A DNA stretch of 64,000 nucleotides from Candidatus Peregrinibacteria bacterium (GCA_963708185.1 OY970195.1:288001-352000); one strand, 5' to 3'; shown: positions 1 to 64,000, counted from the first letter of the stretch. Notes: a model not told the origin generated them from the sequence alone. Program-made: numbers and translations.

Positions 1-537
1 GACACTTCCGCCCCAACCCGGTGGGAGATCTGTAATACAGGTGATGTTGTTGAGATCTATATTTTGTGCAACGTCCGGGGCAAAGTCGATGGCGAATTTT
101 GCCACGTAAGATTTATAGAAATACTGCTGTCCGGAAGTTTCTTCATAGGAATCGTTGTAGTAGTAATGCTCATGTTTCCCAATAGGGACATAGTGGTTTT
201 GGGCTCCCGATTTGAGCGGAATGTCCCCGGTATCAGTGACCGGGTTGTGGTTATAGGACTGAGCGGTGTATGGCGTGGATCCGGGAATCGTCAGATGGTT
301 TTTACAGATGAAATCCGTAATGGTTCCACCCGGAAATTCCGCAGCTTTTCCGTTGATATACGGCGTTGCGCTTGAGCCGTAGAGTGCTGTTGCCGCCAGG
401 TCGAACGGGAAGATCGCCAAATCGCAAAGCTGTCGCGAAATAGGATTATACGCAGCCGAAGCCGTGAGCGGTGCCACCATGAACGAGGCGATAGTGGAGA
501 GGACAATGAGCCCGGTTGTTAAGTGTTTGTTTTTCAT
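1..537 (-). CDS. Secreted hypothetical protein, truncated at the window edge
   Basis: Not in the ORF track because it runs off the edge. ATG at 537; manual translation MKNKHLTTGLIVLSTIASFMVAPLTASA|AYNP... looks like a Sec signal peptide with an A-x-A site. The frame stays open to position 1. Confidence 0.8.
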   Translation of the reverse strand, partial: MKNKHLTTGLIVLSTIASFMVAPLTASAAYNPISRQLCDLAIFPFDLAATALYGSSATPYINGKAAEFPGGTITDFICKNHLTIPGSTPYTAQSYNHNPVTDTGDIPLKSGAQNHYVPIGKHEHYYYNDSYEETSGQQYFYKSYVAKFAIDFAPDVAQNIDLNNITCITDLPPGWGGSV

Positions 538-561
538 TTGGGTGGAGTTGTAAATTTTTAT

Positions 562-753
562 TTACGGGACGAGGTCCGGACTCACTGATGGTCCGGAGGA
601 AGCCTGGCTGGTGATGGTATTCGGAATGGTCCCTTGTTCACCGCCTCCCGGCTGTGGCTGGTTGGTCGGATTCTGTGACATCACGAGGATGACCGCGACG
701 ACGATGACGACGATAATTCCAATGATCCAAGCTGTGGTTTTGTTGTTTTTCAT
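562..753 (-). CDS. Small single-pass membrane protein (63 aa) with Q/P/S/T-rich tail
   Basis: Basic N-terminus followed by a hydrophobic helix (AWIIGIIVVIVVAVILVM); fills the gap between co-oriented genes. Confidence 0.75.
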   Translation of the reverse strand: MKNNKTTAWIIGIIVVIVVAVILVMSQNPTNQPQPGGGEQGTIPNTITSQASSGPSVSPDLVP

Positions 754-779
754 GGTTTAGTTTTTTAAAAGTGTTGCTT

Positions 780-3700
780 TTACGGTGCTTCGTCGGGATT
801 GCCAGATGGCGTGTTGTCTGGGTTCCCGCTGCCGGTATCCCCACCGATCTTTCCGGGGACTGTTCCGTGTTCGCCGCCGCCTGTTTTTTCGCCAGCATTG
901 ACAATGGATTTGCCGCCCGGTCCGCCGCCCGGTTTGTTTTCTTTCGGTGGGGGAGGTATTTTATGCGGTGGAGGAGGAGCCTCTTCGTGTCCCACTTCGA
1001 TGGTGACGACGCCGGCGAGGCCGAAGCTGACGAACTTGGCGGTCGTTTCCGGAGAAACGGTCGCGACGTTTTCTTTTCCTGCGGCCACGAGCATGCCTTC
1101 GCCCGGTTTGATGCGGGCAAAGATCTGGATGCCTTCGTTGACGCCGAACGATGCGTTCCCGCAGCGTGCGTGCGCTGCATCGGCGACTTTGGTGTCGAGT
1201 CTGAATTCAAATGAGTTGCCGTTCGGCGCGTTGTAAATAAAGGCATTGCCTCCGCTCAACTGAGTGTCGCGTATGCCTTTGAGGATTTTTTTGAACTCCT
1301 GGAATCCGGCGTTGTTCGGGTCGATGGTTTCACCGTTCAAAGCTTTCTGCATGCCCTCTACAGCCTGGTTAGCCATAGTATCTCCAAGGACGAACCACAT
1401 GCCGGGCATGGCGATGAGTTTTTTTGCGAGCGGTGATTCGGCCATTGTTTTGTCGTTGTTGCGGTCGAGAGGGCTTTCCATTTCCAGAATAACTTTTGCC
1501 AGGTCGCCTTCAACTCCCGATTTGCTCAGGTCTTCCTCATGAAGACCAAGTACGCCGTATTTGTCCTGGGTGATGTACCCCGGTACTCCGCGCAAACCTG
1601 TTCCTACGGCACCGGCGACCGAACTGAATAACCAGTTGGGGCCGAGCTGTTGTCCGGGTTTGCCAAGATCCTGATCCTGAACGTTAGAGAGTAATCTTTT
1701 GACCAGAAGGTCGGTGAGTTGTTCCGGCGTGCTGGTGATGTTGTAGCCCTGCGCCTGAAGTTCCGGGATTTTTTTGCGGAAGAAGGGCAGCAGGACGGCA
1801 TTTTTGGACCATTCAAGGTTCTGTTCAAAGCGGGCCCGTTTGTCGGGAGCTTTTTCAAGTTCTGTAAAGCTCAGATCCATGAGTTCCGACATCACGAAGT
1901 TCATCTGCAGGTCGTTGAGTTCCGTTCCAAGACCTTTCGGCGCTTTTTCCTTGGCATTGAGCTGGATAAGCGCAGCCAGGTTTTTGCGTTTGGTATTGAT
2001 GGTTTCTTCGGAATCGTTCGGGGTGACGGTGGTGTACTCCTTGTATTTCTGGAGATTGGTCCAGTTCTTGAGGAATTTTTTGCTGAAATCCTTGAGTTCC
2101 TTGACGTTTTCTGCGGTGAGATCCGGATCGGCTTCCTTGACGAAAGGAAGTCCGTTGATTTTTGCTTCGTAGGCTTTCCACTGGGCGTCGTTGAAGCCGG
2201 GAACGTTTTCGTGGAAGGTCTCCAGATTGGCTTTGTTCTGGTTGTAGTTCGCTTCGTACATCGTATTGCCGATTTGGGAGTTCGGAGCCTGGACAAGTTC
2301 CCACTGTTTACCGGATTTACGGTAGAGATAGGAACCGGACTGGCTGACTTCGTCACTGATAACGGAACGGGTTCTTTTCGGAGTGTCGGTAATCGTCACG
2401 ATGGTGTTCATCGGCGAACCTTTCTTCGGGAACGGTGTGTAAAAATCTTCACGGGTAATGAAGAGTTCTGGATTTGCTCCGGGAGCGAGGTAGACTTTGT
2501 TCCCCTTGAGGACGAGGCCGCGTTTTTCCATGCCGGGGTCCATAAGGATTTGCAAGTTGCCCAATGCTCCGAAGACCTGGAACTCCAGGAGTCCGGTTGC
2601 AGCATCGGGGACGAGCTTCATGTCGTACGGTTTGAGCGCTTCGTTATATTTTTCGAGGCTCGGCTGTTCTTTGAACGGAGCAAGATCGACCTGCGCGTTT
2701 CTTTTGCGGATGGCGATGTTGCCTTCGGCGTCAACCATGACGTCGCCGCTTTGGCCGGCCATGACTTCCTTGAATTGTACATTTGTACCGGGATTTTTCT
2801 TCTTGGCGTCGGCAACGATAGCTTCCTGGATCTGGGCTTCCGAGACTTTGTCCATGTCTTTGGAAGATTCCGATTGGCGTCGGTAGACGAGTGTGGTTTT
2901 GCTGACTGTAAAGGTAAGATAAGGCCCTACGAACGGTACCGGAACTCCGCCGACTTCGGCGAAACCTGCAACGATGCCTCCGCCGGAAATGAACGGAGCG
3001 GAGTTTTCTTTTGCAGCTTCTGTTCCGACGCTGGAGCGCCATGCCTGGTACAGGTCGAGGACGACTTTTTTCTGGGATTCAATGTCTGAAAATTGAGATG
3101 CCGCGGATCTGAAGTACGGACCGACCTTGGGGTTGTTGATGATCATCATGTACTTCTTGTCCGGATCTTTTTCGGCGTCGATCTCCTTGGTATCCACGCC
3201 TCCGATCTGGGTTTCGAGGTTTTTCTGGGCGGCTTCGAAGTTTTTACCGATTCCAATGCCTCCACCGACTCCGGCGACGAGGATTCCTGCGCTGCCTCCG
3301 GCAAACGCTTTCATGTCGAGACTGCTGGAGACCGGCCAGGTAAAGTCGATAGCTCCGCCGATGCTTGGGCCGGTAAGACCGACTCCGACACCTCCGGATA
3401 CACCGATTTCAGTTCTCTTGGCTTCGTCGAGTTTCCATCCTTTGCGGATGGCGACTCCGAGCATGGGGTTGGGGTGCGGACCAATCTGGTCGACGCCCAC
3501 TCCGACCATCAACGTGAATCCTTGGCCGAGGTCGATGCCTGTTCCAAGACCAACTCCGAATGCCTGATTGAGAGGTTTGGTGGTGTCGATCTTCAGGCCG
3601 ATTCCTCCGAGGAAAATGCTCTCGATTTTTTTGGCGTCTCCGGCCGGATAGCCTTTGGCGATGGCGTCTTCCTGGATCTTGCGGATCATCGGGTTCATCG

Positions 3701-6700
3701 AAAGCTGGGGGCCGGCTTCTTTTGATTCGGTGAGACCTTTTTCTTCATCGCGGGAATCAAAGTAGTAGCCCATGCGGATGAGGTCCTTGCGGTCCTGGAT
3801 TCTTTGTTTGTAAGCTTCGGGAGAATCTTTTTCCAGCTGCAGGTCTCCAAAGTTATTGATTTTGAGGTTTTGAAATGCGCTTTCGACGGACTGGGTCAGC
3901 ATCGGGGCGACGCGTGTCGCGTAGGCCTCGTCGGTTTCTCCGGAATTTTTTGCCGGAAGATTGACTTTGGTGGATTCGGAAGCGTATCTGTTGATGAACT
4001 CAGCTGCCGCGGTGGGGTTGTTCTTCCAGGCAATCAAACGCAGGAGCGCTTTGTGCATCAAACGGTTGAGTTCCTGGCAGGTGTCTTTTTCATTCATGCG
4101 TTCAACGCCGTCGAGTTCGCCTTTTTCGTTGGTGTATTTGTTGAGGCGGCTTCGTTCGCGCAGGACCGGGGCGTTTTCGTCGAAATATTTACCGAACGCC
4201 GTCGTGTCGGATTCGTCTTGGGACGTCCCGGCCACGACATCTTCCCAGGCAAAGGAGCGGCCGTTGGGATGGTCTTTTCTCCATGCGTCCTTGTCGCTGT
4301 CGTGGAAAACGTCGGCGAGGACTGCCGCGCATTTTCCGGTTTCCGGAGTCATTTTTTCCGGGGTGGCTGTCGCGGCTTCCTTGAACTGTTTCATCTGGAG
4401 CTGGCCGAGCGCCTGGAGGAGCATGCCACCTTCTTCAAGAACATAATTGAGGTATCCCATACGTACGGACGCCAGCCGGTATTTGTCCCATTGCTGGTAG
4501 TCCGGATCATTTTTGACTTCGTCGAGGGCTTTGACGGCCGCGACGTACTGTTTGGCCTGGTCTTTGGTCACCAGGCTGTACGGTTCCAGACCCTGCGCTT
4601 CGGCAAGTCGCATTTTTTCCTGGACCACTTTGACGATTTCAGTCTGTTTCAAGATGCCTGAACCTTTTTTGGCTTCAAAGGCCTGCATGCCCTTTTCGTT
4701 CTCTTTCATGATTTTGGTGTTTTCTTCGACTTCATCTTTATAATCACCAAGTTTTCCCGGTTCTCCGTCCTTTTTTATATAGATCTTGAAGGAATCGAGG
4801 ACATCTTCAAAATCCACGCGATCGTTTTTTCCTTCCTGGATGAGATCGAGGATTTTTTCGCGGGCGTTTTGTTCGGTAATGCCGGCTTCAACGAAGATCG
4901 GATGTTTGAGAACGGAAATGAGGTTGTCGAGTCCGGCAATTTCGGTGCTGCCTTCACCGTTCCACGCTTTTTTCCAAAGTTCGTCGTCGTTGACGGCATC
5001 AAGCATGCTTTTTCTTAAAATGACCTGGTTTTCCAGATACTGGTGCATGCTGCCGCGGAAAGCTTTTTCCGTGGCTTCGCGGTTTTTGCGGAATTTTTCG
5101 GCGTACTGATCGGCTTTGCTGGTGTAGCGTTCCTCGGCAAGCGCTTCCGCCGTCGGGATGCCGGCTTCGGTCGGGTTCGGGATGACGAGATAGAGTTCGT
5201 TTCCGGTCTGATATTTCTTCAAAAGTGCGGCGTAAGCGTCGAGTTTTTCCTGGCTCGAGAATTTGGAACCTTCAAAAGCTTTCTTGATCGCCGGAAGGAA
5301 CATGGCCTCCTGTGCAATCGACTGGTAGGTTTCACCTTCCTTGATGGTTCTCTTTTCAACATAGGAGCGTTTTTCTTGGTCGGCGAGAGATTCGCCGGTT
5401 CCTTCTTTCTCCCATGCCGGGAGGATAACGTCGCCGTCCCAGATTTCAACGCGCTGGCCGTTTTTGTAAAAGAAGGTCCCTTTGTGTTTTTCCATTTTTC
5501 CTTTGATCCATCGTACGTACTCTTTATCGGGATTGTAAAAAGCTTCCATGCTTTTTCCGCCGGAAGCGTGTTTGATGCGGATCTTGTCTCCTTCTTTGGC
5601 GTTGGGGAAAAGATCGCTGATGGTAATGAGTTTTTCGGCCTGTTTATCTCCGTTGAAGTGCACTTTGCCCGTTTCACGGTCGTAGTATTTCGCGACCATG
5701 GCTTCATCAGCGCGTTCTTCGGTCGGAGCTTTGAAAGCGACCTCTTCCGCCTTTTTCTCAGTTGCGGCGGACATGACGGTTTCTTTTCTGACCCATCCTA
5801 CGTCTTTGGAGCCGTTTTTTTCAAAAGTAGCGTAGACATATTCTTCATCGCCGACCATGCGAACGCGTTCGCTGGCAACCGTGATCCGGTCGCCTTTTTC
5901 GATCATGCGGAGCATTGTTCCCGCGAGTTTCCCTTTTCCGCTATAAAGGACGGTGTTGCTCAATACCGGGTATGTTCCTTTATTCACTTTTTCAGCGGTA
6001 TATTCTTCCTTGGTCCAGGCGTTTTCCGTTTTTAACACTTCGTCGTGGTTTTGGGCGTTCCTGAGTTTTCCGACCTCAACCCATCCGTTAAATTCGCTTT
6101 TTCCTCCGACGTATTGGTCGGCCGACATTTTAACGTAAACGAATTTTCCCATGACGCCGTTTTTCTTCGGAGCTTCAACCACGAATCCCTGCATGACTTC
6201 AGCAGGAACGTATGCCCCGCCTCTCAAATTGTCCGGCTGGAGGAATCTCCCCTGGCCCGCATCATTATAATAGTCGGGGTCCTGGATTGTCCCCATATAG
6301 CTGCTCAGATAGAGCGCACCTTTTTGTCCCGTGCCGATGGTTTCGGTCGGGCTGATACGGATCTGGTCAGGTTTGGCCTGGGGAAAAGCTTTCTTGAAAT
6401 ATTCGAGCGCCGCTTTCTGTTCGGGAGTCATCTCCGCTTTTTCTTTTTTTTCCGGAGCTACGACCGGCGCGGCCGGCTGGCCCTCCTTTTTTTCAGGGGG
6501 CTGTCCGGGAACTTCCGGTGTGGTGATGCGGGTGGCCGGTGTCGGAAGTTTGATTTCATTTTGCGCTTCGAACTTGTCGTTTTTGTAAAATTTCAGCTGA
6601 CCTTCTTCAAGACGGACGTATTTGCAGTCCGCTTCGGAAAGTTTTGAAGCATTCTGGGCGCGTGCCGCTCCGTCTCCGAAAGCGTTATCAAGCGTGTTTT

Positions 6701-6974
6701 TGGCGAATTCCTGTTTGGCGGGATTATCCGGGTAAAGTTTTTTGGCGAGTTTGTCGAAATTATCGCTCGGACCTTTTCCTGTATCCCATTCGGAAGATTC
6801 AGTTCGTTTGAGCAGGTCGCTGAGAACTTCGTTCCTTTGCTGCGGTGTCAGTTTTTCCTTGGATTCCGGAGCTGCGGCCGGTTTTTCCGGTCCTGCATAG
6901 GCCCATCGTTTCCCGCGGAAGCTCACGTCAACCTGGTGGTTGAGGAACAGTAATGTGCGTTTTTCGTTGAACAT
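780..6974 (-). CDS. Giant hypothetical protein (2064 aa) with SH3b-like and LysM-like modules and Gly-rich hydrophobic segments
   Basis: 6.2-kb uninterrupted ORF. GWV motifs (FNGWVEVGKL, DVGWVRKETV), a LysM-like TIKEGETYQSIA...LVIP, alternating Gly/hydrophobic strands and a Pro/Gly C-terminal tail. No Sec signal. Confidence 0.9.
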   Translation of the reverse strand: MFNEKRTLLFLNHQVDVSFRGKRWAYAGPEKPAAAPESKEKLTPQQRNEVLSDLLKRTESSEWDTGKGPSDNFDKLAKKLYPDNPAKQEFAKNTLDNAFGDGAARAQNASKLSEADCKYVRLEEGQLKFYKNDKFEAQNEIKLPTPATRITTPEVPGQPPEKKEGQPAAPVVAPEKKEKAEMTPEQKAALEYFKKAFPQAKPDQIRISPTETIGTGQKGALYLSSYMGTIQDPDYYNDAGQGRFLQPDNLRGGAYVPAEVMQGFVVEAPKKNGVMGKFVYVKMSADQYVGGKSEFNGWVEVGKLRNAQNHDEVLKTENAWTKEEYTAEKVNKGTYPVLSNTVLYSGKGKLAGTMLRMIEKGDRITVASERVRMVGDEEYVYATFEKNGSKDVGWVRKETVMSAATEKKAEEVAFKAPTEERADEAMVAKYYDRETGKVHFNGDKQAEKLITISDLFPNAKEGDKIRIKHASGGKSMEAFYNPDKEYVRWIKGKMEKHKGTFFYKNGQRVEIWDGDVILPAWEKEGTGESLADQEKRSYVEKRTIKEGETYQSIAQEAMFLPAIKKAFEGSKFSSQEKLDAYAALLKKYQTGNELYLVIPNPTEAGIPTAEALAEERYTSKADQYAEKFRKNREATEKAFRGSMHQYLENQVILRKSMLDAVNDDELWKKAWNGEGSTEIAGLDNLISVLKHPIFVEAGITEQNAREKILDLIQEGKNDRVDFEDVLDSFKIYIKKDGEPGKLGDYKDEVEENTKIMKENEKGMQAFEAKKGSGILKQTEIVKVVQEKMRLAEAQGLEPYSLVTKDQAKQYVAAVKALDEVKNDPDYQQWDKYRLASVRMGYLNYVLEEGGMLLQALGQLQMKQFKEAATATPEKMTPETGKCAAVLADVFHDSDKDAWRKDHPNGRSFAWEDVVAGTSQDESDTTAFGKYFDENAPVLRERSRLNKYTNEKGELDGVERMNEKDTCQELNRLMHKALLRLIAWKNNPTAAAEFINRYASESTKVNLPAKNSGETDEAYATRVAPMLTQSVESAFQNLKINNFGDLQLEKDSPEAYKQRIQDRKDLIRMGYYFDSRDEEKGLTESKEAGPQLSMNPMIRKIQEDAIAKGYPAGDAKKIESIFLGGIGLKIDTTKPLNQAFGVGLGTGIDLGQGFTLMVGVGVDQIGPHPNPMLGVAIRKGWKLDEAKRTEIGVSGGVGVGLTGPSIGGAIDFTWPVSSSLDMKAFAGGSAGILVAGVGGGIGIGKNFEAAQKNLETQIGGVDTKEIDAEKDPDKKYMMIINNPKVGPYFRSAASQFSDIESQKKVVLDLYQAWRSSVGTEAAKENSAPFISGGGIVAGFAEVGGVPVPFVGPYLTFTVSKTTLVYRRQSESSKDMDKVSEAQIQEAIVADAKKKNPGTNVQFKEVMAGQSGDVMVDAEGNIAIRKRNAQVDLAPFKEQPSLEKYNEALKPYDMKLVPDAATGLLEFQVFGALGNLQILMDPGMEKRGLVLKGNKVYLAPGANPELFITREDFYTPFPKKGSPMNTIVTITDTPKRTRSVISDEVSQSGSYLYRKSGKQWELVQAPNSQIGNTMYEANYNQNKANLETFHENVPGFNDAQWKAYEAKINGLPFVKEADPDLTAENVKELKDFSKKFLKNWTNLQKYKEYTTVTPNDSEETINTKRKNLAALIQLNAKEKAPKGLGTELNDLQMNFVMSELMDLSFTELEKAPDKRARFEQNLEWSKNAVLLPFFRKKIPELQAQGYNITSTPEQLTDLLVKRLLSNVQDQDLGKPGQQLGPNWLFSSVAGAVGTGLRGVPGYITQDKYGVLGLHEEDLSKSGVEGDLAKVILEMESPLDRNNDKTMAESPLAKKLIAMPGMWFVLGDTMANQAVEGMQKALNGETIDPNNAGFQEFKKILKGIRDTQLSGGNAFIYNAPNGNSFEFRLDTKVADAAHARCGNASFGVNEGIQIFARIKPGEGMLVAAGKENVATVSPETTAKFVSFGLAGVVTIEVGHEEAPPPPHKIPPPPKENKPGGGPGGKSIVNAGEKTGGGEHGTVPGKIGGDTGSGNPDNTPSGNPDEAP

Positions 6975-6983
6975 AGACGTTTC

Positions 6984-7538
6984 TTAGGAAATTTTATTAG
7001 GCGGGACATCGGGGAGCTCTCCTTTGAGAGCCTGGAGCGCTTGCATCGTCTGGTTCATCATTTCCTGTCTGCGCAGAAGGTATTCGTGGGTAACGGTACC
7101 TTCGCGGTCGATTTTCATTTCAAGAGGTTTGTAAAGTTCGGAAAGCATGATTTCATTGGAGCCTTTCGGTCCGGCAAAGAAGCGGAGGTCACCGTTGATG
7201 ATGGCGATAGTTTTGCAGTTTTTGCTTTGAAGGAACGCCCAGGCGTCTTCCACCGTTTTTCCCTCGGCCAGGTTGCTCTGGAGATTCTGTTTGATGCTTT
7301 CAGCGTTGAGCAGATTGTTTTTTTCCTGGGCCTTTTTGCCGAGATCGTTCAAGGCGAGGTTGAGGTCAGGATTAAAATTCGATTCAACGTTGAGATTGGT
7401 GTTGAATTTCTTCTCGATACGTTCCGCCAGGCTTCCGGGAGCCGGCGGTTGGGCCGAAGGTTTTTCCATTTTCTGGAAAACAAATTTTGCCTTCGTGAAG
7501 CTTGTTTCTTTGTTTTTGAGATACAGCAGGTTGTGCAT
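6984..7538 (-). CDS. Hypothetical protein (184 aa), partial paralog of the giant protein's N-terminus
   Basis: 9-nt gap to the giant gene; shares the motif CK-x-h-x-h-x2-G-x-L-[RK]-F-[FY]...NEI-x-L with it. Confidence 0.8.
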   Translation of the reverse strand: MHNLLYLKNKETSFTKAKFVFQKMEKPSAQPPAPGSLAERIEKKFNTNLNVESNFNPDLNLALNDLGKKAQEKNNLLNAESIKQNLQSNLAEGKTVEDAWAFLQSKNCKTIAIINGDLRFFAGPKGSNEIMLSELYKPLEMKIDREGTVTHEYLLRRQEMMNQTMQALQALKGELPDVPPNKIS

Positions 7539-7592
7539 AATTTTTGGGGTTTGTTTGTGTTTTTGAGTTTTTTGGTTTTAGTTAATCATAAA

Positions 7593-7621
7593 ATTATAGC
7601 AAAAAACGCTAAAACTTGCAA
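7593..7621 (-). promoter_or_regulatory. Sigma70-type promoter for the 184-aa/giant-protein operon
   Basis: Minus strand TTGCAA-17 nt-TATAAT with a TGn extension. Confidence 0.7.
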
Positions 7622-7669
7622 CGGTTTCGTGCCTTCGGTTAAAGTGGGGGTACCTTCAATTTTTACGTT

Positions 7670-8380
7670 ATGGAAAAACCGATCATTATCGTCAATTTTA
7701 AAGCCTATGAAAATGCCCATGGACAAAGGGCTCTTGAACTCGCCAGAATTCATGAGAAGGTCGCCAAAAAGACCGGGGTGGCTTTTGCAATCGCCGTCCA
7801 GCCGACCGACCTGCGCATGATCGCCGCCGAAGTGGATATTCCGGTACTGGCCCAGCATTTTGATCCCGTTGAGTTCGGGGCTTACACCGGCAATCTGTCA
7901 CTGCATGTTCTCAAGGAAGCGGGTGCTGTCGGGTCACTTTTGAACCATGCGGAACGCAAGCTTCCGCTGGACGTCATCGAAAAATCCGTTGAACTGGCAA
8001 GGAATAACGGTTTTTTTACTGTTCTCTGCGCCGACACCCCCTACGCCGGTAAAGCTCTTTCGGAGTTCGATCCGGATCTTATCGCCGTGGAACCTCCGGA
8101 ATTGATCGGCGGGTGTGTTTCCGTGGCGACGGCCAATCCGCAGCTGATTTCCGATGTTGTGGACATGGTGGGGAAGGGGAAAGTTCTCGTCGGTGCGGGC
8201 ATCAAGACCAAACAGGACGTGCACCGTTCTCTGGAACTCGGGGCAAGCGGCGTTCTTCTTGCTTCCGGTGTGACCAAATCATTGATGCCTGAAGAAGTAT
8301 TGATGGATCTCGCCCAGGGCGTCCTGGAGTTCAAGATGCACAAGAAAGATTCCCATGATTACGTGGAAAATTGCGATTAG
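7670..8380 (+). CDS. tpiA: Triosephosphate isomerase, short archaeal-type
   Basis: IIVNFKAY, LLNHAE, AVEPPELIG, VGAGI and GVLLASG motifs. Confidence 0.95.
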   Translation: MEKPIIIVNFKAYENAHGQRALELARIHEKVAKKTGVAFAIAVQPTDLRMIAAEVDIPVLAQHFDPVEFGAYTGNLSLHVLKEAGAVGSLLNHAERKLPLDVIEKSVELARNNGFFTVLCADTPYAGKALSEFDPDLIAVEPPELIGGCVSVATANPQLISDVVDMVGKGKVLVGAGIKTKQDVHRSLELGASGVLLASGVTKSLMPEEVLMDLAQGVLEFKMHKKDSHDYVENCD

Positions 8381-8390
8381 TTCCCGCTCA

Positions 8391-8419
8391 TTGTTTTAGC
8401 CAGACAAACGTTCTATAAT
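8391..8419 (+). promoter_or_regulatory. Sigma70-type promoter for hpf
   Basis: TTGTTT-17 nt-TATAAT. Confidence 0.55.
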
Positions 8420-8449
8420 AATTTTGATTTATTTCTTTAAAAGGTTTTT

Positions 8450-9022
8450 ATGCAGGTTTCGATCATTCAAAAACATATCAATTTGAGCGACAGCCAGAAG
8501 GACTACATCCAGGAAAAAATTGAACATCTCAAACACTTGGGGCAGCGCGTCGACGACGAGTCGACCCAGGTCCGCGTCGATATTGAACATAACAACGAGA
8601 AAACCACCAACAAGAACATTTCGCTGCAGGTCACGATGTTTGTTCCGCATGCCGTGGTACGCGCAGAGGTCCTCGGTATTTCACCGGAGGAAGCCATAGA
8701 TCTCGCGGTGGAGAAACTGAAAAAACAGATCGAACGATACAAGAACAAGCAGCATCGCCGCGACCAGTCCGGCAAATGGATCCCTTCCTCGACACTCGAA
8801 GAAATCTCATCGACGCAGGAGGCGACGGCACCTGTTCCAAAAATCACCAAACGTAAAAGTTTTTCCGACATCAAACCCATGCACGAGGAAGAGGCCGTGG
8901 AGCAGATGGAATTGCTCGGGCATGATTTTTTTGCCTTTCTCAACGAGGAAAACGGGAAATTTGGAGTTGTCTACAAACGTGAAGACGGTACCTACGGACT
9001 CCTTGAACTGGAGAATAAGTAA
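8450..9022 (+). CDS. hpf: Ribosome hibernation promoting factor, long form (HPF/RaiA)
   Basis: AIDLAVEKLKKQI and C-terminal KPM..EEAVEQMELLGHDFF..VVYKREDGTYGLLE. Confidence 0.95.
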   Translation: MQVSIIQKHINLSDSQKDYIQEKIEHLKHLGQRVDDESTQVRVDIEHNNEKTTNKNISLQVTMFVPHAVVRAEVLGISPEEAIDLAVEKLKKQIERYKNKQHRRDQSGKWIPSSTLEEISSTQEATAPVPKITKRKSFSDIKPMHEEEAVEQMELLGHDFFAFLNEENGKFGVVYKREDGTYGLLELENK

Positions 9023-9063
9023 AAATGTGAAAATTGTATTTTGAACATTTTTTAGCTTTTCGT

Positions 9064-10476
9064 ATGGAAATTCTACTTCCACTCTTGGGCCTCGCTTATT
9101 TTGTTTTTGCTTTGACCAACTTGAGGTTTGCGGTTCTGCTTTTGCCGCTTTTTTTTCCTGCATATCTTCTGAAGTTTGACGTCGGAGGGGTTCCTTTCCC
9201 TCTCGTGGAGGTTTTTATCTATGCGACGACTCTGGCTTGTGTTTTGCGGACGGTCTACGACCTTGTCAAGAAAAAATTGTCGTGGAAAGAGCTTTTCGCG
9301 CCTTATAAAAGCAGTTTGTTATGGGCCGTAGCCGGCATTGTCGTTGCCGCGGTGGTTTCAACCGTCATCACGCCCCAGTCAGTCGTGATGATGGACGGCA
9401 ATACCGTTTTTTACGGGAGAAAAGTCGCTTTGGGGATTCTTAAGAGTTGGATCATCGCCCCGCTCTTGATGTTGGGCCTTTTTGCCTGGATTATGAAAAC
9501 CAGTGAAGACATGGAGTTTGCGTTGAACAGTTACACCGTTTCAGCTGTGGTCTTGGCTGGATGGGGGATTTATCAGGTTTTAACCGGCCGGTACATCACT
9601 CCGGACGGCAGAGCGTCCGGGCCTTTCAACTCGGCCAATTATCTGGCGCTCTTTATCGCGCCGGCTTTATTTTATGCTTTGGTGCGTGCGAAGGATTGTA
9701 TCGTGACGCATGAAAACTCCTGGTTCCAGAGAATTTTGCATATTTTCCGCCGTCCGCAGGAACAACGGGAAAGGTTCATGTATGCCCTTGCCTGGAGCGG
9801 AGGTTTCCTGTTGTTGTTGTTCGGACTTTTGTTTACCAAATCGTATGCCGCTTTTCTTGCCGTCTTCGTAGTGTGTCTCATGTGGGGAGCGGTTCAGGTC
9901 AAAAACTGGAAAAAGTTTCCATGGAAAGTTTTGTTGATCCTTGTGGGAATCGTTGTTTTGTTGGGCATTGGACTGATAGCGTTGGACCCGGTCAAATGGC
10001 AGAAGTTTTTTGAACTGACGACGCGAACGTCTTCGGGTGTGAGAGTCGAAATTTATACGATTGCATCGGGGCTGCTGCTGCAACACCCTTTCCTGGGCAT
10101 TGGGCTGGGAATGTTCCCTGCGGCGTATCAGCTCCAAGGGCCCGTTATTCTCGGGCATAACCCCTATGAGTGGAACATGCTTCATCCCCATAACGAATTT
10201 CTGGCTTTCTGGCTGAATCTGGGGCTGATCGGCTTCGCAAGCTTTCTCTGGGTCATAAAGGTGTGTTTTCAAAAAGCCTGGAACTCTTTCAGGAACTTCA
10301 GGCATTTACAGCAAAACGGCCTTCAATGGTTCCAGGCGGTCGGATTCCTGATGTTCCTTATCGTTCTTTTCCACGGACTTGTGGACACGCCTTTCTTTAA
10401 AAACGATCTCGCCTTGATGTTCTGGCTGATCGTGAGCGTGATCGTCCTTCCCGTTTCGCGCAAGAAGGACTCGTGA
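9064..10476 (+). CDS. O-antigen ligase / oligosaccharyltransferase family membrane protein
   Basis: Multi-TM; RASGPFNSANYLA, HPFLGIGLG, HPHNEFL and FHGLVDTPFFKNDL. ATG at 9064 chosen as start. Confidence 0.88.
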   Translation: MEILLPLLGLAYFVFALTNLRFAVLLLPLFFPAYLLKFDVGGVPFPLVEVFIYATTLACVLRTVYDLVKKKLSWKELFAPYKSSLLWAVAGIVVAAVVSTVITPQSVVMMDGNTVFYGRKVALGILKSWIIAPLLMLGLFAWIMKTSEDMEFALNSYTVSAVVLAGWGIYQVLTGRYITPDGRASGPFNSANYLALFIAPALFYALVRAKDCIVTHENSWFQRILHIFRRPQEQRERFMYALAWSGGFLLLLFGLLFTKSYAAFLAVFVVCLMWGAVQVKNWKKFPWKVLLILVGIVVLLGIGLIALDPVKWQKFFELTTRTSSGVRVEIYTIASGLLLQHPFLGIGLGMFPAAYQLQGPVILGHNPYEWNMLHPHNEFLAFWLNLGLIGFASFLWVIKVCFQKAWNSFRNFRHLQQNGLQWFQAVGFLMFLIVLFHGLVDTPFFKNDLALMFWLIVSVIVLPVSRKKDS

Positions 10477-10479
10477 GGT

Positions 10480-11313
10480 TTATTTTTGTGGTTTATCGCT
10501 TTTTCTTTTTGCCATGGGGCCCGATGGAATTGTCGGGCGGTCATTTTGGTCCGGGTTTTCTTCCGTGGCCGGAGGATAAGGGGGCGGGAGCATGGCGTGA
10601 CTCGCGGCTTGTGAGACGGAAGCTCTGATTTTTGATATTTTCGCGGAAGCGGCCTCGGGGGTTCCGTACTGTTGTGAGAGTTCAACGATTTTTGCGCGGA
10701 TTTTGTTAAGAACCTCGCGTCTTGTTTCCTCAACTAATTCATTGTGATTCGAAGGTTTTTTTTCGGGAGCGTGAGGCGCCAAAAGGAGATCCATGTTGTC
10801 GGGTTCGTATGTCGGGATATTCCTGAATTCTCGATGATCCTGATTGATGAATGAAATAATTTCCGGTTCGAGAATGAACAGTGTTGAGGGTTCCAACGCG
10901 GACCACTCGTCAATTTCGTCCAGTACAAGACGCGCAAGTTCAATATTGATTGCCTCCGGGCTCGGCAGAGGTCCGTACAATGTGCCGCCGGATCTATCGA
11001 GGATTTTTCCTGAAATGAAAGTGAGCATGCTCCTGCGTTCGCTGGAATCGGTTTCGGTTATTTTCAAAGGCAGCAGTTTCCACGTATCGAAAGCCTTCAG
11101 CAGTGTCCCCCCGATTTCCCAGACGATTCTTTTTTCGCCCGGCATTTTTTCGAACCGTTGGTGCGTCTTCGCGAGTTCCAGCCTTTTTTTCGCGTCGATG
11201 CGATAGGTACCCGTAATTTTCCCTCTGTTTTCCGGGGGGATGGTTTGAGAATAGCGAGGCTTAGGGGCTTCGGATATTTTTTTCCTTAAGCGCTTTTTAA
11301 GGCGTTCGAACAT
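10480..11313 (-). CDS. Hypothetical protein (277 aa)
   Basis: Only substantial ORF in the gap, with an AT-rich upstream region; no recognisable family. Confidence 0.65.
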   Translation of the reverse strand: MFERLKKRLRKKISEAPKPRYSQTIPPENRGKITGTYRIDAKKRLELAKTHQRFEKMPGEKRIVWEIGGTLLKAFDTWKLLPLKITETDSSERRSMLTFISGKILDRSGGTLYGPLPSPEAINIELARLVLDEIDEWSALEPSTLFILEPEIISFINQDHREFRNIPTYEPDNMDLLLAPHAPEKKPSNHNELVEETRREVLNKIRAKIVELSQQYGTPEAASAKISKIRASVSQAASHAMLPPPYPPATEENPDQNDRPTIPSGPMAKRKSDKPQK

Positions 11314-11474
11314 AAAAACTCAAAGTTGGGGGTCGAGAATGTAAGAGGGTTCGAAGGGTTTATTTTTTGATTTTATAACATGGGGATTTTACACGAAATT
11401 CTCTCATATAGAAAACTTTTCTTTAAAATGATACAGTATCATTGCAAAAATATTGTGATACTTCCGTGAAATTT

Positions 11475-11852
11475 ATGGAGATTCTGACGACAATTTCCGG
11501 CACCGTGATGAAAGGCGTGCTGATGGGACGCAAAATGGGTTTTCCGACCATCAATGTTGCTTTCGATTCAACGGATCTGCCTTTTGGGGTTTATGCCGTG
11601 AGGGTGTATACTTCTGATGGTGTCTATAAAGGAGCGCTTCATTTTGGGCCCCGCAAAGTTTTGGGACTGATGGAGCCTTCGCTTGAAGTCCATCTTTTGG
11701 ATTTTTCCGGTGATCTTTACGGGCAGAAAGTGAAAATCGACGTGTTTGAAAAAATAAGGGACACAAAGGATTTTGATGATATGGATGCCATGAAGCGGCA
11801 AATCCGGTTCGATGTCGACGCGGTGAGGGCTACCGATATACCATTGCAGTGA
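11475..11852 (+). CDS. ribF: Riboflavin kinase (monofunctional, RibF C-terminal domain only)
   Basis: GRKMGFPTIN, GVYAV and EVHLLDFSGDLYG; no FAD-synthetase domain. Confidence 0.9.
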   Translation: MEILTTISGTVMKGVLMGRKMGFPTINVAFDSTDLPFGVYAVRVYTSDGVYKGALHFGPRKVLGLMEPSLEVHLLDFSGDLYGQKVKIDVFEKIRDTKDFDDMDAMKRQIRFDVDAVRATDIPLQ

Positions 11853-11855
11853 CGT

Positions 11856-13208
11856 ATGATCATTTCTTACCTCAGGAAAAAAATATCTCCGAATAATCCT
11901 TTGCGTCTCTTGTACCATCAGGTGATGGCTTTTTTTGCAGCCACGTATTACCGGTTTCCTTCCAAGTATTTGAACGTTATCGGTGTTACCGGAACGAAAG
12001 GCAAGACGACAACGACGAACCTTATCGCGGCCGTTCTTTCGGAGGCGGGATACAAGGTTGGAATGACCTCCACCATTCTTTTCCAGGTCGGCGATACCAA
12101 GTGGACCAATCTGACCAAGCAGACGACGCTCGGTCCTTTTTTTCTGCAAAAAATGCTCAGACAAATGGTCGATCAAGGCTGTACTCACGCAGTACTTGAA
12201 GTTTCGTCACATGCCATTCACCAGAACCGCATCTGGGGAATCAATTTTGATACGGCGGTTTTGACGAATATCGGCGAAGACCATCTTGAATATCACGGCG
12301 GGTTTGATCAATACCTCCACACGAAGGGAGTTTTATTTTCGCGTCTCAACCGGTCCCCGCGGAAATCCCATATTCCCAAAGTGGCGGTGTTGAATAAAGA
12401 CGACGCGCATTTTGTCTATTTCGATCAATTCCTCGTTGATCGAGAATATACTTACGGCATGGGGGGCGGCACGTGTTACGGTTCCGACGTTCATCTGACG
12501 CCTTCGGGTTGTGATTTTACGCTGCACGTTCCCAACAATCAGATCGATATCCAGTTGAAAATTCCCGGAGAGTTCAACGTCTATAATTCTTTGGCGGCTG
12601 CCACGGTCGGGCTAGTCAACAACATCAATCTTAACGTCATCAAGTCCGCCCTGGAAAAGGCTTCGGCCATTCCCGGAAGGTTTGAGGCGATCGACTGCGG
12701 ACAGAAATATACGATTATCGTGGATTATGCCCATACCCACGAATCCCTGGATAAACTTCTGTCTTTATATAAGAAGCTGACCAAAGGGAAACTTTACGTT
12801 GTTTTCGGGGCAACAGGAGGCGGGAGAGATAAGGCCAAGCGGCCCAAAATGGGAGCGGTGGCGGATAAGTACGCCGATTATGTGATTGCGACGAATGACG
12901 ATCCTTACGAGGAAGACCAGTGGAAAATCATCGAAGACATTGCCGGGGGAATCAAACGTAAGGAAGGCGACAGGTTCTGGAAGATTCCCCACAGGCTTGA
13001 AGCCATCAAACTTGCTTTAACGATGGCGGAAGCAGGAGATACGGTCATTGTCGCCGGGAAGGGTTCGGAAGAGATCCAGATGATCGGGGACGAGAAGATT
13101 CCCTGGGATGACCGTAAAGTCGTCCGCGAACTTCTTGCCCGAGAGATGCGAGTGGAGATCAAACCCGGGAGGTTCGAGGAAAAGCAGAACGTTTACATGA
13201 AAAATTAG
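11856..13208 (+). CDS. murE: UDP-N-acetylmuramoyl-tripeptide synthetase
   Basis: GVTGTKGKTTT, LEVSSH, VDYAHT, GGRDKAKRPKMG, NDDPYEE and AGKG.E. Confidence 0.95.
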   Translation: MIISYLRKKISPNNPLRLLYHQVMAFFAATYYRFPSKYLNVIGVTGTKGKTTTTNLIAAVLSEAGYKVGMTSTILFQVGDTKWTNLTKQTTLGPFFLQKMLRQMVDQGCTHAVLEVSSHAIHQNRIWGINFDTAVLTNIGEDHLEYHGGFDQYLHTKGVLFSRLNRSPRKSHIPKVAVLNKDDAHFVYFDQFLVDREYTYGMGGGTCYGSDVHLTPSGCDFTLHVPNNQIDIQLKIPGEFNVYNSLAAATVGLVNNINLNVIKSALEKASAIPGRFEAIDCGQKYTIIVDYAHTHESLDKLLSLYKKLTKGKLYVVFGATGGGRDKAKRPKMGAVADKYADYVIATNDDPYEEDQWKIIEDIAGGIKRKEGDRFWKIPHRLEAIKLALTMAEAGDTVIVAGKGSEEIQMIGDEKIPWDDRKVVRELLAREMRVEIKPGRFEEKQNVYMKN

Positions 13209-13210
13209 TT

Positions 13211-14116
13211 ATGGCTGTTCGTTCCAACCGGGATGATTTTGGGTTTTTGCTCATCGATAAACCAAAAGAGGTGAGTTCTTTTTACGTTGTCCGGACTTTG
13301 CGGAAGCTCTTGGACATGAAACGGATCGGGTATGCCGGAACGCTCGATCCGCTGGCCACAGGGTTGATGATCGTGGCGGTGGGAGAAGCGACGAAGCTTT
13401 TGAATGCGCTTGAGCAGACCGATAAAGTTTATGACGTGGTTATCCGTCTCGGCGCAAGGTCGGAAACGTATGACGCTGAAGGACCTGTCGTAATGTCGGA
13501 TGTTTCTCCGGAAGTTCCAAGAGAAGTGATCGAAAAAGTCATCAGAGCGGATTTCCTGGGGAAACGCCGGCAGATTCCACCGCGTTATTCCGCGGTGAAG
13601 ATCGGAGGGAAGCATGCGTATGAACTGGTGAGAAAAGGGAAAGAAGTCAATATTCCCGCCAAGGACGTGGAGTTTTTCGACGTTCAGGTTCGATCGTTTG
13701 AATATCCCTTGCTTGAATGCTCGGTGCATTGCAGCGCGGGCACCTATATAAGAAGTTTTGCCAGTGACCTTGGCGAGAAGCTGGGGTGCGGCGCTTACGT
13801 GGCCGAACTCCGCCGTACCAAAATCGGGGAACACCTTCTGGCCGATGCCGTGGCTTTGGATAAACTGACGCCGCAGAACTGCCGGGAACATATTGTCCCT
13901 CCGGAAAAATTCTTGAAGGACTGGAGACAATGCGAGGTTGATGCCAAGGAGTACGGATTGCTTTGTCACGGCGGATTCATTCCCAATCGCTGGAAGGAAA
14001 AGCTTCGTGATGTTTCGTCGGCCCTGGCCGTTTTTGAAGGAAAAACCGTGGGTCTTCTCGAGCCGTGCGAAGAGGGACGTTCGTTAAAATTCGCGAAGAA
14101 ATTCAATTTAGGTTAA
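13211..14116 (+). CDS. truB: tRNA pseudouridine(55) synthase
   Basis: LIDKP, GYAGTLDPLATG, PPRYSAVK, CSAGTYIRS and LRRT. Confidence 0.96.
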   Translation: MAVRSNRDDFGFLLIDKPKEVSSFYVVRTLRKLLDMKRIGYAGTLDPLATGLMIVAVGEATKLLNALEQTDKVYDVVIRLGARSETYDAEGPVVMSDVSPEVPREVIEKVIRADFLGKRRQIPPRYSAVKIGGKHAYELVRKGKEVNIPAKDVEFFDVQVRSFEYPLLECSVHCSAGTYIRSFASDLGEKLGCGAYVAELRRTKIGEHLLADAVALDKLTPQNCREHIVPPEKFLKDWRQCEVDAKEYGLLCHGGFIPNRWKEKLRDVSSALAVFEGKTVGLLEPCEEGRSLKFAKKFNLG

Positions 14117-14117
14117 A

Positions 14118-15215
14118 ATGGGTCGCGTCATTCAGATTTCAGCTATGAATCAGTATATTGTTCCGGCAATTTTTGCTTTTCTGGCCACGATCGTTCTGGT
14201 GAAACTCGCCCTGAAGTTTTTTCCGAAATTCGGACTGATGGACAGACCTGAGCGTTACGGATTGAGACGTAAGCCGATCCCTTATTATGGAGGACTTGTC
14301 ATCGTCACGGTGTTTTTCCTTTCGGTCGTTTTGTTCGTTCCGCTCGACGCTCATGTTCTGGCGATGATTTTTGGTGCACTGCTCATCGCGAGCGTGAGTT
14401 TTGCCGACGACATGTTCAGTTTGAGTCCGTATTTTCGTCTTTTTATCCAGATTTTGGCTGCTTTGATTCTCGTGATCGCCGGAGTCGGCATTACTTCGAT
14501 TTCCAATCCGTTCGGTGCGGCGATCGTCCTGGACGCCCAGAAGTTCACGATGAATTTCGGCAGCGGAGGCGTGTTGAGTATTTCTCTGTTGGTGGCTTTG
14601 TTTACCATTGTATGGGTGGTGGCGATCGTAAATACGATGAATTTTCTGGACGGACTGAACGGTCTCCCCAGCGGAGTCTCGGCCATCGCAGCGTTGACGT
14701 TGTTTTTTTTGAGTGTGAGACCGGGGATCCACTATGACGCTTCCAACCAGGTTTCCGTTGCCATGATCAGTATTATTTTTTTTGCAACGACTGCTGCTTT
14801 CGCCATTTTCGATTTTTATCCGGCAAAAATTTTGATGGGGGATACGGGGAGTATGTTCTTGGGTTTCGTCATAGCGACCCTGGCAATTTTTTCGGGTGGA
14901 AAGGTCGCAACCGCTTTCCTGGTCTTGGGATTCCCGATTCTTGATGCCGTATGGGTCATCACCCGCCGTATTGTGGAAGGACGGTCTCCTTTTAAAGGAG
15001 ATCTGAAGCATCTGCACCACCGTTTGGTGACGATGGGATTGAGCCAGCGTAAAGCGGTATTGCTCATGTACGGTCTCAGTGCGCTGTTCGGACTTTCGGC
15101 AGTTTTCCTGGATACCCAGCAGAAACTTTATGCCATGGGGCTTCTCGTTTTGGCCATGGTGGCTCTCGGTGGTTATGCGGTCTATCTTGGAAAGGATAAA
15201 ATACCATTAAAATAG
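14118..15215 (+). CDS. wecA: Undecaprenyl-phosphate GlcNAc-1-phosphate transferase (MraY/WecA/TagO family)
   Basis: PYYGG, ADD, NFLDGLNGL, LMGDTGSMFLG and HLHHRL. Confidence 0.9.
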   Translation: MGRVIQISAMNQYIVPAIFAFLATIVLVKLALKFFPKFGLMDRPERYGLRRKPIPYYGGLVIVTVFFLSVVLFVPLDAHVLAMIFGALLIASVSFADDMFSLSPYFRLFIQILAALILVIAGVGITSISNPFGAAIVLDAQKFTMNFGSGGVLSISLLVALFTIVWVVAIVNTMNFLDGLNGLPSGVSAIAALTLFFLSVRPGIHYDASNQVSVAMISIIFFATTAAFAIFDFYPAKILMGDTGSMFLGFVIATLAIFSGGKVATAFLVLGFPILDAVWVITRRIVEGRSPFKGDLKHLHHRLVTMGLSQRKAVLLMYGLSALFGLSAVFLDTQQKLYAMGLLVLAMVALGGYAVYLGKDKIPLK

Positions 15216-15239
15216 GCTTTAGCAAACGCAGGGGGAGTC

Positions 15240-15269
15240 TTGCATTTCAAAGGTTTTTAGGGGTATAAC
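15240..15269 (+). promoter_or_regulatory. Probable promoter for the dnaG-rpoD operon
   Basis: TTGCAT-18 nt-TATAAC. Confidence 0.45.
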
Positions 15270-15292
15270 ATATTGCCCGGTAAAAGTTTTTT

Positions 15293-17065
15293 ATGGTTGA
15301 TGCAGTTCAGGAAATCAAGGCAAAACTCTCAATTGAGGATGTTGTTCGGCAGTATGTCCAGCTCAAAAAAGCCGGGAGGAGTCTCAAGGGACTGTGTCCT
15401 TTTCATGCTGAAAAATCTCCGAGTTTTGTCGTATCACCCGAGCGGGGCATAGCGTATTGTTTCGGCTGTCATAAGGGAGGAGATATTTTTGCTTTCATTC
15501 AGGAAATCGAAGGCGTGGATTTCGTGGATGCTCTGAAGATGTTCGCCGAGCGCACAGGAGTCGAGCTCCAGCAATATGAAGCGCAGCGGAGCGTTCCAAA
15601 GAGTGAAAAGGATCAGCTTTTTCACGTTCATGATCTCGTGGCGAAATTTTACCAGAAACATCTCTGGGAAACTGCCGACGGGCAGAAGGTTCTTGAATAC
15701 CTTCATAAAAGGGGAATGAGCGACGAAACGATCAGGCTTTTTCATGTCGGCTTCGCTCCCGATTCGTTCGATGCAACGCACACGATGCTGCTCAAGGAAG
15801 GCTTCACGAAAAAAATGCTGGTGTCTTCAGGACTCGCCCTCACGCAGGAGACCACCGTTGATAAGATTTACGACCGTTTTCGAGGGAGACTGATGTTTCC
15901 CATCATGGACCATATGGGTCGCATCGTCGGTTTCGGCGGACGAGCCCTGAAAAAAGATCAGGAACCGAAATATCTCAATTCGCCCGAAACCGCGATTTAC
16001 CATAAAGGGAACGTTCTGTACGGTTTTTCTTATTCCAAGCCCGCCATCAAAGAAAAAAGATCCGTCATCTTGGTGGAAGGCTATATGGACATGATTGCAG
16101 CATTTCAGTCCGGGCTCACCAACGTGGTGGCGACCTCCGGTACCGCCATGACGATTCAGCAGTTGCGACACCTTCAGCCTTTCGTGACAACGGTTTATCT
16201 GGCTTTTGATATGGACAATGCTGGCCAGGAAGCCGCAAAACGCGCTTTCGATTTGATGCAGGAGTATGATTTTACCGTTCGGGTGATCACTCTTCCCGAA
16301 GGGAAAGATATTGCCGAATACGCCAAGACCCATGCCGCTGAACTGCCAAAAGTTCTTGAGGGGGCAGTGACTTACGGGGACTATTTTTATCAAAAACTTC
16401 TCAATACCTACGGTACGGAAGACATCGTGAATAAAAGGAAGATTCTCCAGGAGTTTTTTCCTTTTTTGGGATCGTTGAAGAGTGCGATCCAGAAAGACGA
16501 GTACGTAAGGCGTTTTGCCCATGATCTTCATCTTGATGAGAAGCAGATTTACGACGAGATGAAGAGTTTCAAGTTGCCTTTTCATCATCCCGCCCGGAAA
16601 TACAGCGGTCTGGATACTCCGGTTGAGCCGAAAACGAGAAAGTTTTCCGCAGACAGTCTGTTGATGGGTTTTTTGATCGAATTTCCAAGAATCGGGCAGC
16701 TTTTTTCTGACCGATTGACTGAAGAGTATTTTTCTGACGAATTAAAACCTATTTACAAGGTTTTTAGCGATCAGTATAATGGGCAAGGTATTCAAGAGGT
16801 GAAGGATTTTTTGGCGTCTTTGCCTCATGAACAAGCCGAAAAAGCGTCTCTCCTTTCACTCTATATTCATGAGATTTATGGTGAAGTGGGGGAAGAAGCT
16901 GCGGAACATGAGATAAAGGTATTGATTGACAAAATTGTAAAAACTGATGTTCGTAATAAAAGAAACGAGCTACAGTTCAAGATTGAAACCGCGGAAAAAG
17001 AGGGACGTAAAGATGAATATCTTCTGCTCCTCCAGGAGCTTCACAATCTGAACAGCAAGGTTTAA
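15293..17065 (+). CDS. dnaG: DNA primase
   Basis: CPFHAEKSPSF...CFGC zinc finger, DRFRGRLMFPI, KYLNSPET, VEGYMD and FDMDNAG. Confidence 0.98.
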   Translation: MVDAVQEIKAKLSIEDVVRQYVQLKKAGRSLKGLCPFHAEKSPSFVVSPERGIAYCFGCHKGGDIFAFIQEIEGVDFVDALKMFAERTGVELQQYEAQRSVPKSEKDQLFHVHDLVAKFYQKHLWETADGQKVLEYLHKRGMSDETIRLFHVGFAPDSFDATHTMLLKEGFTKKMLVSSGLALTQETTVDKIYDRFRGRLMFPIMDHMGRIVGFGGRALKKDQEPKYLNSPETAIYHKGNVLYGFSYSKPAIKEKRSVILVEGYMDMIAAFQSGLTNVVATSGTAMTIQQLRHLQPFVTTVYLAFDMDNAGQEAAKRAFDLMQEYDFTVRVITLPEGKDIAEYAKTHAAELPKVLEGAVTYGDYFYQKLLNTYGTEDIVNKRKILQEFFPFLGSLKSAIQKDEYVRRFAHDLHLDEKQIYDEMKSFKLPFHHPARKYSGLDTPVEPKTRKFSADSLLMGFLIEFPRIGQLFSDRLTEEYFSDELKPIYKVFSDQYNGQGIQEVKDFLASLPHEQAEKASLLSLYIHEIYGEVGEEAAEHEIKVLIDKIVKTDVRNKRNELQFKIETAEKEGRKDEYLLLLQELHNLNSKV

Positions 17066-17086
17066 CGTTAACCCCACTCTCTTTAT

Positions 17087-18219
<1,133 letters not shown>

Positions 18220-18257
18220 AGTTCGTCATTTCATTACTTATTAATAATTCCCGACCC

Positions 18258-18764
18258 ATGGCAGACGCAAAAACTCAAAATCCGCCGGTTGAAGAAAAAT
18301 CCATTCTTGTAACCAAGGAGGGTTTGAAAAAACTTACCGAAGAACTGGATGACCTCAGAAACGTCAAACGCAGAGAGGTTGCTGAACGCATCAAGGAAGC
18401 CATTTCCTACGGCGATCTTTCGGAAAATTCGGAATACGAGGAAGCCAAGAACGAACAGGCTTTCGTGGAAGGCAGAATCATTGAACTCGAAGAAAAGGTC
18501 AAATATGCCAAGATCATTACAGAAAAGCATCAGGTGGCTTCCGTCCAGCTCGGGACCAAGGTTATCGTCAAGAACATGAGCAGACGCAACGCTCAGCCCG
18601 AGGAATATACCATCGTCGGTTCAACGGAAGCGGACCCTCTTTTCCATAAAATTTCGAACGAGTCACCGGTGGGCCGCGCTCTTTTGGACAGGAAAGTTGG
18701 GGAGAAGGTGAAGGTTCACATTCCTGCAGGATCGGTGGAATATGAAATTCTCAAGTTAGAATAA
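18258..18764 (+). CDS. greA: Transcription elongation factor GreA
   Basis: GDLSENSEY, YTIVGSTEADP and ISNESPVGRAL. Confidence 0.97.
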   Translation: MADAKTQNPPVEEKSILVTKEGLKKLTEELDDLRNVKRREVAERIKEAISYGDLSENSEYEEAKNEQAFVEGRIIELEEKVKYAKIITEKHQVASVQLGTKVIVKNMSRRNAQPEEYTIVGSTEADPLFHKISNESPVGRALLDRKVGEKVKVHIPAGSVEYEILKLE

Positions 18765-20101
18765 TGGCATCAAAAACTTTTGGCAGGCTACTTCTCAAGA
18801 CATTCGGTGTTTTGGCATTTTGCACCGTTTCCGCCTACGCGCTTTTTTTAGCATACGGATATAACGTCGATCTCGCGAATCGTCATATTGAAAAAACGAG
18901 CATCATTGACGTTGCAAGCCGTTATCCCGACGTCCGCGTCTATCTCGACGACAAGCTGGTCGGCAACAGCATTCCTCTCCAGATGAAGGACCTTTTGCCG
19001 GGGTTTTACGATCTTACGATGAGCAAACTGGGTTACCTTCCCTGGAGCCGGAAACTGGAGGTCCAGACCGACATCGTAACGAAAGTGGATGACGTTCTCT
19101 TGGTCCCTGATCATCCGGACACGCTTGTCCAGCAGCTGGCCCATTTTCCGCTGCAAAGCAAATATTATTTTAGTAAGGACTTTTTTATCGTTTTAACGCC
19201 CGACAGCGATTACCTCACGCTGGTGTATCTGCTTGATAACGGAGCCATGAAGGAAGAGGAACTCAAACTTTCAAAACAGGATATCCAGGACATCCAGATT
19301 TTTAATCCCCAACAGTATCTCATCACATTTCATGACGGAAGTTACGAGTGGGTTGAATTCAACGGTCCAAGGTTTATCGATTTTTCTCTTCCCAAAGGTT
19401 CAAGTCAGCTCCAGCTTGTTCCCGAACAGAACGTTTCGTATTTCCTGTCGGAAGGAAACCTTTACAGTGTTCCGATTGATCTTCTCTCAACGCTTACCGT
19501 CAAGAATCTTGCGACGTTCCTGTTGATCAAGAACGTTGACCAGTTCGACGTTCACGCCAACAGGCTCGTCTACGTTTCCAAAGGGATGGCCTATGCCGCG
19601 GACACCCATGGTAAAAACATCAGGCTTCTGGATCGTTCATATACCGTTTCGTATATACGATATGTGCCTTTTACGGCTTTCCCAGGAGGTCTTTACGTGG
19701 TCCGTGCCGTTGACGATAAAAGGTTTTTGTATTCGGTTGATGACCGCGGGAATTCGACGCTCCTCACGCCTCAATTGAAAGACGATGTTTTCCAGGATAA
19801 CTCCGGAAGGGTGCTTTTTAGCGATGAAAGCGGGAACGTTTTTATCTATAGACCCCTTCTCAAGAAGAAAAGTCTCGTGACCACGCTGCCGCCGGACTTC
19901 ACGCTGCTGGGGTTCCTTTTCGATGACGGACATTTCCTGTATGTGAAGCAGCAACAACTTTTTTTGGCCGACAGTTCGTATACAAATGTGTATCCTTTAT
20001 TGGATACGGTGGAAAACACCCGATATTTTCTTCAGAAAGGTGCGGTCTTTTCCCTCGTCGACAATAAGTTCAAATCGTTCTTTCTTCTGCCAAGGAACTA
20101 G
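18764..20101 (+). CDS. PEGA-domain membrane-anchored protein with beta-rich C-terminus
   Basis: N-terminal TM plus AYGY, then PEGA-like VYLDDK...LLPGFYDLTMSKLGYLPW. This type of gene is common downstream of greA in CPR. Confidence 0.8.
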   Translation: MASKTFGRLLLKTFGVLAFCTVSAYALFLAYGYNVDLANRHIEKTSIIDVASRYPDVRVYLDDKLVGNSIPLQMKDLLPGFYDLTMSKLGYLPWSRKLEVQTDIVTKVDDVLLVPDHPDTLVQQLAHFPLQSKYYFSKDFFIVLTPDSDYLTLVYLLDNGAMKEEELKLSKQDIQDIQIFNPQQYLITFHDGSYEWVEFNGPRFIDFSLPKGSSQLQLVPEQNVSYFLSEGNLYSVPIDLLSTLTVKNLATFLLIKNVDQFDVHANRLVYVSKGMAYAADTHGKNIRLLDRSYTVSYIRYVPFTAFPGGLYVVRAVDDKRFLYSVDDRGNSTLLTPQLKDDVFQDNSGRVLFSDESGNVFIYRPLLKKKSLVTTLPPDFTLLGFLFDDGHFLYVKQQQLFLADSSYTNVYPLLDTVENTRYFLQKGAVFSLVDNKFKSFFLLPRN

Positions 20102-20514
20102 CGTTTTTTCTTGTGTTTCCTGGGAAGATACCTGTTAAGTTTAAGCTGCTCTTCGTGGTGTTTTTTGTCAGCCGGGTAGACTTTAAAATAAAGCTGGGCG
20201 TAGTGGAAAGCCACGTAAGCGGCGTAAGCAAAAATGAGGTAGTTGAGGAAACGCATAGAAAGGTAGGGCATCCGTTCAAAACGTACCAGAACGTAAATCG
20301 CTTCCATGAAAGCAATGGCGAAGAGTTTTCCCGGAAGATCGCGGAAGAGTTTCCTGAAAATTTTGTCCTCCTTGTGTTTTTTCAGGAATATTTTCAGCGC
20401 GATCGCTCCGGCGACGAGGAGGACGACGGCCGCGATGAATACATAGAGAAATTTGAAAGGTCCGGTTGGGTTTGAAGCAAAAAAGTACTGGTAGACGGTC
20501 GAGAGAAATGACAT
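20098..20514 (-). CDS. Hypothetical membrane protein (3 TM)
   Basis: Hydrophobic helices, MPYLSMRF and C-terminal RYLP; co-oriented with lgt. Confidence 0.8.
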   Translation of the reverse strand: MSFLSTVYQYFFASNPTGPFKFLYVFIAAVVLLVAGAIALKIFLKKHKEDKIFRKLFRDLPGKLFAIAFMEAIYVLVRFERMPYLSMRFLNYLIFAYAAYVAFHYAQLYFKVYPADKKHHEEQLKLNRYLPRKHKKKR

Positions 20515-20537
20515 GATTCGGATGTTTTAATGAATAA

Positions 20538-21335
20538 TTAAGGGGATGAGGTTGTTTCCTGCTTTGAAGGTTCCTTTTTCTTCCTGTCGCGGAGATAAAA
20601 TAACGTACCTGCGGCGATCAATGCAATGATACAAAAAATCTGGGCTTCACGCAGGCCGAGCAAGTAATTGCTTTCGTCTCCGCGTAAGAACTCTTCGAGA
20701 AAATGGAAAATAGCATAGACCGATGCCCCGGCCAGCGTGATGTTGCCTTCTTTTTTCCCGAAGGGGCTGTTTCTGAGGTTCCAAAGCACGATCGTTATTC
20801 CCAGGGTATAGATCACGGCGTAAATCTGCGTCGGGTGAATGGGGACGGCAAATCGTGAATTTTCGATGATGATGCCCCAGGGGAGATCGGTAGGGTTGCC
20901 GTAGTTGCTGCCGTCGAGAAATGTACCAAGATTCCCAAAAACAAGACCTCCCATGATCCCGATGGTCGTGATATCGAACCACTTCCAGACGTTTTCTTTG
21001 CCTTTCCAGCAAAAATAACCAAGCGTCAGCGCCAATCCGAGCAAGCCTCCCCAGAAGGAGAGTCCCTTGTCCCAGATGAAGAGAATCTGGAGCATGTGTT
21101 CCAGATCGATCTTGCTGAAGTACACCATGAAGTTTTCAGCCACGAAGGTTATTCTCGCGACGAGTATCGCCCCGAAAAGAATGGCCAGGCTGTGTTCAGC
21201 CAGAAAGTTTAAACGGGGACGGTCCTTCTGAAGGATTTTATAGATGATAAGGAAAGAGACGAAGAACCCGATTGCCACGCAAACCCACAATGCATAGATC
21301 GTAATCGGTCCAAGTTGAACAAGAATCGGATACAT
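20538..21335 (-). CDS. lgt: Prolipoprotein diacylglyceryl transferase
   Basis: MYPIL..LGP, GLSFWGG, YGNPTDLPWG, HPTQIY and EFLRGD. Confidence 0.92.
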   Translation of the reverse strand: MYPILVQLGPITIYALWVCVAIGFFVSFLIIYKILQKDRPRLNFLAEHSLAILFGAILVARITFVAENFMVYFSKIDLEHMLQILFIWDKGLSFWGGLLGLALTLGYFCWKGKENVWKWFDITTIGIMGGLVFGNLGTFLDGSNYGNPTDLPWGIIIENSRFAVPIHPTQIYAVIYTLGITIVLWNLRNSPFGKKEGNITLAGASVYAIFHFLEEFLRGDESNYLLGLREAQIFCIIALIAAGTLFYLRDRKKKEPSKQETTSSP

Positions 21336-21359
21336 AAATTGAGATGGGAATTCGAAAGG

Positions 21360-21388
21360 ATTGTACCCAACTTGAACTCTCTAAACAA
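21360..21388 (-). promoter_or_regulatory. Probable promoter for lgt
   Basis: Minus strand TTGTTT-17 nt-TACAAT. Confidence 0.5.
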
Positions 21389-21399
21389 GCCGTGATGTC

Positions 21400-22794
21400 C
21401 TAGAAATTCAAGAGAATGACCGCGGTTGCCAGAAGGAAAAACGGCGTGATGACCAGCGTCGCAACGTCGTTGCGGCGGAAGAAGTTTATTTTTACGCTCA
21501 ACGCCGAATGGAAGAGGAAAAGCGTCGTCAGGAAATATTTCAGGAAGTTGGTTTTGTAAACGGGAAACGTCCCGGAAAAGGGGAGCGCTCCGAGGTCTTT
21601 TGTGTTGAGGTAGATTGACGCGAAATAGTAGATGAGATAGAACGCCAGCAGCCACCCCGTAAAATTGAGCAGCTCCTGTGAGAACGCTTCGAATTGGGTA
21701 ACTTCGCCGCTTTTTTTATATTCTTCTCGTAAACGTTTTTTGGCTTCTTTCAACTGCATTTTGAGTTTTTTCTTATCCTGGGCGAGCTTCTTGCGACTGG
21801 TCATCGCTTCTTTTTTGTATTCAGGAGTTGTCGCCTGAAAGTAGATGACCCAGTATTGCCTGATTTGCTGATCGATGATGGCTATGTTGTGCTGGATTTC
21901 CCGTATCTCATCGTTTTCGGGGGTAAATCCGATGACGACCCCTACAAAAAAGTTGAGGAATTTTTCGAATGCTGAGGGATGTTTGTTTTCAAGAATATGC
22001 TCCTTCCTCCACCTGGAAAGTGTTTCGGTCACGCTCAGACTGGATTTGCTCTTGCTGCTGTGGAGCTGCATCATCATGCTTTTTGCCTGGAGGATCATCT
22101 GGGTACGTTCTTTCATGTTCGCTTCTTCATGAAGAAACAGCTCTTCTTTTTGGAGATACGTTAAAAGTTCTTCGCATGTTTTGCGGATATAATCGAGATT
22201 GGTACTGCTTTTGATGCGCAGGATCTTGTCGACGTATTTGCGGATTTCTTCCTTGGTTTCCGGTTTCATCTGTTTTTCATACTCGTCGAGCATGTCCTTG
22301 ACCTTTTTGAGCACGAATTCGACCTGGGCCTTCAAAACGTCCTGTTTTTGTTCGAACTCCTTGAGATCCAGTTTTTCTCCCGTCATCTTTTTCGCCAGCT
22401 CCTGGGCTTCCTCGTCGACGCGGTTTTGGAGCTCGAAAACCCCTTTGGCTTTTTCGTCGGCTTTCTGGTCTTCGGGAAGGCTTTTGTCCACAAGGTATTC
22501 CACTTCGAAGGCGTATTCGCTGATAAGCCTTTTATAGGCGCTGTAACGGTCTTCCGACTGGATGGTTCCGACAATATGCTTCTGGTTTTTATCGATGGCG
22601 GCGAACTCAAAAGTCGGAAGAGCCTGGCCCTGTTGGGCTTCGGTCTCTCCGTTTTCCGGAATTTCCGTAATGCCGATCACGGAAAAACCGAGCTGGTTCA
22701 GTTCCGCCCTGGCGCTTTTTTCGTCGGGAGCGCTGATTGTTCCGCTGAGTGGTTTGTTTTCCTGATTTACAACGTTATAGTTGTATTTTGGCAT
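21400..22794 (-). CDS. Membrane protein with two PilC/GspF-like N-terminal modules, coiled coil and C-terminal TM helices
   Basis: MPKYNYNVVN..GTISAPDEKSARAEL and LPTFEFAAID..GTIQSEDRYSAYKRL; E/K-rich helical middle; about 3 C-terminal TMs. Confidence 0.8.
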   Translation of the reverse strand: MPKYNYNVVNQENKPLSGTISAPDEKSARAELNQLGFSVIGITEIPENGETEAQQGQALPTFEFAAIDKNQKHIVGTIQSEDRYSAYKRLISEYAFEVEYLVDKSLPEDQKADEKAKGVFELQNRVDEEAQELAKKMTGEKLDLKEFEQKQDVLKAQVEFVLKKVKDMLDEYEKQMKPETKEEIRKYVDKILRIKSSTNLDYIRKTCEELLTYLQKEELFLHEEANMKERTQMILQAKSMMMQLHSSKSKSSLSVTETLSRWRKEHILENKHPSAFEKFLNFFVGVVIGFTPENDEIREIQHNIAIIDQQIRQYWVIYFQATTPEYKKEAMTSRKKLAQDKKKLKMQLKEAKKRLREEYKKSGEVTQFEAFSQELLNFTGWLLAFYLIYYFASIYLNTKDLGALPFSGTFPVYKTNFLKYFLTTLFLFHSALSVKINFFRRNDVATLVITPFFLLATAVILLNF

Positions 22795-22849
22795 TTCGGA
22801 CGTGTAATGCTTTTCTTTCTTTTATTTTACCAGAAAAATGCACTTTTGG

Positions 22850-24484
22850 CTATTTCCTTGAGCGTGTCCGTTTTGAGCTGGCCTCGATCAAGCCTTTGAA
22901 TAATGGATGCGGGTGGTTCGGTCTGGAGAGGAATTCCGGGTGGAACTGGCAGCCGATCATGAAAGGATGACCCTTGAGTTCGACGATTTCGACGAGGTTG
23001 CCTTCCGTAAATATCCCGGCGGTCAGGAGTCCGTCTTTTTCAAATTTTTTGCGGAAGTCGTTATTGTATTCGTAACGGTGACGGTGGCGTTCATGGATGG
23101 TCTCTTTTTTGTAGAGGGCGTAGGTTTTTGTGCCCTTGGTCAGTTTGCAGGGATAGGTTCCGAGTCTCAGCGTCCCCCCTTTGTCGCGTTCTTTATATTG
23201 ACCCGGCATAAAGTGGATGACGTAAAAATCGGGACTTAATTTATTGTGCTCGTCGAACTCTTCCGAGGTGAAGCGTTCATCCTGAAAGACGTGACGGGCG
23301 TATTCGATCGTCTGTATCTGCATGCCCAGGCACAGTCCCAGATACGGAATTTTGTTTTCTCGGCAGTATTTCGCCGCCATGATCATGCCTTCGGTTCCTC
23401 TGATGCCGAAACCGCCCGGAACGATCACTCCGTGGGCGCTCTTGAGTTCGTCCCAGGTTTTCTTGTCGTTTTTCTCGAGTTTTTCTGAGTCGATCCAGAT
23501 GAGATCAAGATCTTTTTTCTGGTGATAGCAGGCTATTTTGAGTGATTCGATTACGCTCAGGTATGAGTCGTCCAGTCCGGTGTATTTCCCGACGAGGGCG
23601 ATGGTGAGTTTTTCTCTTTTTGCTTTGATTTTCCTGTTGAGTTCGATCCAGTCCTTGAGGTTCGGTTTGATTTTTCCGAGATGGAGTTTTTTGGCGATAA
23701 GTTCGGCAAGATGGTGTTCCTGGAATTTGAGCGGAACTTCGTAAATGGAAGGAACGGTCGGAGCCGGAACGACGCAGTCCTCATCGACGTCGCAGAACAA
23801 AGCGATTTTTTTGAGTAAATCTTTGGTAATGGGATGATCCGCGCGCGCCAGGATGAAGTCAGGCTGAATACCTGTTGCGCGAAGTTCGCGGACCGAAGCC
23901 TGCGTCGGCTTGGTTTTCAGTTCTTTTGAGCCCGCAAGGTAGGGGAGCAGTGTCAGATGCACAAACAAGGTATTAGTGTGTCCAAGTTCATGACGGAGCT
24001 GGCGCAGCGATTCAAGAAACGGCAGCCCTTCGATGTCTCCGGTGGTTCCACCGATTTCGATCAACACAAGGTCCGCGCCGCTTTGTTTGCCCGCGTCCTT
24101 GATGCGTTTTTTGATGGCGTTGGTGATGTGCGGAATAATCTGGATGGTCCCGCCCAGGTAGCTGCCTTTGCGCTCTTCGGCGATAACGTGCGAGTAAATT
24201 TTTCCCGTGGTAACCGAGGAAATTTCCGTCAGGTTTTCACCGACGAAACGTTCATAGTGTCCAAGATCGAGATCGGTTTCCGCCCCGTCGCTCAGGACGT
24301 AAACTTCACCGTGCTGAAAGGGATTCATAGTCCCGGGGTCCACGTTCAAATAAGGATCCAACTTTTGTGTGAAGACCTTAAATCCTGAAGCTTTGAGGAG
24401 AGCACCGATCGAGGCAGTTGCAATGCCCTTACCTAATGACGAACATACTCCGCCCGTGACGAAGATGTATTTGGTCTCCTTCAT
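22850..24484 (-). CDS. pyrG: CTP synthase
   Basis: TKYIFVTGGVCSSLGKG, KTKPTQ, GLCLGMQ, ERHRHRYE and QFHPEF. Confidence 0.99.
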   Translation of the reverse strand: MKETKYIFVTGGVCSSLGKGIATASIGALLKASGFKVFTQKLDPYLNVDPGTMNPFQHGEVYVLSDGAETDLDLGHYERFVGENLTEISSVTTGKIYSHVIAEERKGSYLGGTIQIIPHITNAIKKRIKDAGKQSGADLVLIEIGGTTGDIEGLPFLESLRQLRHELGHTNTLFVHLTLLPYLAGSKELKTKPTQASVRELRATGIQPDFILARADHPITKDLLKKIALFCDVDEDCVVPAPTVPSIYEVPLKFQEHHLAELIAKKLHLGKIKPNLKDWIELNRKIKAKREKLTIALVGKYTGLDDSYLSVIESLKIACYHQKKDLDLIWIDSEKLEKNDKKTWDELKSAHGVIVPGGFGIRGTEGMIMAAKYCRENKIPYLGLCLGMQIQTIEYARHVFQDERFTSEEFDEHNKLSPDFYVIHFMPGQYKERDKGGTLRLGTYPCKLTKGTKTYALYKKETIHERHRHRYEYNNDFRKKFEKDGLLTAGIFTEGNLVEIVELKGHPFMIGCQFHPEFLSRPNHPHPLFKGLIEASSKRTRSRK

Positions 24485-24518
24485 AGCTTATGGAGTCTGG
24501 CTCCAAGAAGTTAGATAA

Positions 24519-25502
24519 TCAGTTTTTTAAAGAAAGTCCTGTTTTTGCCCTTACGCCGGCCATTGTTTTGGTTGCTTCGGCTTGTGCTCTCTGGGCGCCT
24601 TTTTTCAATACTGATTTAACATAGCTTAAATCTTTTTGGAGTTCAAATCTTTTTTTTCTGGCGCCGCCGAAATAGTCCAAAAGTTTGGCCAGAAGAATTT
24701 TTTTTGCGTCTCCGTAGCCCATGCCTCCCTTTTTGTATTTTTCGGCGAGAGTTTTTTGTTCTGCCGGTGAGGCGAGATGGCAATAGAGTTTGTAGATCGC
24801 CGAAGCATCGGGGTCTTTCGGCGATTCAACCGGGGTCGAATCGGTTTTGATGCCCATGACCTGTTTTTTCAACGTCGCTTCATCGGCGAAGATTTCGATG
24901 ACGTTTCCGTAACTTTTGCTCATTTTGTGTTCGCCGTCAGTGCCGATGATGGTGGCCACATTTTCGGGGATGTACGGTTCCGGCATCTTGAAGGTCTCAC
25001 CGAAGGTGTCATTGAATTTTACCGCTATGTCGCGCGCGATTTCGATGTGCTGCTTCTGGTCTTTGCCGACCGGCACCAGATCAGGTTTATACATGAGGAT
25101 GTCGGCGGCCATGAGGACGGGGTAGATGAAAAGTCCGGCTGTTTTGTCCTTCATGCCTTTGGCGGTGGCGTCCTTGTAGGCGTGAGCTCTTTCCAGAAGG
25201 CCCATCGGGGTGATGCAGCTTAAAATCCACGCAAGTTCGCTGTGATCCGCAATGTCGCTCTGGCGGAAGAAAACGGTCTTTTCTGGATCAAGTCCCAACG
25301 CAAGATAGTCCATGGCCAGCTCCAAGGAAAGTTCATGCAGCTTTTTGGGGTCGCGGACGGTGGTCAGGGCATGGAGATCAGCGATGAAAATAAAGCAGTC
25401 GTACTGGTCCTGCATGGCGATGTGGTTTTTCATCGCGCCGAGATAGTTCCCCAGGTGGGGGTTCCCGCTTGGCTGGACTCCGGAAAGGATGCGTTTTCTC
25501 AT
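24519..25502 (-). CDS. trpS: Tryptophan--tRNA ligase
   Basis: SGVQPSG.PHLGNY, YPVLMAADIL, VPVGKDQ and KMSKS. Confidence 0.99.
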   Translation of the reverse strand: MRKRILSGVQPSGNPHLGNYLGAMKNHIAMQDQYDCFIFIADLHALTTVRDPKKLHELSLELAMDYLALGLDPEKTVFFRQSDIADHSELAWILSCITPMGLLERAHAYKDATAKGMKDKTAGLFIYPVLMAADILMYKPDLVPVGKDQKQHIEIARDIAVKFNDTFGETFKMPEPYIPENVATIIGTDGEHKMSKSYGNVIEIFADEATLKKQVMGIKTDSTPVESPKDPDASAIYKLYCHLASPAEQKTLAEKYKKGGMGYGDAKKILLAKLLDYFGGARKKRFELQKDLSYVKSVLKKGAQRAQAEATKTMAGVRAKTGLSLKN

Positions 25503-25555
25503 AAGTTCGGAATATAACGTTCAACAGTATATCAAATGTTGCCGACGGCAAAAAG

Positions 25556-27583
25556 CTAGCTGGAAGATATCGGGTCCACATCGATCCTGATCCCGATGTC
25601 GTTCCAGGCTTCCGGACTGTTTTTGTGCGCTCGTTTGAGCAGGAGGGAGGGATTGTTTCCGGTCAGCAGGATGTTCCAGCGGTATTTGTTTTGCAGTTTA
25701 TGGATGAACGCGGGATACATGGCCACGGTTGTCGGCATGTTGTTGAGTTCCGGCGACGTGTTTTCACGATTGAGGATTTCGAAAAGTTCTTTGGCCGTCT
25801 GGCGGGCTTTTTCGTCTTTGGCGTGAACGACGGTTATTTTGACAAGTTTACTGAAGGGAGGGTAATTGAAGGCCTTACGGATTTTCATCTCCTCTTCAAA
25901 AAATCCTTCGTAATCATGGGCCGCCGAAGCACGGATGGCGTAATGGTCGGGAAGATAAGTCTGGATGATGACTTCGCCCGTCGACCCCTGACGCCCGGCT
26001 CTCCCGGCGACCTGGGTGATGATTTGAAAGGTTCGTTCTGCACTGCGGAAGTCCGGTATGGTCAAGCTGAGATCGGCGAGGACGACGCCGACGAGATTCA
26101 CCTGGGGAAGATGCAACCCCTTGCCGATCATTTGCGTCCCAATGAGGATGTCGGCCTGGTGGTGTTTAAAAGCGTTGTAAATTTCGAGAAAGCTGTCGCG
26201 GTGGAGGATGGTGTCTCGATCGGCTCTGAGTATACGGGCCTTGGGGTAGTTTTGCATGGCAGTTTCTTGGATTTTTTGCGTCCCGAGGCCGATGTAACGA
26301 ATAAACGTGCTTCCGCATGCTGGACAGACTACTGGGACGTTTTTGATCTTTCCGCAGTGATGGCAGATCAGCCGTTCCGCCGGGAGGTTGATGTTTTCAA
26401 CGGAGAGGTGTTTATGGTAGGTCATGGCGACGTCGCATTGTTCGCACTTTTCAATATGTCCGCACTCGCGGCACAGCACTGCCGATGCAGCCCCTCGACG
26501 GTTTAGAAATAAGATAATCTGTTCGTGCTGTTCAATTTTTTTATTCATTGTTTCCGTGAGAGTGTCACTGAAGATGGAGTAGTTTTTTTTCTTCATTTCA
26601 TCACGAAGATCGACGATGGTTACCCGGGGAAGGGACGTGGGGCCTGAGTGCTGGATGCGCTGTTTCAGTTCGACCAGTTCATAGTTCCCGAGCTTGGCCT
26701 GATAATAGCTTTCAAATGATGGTGTCGCGCTGCCAAGGATAACCTTGATGTCGAGAAGTTTTGCCATTTGCTGGGCGACCTCCGTGGCGTGGTAACGGGG
26801 TGACTGGTCCTGTTTATAGGAAGGTTCGTGCTCTTCGTCGAGAATCACCGCTCCGAGGTTTTGAAACGGTGCAAAAAGTGCCGATCGGGACCCGATGATG
26901 ATCTTGGTTTCCCCGTGGAAGATACGGTACCAGTAGTCTTCTTTCTGTTTGGAGGTCAGCTGGCTGTGGAGGATGGCGATATTGTCTCCGAACTCTTGTT
27001 GGAAGTTATGGAATGTCTGAGGGGTCAGCGTGATTTCAGGAACGAGAATGAGTATCTGCCGGTCCTTTTTGAGTGCGTTTTCAGCAATGCGTCGGTAGAT
27101 TTCGGTTTTGCCCGAACCCGTGATGCCGTGGAGGAGAATCGTCTGTTTTTCGGTTTTGAAGATAGAATCGACCGCGTTTTCCTGATCTTTGGTCAGGGTA
27201 AGTTTTTTGTGGGTTTCAACCTCGGTTTCTTCCAGAGGGATCCACTCGTGAAGTTTCTTTTTCTTGGTGATGCTTGCCGGGAAAAAGAGCTTCAGGACCT
27301 TGTATGGAGGGCAAAAATAGTAATCGCTCATCCAAAAAAGCAGTTTCACCTGCCAGGGGCGAAGGTGAGGTGCTTTGGCGGCGATATCGAGGATTTCTTT
27401 GGTTTGGTAGCTCGGTTCGTGATCGTGGAATTTCGCAATGATGCCGCGAGTTTTACGGTTTCTCAGTTGGATTTCGACGATACTGCCAAGATCCACGCTC
27501 GAGCTGAGGGATTCTGGAATTTTGTAAGTCAAAGTGTCCTTGTCTTTTCCTACTTTTTGATCGAGGAGGACTTCTGCGTACAT
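25556..27583 (-). CDS. priA: Primosomal protein N'
   Basis: GITGSGKTEIY, DEEHE, GSATPS, LFLNRRG, Cys clusters and QVAGRAGR. Start placed at 27583 because the upstream promoter overlaps 27613. Confidence 0.97.
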   Translation of the reverse strand: MYAEVLLDQKVGKDKDTLTYKIPESLSSSVDLGSIVEIQLRNRKTRGIIAKFHDHEPSYQTKEILDIAAKAPHLRPWQVKLLFWMSDYYFCPPYKVLKLFFPASITKKKKLHEWIPLEETEVETHKKLTLTKDQENAVDSIFKTEKQTILLHGITGSGKTEIYRRIAENALKKDRQILILVPEITLTPQTFHNFQQEFGDNIAILHSQLTSKQKEDYWYRIFHGETKIIIGSRSALFAPFQNLGAVILDEEHEPSYKQDQSPRYHATEVAQQMAKLLDIKVILGSATPSFESYYQAKLGNYELVELKQRIQHSGPTSLPRVTIVDLRDEMKKKNYSIFSDTLTETMNKKIEQHEQIILFLNRRGAASAVLCRECGHIEKCEQCDVAMTYHKHLSVENINLPAERLICHHCGKIKNVPVVCPACGSTFIRYIGLGTQKIQETAMQNYPKARILRADRDTILHRDSFLEIYNAFKHHQADILIGTQMIGKGLHLPQVNLVGVVLADLSLTIPDFRSAERTFQIITQVAGRAGRQGSTGEVIIQTYLPDHYAIRASAAHDYEGFFEEEMKIRKAFNYPPFSKLVKITVVHAKDEKARQTAKELFEILNRENTSPELNNMPTTVAMYPAFIHKLQNKYRWNILLTGNNPSLLLKRAHKNSPEAWNDIGIRIDVDPISSS

Positions 27584-27611
27584 GGAATTTTCTTTATAAA
27601 TGAGTGGTTTC

Positions 27612-27639
27612 ACTATAGGTTTCGACGTGGAAAAGTCAA
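27612..27639 (-). promoter_or_regulatory. Probable promoter for priA
   Basis: Minus strand TTGACT-16 nt-TATAGT. Confidence 0.55.
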
Positions 27640-27674
27640 TAAAGCTGGTAAAAAATTTACGTTTCGGTTAATAC

Positions 27675-27702
27675 TTGACAAATTGTTTAAAATATGTAAA
27701 AT
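27675..27702 (+). promoter_or_regulatory. Probable promoter for the 27727 ORF
   Basis: TTGACA-16 nt-TAAAAT. Confidence 0.55.
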
Positions 27703-27726
27703 AAACATCCTTTGTTTTATCAACCT

Positions 27727-28311
27727 ATGATGCGATTTGACCAGTATTCAACCGAAGAACAGGCTCTCAAGGCTATGATCGTGGAACGGCTTGAAGGGAA
27801 GGAAGAACGTCTCTTAAAGATGTTTATTCAACACGGACCTGAAGCCCTGCGCGAGAACCTTAACGTGCCAAATGATTTTGTCTGGACGGTTGTTTTTGAT
27901 CATCTGGTCTTTAACCTGGATGTCCTGAAACGCTGCGTTGAAATATTTTTCCCGTTTTTCCAGGAGTACGTTTTGAAAAACGGCCCCCAGGCTTTGCGTG
28001 AACTTTTCGGTATTCAGGATGCCCGTTATGATGGCGTTTTCGAGAAGCTCGTCGATGATCTTATTATCGCCCGTGGTCTTTTGTTTGAACACGTTCACCG
28101 TCACGTTAACGCTTACTTAAAAGCTTTGAAAGAAGGGCGGGGGAGCGATATTCGTTTCCAGCTCGGCCTGGCCAATGAAAAATACCAGCCTTTGTGGGAA
28201 GAGGTCGTCGATTTTCTTTTGGACGCCTTCACGCGTGAAAAGGTTACATCAAAACAGAAGGAGGAAACCCAAACCTTGCTTAATTTATTGCAATCCCTTC
28301 TTTCAGAGTAA
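27727..28311 (+). CDS. Hypothetical helical protein with three internal repeats
   Basis: GPEALRENLNV, GPQALRELFGI and RGSDIRFQLGL repeats; has its own promoter. Confidence 0.8.
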   Translation: MMRFDQYSTEEQALKAMIVERLEGKEERLLKMFIQHGPEALRENLNVPNDFVWTVVFDHLVFNLDVLKRCVEIFFPFFQEYVLKNGPQALRELFGIQDARYDGVFEKLVDDLIIARGLLFEHVHRHVNAYLKALKEGRGSDIRFQLGLANEKYQPLWEEVVDFLLDAFTREKVTSKQKEETQTLLNLLQSLLSE

Positions 28312-28600
28312 TCTGGAAGTAGAAATCCTTGGTCGAACCGTCGTTATGGATGATGTGGACGTGGTAAGCCACTTTGCGGTCCGGAAGGAATTTATATTTG
28401 CAGATATCGATGACCTGGGTGTCTTTCCCCAGACGTTCTTCATTCAGGTGGTTGTCGCTGTCGTCGCGTTCGCTGCGTTCAATGGCTTCGTACTGTTTTT
28501 TTGACAGGTTTTCCCAGTCTGAAGACCGGTCCGTGTAAATGTTTTTCAGTTCTTTCCAGTACTCTTTGATGCTGTCGGCGTTGATATATTCTCCTGCCAT
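28280..28600 (-). CDS. Hypothetical protein (106 aa)
   Basis: ATG-initiated ORF with natural composition that fills the gap; short convergent overlap with the previous gene. Confidence 0.7.
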   Translation of the reverse strand: MAGEYINADSIKEYWKELKNIYTDRSSDWENLSKKQYEAIERSERDDSDNHLNEERLGKDTQVIDICKYKFLPDRKVAYHVHIIHNDGSTKDFYFQITLKEGIAIN

Positions 28601-28663
28601 AATGCGAAAAGGTTAGTTTGTTGAATGATGCCTTCCGGAGGCCGGCTTGTCAAAATTTTGGCG

Positions 28664-29847
28664 TCAATGTTTGTATTTTTCAAATACGCTGCGTACTCCA
28701 AAAAAAACGAACGTTTTGCTCAGGAACAGCCGGCTGAACATCAGTTTCGTGACGAGGGTCCTGAACCAGGGCCGGGATTTTTGTGTCGGTACGAATATTT
28801 TGGCCAGTCTTGCCGCTTCTTTTTGTTTTTTCACCACAAAGGGTTTGAGGAATTTTTCGTAGGCACTGAAGGCTTTTTCGAAGTCCCCGTGATGTTTTTT
28901 CAGCTCGTTGCTTATGACGTAAGCTCCGGTCATGGCCATGTGGGATCCCTGCCCCGCAAGGAGAGTGAGACAGCCGCAGGCGTCTCCGATGAGGGCCACA
29001 CGACCTTTATGCCATGACGGGGTGACGATCTGGGTGACAGAATCAAAAAATACCGGTTCGTTTTTTGGGAAATCTTTGAGGACTTTTTCGGCGATCCAGC
29101 CCGCTCCCTTGAACTGTCTTTTAATGAAGTCGAGTCTTTTATCGGGAGGTACGTAGCCGACATCTTTGTGCCGGAAGACGAGCGTCGCGTCCATGCGGTG
29201 TTTGTCCAAAGGATAAAAAGCGGCGACACGGTCTTTTTCCTCATAGAGTTTAAAAGATCTGCCGAGATCGTAGTTATGGTTCTCAAGATGAAACGCGGCG
29301 ACGTAATATCCCAGGAAACGGTCAAACTGCTTCTCTGGTCCAAAAAGCAGTTCTCGGATTCTGGAATGGATGCCGTCGGCTCCAAAAACCAGTGCAAAGC
29401 TGTGTTTCGTCCCGTCGTTGAAGACGACGTCGACATTATCGTCGTTTTGATGAAGTTTTTCGACGGTGGTACCGAAACGGATCTTCACGTCCTCTTTGAG
29501 GGCTCTATCATAAAGAATCCTTTCGAGGTCGGATCTGCGCAGAAAGGTATAACAATTTTTGAGGGCGTAACGAACCCGGTCGATGGGGATCTTGGCGAAT
29601 CTTTCAGCCCATCCTTGTCCACGAATTCCAGATAGTCGATGGGATAGTGAATTTTCTTGATATCGTCCAGCAGGCCCATTTTTTTTGCCGTGTCCCAGCC
29701 GCTGCCGAAGAAATCCATCATGTAGCCTTCGGTCCTCATACGGGGCGTTTTTTCGATGATGAGGGGGTCCCATCCCTGCTCCTTGAGCAGGATCCCGAGC
29801 GAAAGTCCGGCGATGCCGCCTCCCGATATCAATACTTTTTTTTCCAT
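28664..29847 (-). CDS. FAD-dependent monooxygenase/oxidoreductase (FAD_binding_3); apparent 1-nt frameshift near 29602-29610
   Basis: Rossmann VLISGGGIAGL in ORF 29485-29847; GADGIHSRIR and VALIGDA..LAGQGSHMA in ORF 28664-29773. The two frames join after VDKDG. Confidence 0.88.
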
Positions 29848-29868
29848 GGTGATGTTTTTTTATTTAAA

Positions 29869-29945
29869 TGGTGCGCCAAGAGGGATTCGAACCCCCGACA
29901 CCCAGTTCCGAAGACTGGTGCTCTATCCAGCTGAGCTATTGGCGC
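29869..29945 (-). tRNA. tRNA-Arg (anticodon UCG)
   Basis: Reverse complement GCGCCAATAGCTCAGCTGGATAGAGCACCAGTCTTCGGAACTGGGTGTCGGGGGTTCGAATCCCTCTTGGCGCACCA forms a cloverleaf with anticodon stem CCAGT/ACTGG, loop CT-TCG-GA and encoded CCA. Confidence 0.96.
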
Positions 29946-29976
29946 TCGGCTCTTTTTATTATACATCAGTTCTTTT

Positions 29977-30015
29977 AAAAAATCCCGCTGGAACCCTGGG
30001 GTGCAGCGGGATTTT
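29977..30015 (-). terminator. Rho-independent terminator after secDF
   Basis: AAAATCCCGCTG / CAGCGGGATTTT inverted repeat ending in a T6 tract on the minus strand. A TATAAT (29958-29963, minus) for the tRNA lies just downstream. Confidence 0.8.
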
Positions 30016-30035
30016 GCTTCAAGATCAAAGGGTGA

Positions 30036-33000
30036 TTACTCTTTTTTCTTTTTTTGCTTCTGTGAGTACTCCTGCCAGTCGACGAGGATCGGGGAAGCCA
30101 CGAAGATCGAGGAGTAGGTACCGGCGATGATACCTACGATCAGCGCCAGGACAAAGAAGCGGATGCTTTCGCTGCCGAAGATGGCAAGTGCGGCGAGCGT
30201 GAGGAATACCGAGAAAGAGGTGTTAATCGAGCGGGCGATGGTTTCATTGACGGCCTGATTGGCAACATCGGCGAAAGTTTCGTCGCGTTTCTGGTATTTG
30301 AGTTTTTCGCGGATACGGTCGAAGACGACGATGGTATCGTGTACAGAGAAGCCAAGCACCGTCAGCATGGCCGTGATAAACAGCGCGTCAATTTCAACCC
30401 CGAATATCACGCCAAAGTAGACGTAGATTCCGAGCATGATGCCCAGGTCGTGCAGCAGGGCCACGATGGCCGACAGACCGAATCTCCACTGTCCCACGTG
30501 GCGTGGAACCTTACGGAAGGCGAAGGCGATGTAGAGCACGATCATCAAGCTGGCGATGAGGACGGCAAAGATGGCGCGGTATCGGAGGCTTTCTCCAACG
30601 GTCGGTCCCACGGTGTTGAAGCGTGTTTCTTCGAAATCACCGAGGATTTTTTTCAGTTCCGGAATCATCTGGTCGTGGGCGTCGGAGCTGATGTGGCGGG
30701 TCTTGATGATGAAGCTGCCCTGGTCGCTCGGGACGACGTGAGGAGTTCCAATGTCGATGAGTCCGTTGCCGTCGGCGGCTGAAAGGGTCGGAGTCGTAGC
30801 GGCGGCAGCGTCGACGCTCGTAACGGTGAGGTCACCGAATTGCTGGGTCGCTCCTGAATCAGCCTGTTGCGTTGAAGGAGCGATACCGCCTTCTTTGTTG
30901 AGCTTGTCGGCGACGGTCGTGAAGGCCTGTTCAATTTGCTGAGGAGTCACATCCGTTTTGGCAAACTTGAATTCCATCAACGTTCCACCGGTGAAATCCA
31001 GGCCAAGTTTCAAGCCGAAAACAGGGATTCCGATGATGGCGAGGATGAGCAGGGTTCCGGAGATGTAGTAGGTGAGCTTGCGGTTTTTGATGATCGGAAC
31101 GAGCTTGTCTTCTTTTTTCTTCGGTGCGCCGAATAACCAGAGGTTGTTGGACAACTTGGTGTTGATCAGTGCGGCGATAAGCGTCTTGGTGACGGTGATG
31201 GCCGTAAACATCGAGACGAGAATACCCGCGGCGAGGTTGAAGGCAAAACCCTGGATGATAGAGCTTCCGAAATAGAAGAGGATGCCGCAGGTGATGAGCG
31301 ACGAGAAGTTTGAGTCGCGGATACTGCTCCAGGCGCGGTCGAACCCGATTTCAATGGCGGAAGCAAGGGTGCGCCCGTCACGGAGCTCTTCTTTGATTCT
31401 TTCAAAGATAAGAATGTTGGCGTCGACGGCCATACCGATGGAGAGGACCACGCCGGCGATACCGGCAAGAGTCATGACGATCGGGGTGGAGAGGATGAAG
31501 CTTATGAAGAAAAGGATGAAACAGGACAGCACGAGGCCGATGGCTTTTTCAGGGCCTGAATCGCGCGAGTTGATGACTTTCATTACGATGAACACGAATA
31601 TGCCGAGTGCCAGCACGATGGATACCCAGAGCGGCAGCGCCATTTTGATGAGGAAGAGCATGATCATCGAATAGACCGCGAGAGCGATTGTCGCCAGCAC
31701 GCCCGGGATGCGGTAGTACAGGATCATGAACAACGCGACGAGCAGGAAGCCGATCAGACCGGCCCATAAACTTTTCGTCAGTGCATCCTGACCGAGGGTC
31801 GCGCCGATGGTATATTGACCGGCGAGGACAATCGGAGCCGGGATGGCGCCGGTGTTGAGGTCACGGGCGAGGTTTGTTGCCTGGTCTACGGTGAAGTTTC
31901 CGGAAATCTGGGCTTTTCCTCCCGTGATTTTTTCGTTGACGACCGGGGCTGAAATGAGCTGGCCGCCGACAAAAATGGCAACCTGTTTGCCGACGTTCCT
32001 GGAAGTGATGTCACCGAAAAGTTTCGCACCGTCAGCGTCAAACTGGATGGAGACGTACGGCTGGTAGAGTTGGTCGAACTGCACGTCTGCGTGGACGAAC
32101 TGCTGTCCGGTCAGGCCGGTGGTCTGCCATGCGTCCGGTGTAGTGTCGAAGAAAATTTTCTCATATTTTACCTGGGGTTCGGTGGTCGTGTTGCTGGAAG
32201 CTTCGGTTACGTTGTCCGCCTTGATGATGTGGAATCCGAACTCGGTTTGAGTGACCGGTGAGAGGTCTCCATTTTTCTGGAGAGCGAGCGCAGCGGTTTC
32301 AAATTCTTTGGCGTAGGTTCCGTCACCGGTGACCGGCTGATCGAGCACTCCACCCTTGTCCTTGTTGGAAGCGTCGTCGGAATACTGTTTGGCGAGGTCG
32401 TCGAAGTTCGCTCCGCCCTGAAGTTTCTTGAGAACGTCGTCGGCCAGTGCTTTCGCTTCATCCTGTGAGCGCGTGACGCTCGCGTCGGCACGGGTAGCTC
32501 CCTTGTAAGCGATGAGGATGTGGCTGACTTTTACCTGTCGTTTTTGTGCATCAGTTTTTTGCTGGTCCCGTTTGTCGAGCAATTTCACGACATAATAGCC
32601 GTTGCTCTGAGTCAGGCTTCCGCTGGCGTCCACGGTGTATTCTCCCTGGGCCGGAATGAGCTGAGGATAGGTATCACCGGGTTTGAGTTTGTTGAAAAGG
32701 ATGTCGGTCAAACTAGAAGAGACCTGGTCTTTAAACTGGTAGTCGACGTCGTTGAAGGTGACTTTTCCGGGGCTGGAAAGCTGTTCCTCTTTTCCTGCCA
32801 CGGCCAGATCTTCGCCGTTCTGGACTCGATCAAGTAAACTCTGGGCTTCGTTTTTTACATCGGTTTGCGTCGTTGTGTCCTGAGTCGTGCGTTGTTCCTT
32901 GAATTCGAGCTGAATGGTTTTTCCCACGACTTTTTTCGCTTCTTCAAGATCTTTGACACCGGCGAGTTCAACGATGAGGTGTTGTTCTTCGCCGACGGTG

Positions 33001-33296
33001 GAAAGATAGATGTTCGGTTCGGAAACGCCGAGGCTGTTGACGCGGTTGTTGATGACGTTCATGACCCCGTCCACGATGCTCGGCTGGTCAGCCTGGGGAA
33101 CTTTTTGGAGGTCGATCTTATAGTCGAGCTGAGATCCCCCCTGGAGATCGAGTCCGAGGTGATATTTGCTGTCGAGGACTCCTTGCGGCGTTGGAGGGAA
33201 TATAGATTTTTGCTGTTCTGCAGGCAGGTTAATAAACCCGAGAATCAAAGCGGTAAGGATGATGACTCCTACTTTGAGAAAATGGCGGTTCTTCAT
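30036..33296 (-). CDS. secDF: SecDF fusion with parvulin-type PPIase domains inserted in the SecD extracytoplasmic loop
   Basis: LGLDLQGG, GMAVDANILIFERIKEE, GLDFTGGT, GFSVHDTIVVFDRIRE and GTYSSIFVA; insert VSHILI...FDDLAKQYSDD..KGG.L...TEFGFHIIK. Confidence 0.95.
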   Translation of the reverse strand: MKNRHFLKVGVIILTALILGFINLPAEQQKSIFPPTPQGVLDSKYHLGLDLQGGSQLDYKIDLQKVPQADQPSIVDGVMNVINNRVNSLGVSEPNIYLSTVGEEQHLIVELAGVKDLEEAKKVVGKTIQLEFKEQRTTQDTTTQTDVKNEAQSLLDRVQNGEDLAVAGKEEQLSSPGKVTFNDVDYQFKDQVSSSLTDILFNKLKPGDTYPQLIPAQGEYTVDASGSLTQSNGYYVVKLLDKRDQQKTDAQKRQVKVSHILIAYKGATRADASVTRSQDEAKALADDVLKKLQGGANFDDLAKQYSDDASNKDKGGVLDQPVTGDGTYAKEFETAALALQKNGDLSPVTQTEFGFHIIKADNVTEASSNTTTEPQVKYEKIFFDTTPDAWQTTGLTGQQFVHADVQFDQLYQPYVSIQFDADGAKLFGDITSRNVGKQVAIFVGGQLISAPVVNEKITGGKAQISGNFTVDQATNLARDLNTGAIPAPIVLAGQYTIGATLGQDALTKSLWAGLIGFLLVALFMILYYRIPGVLATIALAVYSMIMLFLIKMALPLWVSIVLALGIFVFIVMKVINSRDSGPEKAIGLVLSCFILFFISFILSTPIVMTLAGIAGVVLSIGMAVDANILIFERIKEELRDGRTLASAIEIGFDRAWSSIRDSNFSSLITCGILFYFGSSIIQGFAFNLAAGILVSMFTAITVTKTLIAALINTKLSNNLWLFGAPKKKEDKLVPIIKNRKLTYYISGTLLILAIIGIPVFGLKLGLDFTGGTLMEFKFAKTDVTPQQIEQAFTTVADKLNKEGGIAPSTQQADSGATQQFGDLTVTSVDAAAATTPTLSAADGNGLIDIGTPHVVPSDQGSFIIKTRHISSDAHDQMIPELKKILGDFEETRFNTVGPTVGESLRYRAIFAVLIASLMIVLYIAFAFRKVPRHVGQWRFGLSAIVALLHDLGIMLGIYVYFGVIFGVEIDALFITAMLTVLGFSVHDTIVVFDRIREKLKYQKRDETFADVANQAVNETIARSINTSFSVFLTLAALAIFGSESIRFFVLALIVGIIAGTYSSIFVASPILVDWQEYSQKQKKKKE

Positions 33297-33326
33297 AATG
33301 CGTTAGAGGATAAAAGTTTTAAAATT

Positions 33327-33743
33327 TTATGATTGACGGTGTTGTTGGGAGAGCTGGCGGTCAAGTTCCTCATTGTTGCCTTTTCCGCTTCGTCCGTAGT
33401 CGTCGGCGAGTTTTACGACGTCATGCAGCTCAGGTGAAGAGACTTCGAAGATTTTTGAATCTTCAAGCCCTTCAATGCGATGGATAGTATATGGATAAAT
33501 GTCGAATTTGTCACCAGGACTTAAAATCTTCTCCATAAGGTTTTTTTCGTTTTCTCCGTAGGTCAGTTTGACTTTTCCTTCATAGACATATTGGGTCTCG
33601 GTCTTTTTTTCGTGATACTGCAGGGAAAGTCTCGCTCCTTTGCGGACTTCGAGAATTTTCCCGGCGTACTTGTCGGTATGGGCGAACCATACTTCGCGCC
33701 CCCAGGGTTTTTCTTTGATTTGGACGGGAATTTGTTGTGACAT
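33327..33743 (-). CDS. Cupin protein (mannose-6-phosphate isomerase type II-like)
   Basis: KPWG, RLSLQYHEKKTE, HRI, EVSSPELHDVVKLADDYGR; directly downstream of manC. Confidence 0.85.
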   Translation of the reverse strand: MSQQIPVQIKEKPWGREVWFAHTDKYAGKILEVRKGARLSLQYHEKKTETQYVYEGKVKLTYGENEKNLMEKILSPGDKFDIYPYTIHRIEGLEDSKIFEVSSPELHDVVKLADDYGRSGKGNNEELDRQLSQQHRQS

Positions 33744-33750
33744 ACTATAA

Positions 33751-34830
33751 TTAGAGCAATTTTTTATAACGCGATTTCCTGAGTTTTTCGACCATTTTTT
33801 TTACGTCCTGGCTTCTTTTTTTGTCGCAGATGAGCAGGGCGTCATCGGTTTCAACGATAACGAGGTCTTTCACCCCGATCGTGGCGATGAGTTTGTCCTT
33901 GGTACCATAGATAAGCGATCCGTGGGTGTCAATTCCAAGGTGTTTCCCTTTGACGAGATTGTTTTCGTTTCCGTGGACGAGTTCGCTGAAAATGGAGTCC
34001 CAGGTGCCGACGTCGCTCCAGCCGAGTTCCGCCGGAATGATCCTTACCTCCTTTGGATCGATTTTTTCCATGACGCCGTAGTCGATAGATATTTTGTCGC
34101 ATTCAGGATAGAGTTTCTGGATGACGTTTTTTTCATTTTTCGTCCCCAGACTTTTTTGTATTTTCACGAGGTTGGAGTAGGTTCTCGGCAGGTGTTTCTT
34201 GAATTTATTGAGGATGGTCTCAACCCGCCAGACGTACAGTCCGGTGTTCCAGAGATATTTGTAGGAATTTAAAAAACCGATGGCAGTTTTGAGGTCGGGT
34301 TTTTCGGTGAATTTCTCGAAAGAGAAAACTTCGACGCCGTTGATTTCCCTGAGCATTTTGCCGATTTTAACGTAGCCGAGGTTGACGTTGGGAAATTTGG
34401 CTTTGACTTCGATGATGTTGAGGGTGTTTTCGTCTTTTGCAAGTTTTTCGGCTACTTTCAGTTTTTTGACGAATTCATCCTTTTTTTGAATAAGGTGATC
34501 GGCGTAGATGACGGCCATGACCTCTTTGGGGTGTTTTTTGCCGAGGCAGGCTGCGGCAAGTCCGATCGACGGTGCGGTATCGCGGAGCGCGGGTTCGAGA
34601 ATGATGTGAGAGGATGGAACTTTTCCCTTGGTTTGTTCCCGTACGGCGGATTCGTATTCCGCGTTGGTCGATACGTAGATGTCCCGGGGTTTCAGGAAAT
34701 TCAGGCGAGCGATGGTGTCCTGCAGCATGGTTCTGTCGCTGACAAGTTTCTGGAACTGTTTCGGTTTGTCGGTGCGGCTGAGCGGCCAGAGTCTTGTTCC
34801 GGTGCCGCCGGCCATGATGACTGCTTTCAT
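33751..34830 (-). CDS. manC: Mannose-1-phosphate guanylyltransferase
   Basis: IMAGGTGTRLWPLSR..PKQF, EP..RDTAP, FTEKP, ISIDYGVMEK and GWSDVGTW. Confidence 0.95.
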   Translation of the reverse strand: MKAVIMAGGTGTRLWPLSRTDKPKQFQKLVSDRTMLQDTIARLNFLKPRDIYVSTNAEYESAVREQTKGKVPSSHIILEPALRDTAPSIGLAAACLGKKHPKEVMAVIYADHLIQKKDEFVKKLKVAEKLAKDENTLNIIEVKAKFPNVNLGYVKIGKMLREINGVEVFSFEKFTEKPDLKTAIGFLNSYKYLWNTGLYVWRVETILNKFKKHLPRTYSNLVKIQKSLGTKNEKNVIQKLYPECDKISIDYGVMEKIDPKEVRIIPAELGWSDVGTWDSIFSELVHGNENNLVKGKHLGIDTHGSLIYGTKDKLIATIGVKDLVIVETDDALLICDKKRSQDVKKMVEKLRKSRYKKLL

Positions 34831-34834
34831 GGAG

Positions 34835-36370
34835 TTAGGTTAGGAGGCTTTTTCCGGTCATTTCTTCGGGTTGTTGAATGTCGAGCATCCTGAGGATGGT
34901 CGGAGCGATGTCTTCAAGGCTTCCTCCGTCGCGAAGTTTGTTTTCTTTATAACGGGGAGAGCACAAGAGAAAAATGACGGGGTTTTTGGTATGGGAAGGA
35001 CAGGGTTCTCCGTTTTCTTCATAGATCATGTATTCGGCGTTGCCGTGGTCGGCGGTGATGATGAGGTCGTACCCTTTTTCAAGCGCTTTTTGGCTGATGC
35101 GTCCGATGCATTCGTCCACGACTTCACAGGCCGTGACAGTGGCCTTGTAGTCGCCGGAATGCCCCACAAGGTCCGTGTTTGCAAAATTCTGGACGATAAG
35201 GCTGTAATCGCTCGAGTCCATTTCCTTAATGACGGCGTCGGTGACGCCGCGTGCGCTCATTTCAGGCTTCTGCGCATATGAAGGGGTTTTCGGTGAGTCG
35301 ACGAGAACTCGTTTTTCGTTTTTGAAAGGAGTTTCGACCTGACTGTTGAAAAAATAGGTGACGTGAGCGTATTTTTCGGTTTCGGCTATCCGCAGCTGAT
35401 GAAGTCCGTTCTGTTCAATGACGCTCCCGAGGTTGTTTTTGACCTGTAGTGTGGGAAAAACCACAGGAGCAGTTTTCGAATAATCCCCAAAACAGACGAA
35501 GAAAGGCCTGACCGTTTTTTCAGGTTTGAAGCCAATCTCGGTTTCTCCAGTGAAGCATTGCGTGATCTGCCGCGTACGGTCGGTCCGGAAATTCCAGAAA
35601 ATCACCGCATCCTTATCGGTGATGACGCCGGCTTTATCAAATACAATGGCGTCGATGTAATAATCGCTCTGGGCTCCGCGCGTATAGGCGTTTTGAATAG
35701 CCTGCAAGGGATCGGTCTCTTCATGGCCTTTGCCGAGCGTGTAGAGGTCGTATGCGACTTGGGTGCGGTCCCAGTTTTTGTCCCGGTCCATGGCGTAATA
35801 GCGTCCGATCATCGTCGCGATTTTCGCTTCAGTGGAAGATCCCGGCCCCATCTGAAGTTCGGCGATTTTTTGCTGGATCATCGTGACGTATTTGTCTGCG
35901 CATTTTTCAGGAACGTCGCGGCCGTCGGTAATGGCATGGATATAGGTTTTTGGGACACCCTGATCTTTCGCCAGCTTCAGAAGCGCAAAAAGATGGTCGG
36001 TGTGCGAGTGCACGCCCTGATCAGAAATCATTCCGAGAAGGTGGAGCGCTCCGTTGTTGTTTTTCACCCTTTCACAGGCTTCGAGAAAAGCCGGTTTCGT
36101 AAAAAAATCTCCATTGTGGATGGATCGGTTGATCTCTTCAAGTGCCTGAAAAACGATCCTGCCAGCACCAATGGTGAAATGTCCGACTTCAGATCCTCCC
36201 TGGGTGCCCTCGGGCAATCCAACGCTTTCTCCGTGAGCCTTCAGCAGGGTGTGTGGGTACTCTTTCTTCAGCTGTTCGAGATTCGGCATCTTGGCATGAG
36301 TGATGGCGTTTCCCGGGTAGTCTTTACCCTCGCCGAAGCCGTCGAGGATCATGAGGTACACTTTATTCAT
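34835..36370 (-). CDS. gpmI: 2,3-bisphosphoglycerate-independent phosphoglycerate mutase
   Basis: ILDGFG, GSEVGH, DGRD, GRYYAMDRD, AETEKYAHVT and TADHGNAE. Confidence 0.98.
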   Translation of the reverse strand: MNKVYLMILDGFGEGKDYPGNAITHAKMPNLEQLKKEYPHTLLKAHGESVGLPEGTQGGSEVGHFTIGAGRIVFQALEEINRSIHNGDFFTKPAFLEACERVKNNNGALHLLGMISDQGVHSHTDHLFALLKLAKDQGVPKTYIHAITDGRDVPEKCADKYVTMIQQKIAELQMGPGSSTEAKIATMIGRYYAMDRDKNWDRTQVAYDLYTLGKGHEETDPLQAIQNAYTRGAQSDYYIDAIVFDKAGVITDKDAVIFWNFRTDRTRQITQCFTGETEIGFKPEKTVRPFFVCFGDYSKTAPVVFPTLQVKNNLGSVIEQNGLHQLRIAETEKYAHVTYFFNSQVETPFKNEKRVLVDSPKTPSYAQKPEMSARGVTDAVIKEMDSSDYSLIVQNFANTDLVGHSGDYKATVTACEVVDECIGRISQKALEKGYDLIITADHGNAEYMIYEENGEPCPSHTKNPVIFLLCSPRYKENKLRDGGSLEDIAPTILRMLDIQQPEEMTGKSLLT

Positions 36371-37186
36371 TTAGATTTTGAGAAGGGTCAAGTACCAGGC
36401 AAGGATTTCATTTCCGTAAAGGATGGTAGCAAAAGTTCCAAAAACCAGAAAGGGTGTAAAGGGGATTTTTGATTTCGCTTTGAGGGCTTTGATCGCAAGA
36501 AGAATGATGCAGAGGATGGCTCCGATGAGATAGCTCAGGCTTACCGCTACGATGAGCAGTTTCCATCCGAACATGACGGCCATGGCCAGTGCGACGTACA
36601 CGTCGCCTTCTCCCAGCCATTTCCCCTTTGAGATGAGACGTTGTCCCCCAAAGAAGACCAGTGCCCCTCCGACGGCGATGATAATGCTTGGAAAGTCGGC
36701 GGCTTGCGTCAGGAGCGTCCCCAAAAGGCCGACGACGATAAGCGGATACACAAGGACGTCGGGAACTTCCATGTATTGGAGATCGAAAAAGAAAATCCCG
36801 ATGAGCAGTGTACTGTTGACGGTCCAGAACAGGTACTCTAAAGCGGCCGCTCCGTCGATGGCATAGTTTCCCAAAACCGTCGCGTTATCCACGATGAAAG
36901 GAAAGCGCAAATACATGAGCAGGAATATGAGCGCCGTGGTGATCTCCAGGAAGAAGTAGTAGATCGAGATCGGTTTGTGGCAGTAACGGCAACGACCGCC
37001 CAGCAGGATGTAGTTGAGAACGGGAATGAGATCGAGCGTGCTCAGATTTTTTTTGCAGTGAGGACATCGTGATCTTCCGATGATGGCTCCTTTTTGTTTA
37101 TGCTTGAGACGGTAGATCACGACGCTGAGGAAGCTGCCGACGCTCGCTCCGAGAATGGCGAGGAAAATCATGACGATCGCTGACAT
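36371..37186 (-). CDS. pilD: Prepilin peptidase
   Basis: GSFLSVVIYRL, RSRCPHC, GRCRYC, FFDL, GEGDV and IPFTPFL. Confidence 0.95.
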   Translation of the reverse strand: MSAIVMIFLAILGASVGSFLSVVIYRLKHKQKGAIIGRSRCPHCKKNLSTLDLIPVLNYILLGGRCRYCHKPISIYYFFLEITTALIFLLMYLRFPFIVDNATVLGNYAIDGAAALEYLFWTVNSTLLIGIFFFDLQYMEVPDVLVYPLIVVGLLGTLLTQAADFPSIIIAVGGALVFFGGQRLISKGKWLGEGDVYVALAMAVMFGWKLLIVAVSLSYLIGAILCIILLAIKALKAKSKIPFTPFLVFGTFATILYGNEILAWYLTLLKI

Positions 37187-37197
37187 GTGGAAGGGGA

Positions 37198-38688
37198 TTA
37201 GTGGATAGTGGTTGGTCCGACGATATTCGCCGTGGCGATGGAAGGATCCGATTTTGTTTTTGCGATGAGCGTGTTATAGCGTTCTGCGGCGGCGTTGCCG
37301 ATGGAGTTCCCGCTGCCGAGCTGATTGGCTTTGACGTAGAAGCTCAGGGCTTTGTCGAACTGTCCGCGTTTTTCCCAGAGCCAGCCCAGATTCAGATAGG
37401 CCGCGTCGAGTTTGGGGTCAAGTTTGAGCGCCTCCTGCAGATTTTTTTCGGCGTCGTCGAGCTGTCCGGTTCCGACCATGGCCCACCCGATGAGGTTATA
37501 GCTCATCGGCTGACCGGGATGGCTCTTGAAAGCTTTTTGTGCCAGCGCCAGCGCCTTGGAAGGTTCGTTGAGTTTTTCGATGTAAAGCCACATCGGACGA
37601 ATGTAATAGTTGATGTTGTCATCGTTTAACGACACCACGTTTTCATACAACTGCGCGGATTTGTCGTACTGGTTAAGCTCAAGATAGATTTCGGCGAGCT
37701 TCTGGTCAACCTGGATGCTGGGCTGGAACCCGAGATTTTTTGCCTGTTCAAGAGCCGATGCCGCCTGCTGCAGGTTGTTTTGCCCGTAGTAGGCCAGACC
37801 CAGGTAGAAGAAAGTTTCAGGTTTTTGCGGATCAAGAAGTTTTGCCTGTTCCAGTGACTGTACGGCGTCCTGATACTGTCCGATGTTGAGATATGAATAA
37901 CCGAGAATGATCCAGGCGTCGCGGTAGTCTTTTTCATCCTTGATGACCTCGAACAGCAAAGGAATGGCCATCTGGTACTCTCCGGTCTGGGCATAGCTGC
38001 GGGCCAATAGGGTTTTGAGATGGGTCGGTTGTCCTCCCTGGTTGAAGTCGAACTCGCTGAAAGCTCCGAGATAATTCTGGGCTTTCTTGCTGATGTCTTC
38101 CGATCCGCCGAGGTCGACGGCTCTCGTCAGAAGATTTTTGCTGTTTGCATAGTCGCCATAGTAGGCGGCGAGGATTCCTTTGTAGTATTCGACGGTCTGG
38201 TTGGTGTCGGCGGTCAGGCTGTTGAAGAGCGTCCGGGCTTCATCGGTTTTTCGTTCCTGGAGCAGCGTTCGGCCCAGGTAGATTTGGGCATCTATATTCC
38301 CGGGTTGGAGCTCGACGGCTTTTTTGAAATTCTCTTCAGCTTTGGCGTAATCGGCAGTCAGAAGCTGGATGCGTCCTATTTTCAGAAAGGGATCCGCATT
38401 CGAAGGGTCGAGAGCGTTCGCCTGCTGGTATTCCGCAATGGCCAGACTGTAGTATTGATTGTCTTCCAGGAGTTGACCGCGGTTGATGTGTTCGGTGTAG
38501 GTCTGGGCTCTTGAAACTTTATCTTCGGCTAAGAAACTCGGCAGTGCTTCCTGCGTTTGTTGCTGCGTCGGAGCTGCGGGATAGAACGGTCCGCCCGGTT
38601 GAAAGGGAGGGATTTCGAAAACGTAGAGTCCCGCCACGACGAAGCCGAGGAAAATGATTGTCGTCAGAAATGTGAGGATTTTTTTCAT
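37198..38688 (-). CDS. Membrane-anchored TPR repeat protein
   Basis: N-terminal TM followed by many TPR units (e.g. AYLNLGWLWEKRGQFDKALSFY). Confidence 0.92.
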   Translation of the reverse strand: MKKILTFLTTIIFLGFVVAGLYVFEIPPFQPGGPFYPAAPTQQQTQEALPSFLAEDKVSRAQTYTEHINRGQLLEDNQYYSLAIAEYQQANALDPSNADPFLKIGRIQLLTADYAKAEENFKKAVELQPGNIDAQIYLGRTLLQERKTDEARTLFNSLTADTNQTVEYYKGILAAYYGDYANSKNLLTRAVDLGGSEDISKKAQNYLGAFSEFDFNQGGQPTHLKTLLARSYAQTGEYQMAIPLLFEVIKDEKDYRDAWIILGYSYLNIGQYQDAVQSLEQAKLLDPQKPETFFYLGLAYYGQNNLQQAASALEQAKNLGFQPSIQVDQKLAEIYLELNQYDKSAQLYENVVSLNDDNINYYIRPMWLYIEKLNEPSKALALAQKAFKSHPGQPMSYNLIGWAMVGTGQLDDAEKNLQEALKLDPKLDAAYLNLGWLWEKRGQFDKALSFYVKANQLGSGNSIGNAAAERYNTLIAKTKSDPSIATANIVGPTTIH

Positions 38689-38694
38689 GATCGT

Positions 38695-39189
38695 TTAAGA
38701 CTGGGCAACGAGTTCGCGCATGCGGAGACTGTTGGCATGGCAGATGGCCAGTGCCAGCGCATCGGCCGCATCATCGGGGTGGGGCATTTCGTCCATTTCC
38801 AGGATCAGCTGGACCATTTTCTGGACCTGTCGTTTTTCCGCTTTTCCATAGCCGCAGACCGCTTCTTTGACCTGCTGGGGTTTGTATTCGGCGATCTCTT
38901 GAGGTCCTAAGGCGAGCTGTTGGAGGATGGCGCCGCGGGCCTGTGCGACCTGGATGGCGGTTTTGACGTTTTTGCTGAAAAAAATTTCTTCGATGGCCAC
39001 GGCCTGGGGTTTCCATTCTTTGACGATCGTCTGCAGGTCGTCATAGATTTGCCGCAGTCTTTCCGCAAACGGAAGACCCGGTGGTGTTTTAATGCATCCG
39101 TAGTCGAGAAGCTGGTGTTTTTGTCGTCCCGTTTCAATGATGCCGAATCCGATGGTCGCAGTTCCGGGATCAATGCCTAAAATTCGCAT
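38695..39189 (-). CDS. ruvC: Holliday junction resolvase
   Basis: ILGIDPG, AIEEIFF, GYGKAEK.QV and PDDAADALA. Confidence 0.98.
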   Translation of the reverse strand: MRILGIDPGTATIGFGIIETGRQKHQLLDYGCIKTPPGLPFAERLRQIYDDLQTIVKEWKPQAVAIEEIFFSKNVKTAIQVAQARGAILQQLALGPQEIAEYKPQQVKEAVCGYGKAEKRQVQKMVQLILEMDEMPHPDDAADALALAICHANSLRMRELVAQS

Positions 39190-39231
39190 GTGGACACATC
39201 AAAAAAGTTATCCCTATTGTAGCGAATTCTC

Positions 39232-40638
39232 CTAGATTTTGATAGTGGAAATCACTTTTTCCGAAGTACTGGCGTTGCTGATGATGACGATCTTATCGTC
39301 TTTTTTTACGAGCCGGTGTTTCAGGAGGATTTTTTTGATGTCCGGAACGAAATGTTTGAAATTGATGTCGTGGACGATGATCTCTTTGATTCCCCATACC
39401 AGTGAAAGCTGACTTTTGACTTTTTCGTCGGGAGTGATGGTGACGATGGGGATGTATGTCCTGTGTTTTGCAACGTGCTGCGCGGTGAATCCCGACTGGG
39501 TAATGGTGACGATGAGTTTCGCGCCGATGTTCATGGCGAGCTTGGTGCCGTTCATACAGGTGGCGTAGGACACTGGCGTGTTTTCGAGGAAGAGGCGGTT
39601 GGGCTGGAAATCTTTGTGTTTTTTCAGGAATCCTTCCACCGATGTCGCAGCTCTGGCGAGGGTTTTCACCGCTTCGATCGGATATTTGCCGACGGCGGAT
39701 TCGTTGGAGAGCATCACTGCATCGGAGTGGTCGAAGACGGCGTTGGCGGCGTCGCTCATTTCGGCGCGCGTCGGACGGGGGTTTGTCACCATCGACTGAA
39801 GAATCTGCGTCGCGGTGATGACGGGTTTTCCGTGAATGTTGGAAAGACGGATCATTCTTTTCTGCACGAGGGGGACCTGTTCGGCTGGGATTTCCACACC
39901 GAGGTCTCCGCGAGCCACCATGACGCCGTCGGTTTCGATAATGATGCTTTCGAGGTTGTCCACGGCTTCGTGCCTTTCGATTTTGGCGATGATTTTGGCG
40001 CGCCCTTTTTTGCGCCGGATGAGTTCACGCATCTCGATGATGTTTTTTGCGGACTTCACGAAAGACATCGCCACGTAATCAACGTCGTTCTTGAGGGCGA
40101 AAAACAGATCCTTCTTGTCTTTTTCGGTAATGGGGTTCGCGCTGATGGAAGCGGTCGGGACGTTGATGCCTTTATGGCTGAAGATGGTTCCTCCGTTGAT
40201 GACCCTGCAGGTTATGTCCGTCGGAGTCACTTTGAGAACTTCCATTTCATACAGTCCGTCGTCCATCAGGATATGGTCGTTTTTTTTGACGTCCTTCGGG
40301 AGGTCCTTGTATTGGACCGGGATGATGTTGTCGTGACCGGTAATTTTTTTCGTCGTCAGGACGATGGTTTGTCCTTTTTTGATGGTGATGCCTTTTTCGG
40401 GCATTTCGCCCACGCGTATTTTCGGTCCCTGAAGGTCCTGCATGATGGCGACAGGAACGCCGAGTTTTTTTGAAATCCGGCGGATGTTGCGGATGAGTTT
40501 CGCGAATTCGGCATAGTCCCCGTGCGAAAAATTAAGCCGGGCCACGTTCATGCCGGCTTTGATCATTTTTGCGATCATTTGTTCGCTTTCGCAGGCAGGC
40601 CCCATGGTGCAGACGATTTTTGTGTTTCTTTGATTCAT
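39232..40638 (-). CDS. pyk: Pyruvate kinase
   Basis: TKIVCTMGP, RLNFSHG, DLQGPKIR, AKIE and MVARGDLG. Confidence 0.98.
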   Translation of the reverse strand: MNQRNTKIVCTMGPACESEQMIAKMIKAGMNVARLNFSHGDYAEFAKLIRNIRRISKKLGVPVAIMQDLQGPKIRVGEMPEKGITIKKGQTIVLTTKKITGHDNIIPVQYKDLPKDVKKNDHILMDDGLYEMEVLKVTPTDITCRVINGGTIFSHKGINVPTASISANPITEKDKKDLFFALKNDVDYVAMSFVKSAKNIIEMRELIRRKKGRAKIIAKIERHEAVDNLESIIIETDGVMVARGDLGVEIPAEQVPLVQKRMIRLSNIHGKPVITATQILQSMVTNPRPTRAEMSDAANAVFDHSDAVMLSNESAVGKYPIEAVKTLARAATSVEGFLKKHKDFQPNRLFLENTPVSYATCMNGTKLAMNIGAKLIVTITQSGFTAQHVAKHRTYIPIVTITPDEKVKSQLSLVWGIKEIIVHDINFKHFVPDIKKILLKHRLVKKDDKIVIISNASTSEKVISTIKI

Positions 40639-40648
40639 TGAAAGTATT

Positions 40649-40897
40649 CTATCCTACTGTGAGGTTTTGGAAAATGTCCAGTTTGGCGTTGGCAGAAGTT
40701 ACCGTCTGTTTCGCCTTTTCTTTGTAGCCGTTACTGACGTCTTCGCCGGAAGAAGGGAGAGCTTCTTTCTGCGTTTCGGGAGACTGAGGAGGAGCTTCCT
40801 GCGTTTTTTCCACGGGAGGTGGCTGGGTCTGCTGTTCAGGGTTCGGTTTGGCCTGTTGCTGGAAGATCAATCTGTTTTCTTTGAAAATGTTCATCAT
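40649..40897 (-). CDS. Small hypothetical protein (82 aa), Q/P/E-rich
   Basis: ATGA overlap with the upstream gene; N-terminal FKENRLIFQQQAKP motif. Confidence 0.7.
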   Translation of the reverse strand: MMNIFKENRLIFQQQAKPNPEQQTQPPPVEKTQEAPPQSPETQKEALPSSGEDVSNGYKEKAKQTVTSANAKLDIFQNLTVG

Positions 40898-41223
40898 GGC
40901 GTTAACGTTTTAATGTCGTTTTCGAGTGTTTCCATCACTGCCTGTTCACGCTGGGTGTAGATTTCCTCAAGTTTTTTTCGTGTGGCGGTGCCACTGTGTT
41001 CGATTTCGCTTTTGAGCTGAGACAGGGCCTGATCAAGTAACTGTTTCTGTTCGTCAAAAATTTTTTTACGTCCTTCCACATCCGTTTCCGGGACCGTTTT
41101 CAGTTTCTCGTTCGTTATTGCCGCGACTTCGTCGCAACGTTTGTTGAACGCGGCTTGAAGTTTAACGAGATAGTCCCGCTGCACGTTGATGGTCTGCGTG
41201 TACATTTCGTCGTTTGTTGGCAT
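40894..41223 (-). CDS. Hypothetical helical protein (109 aa)
   Basis: Heptad-like helical composition; tight operon spacing. Confidence 0.78.
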   Translation of the reverse strand: MPTNDEMYTQTINVQRDYLVKLQAAFNKRCDEVAAITNEKLKTVPETDVEGRKKIFDEQKQLLDQALSQLKSEIEHSGTATRKKLEEIYTQREQAVMETLENDIKTLTP

Positions 41224-41228
41224 ATCGG

Positions 41229-41732
41229 TCAGGTGGTTATTTTTTTTATTTTCTTTGACGTCGCGGCGCGAATGTCTTCCTGCTCTTTAATTGCCGCTTT
41301 GCTGCGTTCGACGAGTTCGAGTATCTCTTCGACGTTTTTTTGCATGGCGATGATTTTCTCCACTTTTTCTTTCATCTGCCGGAGTTTTTCCGGACTGTAC
41401 GATTGATAGTTTTTCGCCAGGATCAGTTCCTGCTGGTCCCTGAAGTTTTTCATGTCGCGGAGGGGACCCGCGCGGAAGTTGTTCTTAAGGTTTTCCAGTT
41501 CTTCCTCCGTCATTTTTTGTATTTTTATTTTGATGACTTTTACCACGCTTTCAAAATCGAACGGTTCCGCGGGATCATTGTATTCGCTCAATGGAGAGAT
41601 CATTCCGTCGGCGATAAACCAGTTTTTGTCGCTTTTCAGGAGTTTTACTTCCAACGAATAAACGAGGTCTTCGATTTTCAATCCCCCGAGCGTAAGTTTT
41701 TGTGATCCTTCCTTTGGGGCTTTTCCGGCCAT
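41229..41732 (-). CDS. Hypothetical protein (167 aa) with coiled-coil C-terminus
   Basis: First gene after an extended -10 promoter; K/E-rich. Confidence 0.78.
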   Translation of the reverse strand: MAGKAPKEGSQKLTLGGLKIEDLVYSLEVKLLKSDKNWFIADGMISPLSEYNDPAEPFDFESVVKVIKIKIQKMTEEELENLKNNFRAGPLRDMKNFRDQQELILAKNYQSYSPEKLRQMKEKVEKIIAMQKNVEEILELVERSKAAIKEQEDIRAATSKKIKKITT

Positions 41733-41756
41733 ATGCTGTTTTTATGGTTTCTTTTA

Positions 41757-41785
41757 ATTATAACATAAAACAACCCTTTTAGAAA
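41757..41785 (-). promoter_or_regulatory. Extended -10 promoter for the three small genes and pyk
   Basis: Minus strand TTTCTA-17 nt-TATAAT with TGn. Confidence 0.55.
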
Positions 41786-41811
41786 GGCTGACCGGAAATG
41801 TTCAATGGAGT

Positions 41812-43581
41812 TTATTTTACGGTGACGCTTTTGGCCAGATTTCTCGGCATGTCAGGGTTGTTCTGGCGTAAAACGGCAAGGTGGTACGCAAGGAGCTGGA
41901 TGGGAATGATGTTGACGATGGGGGAGGCGATCCCGGCATCAGGGACTTTGATCCAGTAATCGAAAATGTCGTCGTTTTCAGGTGAGACGCCGATAATGAA
42001 CCCGCCGCGTGCCTTGACTTCACGGGCGTTGTTGAGGATGTCGGTGCGGGTGTCGTCGTTGGAAACGAGGACGATGCAGGGAGTGCCTTCACTGATTAAT
42101 GCGATGGGACCATGCTTGAGTTCTCCTCCGGCAAACCCTTCGGCGTGGATATAGGAAACTTCCTGGAGCTTGATGGCGGCTTCGAGAGCGATAGCATAAT
42201 TGACGGCTTTGCCTATGACGTACATGCTTTCATAATGTTGAATTTTTTCGGCAAGTTCGTGGATGTGTTCATCGTAACGGGGATTGAGCATGTCGTTGAT
42301 TTTTCCGGCGGTGTCGATGAGAAGCGTTTTTCCTTCCTGGAGTTTTCCCGCGCAAGCATAGGCCAGCAACGTCAGAATAGCCATTTGCGAGGTCGTCGCT
42401 TTGGTTGAAGCGACGGCCTTTTCCGGCCCTGCCTTGATGTGCAGGGAGTAGTCGGATTCACGGTCCATGGTGGATCCTTCGACGTTGACGATGGAAAGGA
42501 CCTTGGATTTTTTCTTTTTGGCGACCTCGATGGCTTCGAGAGTGTCTGCGGTTTCTCCGCTTTGTGAAACGGCGATGACGAGACTTTTTTCCTTCAGGAA
42601 GTCCTGGTGGCTGGGGAATTCGGACCCGACCACGACGTTGACGTGACGTTTGGCCACTTTTGCGAAAATATATTCTGTCGCCAGACAGACTTTTCCCGCG
42701 GTTCCACAGCCGATCAAGAAGGTTCCGTACGCTTTCTTGATCTCGTCGGCGATTTTCTCGATCTCGGCGTCATTCTGGTTGATGGCACGATAGATGCTGT
42801 CTTTCTGTTCCATGATTTCCTTGATCATGAAATGCGCGAAATTCCCCTTTTCGGCGGATTCGGCCTTCCAGTTGATTTCAACGACGCGTTTTTCAATCAG
42901 TTTGCCGGTTGAAATGTCGAAGAAGTGCGTGCCGTTGTTGATGACGACGAGCTGGTTGTCGTCCAGGTACATCACGTCGCGGGTGTAGTCCAGAAATGCC
43001 GGTATGTCCGATGCGACGAAATATTCGTTTTTACCGATTCCCACGATCAGAGGAGAACCTCTGCGGGCAGCGATGATCTTGCGGTCTCCGGCCTTCATGG
43101 CCAGGACGGCGTAGCGTCCTTCGAGCCTTTGCATGGCTTTCTTTGCGGCCTCTTCGAAGTCCATGGTCTTGCAGTATTCGGTGATGAGGTGCGTGATGAC
43201 TTCGGAATCGGTCTGGGATTTGAAGACGTAGCCTTTGCCCTGGAGTTCCTTTTTGAGCTCCTCAAAGTTTTCGATAATGCCGTTATGGACAATGGCGATC
43301 GTGGAGTCGGCGTTCATGTGGGGATGGGCGTTCGCGACCGTCACGCCGCCGTGGGTCGCCCAGCGGGAATGACCCAACGCCATGCTGCTCTTGGGGAATT
43401 TCGTTTTGGTGGCGTCGTAATCGCTGATTTTTCCGATCTGACGGTGAATTCCGAGTCGGTTACCTTCGTCATAGGCGACCCCCCAGGAATCGTAGCCCCG
43501 GTATTCCAGGCGTTTGAGTCCTTCAATCACAAACTCGGCGGCGTTTTTCCTTTGGCCTAAATAAGCAAAAATTCCGCACAT
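41812..43581 (-). CDS. glmS: Glutamine--fructose-6-phosphate aminotransferase
   Basis: True start MCGIF at 43581; LEYRGYDS, GHSRWATHG, SQSGETADT and PRNLAKSVTV. Confidence 0.98.
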   Translation of the reverse strand: MCGIFAYLGQRKNAAEFVIEGLKRLEYRGYDSWGVAYDEGNRLGIHRQIGKISDYDATKTKFPKSSMALGHSRWATHGGVTVANAHPHMNADSTIAIVHNGIIENFEELKKELQGKGYVFKSQTDSEVITHLITEYCKTMDFEEAAKKAMQRLEGRYAVLAMKAGDRKIIAARRGSPLIVGIGKNEYFVASDIPAFLDYTRDVMYLDDNQLVVINNGTHFFDISTGKLIEKRVVEINWKAESAEKGNFAHFMIKEIMEQKDSIYRAINQNDAEIEKIADEIKKAYGTFLIGCGTAGKVCLATEYIFAKVAKRHVNVVVGSEFPSHQDFLKEKSLVIAVSQSGETADTLEAIEVAKKKKSKVLSIVNVEGSTMDRESDYSLHIKAGPEKAVASTKATTSQMAILTLLAYACAGKLQEGKTLLIDTAGKINDMLNPRYDEHIHELAEKIQHYESMYVIGKAVNYAIALEAAIKLQEVSYIHAEGFAGGELKHGPIALISEGTPCIVLVSNDDTRTDILNNAREVKARGGFIIGVSPENDDIFDYWIKVPDAGIASPIVNIIPIQLLAYHLAVLRQNNPDMPRNLAKSVTVK

Positions 43582-43583
43582 GG

Positions 43584-44918
43584 CTATTCGGTGATAAGTT
43601 TCATGGAATGTGGATTGTGAAAGATGTGGGTTCCGATAACATCTTTCAGTTCGCTTCTTTTTTTCAGGTGGATTGTCCAATGAATGCCGCGTTCAACCTC
43701 CAGGAGCCCGCAGATCTTTTCATGATTTTTCAGAGTGTTGAAAATGCTTTTCCCAACGTAATTGTCGTATTCCATGGCGATGACGTTGGAACCTTTTGCA
43801 GTGGGGTCGGGAGTTTTTTTGCGCCCTTCCGTCTTGCTGTAGCTGTAGGCCCGTTTGTTGATGAATACCGTCGGAATTTCCTTGTTGAGGTTGAGGATTT
43901 CGCCGCTCTCGATGAGATCGACTGCCGTCTGTTTCAGATTTTTTTTGTCCTTTACGCGGAAACCAAGATAAATCTGGCGATAGAGGGAGATATCCTTGTA
44001 TCCCATGGTTTTCAGAGTGTTTTCAAGCGTCCGTTCTTCGTTGTCGGTGATGATGAGCCTGACGAGGATTCCGATGTCCGGCCCCCGCTTCACTTTTTCC
44101 ACGGCTTCAAGCGGGTTGGCTTTGTAGGTTTTTTCGGCCGGGGCTTTGACCGATTTATGAATTCTGTTCTTGCTTGAGCTCTTCAGGAATGAAGCCAGAG
44201 AATCAAAAATGGCCTGCCCCTTGATCGTGCGTTCAGGGTGCGGCATCAGTGACATGACGTTGCCTTCGGGGTTGCAGACGCCGGCCAGGTTGTACATGGC
44301 GCCGTTCGGGTTTACCGGGAATTCGTCGATGAATTTCCCGTTTTTATCGCAGTAACGGAACAGCGCCTGGTCGTTTGCTATGAGTTTTTTGAGGATGGTT
44401 TTGTCTTTGCTCGTAAAACGCCCTTCGCCGTGCGCGACGGGAATCTGCATGATCGTTTTGGGGCTGAAGCGGTTGAAAACGCTTCTGCCCTGCTTGGCGT
44501 CATGCCGGATGTAGACCCAATCGTTGTAGAATCCCACGCCCAGGATTTTTCCTTTTCTGATGCGTTCGTTCCAGGCCAGGGCCATTTCAAGGTGCTCGGG
44601 TCGGAGTCCCGGGATCATGCCCGTTTCAACAAGAATCTGTGCTCCATTGCAGATTCCAAGGACAGGTTTGCCTTTCTGGGCTTCCTTGCGGATCGGTTCC
44701 ATGATGGGATCTTTCGAAGCGATAATTCCGGAACGTCCACGGTCTTCATAGGAAAAACCGCCGGGAATAATAAAAGCGTCGTAACTGCCGAGTTTCTTGG
44801 AGTGGTCGTTCCAACGAACAAGATCCGCTTCCATATGCGATCTTCTGACTGCTCGCAGCGCTTCGAGTTCGCAGTTGCTTCCGGGGAAGAGGATGACGGC
44901 TACTTTTGGAGATTTCAT
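43584..44918 (-). CDS. purQ: FGAM synthase glutaminase subunit PurQ with a C-terminal PurS-like extension
   Basis: FPGSNC, PGGFSYED, GICNGAQIL, AHGEGRF, NPNGA and MPHPER, plus about 200 extra C-terminal residues. Confidence 0.92.
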   Translation of the reverse strand: MKSPKVAVILFPGSNCELEALRAVRRSHMEADLVRWNDHSKKLGSYDAFIIPGGFSYEDRGRSGIIASKDPIMEPIRKEAQKGKPVLGICNGAQILVETGMIPGLRPEHLEMALAWNERIRKGKILGVGFYNDWVYIRHDAKQGRSVFNRFSPKTIMQIPVAHGEGRFTSKDKTILKKLIANDQALFRYCDKNGKFIDEFPVNPNGAMYNLAGVCNPEGNVMSLMPHPERTIKGQAIFDSLASFLKSSSKNRIHKSVKAPAEKTYKANPLEAVEKVKRGPDIGILVRLIITDNEERTLENTLKTMGYKDISLYRQIYLGFRVKDKKNLKQTAVDLIESGEILNLNKEIPTVFINKRAYSYSKTEGRKKTPDPTAKGSNVIAMEYDNYVGKSIFNTLKNHEKICGLLEVERGIHWTIHLKKRSELKDVIGTHIFHNPHSMKLITE

Positions 44919-44921
44919 CAC

Positions 44922-46022
44922 TTAGTGAATAGGGAAGATAGAGTCCTTCAATTGCTTAGGAATTTTTGTGAGGTTCACGACGTTCTGACGCTTTACTAAT
45001 ACCATATCTTCGATCCGAACGCCAAAGGAATTGTCCAGATAAATGCCGGGTTCGGACGTGACGACGGTGCCTTCGGGGATGGGCTTGTCATATCCTACAG
45101 AAAGCGTTGGAGCTTCGTGGACTTCAAGCCCGATGCCGTGCCCCAGGCTGTGGCCGAACGTTTCTCCGTATCCGGCTTCGGTGATGACGTCTCTTGCCCA
45201 TTTGTCCGCAATGTTGCCTTTTACTCCTGCCTTGAGTTTTTGGATAGCCGTTTCCTGGGCTTTGAGGACGGTGTTGTAGATTTTTGCCTCGAAAACCGTC
45301 GGTTTTTTGGTGAAAATCATACGGGTCATGTCCGAACAGTAACCTTTGTACATCATACCCATGTCAATAAGGACAATATCGCCTTTTTTGAGTTTCCGGC
45401 TTGAGTTCTGGTGGTGCGGACTGGCGCTGTTTTGTTGGAAACCGACGATCGGCGGAAAGGAGATGGTATCGGCCCCGAACTCATGACCGAGCCGTTCGAT
45501 TTCCCAGGCGACCTGGAGTTCCGTTTTTCCGGGCTTAAGGTTTTTTCGGACTTCGACGAACACTTTTTCGGCGATGCGTTGTGCTTTGGTCAGCAGTTTT
45601 ATCTCTTCGGGCGACTTGATGACGCGGAGTTTTTCCACGATGCCGCTTGCTTCTTTGAGTCTGCATTTTCTGAGGTGTTTTTTAAGGACTGAATGTTTAA
45701 AATAACTGACGTTTTTTTCTTCGAAACCCACGGTTGCGGTTTTTTCTCTGTCGATCAGTTCCTGCAACGAAGCGATGAATCCCGTTTTCATTTCAACGAG
45801 CTTTACGGTCGGAGGCAGGATTTTTTTCGCGACGGCGGTGTAGCGAAAATCCGTGATGAAATAGGCTTTTTTGGCGGTGATGAAAAGCTGGCCGTTGGTA
45901 CCGGTGAAGTGGCTGAGGTAGCGGACGTTGAAACCGTCCGTCACCAAGAAGGCATCAAGTTTTTGTTTCTTCTGTTCACGCTGGGCATTCTTGATGCGTG
46001 CGGAAATTTCCGATGTTTTCAC
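44922..46022 (-). CDS. pepP: Xaa-Pro aminopeptidase (M24B)
   Basis: TDFRY, LIDMG..YCSDMTR, HSLGHGIGLEVHE, EPGIY and GVRIED; GTG start. Confidence 0.93.
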   Translation of the reverse strand: MKTSEISARIKNAQREQKKQKLDAFLVTDGFNVRYLSHFTGTNGQLFITAKKAYFITDFRYTAVAKKILPPTVKLVEMKTGFIASLQELIDREKTATVGFEEKNVSYFKHSVLKKHLRKCRLKEASGIVEKLRVIKSPEEIKLLTKAQRIAEKVFVEVRKNLKPGKTELQVAWEIERLGHEFGADTISFPPIVGFQQNSASPHHQNSSRKLKKGDIVLIDMGMMYKGYCSDMTRMIFTKKPTVFEAKIYNTVLKAQETAIQKLKAGVKGNIADKWARDVITEAGYGETFGHSLGHGIGLEVHEAPTLSVGYDKPIPEGTVVTSEPGIYLDNSFGVRIEDMVLVKRQNVVNLTKIPKQLKDSIFPIH

Positions 46023-46023
46023 G

Positions 46024-46599
46024 TTAGTTGTTCTTTAGAAAGTAGGTGACGATCTCTTCCGTCGTGGTGACGGATTCGGGCATTTTTTTGAGAATTTTGG
46101 CGACTTCAAATCTCTGGTAACCGAGTCCGACCAACGCTTCGATGGCTTCCTCATTGGTTTCTTCGCTTTCGGCCAGATTTCCGTGGAGGCGCATTGAATC
46201 GACCCAGTCGAGTTTGTTCTTCAGCTCGACAATGATTCTTTCGGCGGTTTTTTTGCCGATGCCGGGGATTTTGCTCAGGTAGAGAATGTTGTTGCTCAAG
46301 ATGGCGGCCTTGGTCTTCTGGATGTCCTGTGAAAGAATTTCCAGCGCGATTTTCGGCCCCACGCCGTTGACGTTGATCATGGTTTTGAAAAATTCGAGTT
46401 CTTCGACGGTGAGAAAACCGTAGAGACTGATATCATCCTCACGGACCTTGGTGTAAGTATAGAGTTCGAGCATTTTCCCATCCGAGGATTTTTCAAGCAG
46501 AGGGGTCGGAATGTTCACGATATACCCGACGTTTCCGGTATTGACGATGATGCTTTTCGGAAGTTTTTTCTGGATGGTTCCCTGGAGATATCCGATCAT
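46024..46599 (-). CDS. ruvA: Holliday junction branch migration protein
   Basis: MIGYLQG, VREDDISLYGF, GVGPKIAL and PGIGKKTAERI. Confidence 0.97.
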   Translation of the reverse strand: MIGYLQGTIQKKLPKSIIVNTGNVGYIVNIPTPLLEKSSDGKMLELYTYTKVREDDISLYGFLTVEELEFFKTMINVNGVGPKIALEILSQDIQKTKAAILSNNILYLSKIPGIGKKTAERIIVELKNKLDWVDSMRLHGNLAESEETNEEAIEALVGLGYQRFEVAKILKKMPESVTTTEEIVTYFLKNN

Positions 46600-46608
46600 A
46601 AAAGATTG

Positions 46609-52217
<5,609 letters not shown>

Positions 52218-52236
52218 GTTTCTTTTGTTGTAAAAC

Positions 52237-52271
52237 AAAAACCCTCCGCAAGTGTATTGGGAGGGGTTTTT
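52237..52271. terminator. Bidirectional rho-independent terminator
   Basis: AAAAACCCTCC...GGAGGGGTTTTT between convergent genes. Confidence 0.75.
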
Positions 52272-52296
52272 GGAGAGCTTTGCGGGCCGCAGACAA

Positions 52297-52659
52297 CTAT
52301 TTTTTCTTGGCGGTTGTCTTCTTGGCCGTGGTTTTTTTCTTGGTGGTTTTTTTTGTTGATTCTTCGCTTGCTGATTCCGGGTTTTCGACAGCCTTCACTT
52401 TCTTTTCTTTCATTTCCTGCATCTTCTTTACCTTGGCGCGGAATTTATCGACGCGGCCTGCGGTATCGATGATCTTCTGTTTGCCGGTGAAGAACGGATG
52501 GGAATCGGAAGTAATTTCAACTTTGACCACGTTGTATTCTGTGTCACCGACCTTTTTGGTTTCCTGGGTCTTGCGGGTGGTGAAAGAGATGAATTCAGCA
52601 CCGGTTGAAAGATCAACGAACAGTGCCGGGTAGATCTTAGGATGAATGTCTTTTTTCAT
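52297..52659 (-). CDS. rpmE: 50S ribosomal protein L31 (Cys-free type) with Lys-rich tail
   Basis: MKKDIHP, ITSDSHPFFTGKQ and DTAGRVDKF. Confidence 0.97.
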   Translation of the reverse strand: MKKDIHPKIYPALFVDLSTGAEFISFTTRKTQETKKVGDTEYNVVKVEITSDSHPFFTGKQKIIDTAGRVDKFRAKVKKMQEMKEKKVKAVENPESASEESTKKTTKKKTTAKKTTAKKK

Positions 52660-52707
52660 GGCTTGTAGAAGTGATATTTAGATGCTTTTTGACAAAAATG
52701 CCATTGA

Positions 52708-52736
52708 ACTATACAAGAAATTTTTTTTTAAGGCAA
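52708..52736 (-). promoter_or_regulatory. Promoter for rpmE
   Basis: Minus strand TTGCCT-17 nt-TATAGT. Confidence 0.55.
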
Positions 52737-52763
52737 GGTAAAGCGCAGGCAAGGCTTCAAGCA

Positions 52764-55334
52764 CTATTTTTTCGTGCTGACGAGCTGGGTTTGTTTCTTG
52801 TCCACCTGGCCTTCTTCGGGTTTTTCTTCAACGCCGTCACTTTCTATCACCGTGGTGGAGGCGACTTTATCGTCTCCACTCATTCTCATCAGGTACACGC
52901 CCTGAGTCGTACGGCCCTGAGACGGTATTGATTTGAGATCCATGCGGATGATGACGCCGTGTCTCGAAACGATGATGAGATCGCCTTTGGTGTCTTCATT
53001 GATAACTTTAGCCCCCACGATTTTTCCGGTTTTTGGAGTGATGTGGGCGGTTTTTACGCCCGATCCGCCGCGTGTCTGCAAGCGGTAATCCGTGGTCTTG
53101 GTGCACTTGCCCAGACCGTTTTCCATGATAACGAGAAGTTCGGCTTTCTTGGTGTCTTTGATGACGTCCATATCGACGACTTCGTCGCCTTCGTGGAGAC
53201 GGATGCCGCGTACGCCCATCGAGGCACGGCCGGTCGGATTGACGTCGGATTCGTTGAAGCGGATGGATTTCCCTTCGCGGCTGATGATCATGATTTCGTT
53301 GCCTTCGCTCGTCTGGCGGACCCATTCAAGCATGTCTCCTTCGCGGAGTTTGATGGCGATCAAGCCGCTGCGGCGGACATTCTTGAAATCGGCGATCGGC
53401 GTTTTTTTCACGGTTCCCTTGTTCGTCGTCATGAAGAGGAACTGTCCGGTGAGCTGTTCGCCGGTGCCCAGGATCGACGTGACGTTTTCACCGTCCTGGA
53501 GCTGCAAAAGATTGACCACGGCCTGTCCTTTTGATTGACGCGATCCGAGTGGAATTTCGTAGACCGGCTGGCGGAAGACGCGTCCGTAGTTGGTAAAGAA
53601 GAGGACTTCATCGTGGTTTTTTGCCGGAAGCACGATGCGGATTTCATCTTCTTCCTTGGTGGTGGCCCCGATAATACCTTTCCCTCCGCGATGTTGTGCG
53701 CGGAAAGTCGAAGGCGGCATGCGCTTGATATAGTTTTCCCTGGTCAGCATCACAATCATCGGTTCGTTCGGGATGGTGTCTTTCATGCCGATCTGGCCGA
53801 GGGCTTCGGGATGCACTTCCGTCTTGCGATCGTCACCATAGTTTTTCTTGATTTCGGTAAGTTCATCCTTGATGATCTTCATGACCTTTTTTTCGTCTTT
53901 CAGGATGCCTTCGAGTTCGGCGATGAGTTTGACCTTCTCATTGTATTCATCTTCGATTTTTTTACGTTCAAGTCCGGCGAGCGTCTGGAGTCTCATCTCC
54001 AAAATGGCTTTGGATTGCAGGTCGCTGAGTTTGAACTTTTTCATCAACGCCGCATGAGCGTCTTCCTTTGTCGCGGATTTGCGGATCGTGGCGATGATCT
54101 CGTCGATGTGATCAAGGGCCGTCTTTAAACCTTCGAGGATGTGGAGTCTTTCCTTGGCGATACGAAGTTCAAATTTGGTGCGGTTGGTGACAACTTCCTT
54201 GCGGTGGGCCACAAAATATTCGAGGATCTGTTTCAGATCCAGAAGTCTCGGCTGCAGGCCGTCGACGAGCGCGATCATGTTGAAATTGAACGTGTCCTGC
54301 ATCTGGGTCAGCTTGAAGAGCTGGTTGAGGATTTTTTTCGGATAGGCGTCTTTCTTGAGTTCGATGACGACGCGGATGCCTTCGCGGTTGGATTCATCGC
54401 GGACGTCGCTGATGCCGACGATTTTTTTGTCGCGAACGAGTTCGGCGATCTTGGTGACAAGGTTGGCCTTGTTTACCTGGTAGGGGATTTCGTGAATGAT
54501 GATTTCAAATCTGCCGCTTTTCTTTTCTTCGATGGTGGTTTTCGCTCTCATCACGATTCCGCCGCGTCCGGTGGTGTAGGCCTGCTTGATGGCGTTGACG
54601 TCATAAATCATACCTCCGGTCGGGAAGTCCGGGCCTTTGATGAACTCCATCAGATCTTCAACCGTGGCTTCGGGGGTCTGCATGAGATGCGTAATGCCGT
54701 CGATGAGTTCTCTGAGGTTATGTGGAGGGATAGATGTTGCCATACCTACCGCGATGCCCTGCGATCCGTTGAGGAGCAGCTGGGGGATTTTTGTCGGAAG
54801 AACTTTCGGTTCCTGCAAACGGCCGTCGTAGTTCGGCTGCCAGGGGATGGTCTCTTTTTCAATATCAGCCAGCATTTCTTCAGTGATTTTTTCCATTTTC
54901 GCTTCGGTATAACGCATGGCCGCCGCGCTGTCTCCGTCGATGGAACCGAAGTTTCCCTGGCCTCTCACAAGGGTGTAACGCATCGCGAATTCCTGGGCCA
55001 TGCGGACCATGGATTCATACACCGGTGCGTCGCCGTGGGGGTGGTATTTACCAAGGACTTCACCTACCAGGGTGGCTGATTTTCGGAATGAACCCGTCGA
55101 GCGTAAGCCAATGTCATGCATAGCGAATAAAATACGTCTGTGGACCGGTTTCAGTCCGTCACGGACGTCGGGCAAAGCGCGGGAAACGATCACGCTCATG
55201 GCGTAATCCAAATATGAGCTTTGCATTTCTTCTGAAATATTGCGTAACGTATGATCGCTGAACATTTCTCCTGAGGTTGGAGTCTCATTTTTCTTCGATT
55301 CTTCGTTGGAAGGTGAAGGTTGATTTTCGGCCAT
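52764..55334 (-). CDS. gyrA: DNA gyrase subunit A
   Basis: YLDYAMSVIVSRALPDVRDGLKPVHRR, AAMRYTE and GyrA-box QHRGGKG. Confidence 0.99.
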   Translation of the reverse strand: MAENQPSPSNEESKKNETPTSGEMFSDHTLRNISEEMQSSYLDYAMSVIVSRALPDVRDGLKPVHRRILFAMHDIGLRSTGSFRKSATLVGEVLGKYHPHGDAPVYESMVRMAQEFAMRYTLVRGQGNFGSIDGDSAAAMRYTEAKMEKITEEMLADIEKETIPWQPNYDGRLQEPKVLPTKIPQLLLNGSQGIAVGMATSIPPHNLRELIDGITHLMQTPEATVEDLMEFIKGPDFPTGGMIYDVNAIKQAYTTGRGGIVMRAKTTIEEKKSGRFEIIIHEIPYQVNKANLVTKIAELVRDKKIVGISDVRDESNREGIRVVIELKKDAYPKKILNQLFKLTQMQDTFNFNMIALVDGLQPRLLDLKQILEYFVAHRKEVVTNRTKFELRIAKERLHILEGLKTALDHIDEIIATIRKSATKEDAHAALMKKFKLSDLQSKAILEMRLQTLAGLERKKIEDEYNEKVKLIAELEGILKDEKKVMKIIKDELTEIKKNYGDDRKTEVHPEALGQIGMKDTIPNEPMIVMLTRENYIKRMPPSTFRAQHRGGKGIIGATTKEEDEIRIVLPAKNHDEVLFFTNYGRVFRQPVYEIPLGSRQSKGQAVVNLLQLQDGENVTSILGTGEQLTGQFLFMTTNKGTVKKTPIADFKNVRRSGLIAIKLREGDMLEWVRQTSEGNEIMIISREGKSIRFNESDVNPTGRASMGVRGIRLHEGDEVVDMDVIKDTKKAELLVIMENGLGKCTKTTDYRLQTRGGSGVKTAHITPKTGKIVGAKVINEDTKGDLIIVSRHGVIIRMDLKSIPSQGRTTQGVYLMRMSGDDKVASTTVIESDGVEEKPEEGQVDKKQTQLVSTKK

Positions 55335-55435
55335 AAGAAAAACAAAAATTAGGTTTTTTGGGGTATGCCGAACGGTACTTTATCACAATTTATGGAAAAA
55401 TACAGTATCAAAACGTACTTTTTGCTTTGCTGTTA

Positions 55436-55464
55436 TTGAAGAATGGGCTGTTTTTTGGTATACT
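55436..55464 (+). promoter_or_regulatory. Promoter for the virB4-like gene
   Basis: TTGAAG-17 nt-TATACT with TGn. Confidence 0.6.
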
Positions 55465-55520
55465 ATTAAGAAAATCAAAACAAGGGAAAACTGTGAAGTT
55501 CAAAAACAAAAACTTAAAGC

Positions 55521-58455
55521 ATGGCTGAAGAAAACACACAAAATCAGAACCAGGGACAACAGACACAGACTTCCCAGGCTTCGGCTCCTCAGGCAGGCCA
55601 GTCAAACAGCCAGCCTGCGGGGGATTCTGCCCCGATGCCGGCTTGGTTGAAAAACGTCCAGGGCCTACAAACCCACGAGGAAAAAGGAGCTCCGTTGATT
55701 GATCAGGGTTATGATCCTGTTCACGGTACGTTCTCCGCTGACAAAAACGATCAGCAAACTCAGGCTTCCCAGGCTTCCGGGGAAGCCTCTGAGGGACCAT
55801 CAGAACCGGCTGTTTCGTCTAATCAGATTGTTCCGGAAACCAGCCAGAATGAGGTTGATAAGGCTCTCAAAGGAGACGCGCCTTTACCTTTGTGGCTCAA
55901 GAAAGCAAGTTCCGAACCGCTTTCGGCTCCCGGTGTCGCCGCTGCGAGCGGGGGTTTGCCGGAGGAAACATCCGCTGTTCAAGCGCAGGCACCAGCCCCA
56001 GCACCAACACCAACACCAACACCATTGACTCCGGCACGAGGACCAGCACAAACTCCCTCAGCACCTTCGGCCCCAGCTGCACCTTCCGCAGTTCAGAATC
56101 CAAGTGGTAAACCGGAACAGGCAAATCCCGTCGCCAACGATGAATTTTCAAAACTCCTCGCGTCTTCACAGCAGGGCGAGTCTGCTCCATCGACCCCGGC
56201 TCCGGCGGTTCCGGCAGCTCCTGTTGAGGTCTCGCCTCCAGCCCAGGCTCCTGTTGTTCCAATCTCAACTCCTGCTCCAGCCCAGGCAGCTTCTGCCGTC
56301 CCAACTTCCACTGTTCTCAAAACACCAGTTCAAACCCAACCACAACAGGAACCCGAAAAAAATATTCCTGAAAAAATTCCGGGACTTTTGGAAACGAAGG
56401 TCGTAGAAAAGCAGCCCGCCGTTTCACAGCCAGCTGCAGCATCGGTACAACCATCGGCAGTCAAGGAAACCGCAGCCCAGGAGAAAAAAGCCGAGACACT
56501 TGAGTCTGTGAAGAAAGGGATGTTCTCCTTCCTGGATTTTGGGAAAAAAGCTTTACAGAAAGGCGCCGTCGCGGTACAAGCCGGCAAGGCCGCGGGGAGC
56601 TCCTCCTGCGCCGAAACCTCTTCCCCCGGCTGAAGCCGCCAAAAAAGCCGCCGCTGCAAAAGTGACCGCGGTCGAACGCCAGAAACTCATCGACGCCGAA
56701 AAAGTTTACCAGCAGGGTTTAACCACTATCCGTGACCTGATTTCCCCGTCATCGATGGAGGTCCAGTACGATAAACTTCGCGTGGAGGGTCTCTTTGCCC
56801 AGACGTTTTTTGTCTACTCCTATCCTCGTTATCTCGATACCAACTGGCTTTCTCCGGTTATCAATTTCGACGTGACGATGGATATTTCACAATTCATCTA
56901 TCCGATCGATTCAGCAGCCATCATGGCGGTCCTCAAGAAAAAGGTCGCCCAGATGCAGTCATCGATGCGTATCGCTGAAGAAAAGGGAATCGTCCGTGAT
57001 CCGGCGCTTGAAACCGCACTGGAAGACGCCGAAGAGCTCCGTACCCAGATCCAGCGCGGTCAGGAAAAGTTTTTCCAGTTCGGTCTGTACTTCACCATCT
57101 ATGGGGAGGATGAAAAGAAACTTGAGAAGGTCGCCAAGCAGCTGGAAAGTTTACTCGGCGGAAAACTCATCCTTACAAAGAAATCGGAACTTCAGATGGA
57201 GCACGGTTTCAATTCGACTCTGCCGCTCTGTCTTGATGAACTTGAGGTCAACCGTAACATGAACACTTCTCCGCTTTCTTCCACCTTCCCGTTCAGTTCT
57301 TCGGATCTTACTTCCAACGAAGGTATTTTGTACGGATTGAACCGTCACAACGACAGTTTGATTATTTTTGACCGTTTTTCTTTGGAAAATGCCAACGCCG
57401 TGGTCTTCGCAAAGTCCGGGGCAGGGAAGTCCTACTGCGTAAAACTTGAGATTCTGCGTTCATTGATGTTGGGGACGGACGTCATCGTCATCGACCCTGA
57501 AAATGAGTACGAGGCTTTGGCCCAGACCGTCGGGGGAGCATATCTTCGGGTGTCGTTGACCTCCGATCGACGCATCAATCCTTTCGATCTGCCGGCGCCT
57601 ATGCAGGATGAAGAACTTCAGCCGGGAGATTTGCTTCGTTCCAATATCATCAATCTGCACGGTCTTCTGAAGATCATGCTCGGAGGGACGACCCCTCTTG
57701 AAGAAGGTATTTTGGATAAAGCTCTCAACGATGTTTATGCCGTGAAAGGTATCACGATGGATATCGTCGATCCTTCGCAGATTCCACCTCCGACGATGGA
57801 AGATCTCTATGACATTTTGAATAACATGGAAGGCGGACAGAGTCTTGCCCAGCGTCTGCAGAAATACACCCAGGGTACCTATTCAGGCATCTTCAACAAA
57901 CCGACCAACGTGGATTTGAGTTCCGGTTTGATGGTCTTCAGCATCCGCGATCTTGAAGACGCGCTCCGCCCCACTGCGATGTACATTATTTTGAACTACA
58001 TCTGGAACCGCGTACGCAGCAAGCTCAAGAAACGTCTGCTGGTCATTGATGAAGCCTGGACGATGATGCAGTATGAAGATTCGGCGAAGTTTTTATTCGG
58101 TCTGGTCAAACGCGCCCGTAAATACTATCTGGGCATCACGACGATCACCCAGGACGTGGAAGACTTCGTGAAAAGTCCGTACGGGAAACCGGTCGTCACA
58201 AACTCGTCGATGCAGCTGCTTTTAAAACAGGCTCCGTCTGCAATCGAGGTCCTTACCAAGACCTTCAATCTTACCGAAGGAGAAAAATACATGCTGCTCA
58301 ACAGCGGCGTCGGCCAGGGACTTTTCTTCGCCGGTCTCAAGCACGTGGCCATCCAGATTATCGCTTCCTATACGGAGGATAAGATCGTCACGACCAACCC
58401 TGAAGAGATTCTTAGAGGAAGAACCAATGAGCAGCAGTTCCAGACTTCGGTCTAA
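55521..58455 (+). CDS. virB4: VirB4/TraC-like ATPase with a long low-complexity N-terminal extension; apparent 1-nt frameshift at 56594-56597
   Basis: Walker A FAKSGAGKS, VIDPENEY, RINPFD, Walker B LLVIDEAW, RARKY and TQDVEDF. Removing one G from GGGG joins ORF 55521 to ORF 56539 (about 977 aa). Confidence 0.88.
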
Positions 58456-58470
58456 CCGGAATTCTGTGTA

Positions 58471-60242
58471 TTACATGGCGCTGAGAACCTGCAGGGCTTT
58501 TTGAAGCTGGGTGTCGGTTCCTTTGAGGAGTTGGGTCTGATCAAGTTCAACGTCGACATCGGGAGTGAGTCCCACTCCGTTGATGTCGCGTCCGTTCGGC
58601 GTCAGCCAGTGGGCCACGCTGATTTTGAGCAGCGAATTATCGCTGTAGCTCGTGATTTCCTGGACGCTGCCTTTGCCGAAGGTCGTCACTCCCACGAGTC
58701 TGCCGATCTTCAAATCCTGGAGAGCGCCGGCCATGATTTCAGCGGCTGAGGCCGTATCTCCATTGACGAGAACGACGAGAGGTTTCCCTTTCAGTTCGGC
58801 CGGTCCGTCGGTGTGGTAATCCACGAAAGCACCGTTCTCTTTTCTGGTCGTGAGAACTTTTTTATCGCTTTCAATGAAGTGTCCGAGCATCTGGATGGCG
58901 CTGTCGAGATAGCCGCCCGGATTATCTCTCAAGTCGATGATGTATCCCCGTGGGGATTGTTTGTTCAGTTCGTCGAGGGTACTCGTGAAGTCGGCGGGAC
59001 TCGAATCGGTGAATTCCGTCACGGCGATGTAGGCAAGACCGTCGATCATTTTTCCGCTGACGGAACTCATCGTTATTTTGGCTCTCGTCAGGTCTACTTC
59101 GAGGGTCAGGCCGTTCCTGAGGATGCTTAAATGGACGGTCGTGCCCGCAGCTCCTTTGATCAGATCCACGGCATCGTTGATCGTTAAACTGTCGACGGAC
59201 TGATCGTTGATTTTCTTGATGATATCACCGGTCTGGAGATTCGCTTTTTCCGCCGGTGATCCCGGTAATGTTTTCATAATGACGATGTTGTTGTCGACGA
59301 TATCGATCACCGTTCCGATTCCTTCAAACTCTCCCTGAAGATATTGCTGCAGACCGAGAGCGTCCGACGGTTCTTCGAAAATCGTGTACTGGTCGCCGAG
59401 TTTATCGACCATTCCTTTGATGGCACCATAGAGAAGTTCGGTCTGATCGACATTTTCTTTGTAGTAAAAGTCGGTGTTCACTTTTTTCCAGACATCGAGC
59501 ATGACGCTGAATTCCGGATTGTTGATGAACTGGGCAGTTACCGAGTCGAGATTACCGAGGTCGGTCGTGGGTCGGAAACCCCGACCGAACCGTACGCTCC
59601 CTGGTTTTGGTCGCGGGCGTTCTGCAGTTCATAAATAAGTTCGGCGGCGTCTCCGCGTGTCATAGGATGTTGAGCCCAAAAAAGCTCGGGGTGCTTGAGC
59701 GAGAAGATGCCGTTGATTTTTGCGGCTCTCGCAAGATAGCGGTACCAGGCGTTCGGACTGACGTCCTGGAACACGTCGACGGGGTCAATGTCCGTATAGT
59801 AGGGCGTGGCGATTCCTTCGATGGGGAATGAGATTTTTATCGCATCCACCCTTGTGATGTTGTCATCCGGTCTGAAGGTCGGATCAGTGCCGGTCGCGCT
59901 GATGACGTTAATTTCCAGGGCTTTTTTGATGTAAGGCGCAGTCCAGTTGTCTTGGGGAACGTCGGTGAACGGCGTAGGGTATACGCCGGGAGTTTTGCGG
60001 TATCCGACGTCGTTGAAAGCCATTTTAAGAAATTCACCCCGGGTGACGAGCTTGTCAGGCTTGAACGTTCCATCAGAATATCCGTTGACGATGTTCTGGA
60101 GCTGAAGGGCTTCTATGGCTTTTAGCTGCGGATAGGTTTCGGGAACGTCGCTGAATGAGGCGGCGGCGGCGTTCGGTACCAGAAAAAAAACAAAAGGAAC
60201 CAGGCTTCCCGTGAGGAATACCTTGAGGGATGTTTTGTTCAT
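58471..60242 (-). CDS. SLH-domain S41 (CtpA-like) carboxy-terminal protease; apparent 1-nt frameshift near 59569-59582
   Basis: Signal peptide and SLH repeats (FSDV, GYSDGTFKPD..TRGEF) in ORF 59538-60287; PDZ (FEGIG) and S41 (DLRDNPGG, TASAAEI, GKGSVQ) in ORF 58471-59502, whose frame is open upstream to the junction. Confidence 0.88.
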
Positions 60243-60364
60243 AAAAGATCGTTTTTCACCGAATAAAAGCGCAAAATATGCCTTCAAATTATAGTCCAGC
60301 TCATGGTTAAAAACAATGAACGAATTTGTGGCTTATCCTAGCCTATTTTGCCTCATTCGGGTTG

Positions 60365-60393
60365 TTGACCCGGGGTCTGTTTTCCGGTATAAT
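60365..60393 (+). promoter_or_regulatory. Sigma70-type promoter
   Basis: TTGACC-17 nt-TATAAT. Confidence 0.7.
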
Positions 60394-60414
60394 ATAAAGA
60401 TTAAGATTTTATCT

Positions 60415-62883
60415 ATGAAAAGCCTTAAACAACTCGTCGTCATTGCCGTTGCTTTTCTCGTTTTCCTCGGAACGTTGGGACTGGAAAGTGTCTTTGCCGG
60501 TCCTGTGGAGGCGAAGATGATCGGCCGGCTTACTGTCGTGGTTCCGTCGGGCGAGTCCGTTGATCTGACGCGAGACAATGCAACGCAGACGCTCAGCGGA
60601 GAGGCGGTCCAGGATCTCCAGCAGGGTGATACTCTTGCAGTGAAATCGGGTTCGGATGTTGAGGTCCATTTTTCTGACAGGGGAGTGTTGAGGCTTTCTT
60701 CCAACGCACAACTTGGCGTTGATTTTCTTGATTCGAAACAGGATGAGTATGTCTTGAATCTTAAACAGGGCAGAGTGTGGGAAAATAATCTTTATACCTC
60801 CGCTGTTTTTAATCTTGTCGCCAACGGTGCCTACGTTATTCCAGATTACGCATCCGTCGACGTGAACATCGATGGGCAGAAAACCCTTGTGTACGCCGAT
60901 CGCCACCAGGCGAGCATCGGACTTGTTCCTCTGGATTTTCACGCGACCTCTGCAAAACTGTTTCCGGACGGCGATCTCATCAACAGTTATCTTTTGCCTG
61001 AAGGAAATCAGACAACGGTTTACGCTGATAAAATCACCCAGAACGCCGACACCCTCAAGATACTTTTTTATTCAAAACTGGTGAAGGAGTTTCCATTCGG
61101 TGCCATCGATCCGCAGATGTTGACGAGCGATGCGTGGATCGCCAATAACATAAAACTTGATAAAACCTACGAAAATAAGATCAAGGACCAGACCTCGCAG
61201 GAGATCCGTTCGCGCGGTCTGAAAATTTCGGATCTCAACTCTTTCGGCTACGGTTTTGGTCAATCGCTGGATAGGTTTTATAATTTTTTGACCTTTTCTC
61301 ACAGCAAAGTGATAGCACGCACCAACAGTGATATTTTCGATCATCTCGATGACGCCGAATATCTTCTGCTGTTCGGTCAAACCACAAGAGCCAACGAACG
61401 TCTCGATTATTTCAAGAAAGCACTCGATGCCGCTTTGGCTTCCCAGGATGGTGATTACAAAAATTCAGTGCTGGCAAAACTGCGAAGCGGGTACGATCAA
61501 TTGAGTTATGTTTCCCCCGACGATTATCTGGCGCCGGCGAAAGCCATGGTGACGAATTATCTTCTTGCACAGATCGGCGACAGCGATAATGAAATCCGAC
61601 AGAAGTTCATGCTCGTCAGGAATACGATGAACAGCGTTTACGATCTTGCGGATACCAGTTCGCAGTCTGCTCGTCAGGCACTTGAAGATTACTTCACGGA
61701 GTTTACCCAGTTGGTCAACAAGGAGCAGACGAGACTCAGCGGCATGAGAAATATCATTGCAGAAGAGAACCAGGTCATGAACAATCTGCTTCTCCATTAT
61801 CCGATTTTTTACCGAGACCGTTATTTTGCCATCAAGTATCAGCTTGAACAGCAATGGTTGGCTTTGCTTCCGGAAGGCACCGACAAGAATGAAGAAAAGC
61901 AGACCATCATCAGCCAGAAGATAGATTTCCTGCGTCAGCTCCAGACCTTTTTCCTTGCGGACAAGATTGCCGCCGATGACGCCAAACAGATCGTTTTCCG
62001 TCTGTTCCGCGAGGCGGATGATCTCAAACTTCCTCCCGAGGACCAGGTTGCGGTGAGTGACCTCTACGCCAAGCGCCTCCAGGATTTCGGAGTATTCTAC
62101 CGATATTTAAATTCACCGGAGTATGTTGCGACGACGCTCCACGGATCCTCGCGCAAGACCCAGTTTGACCAGTTCGTCCAGGCTCAACAGGAACAGGTGA
62201 GCATCGAGGAAATCCGTCAGGAAATTTTGGGAAATCAAACGGCTCCCGTCATTACGCCTGATCAGATTCTTGCGCAGGCTCAACAGGATTTTGCTTCGAT
62301 CGGCGCCACCAACGTCGTTTTTGGAGGGCTGAGTGATGTCACTCAGAAAGTCGTTTCGCTCAACAACGCCCTTGTTGGAGGTATCAACATTTCCGCACAG
62401 TACGATTGGGACAAGAAACTTGTTTCACAAATTTACTCGGGTGATACCCTCATTTCAGCCGATGCGGTAAATCTGAGCAATCTTGCGGCGTTGATCAAGG
62501 CGAAAACGCAACAGCCGACTCCGAAACCCGCACCGACTCCGCAACCGAGCCCGACACCGGCTCCTGCGACGTCCGAATCCAAAACCGAACTTGTCGCGAA
62601 AATCCTGATCATCCAGAAGCTTAAAGCGAATAATATCGGTGTCGCTCAGGGCGATCTCGTCATCGATGATCTGTCGAACAGCCTGTTTACCATCCAGAAA
62701 GCGATTCTTGTTTCCGATCAGTCGGTATCGTTCAGTTTTGATGTTGACGGCAAAAACGGTCTTGCGACGAACATCGTCGTTTCAACACAGAGCGGTCCGC
62801 AGCCCATTGACGGCACTTTGAATCTCGCTGACGTTTCGGCCCAGGTGAAATCCGTCTTTGACGCGAACAAGGCGAAACCTTAA
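60415..62883 (+). CDS. Exported FecR-like domain protein (about 822 aa)
   Basis: Signal or TM at ATG 60415; LQQGDTLAV..VEVHFSDRGVLRLSSNAQL..LNLKQGRVW; helical middle and P/T linker. Confidence 0.82.
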   Translation: MKSLKQLVVIAVAFLVFLGTLGLESVFAGPVEAKMIGRLTVVVPSGESVDLTRDNATQTLSGEAVQDLQQGDTLAVKSGSDVEVHFSDRGVLRLSSNAQLGVDFLDSKQDEYVLNLKQGRVWENNLYTSAVFNLVANGAYVIPDYASVDVNIDGQKTLVYADRHQASIGLVPLDFHATSAKLFPDGDLINSYLLPEGNQTTVYADKITQNADTLKILFYSKLVKEFPFGAIDPQMLTSDAWIANNIKLDKTYENKIKDQTSQEIRSRGLKISDLNSFGYGFGQSLDRFYNFLTFSHSKVIARTNSDIFDHLDDAEYLLLFGQTTRANERLDYFKKALDAALASQDGDYKNSVLAKLRSGYDQLSYVSPDDYLAPAKAMVTNYLLAQIGDSDNEIRQKFMLVRNTMNSVYDLADTSSQSARQALEDYFTEFTQLVNKEQTRLSGMRNIIAEENQVMNNLLLHYPIFYRDRYFAIKYQLEQQWLALLPEGTDKNEEKQTIISQKIDFLRQLQTFFLADKIAADDAKQIVFRLFREADDLKLPPEDQVAVSDLYAKRLQDFGVFYRYLNSPEYVATTLHGSSRKTQFDQFVQAQQEQVSIEEIRQEILGNQTAPVITPDQILAQAQQDFASIGATNVVFGGLSDVTQKVVSLNNALVGGINISAQYDWDKKLVSQIYSGDTLISADAVNLSNLAALIKAKTQQPTPKPAPTPQPSPTPAPATSESKTELVAKILIIQKLKANNIGVAQGDLVIDDLSNSLFTIQKAILVSDQSVSFSFDVDGKNGLATNIVVSTQSGPQPIDGTLNLADVSAQVKSVFDANKAKP

Positions 62884-62998
62884 GCTTCAAGGGTTTCTTT
62901 TGCTTTCTTTTTCAATTATGCTATATTCCCAATGGCCTCTTTTTGATATTCACCACGTGATATATTGAAAAACGGCTTCCAGATTCATAATTTTCGCT

Positions 62999-64000
62999 AT
63001 GAACGCTCAGAAGAAAACTCCTGCAAACGCTTCGTCCTACAGTGCCGAGAATATTCAGGTTCTTGAGGGTCTCGCCGCGGTCCGTAAACGTCCGGGAATG
63101 TATATCGGTACGACGGATATCGCGGGTCTGCATCATCTTCTCTGGGAAATCGTCGATAACGCCATTGATGAAGCAATGGCCGGTTTTTGTAAGAATATTG
63201 ATGTCATTATCCATAAAGACGGGAGCGCTTCGGTCGAAGACGATGGTCGCGGTATTCCCGTCGACAAGCATTCCAAAACGGGGAAGTCCGCTCTGGAAAC
63301 CGTTTTGACCGTATTACATGCGGGAGGCAAATTCGGAGAAGGCGGAGGTTATAAAGTGTCCGGAGGTCTCCACGGAGTGGGTTCCTCCGTCGTAAACGCT
63401 CTTTCGACCAAACTCGTCGCCAACGTTTATCGCGATGGGAAGATTTATGAACAAACCTACAAAAAAGGTGAACCGGATTCTGACGTTCAAGCTGTTGGCA
63501 AGACGGATAAAACTGGCACTAAGATTCAGTTCTGGCCTGATTCGACGATTTTTGAAAGTACTGTTCTTGATTTCGTGACGGTTTTGAACCGTTTGCGTCA
63601 GCAGGCTTATCTGACCAAAGGCGTTACCGTCCGCGTAACGGATGAACGTGAAGACAAGAACCGCCGTTACCAGTTTTATTTCGAGGGCGGAATCAAATCC
63701 TACGTTCAGCATTTGAATAAGAACAAGGAAGCTTTGAGCGAGATCGTGTACCTTGAAAAAGAGGTGGATGAAGGCATGATTGAAGTCGCGCTCCAGTATA
63801 CTTCCACTTTCAACGAGGTCATGTATACCTTCGCCAACAACATCCATACCATTGAAGGAGGTATGCATCTTACCGGTTTCCGTTCGGCCCTCACACGCAC
63901 CATCAACAATTACGCCCGACAGTTTTCGTTGCTCAAGGAAAAAGACGATAATCTTACGGCCGAGGATGTGCGTGAAGGACTTACTGCCGTTATTTCCGTC
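62999..64000 (+). CDS. gyrB: DNA gyrase subunit B (5' part, truncated at the window edge)
   Basis: Not in the ORF track. ATG at 62999; manual translation YSAENIQVLEGLAAVRKRPGMYIG, EIVDNAIDE, DDGRGIPV, SGGLHGVG. Confidence 0.96.
   Translation, partial: MNAQKKTPANASSYSAENIQVLEGLAAVRKRPGMYIGTTDIAGLHHLLWEIVDNAIDEAMAGFCKNIDVIIHKDGSASVEDDGRGIPVDKHSKTGKSALETVLTVLHAGGKFGEGGGYKVSGGLHGVGSSVVNALSTKLVANVYRDGKIYEQTYKKGEPDSDVQAVGKTDKTGTKIQFWPDSTIFESTVLDFVTVLNRLRQQAYLTKGVTVRVTDEREDKNRRYQFYFEGGIKSYVQHLNKNKEALSEIVYLEKEVDEGMIEVALQYTSTFNEVMYTFANNIHTIEGGMHLTGFRSALTRTINNYARQFSLLKEKDDNLTAEDVREGLTAVISV

Follow-up and report, generated by a model that had tools for sequence, protein, structure and literature searches.

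Short terminal peptides that are joined by a flexible linker to otherwise unrelated cargo, and are read in trans, are known from bacterial microcompartments (encapsulation peptides) and from encapsulins (cargo-loading peptides). SepF and the FtsZ C-terminal peptide use the same mode, a short terminal peptide with a flexible linker. In type III and type VII chaperone-effector modules, LXG proteins among them, a small helical partner accompanies a large variable protein. The known signals of type IV secretion lie at the C-terminus or within the protein. The ultra-small CPR bacteria presumably live on other cells, and we know of no account of how their giant signal-less proteins reach the surface or a host, or of what their conserved VirB4 machine moves.

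The DNA considered here (the window) is a 64,000-nt stretch of a Candidatus Peregrinibacteria genome (GCA_963708185.1 OY970195.1:288001-352000). The original prediction was that three proteins encoded in it without signal peptides, referred to below as the giant, the 184-aa and the 82-aa proteins, share an N-terminal motif. Translation gave all three N-termini exactly as they had been read, and a strict form of the pattern then proposed matches just three times, at these same N-termini, when the whole 1.437-Mb genome is translated in six frames and every segment of 30 aa or longer is searched (26,504 segments). The features discussed are collected in Table 1.

Table 1. Tagged genes and other features of the window (positions counted from its first letter)
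Feature	Position	Strand	Remarks
Giant tagged protein, 2064 aa	780..6974	(-)	
Giant-protein tag, 32 codons	6879..6974	(-)	hydrophobic patch, then F-x3-R-W-A-Y, then start of linker; from translation
184-aa protein	6984..7538	(-)	tag, linker, small alpha/beta domain
184-aa-protein tag, 27 codons	7458..7538	(-)	core K-F-V-F
Prepilin peptidase gene	36371-37186		
82-aa protein	40649..40897	(-)	tag, Pro/Gln-rich linker, conserved C-terminal stretch of ~30 residues
82-aa-protein tag, short form, 18 codons	40844..40897	(-)	core R-L-I-F-Q
109-aa helical protein	40894..41223	(-)	stop overlaps start of 82-aa gene
VirB4/TraC-like ATPase	56539-58455		matches P-loop_TraG, AAA_10, DUF87, TraC_F_IV

The giant and 184-aa proteins

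Behind its tag and linker, the giant has a domain like that of the 184-aa protein, reaching to residue ~200. A long hydrophilic body follows, with a hydrophobic, Gly-rich stretch in it, and the tail is rich in Pro and Gly. It has no TM-like 19-aa window and no match in Pfam, NCBIfam, PHROGs, or PDB sequences; the “cell-wall-binding-like modules” once ascribed to it are unsupported, with no Pfam family found at E up to 0.1. The full tag opens the called N-terminus in 13 of its 16 database homologues.

The 184-aa protein has homologues in 20 of 41 related genomes, and its tag is kept in database orthologues P0007-P0012. In an AlphaFold2 model its residues 1–35, the tag, have pLDDT values of 44–53 and no secondary structure, and are not packed against the protein's own domain (pLDDT ~80). 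In Foldseek this alpha/beta domain matched nothing in the PDB at E ≤0.001, and it corresponds to no known fold. The giant gene lies directly downstream and opens with the same domain: residues 2–132 of the 184-aa protein align with 6–143 of the giant (BLASTP E 2e-4), and iterated search and alignment extend the likeness to about 200 residues. Since the first ~200 residues of the giant are thus a paralogue of the 184-aa protein, these two are not the dissimilar cargo that they were taken for. That description does hold for the other tagged proteins of this genome; apart from this pair, its nine have only the tag in common.

Consensus and conservation of the tag

Alignment of 33 tags gives the core [F/L]-F-x2-[K/N]-R-[F/L]-[V/I]-[F/Y]. 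Arg, present in 32 of the 33, is the sole near-invariant residue (the only substitution is Lys, in the 184-aa protein), and the closing position is F or Y in 32. The residue preceding Arg is K in 13 tags, N in eight, S in five, and A in three. Tags range from 13 to 37 residues with the core fixed, the long forms having a hydrophobic patch upstream of it; they are rich in aromatic and basic residues and are followed by a disordered linker rich in E, K, A, P, and G. Two elements of the motif as first drawn do not belong to its conserved part. Within the genus the trailing E-K-P is kept by the 184-aa subfamily only, being missing from three of four giant orthologues and all four 82-aa orthologues, and the first Phe is found in just 18 of the 33 aligned tags. 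Past the core there is no conserved cleavage site (Gly is at +3 in 11 of the 33 tags and at +4 in eight). The tag profile has no hydrophobic periodicity, either alpha (100 degrees) or beta (160–180 degrees), and there is no helix in the model, so that it is no amphipathic membrane anchor of the classical type.

All four genus genomes have the core in their giant orthologues, and likewise in their 82-aa orthologues. Codon changes at the conserved tag residues are synonymous (over the whole giant tag, 45 synonymous against 76 non-synonymous differences in six pairs and 32 codons), and because orthologues keep the tag through such changes it can be taken to be translated.

Within this genome alone the tag statistics are weak, and support comes from relatives. 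When profiles were made from three of four tags of this genome, the omitted tag was not recovered (the best result was rank 5, E 0.68; the remaining omitted tags were outside the top 8). With a profile made only from out-of-genus tags, five of six matches among this genome's frames of at least 250 aa are in the first 70 residues, for an expected share of 0.156 (binomial p 5e-4), as are none of the two matches in the reversed-sequence control; the top whole-genome six-frame match of a profile so made is the 82-aa tag (E 0.003). The loci analysed have 76 distinct N-terminal tags at 10 bits or more, against two internal matches, and in all 40 of the order-wide six-frame matches that were fetched the tag is at positions 1–29 of the stop-to-stop frame (frames of 247–1613 aa). 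Individual profile scores are low (8–34 bits), so tag counts hinge on a short, degenerate model. The shared N-terminal resemblance is real. On three points named beforehand as decisive, the tag proved to be N-terminal and not internal, its core to be kept in orthologues, and the starts not to lie downstream of it, and the position-specific N-terminal element with a flexible linker that had been proposed is borne out.

Distribution and cargo

Of 201 genomes from this order, 78 gave tag matches in a blind six-frame search; in the phylum sample outside the order, two of 295 did. In one family of the order it was found in none of the 28 genomes. At least nine proteins of this genome are tagged, including one of 537 aa with no homologue in 40 relatives. 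Clusters of three to four tagged genes occur in this genome and in one genome of another family; one cluster of four adjoins ftsA, ftsZ, and a FemAB gene.

The cargo is long, disorder-prone, rich in K and E, and coiled-coil-like. Tagged proteins are more hydrophilic than the proteome (GRAVY -0.66 vs. -0.22) and poorer in Cys (0.24% vs. 0.84%), and none of 65 has a TM-like 19-aa window. Searches of curated families (Pfam-A, NCBIfam 20.0, PHROGs 4) gave nothing over cut-off for the nine tagged proteins of this genome or for four from a genome of another family of the order, and 70 cargo sequences fall into 45 BLASTP clusters. In line with the original reading, the tag is found on many unrelated signal-less proteins and is kept out of proteins of known families. 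It is N-terminal only, conserved at the protein level, limited to one order, and present on about 45 unrelated cargo clusters.

A small helical protein family upstream of tagged genes

Directly upstream of many tagged genes is a member of a new family of small all-helical proteins, found in 89 of the order's 201 genomes. Eleven genomes have a tag match that starts, on the same strand, between 14 nt inside and 61 nt beyond the 3' end of the helical gene, for a chance expectation roughly estimated at ~0.005; more such pairs were found by eye in eight further genomes, from four families of the order. The tag and this family are thus linked on the chromosome. Their co-occurrence by genome is moderate (45 with both, 33 with the tag only, 44 with the partner only, and 79 with neither; odds ratio 2.4, Fisher p 0.003, related genomes not being independent). 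The model of the small protein matches no solved fold. Upstream of the window's three tagged genes, no member of the family could be demonstrated. The 109-aa protein before the 82-aa gene is alike in position, but its membership is unsupported by comparison with the partner-family alignment (hhalign probability 0.2%).

The VirB4-like ATPase

One study describes a type IV secretion system as widespread in Patescibacteria, essential to the epibiotic growth of one cultured member, and, in the class Gracilibacteria, mostly unlinked to VirB3 and VirB6 genes (PMC12102498). The VirB4/TraC-like ATPase of the window has no match to the N-domain model PF03135, and within the window the tagged genes show no linkage to it. 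ATPases of this kind are present in 193 of the 201 genomes of the order (the tag, in 78) and in 24 of the 28 genomes of the family in which no tag was found. Being near-universal in the order, the ATPase is therefore uninformative about the tag, either way.

Possible roles of the tag

The tag is best read as a new, lineage-specific modular targeting tag, and the proteins bearing it probably go to one common partner or export route. Tentatively preferred, as a real possibility short of an even chance, is recognition of the tag by a common reader for envelope targeting or for export other than by Sec or Tat, with the small helical protein as chaperone or adaptor. The tag, about 15–35 residues in length, closes with its Arg and three hydrophobic or aromatic residues. 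Unfolded on its own, it would act in trans, with a disordered linker, acidic and rich in Pro and Gly, between it and the cargo. Binding of the tag by a single reader (a protein or a machine) would bring together a set of very hydrophilic proteins that are poor in Cys, fast-evolving, often giant, and apparently without any other sorting signal. Their destination would be the cell envelope, or the outside by a route other than Sec/Tat, and the small all-helical upstream protein would be a dedicated chaperone or adaptor. The common reader, the destination in the envelope or beyond, and the help of the small protein are what we infer; the tagged proteins may plausibly be exported. Counting against this reading, none of the tagged proteins has a domain that would indicate a destination. 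Proteins of K/E-rich, coiled-coil-like, Cys-poor make-up are no less characteristic of the cytoplasm than of the surface, and the ftsA/ftsZ/FemAB neighbourhood would suit a role inside the cell or at the division site just as well. Also on the negative side are the lack of a conserved cleavage site, the moderate co-occurrence of tag and small helical family, the want of a demonstrable family member before the tagged genes of the window, and the low profile scores.

An intracellular docking motif is also possible, if on the unlikely side. The tag would tether the K/E-rich, coiled-coil-like proteins to a cytoplasmic hub, with the inner membrane face, the division apparatus, and a cytoskeletal filament as candidates. 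The architecture of motif, disordered linker, and body is consistent with this, as are the aromatic and basic residues of the tag, the low Cys content and lack of a TM segment in 65 tagged proteins, the cluster of four tagged genes beside ftsZ, ftsA, and the FemAB gene, and the lack of correlation between the tag and a secretion machine (the VirB4-like ATPase being the one compared, with little variation among genomes). The missing alpha or beta periodicity and the lack of a helix in the model are against a classical amphipathic anchor, however, and very fast cargo turnover and giant size are features seen more typically in surface proteins or effectors. A bolder version of export is unlikely: a sorting signal for an undescribed Sec/Tat-independent route of export or delivery to a host in this one order, with the small all-helical upstream proteins as dedicated chaperones and a fast-evolving arsenal of giant, unfolded-prone proteins at the surface or injected, possibly as substrates of the phylum's orphan VirB4 machine.

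A role in quality control or turnover is rather improbable. The core would be a chaperone site (DnaK- or SecB-like) or an AAA+ protease N-degron, on which the holding or clearance of very long, disordered proteins would depend. Chaperones prefer a basic residue beside contiguous hydrophobics, and the basic residue and three contiguous hydrophobic residues of the core resemble these published preferences; the tag is exposed and unstructured in the model, and the cargo is long and disorder-prone. Such sites are generic, though; one would not expect to see them restricted to the first 30 residues, or kept as a defined 20–30-residue module in a single order, and this reading does not explain why tagged genes are linked to a small protein family of their own. 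Still less probable is a common 5' gene segment with no protein function in common, which duplication or recombination would have spread among fast-evolving genes, or which would be kept for translation initiation where Shine-Dalgarno sites are almost lacking. The giant and 184-aa starts are shared by paralogy, a Shine-Dalgarno-like core is upstream of only 44 of 583 long genes, and tagged genes do cluster; but conservation is at the amino-acid level with synonymous change free, the same residues recur across families of the order on cargo without similarity, and length varies (13–37 residues) around a fixed core. Finally, chance resemblance of three N-termini picked after the fact, for which the failed leave-one-out profiles in this genome, the low profile scores, and a pattern defined from the same three sequences might speak, is to all intents ruled out by conservation of the core in orthologues, recurrence in the order (78/201 vs. 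2/295 outside it), the N-terminal position of 40/40 fetched matches, and positional enrichment with an independent profile.

With its one invariant Arg, the tag offers a computational handle that groups dozens of otherwise unannotatable “dark” proteins into one functional set, and a peptide bait for finding the reader, with the sister family in which no tag was detected as a built-in contrast group. Should its destination prove intracellular, the tag would still define a motif-linker system of a new, modular kind, accompanied by a new family of partner proteins.

Comparison with known sorting systems

Sec, Tat, and prepilin signals resemble the tag in being N-terminal with basic residues at the very start. 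The absence of a Sec or Tat signal noted originally is confirmed, with no hydrophobic h-region and no TM-like window. A hydrophobic N-terminus (a 15-aa window with a Kyte-Doolittle mean above 1.6 in the first 40 residues) is found in one of 65 tagged proteins, against 288 of 1041 in the crude proteome. The near-invariant Arg is single rather than twin as in Tat signals, with no h-region after it, and TatC (PF00902) has no match in the genome (control genomes, 11 of 14). The 33-tag alignment lacks the type IV prepilin pattern of Gly at -1, Phe/Met at +1, and Glu at +5, and the hydrophobic stretch of ~20 residues expected after a prepilin site is missing, there being no TM-like window in any of 65 tagged proteins.

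Double-glycine leaders, of peptidase-containing ABC transporters, are like the tag non-hydrophobic, Sec-independent, N-terminal, and 15–30 residues long, but their pattern of hydrophobic positions is different. Only some tags, a minority, have a Gly-Gly pair after the core, unlike the conserved double-glycine site, and paired Gly is absent at those positions in all three window proteins; C39 peptidase (PF03412) has no match in the genome. Type IV substrates of Patescibacteria have a parallel in the VirB4/TraC-like ATPase here, but the tag is N-terminal, unlike the known signals.

Encapsulation and encapsulin cargo peptides are alike in being short terminal peptides with a poorly conserved linker and varied cargo. 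The tag differs from encapsulation peptides in having no amphipathic-helix periodicity, and its cargo in being giant and non-enzymatic; neither PF04454 (encapsulin) nor PF00936 (microcompartment) has a match in this 99%-complete genome. As for type VII substrates, PF01580 gives one ordinary FtsK-type frame of 758 aa over cut-off, with no EssC-like second, and one sub-threshold match of 18.7 bits. Where type III/VII modules would have a helical domain of 200 residues, the tag is a peptide of 15–35. The modules are alike in having a small helical protein of ~100–120 aa directly upstream of a large variable one, and in cargo that is Cys-poor and fast-evolving with a conserved N-terminus.

Tagged Proteins in the Genome and the Window

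The source genome is a single contig of 1,437,033 bp (GC 0.50, completeness given as 99%) with roughly 1,300 proteins, in which long frames are open under translation table 11; the window covers its bases 288001-352000. The original prediction had proposed a short N-terminal motif, F-x3-[RK]-h-h-[FY]-x3-[EA]-K-P, in a giant protein of 2064 aa, in a 184-aa protein encoded just upstream of it, and in an 82-aa protein. Translations match the three claimed N-termini exactly, and in six frames of the whole genome the strict pattern has three matches, which are these founding sequences only. Six more tagged proteins were found with relaxed patterns and profiles (listed in the table below).

The 184-aa gene is real, since homologues of its minus-strand product occur in 20 of 41 related genomes and also in the protein database. 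An antisense frame of 259 aa with a TTG start, overlapping both this gene and the start of tpiA, was rejected as spurious, though it is longer than the 184-aa gene and wins a naive longest-ORF call. Of 583 long genes in the genome, just 44 show a Shine-Dalgarno-like core in the 20 nt before the longest-ORF start; tagged genes have A/T-rich upstream regions instead.

Positions of tagged genes and other features considered here
Feature	Reference	Positions	Strand
Giant tagged protein, 2064 aa	window	780-6974	-
184-aa tagged protein	window	6984-7538	-
259-aa antisense frame (rejected)	window	7041-7820	+
SecD/SecF protein, 1086 aa	window	30036-33296	-
82-aa tagged protein	window	40649-40897	-
Transglycosylase-domain protein, 766 aa	window	47187-49487	-
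1179-aa ORF	window	48678-52217	+
370-aa ORF	window	55521-56633	+
VirB4/TraC-like ATPase	window	56539-58455	+
855-aa ORF	window	60316-62883	+
710-aa tagged protein	genome	199395-201527	+
1222-aa tagged protein	genome	875775-879443	-
1086-aa tagged protein	genome	1133138-1136398	+
293-aa tagged protein	genome	1139888-1140769	+
537-aa tagged protein	genome	1142678-1144291	+
373-aa tagged protein	genome	1144635-1145756	+
Cluster by ftsZ and ftsA (loci L021, L072)	G000:C1	1132746-1145756	
Locus L087, holding three consecutive tagged genes, another family	G040:C6	58000-77000	

SecD and SecF domains are joined in one protein of 1086 aa in the window, which also has a PpiC-type peptidyl-prolyl isomerase domain inserted at residues 236-362. 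Another has a tRNA-guanine transglycosylase domain only at residues 394-763, with no family found for its first ~390 residues, and the 1179- and 855-aa ORFs have no Pfam match at E <=0.001.

Conservation and Translation of the Tag

Taken from this one genome, the case for the tag is weak: in leave-one-out tests the omitted fourth tag was never recovered with significance by a profile of the other three, and single-sequence phmmer searches within the genome had no power. It is the relatives that settle the tag as more than chance. In all four genomes of the genus, the giant orthologues retain both the upstream hydrophobic patch and an F-x3-R-hydrophobic-A-Y core, with E-A-K, E-E-E, or E-K-L in place of this genome's E-K-P. 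Orthologues of the 82-aa protein, also four of four, keep K-R-F-[V/I/L]-F-Q but not A-K-P. The conservation in orthologues expected from the original prediction thus holds for the core in both sets. Codon alignments of the tag contain many synonymous differences at conserved residues (four different choices at the invariant Arg and Leu residues, for example), which means that the region is translated and that selection acts on the protein. Among 16 database homologues of the giant, with starts called by other pipelines, 13 have the full tag at the called N-terminus and one has its start called inside the tag, with the core kept; the last two are a shorter entry (1524 aa) on a 5.9-kb contig and one that begins without the tag.

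Motif columns were counted on a right-anchored alignment of 33 tags, with the core Arg (32 of 33) as position 0. Upstream of it are F (18) at -4 and K (13) or N (8) at -1; downstream are F (16) or L (11) at +1, V (19) or I (12) at +2, F (27) or Y (5) at +3, Q (12), A (7), or E (5) at +4, and G (11) or P (8) at +6. Long forms have an extra L/F-rich patch 12-16 residues upstream, while in short forms the protein starts 7-9 residues before the core Arg. The 30 residues after the tag are rich in E (14%), K (11%), A (11%), P (9%), and G (8%). From these column counts and the linker composition, the E-K-P that had been taken as part of the motif is where the linker begins, a loosely conserved stretch outside the core.

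Distribution and Position

Run blind over six frames, the tag profile (E <=0.01 per genome) matched 78 of 201 sampled genomes of the order. Matches are spread unevenly over its families, with 25 of 35 genomes in f1, 30 of 52 in f17, 5 of 13 in f9, 5 of 16 in f15, and none of 28 in f6. Of 301 genomes sampled across the phylum, 295 are from outside the order, and just 2 of these matched, about the chance rate. A 29-position tag model run against 1.84 billion representative proteins gave just two matches at E <=0.001, both of them rejected as tandem-repeat translation artefacts.

The position of the tag is consistent. Forty order-wide matches in previously unexamined frames of at least 247 aa were fetched, chosen by E-value and frame length only (mostly E <1e-3, a few weaker, up to ~3e-3); rows already examined were left out, as were shorter frames (40, 47, 63, and 112-126 aa), which are possibly false or truncated. 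In all 40, one of which includes withheld bases, the profile begins at positions 1-29 of the stop-to-stop frame, beside a Met. Over all loci examined, 76 distinct N-terminal tags compare with two internal matches at 10 bits or more. When a tag profile made from outside the genus was run on this genome's frames of at least 250 aa, five of six matches fell within the first 70 residues, against an expected fraction of 0.156 (p 5e-4) and none of two in a reversed-sequence control, so that the predicted N-terminal enrichment is upheld.

Cargo of the Tag

The nine tagged proteins of this genome have no Pfam, NCBIfam, or PHROGs families, no TM-like window, and, except for the giant and the 184-aa protein, no BLASTP similarity to each other beyond the tag. 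PDB sequence searches with the giant and the 1222-aa protein found nothing, the ESM Atlas gave no usable match, and for the 537-aa protein no homologue turned up among 40 relatives. Statistics were taken on 65 tagged proteins of at least 150 aa. None of these has a TM-like window, which the same test finds in 426 of 1041 proteins of the crude proteome, and only one has a hydrophobic N-terminus. Their GRAVY is -0.66 (proteome -0.22), K and E make up 11% and 9%, and Cys content is 0.24%, against 0.84% in the proteome. Seventy cargo sequences from all loci examined fall into 45 BLASTP clusters, an upper estimate because some are cut by locus ends.

In the part of the giant encoded at window ~780-3700, residues ~1090-1330 form a glycine-rich, hydrophobic, glycine-zipper-like region, and its last 100 residues are a Pro/Gly-rich C-terminal tail. 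Two genes follow it in the same direction, one for a 63-aa protein with a single TM segment and one for a 1015-aa protein that has a classical signal peptide; Pfam scans of genes downstream of the giant gave nothing informative. Another family of the order has three consecutive tagged genes (1325, 360, and 2093 aa; locus L087) preceded by a 124-aa small protein and an untagged 1461-aa protein, with no Pfam family in any of them.

The giant and the 184-aa protein are related beyond the tag. Residues 2-132 of the latter align with 6-143 of the former (BLASTP, E 2e-4), and an iterated search of related loci, with an alignment of the domain, extends this to ~150 residues, among them invariant G, F, L, and I positions. 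The domain is new, with no Pfam or PDB match. In related loci (L002-L019) it is found both on its own, as a small protein, and at the N-terminus of the adjoining giant (within residues 1-200 of the giant in the window), and this pair recurs across genera beside tpiA. The giants mostly have the tag; the small proteins are tagged in some genera, and a subfamily of ~158-171 aa is without it. The neighbor of the pair in the window is confirmed as triose-phosphate isomerase by Pfam; in a genome of another family of the order the tagged giant is likewise divergent beside a gene whose N-terminus resembles that enzyme, by inspection only. In an AlphaFold2 model of the 184-aa protein, residues 1-35 are without structure (pLDDT 44-53) and residues 50-140 are folded (pLDDT ~80), with no PDB fold match at E 0.001 or better. 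The proposal that the tag sits on dissimilar cargo therefore stands order-wide, where cargo is diverse, but not for two of its three founding examples, which are paralogous.

Small Helical Proteins Upstream of Tagged Genes

Directly adjoining ftsZ and ftsA in this genome, four tagged genes are interspersed with four small helical genes; the same cluster holds an untagged protein of 1139 aa, which has a Gly-rich hydrophobic stretch, and, in divergent orientation, a FemAB gene. The tagged genes are preceded by the small proteins (101-120 aa), two of which are clear paralogues (E 6e-7), while those of 101 and 120 aa are weakly similar (E 0.0016 and 2.3e-4). The family of the two paralogues is well conserved, ending in A-[E/D]-x-L-L-x-x-L, and is modeled as all-helical (pLDDT 83), with no PDB fold match at E 0.001 or better and no recurrent family in Pfam scans of its members.

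These candidate partners were found in 89 of the 201 genomes of the order, including 3 of 28 in f6. A tag match on the same strand starts between 14 nt inside and 61 nt past the 3' end of the family gene in 11 genomes, and in eight more, from families including f2, f16, and f17, the next gene visibly starts with a lower-scoring tag. A FemAB-family gene is usually divergent from the pair. In the window, hhalign did not relate to this family the 109-aa helical protein whose gene overlaps the start of the 82-aa one. A predicted complex of a small helical protein and residues 1-60 of the 537-aa protein scored 0.00 ("no answer") and counts neither for nor against an interaction.

Possible Roles and Relation to Known Systems

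The tag is a genuine, modular, order-specific N-terminal element on diverse cargo without signal peptides. The earlier reading of it as a leader was half right: the modular N-terminal tag stands, while two of the three examples used owe their likeness to paralogy and the E-K-P is not conserved. The preferred interpretation, held tentatively and judged somewhat less likely than not, is a targeting tag that acts in trans, most probably in envelope delivery or non-Sec export and with help from the small helical protein. The same element could instead be a motif for docking within the cell, a role given a little less weight. Sec, Tat, prepilin, and double-glycine signals, encapsulin or microcompartment cargo peptides, and type VII substrates were all rejected, as in each case the defining feature fails or the machine was not found.

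A link to VirB4 is no more than an attractive possibility. The VirB4/TraC-like ATPase is nearly universal in the order (193 of the 201 genomes, at 70-92% identity) and was also found in 24 of the 28 genomes of family f6, where the tag profile had no match; presence or absence therefore cannot tie it to the tag. Its open frame is 647 aa here, compared with 700-1038 aa in relatives, and its start is overlapped by an ORF of 370 aa that has no Pfam family; a split gene, a frameshift, or a miscalled start is possible in this genome.

Searches of Pfam-A, NCBIfam, and PHROGs models gave no match to the tag, and full-text literature searches on Peregrinibacteria, Peribacteria, and Patescibacteria found no published description of it. 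In the passages of PMC12102498 concerned with it, the VirB4 system of Patescibacteria is described as widespread, as essential for one cultured member, and as mostly unlinked to VirB3 or VirB6 genes in Gracilibacteria; those passages name no substrates. The exported proteins described in passages of PMC4736985 are Cys-rich and have signal peptides, and are different from the tagged set.
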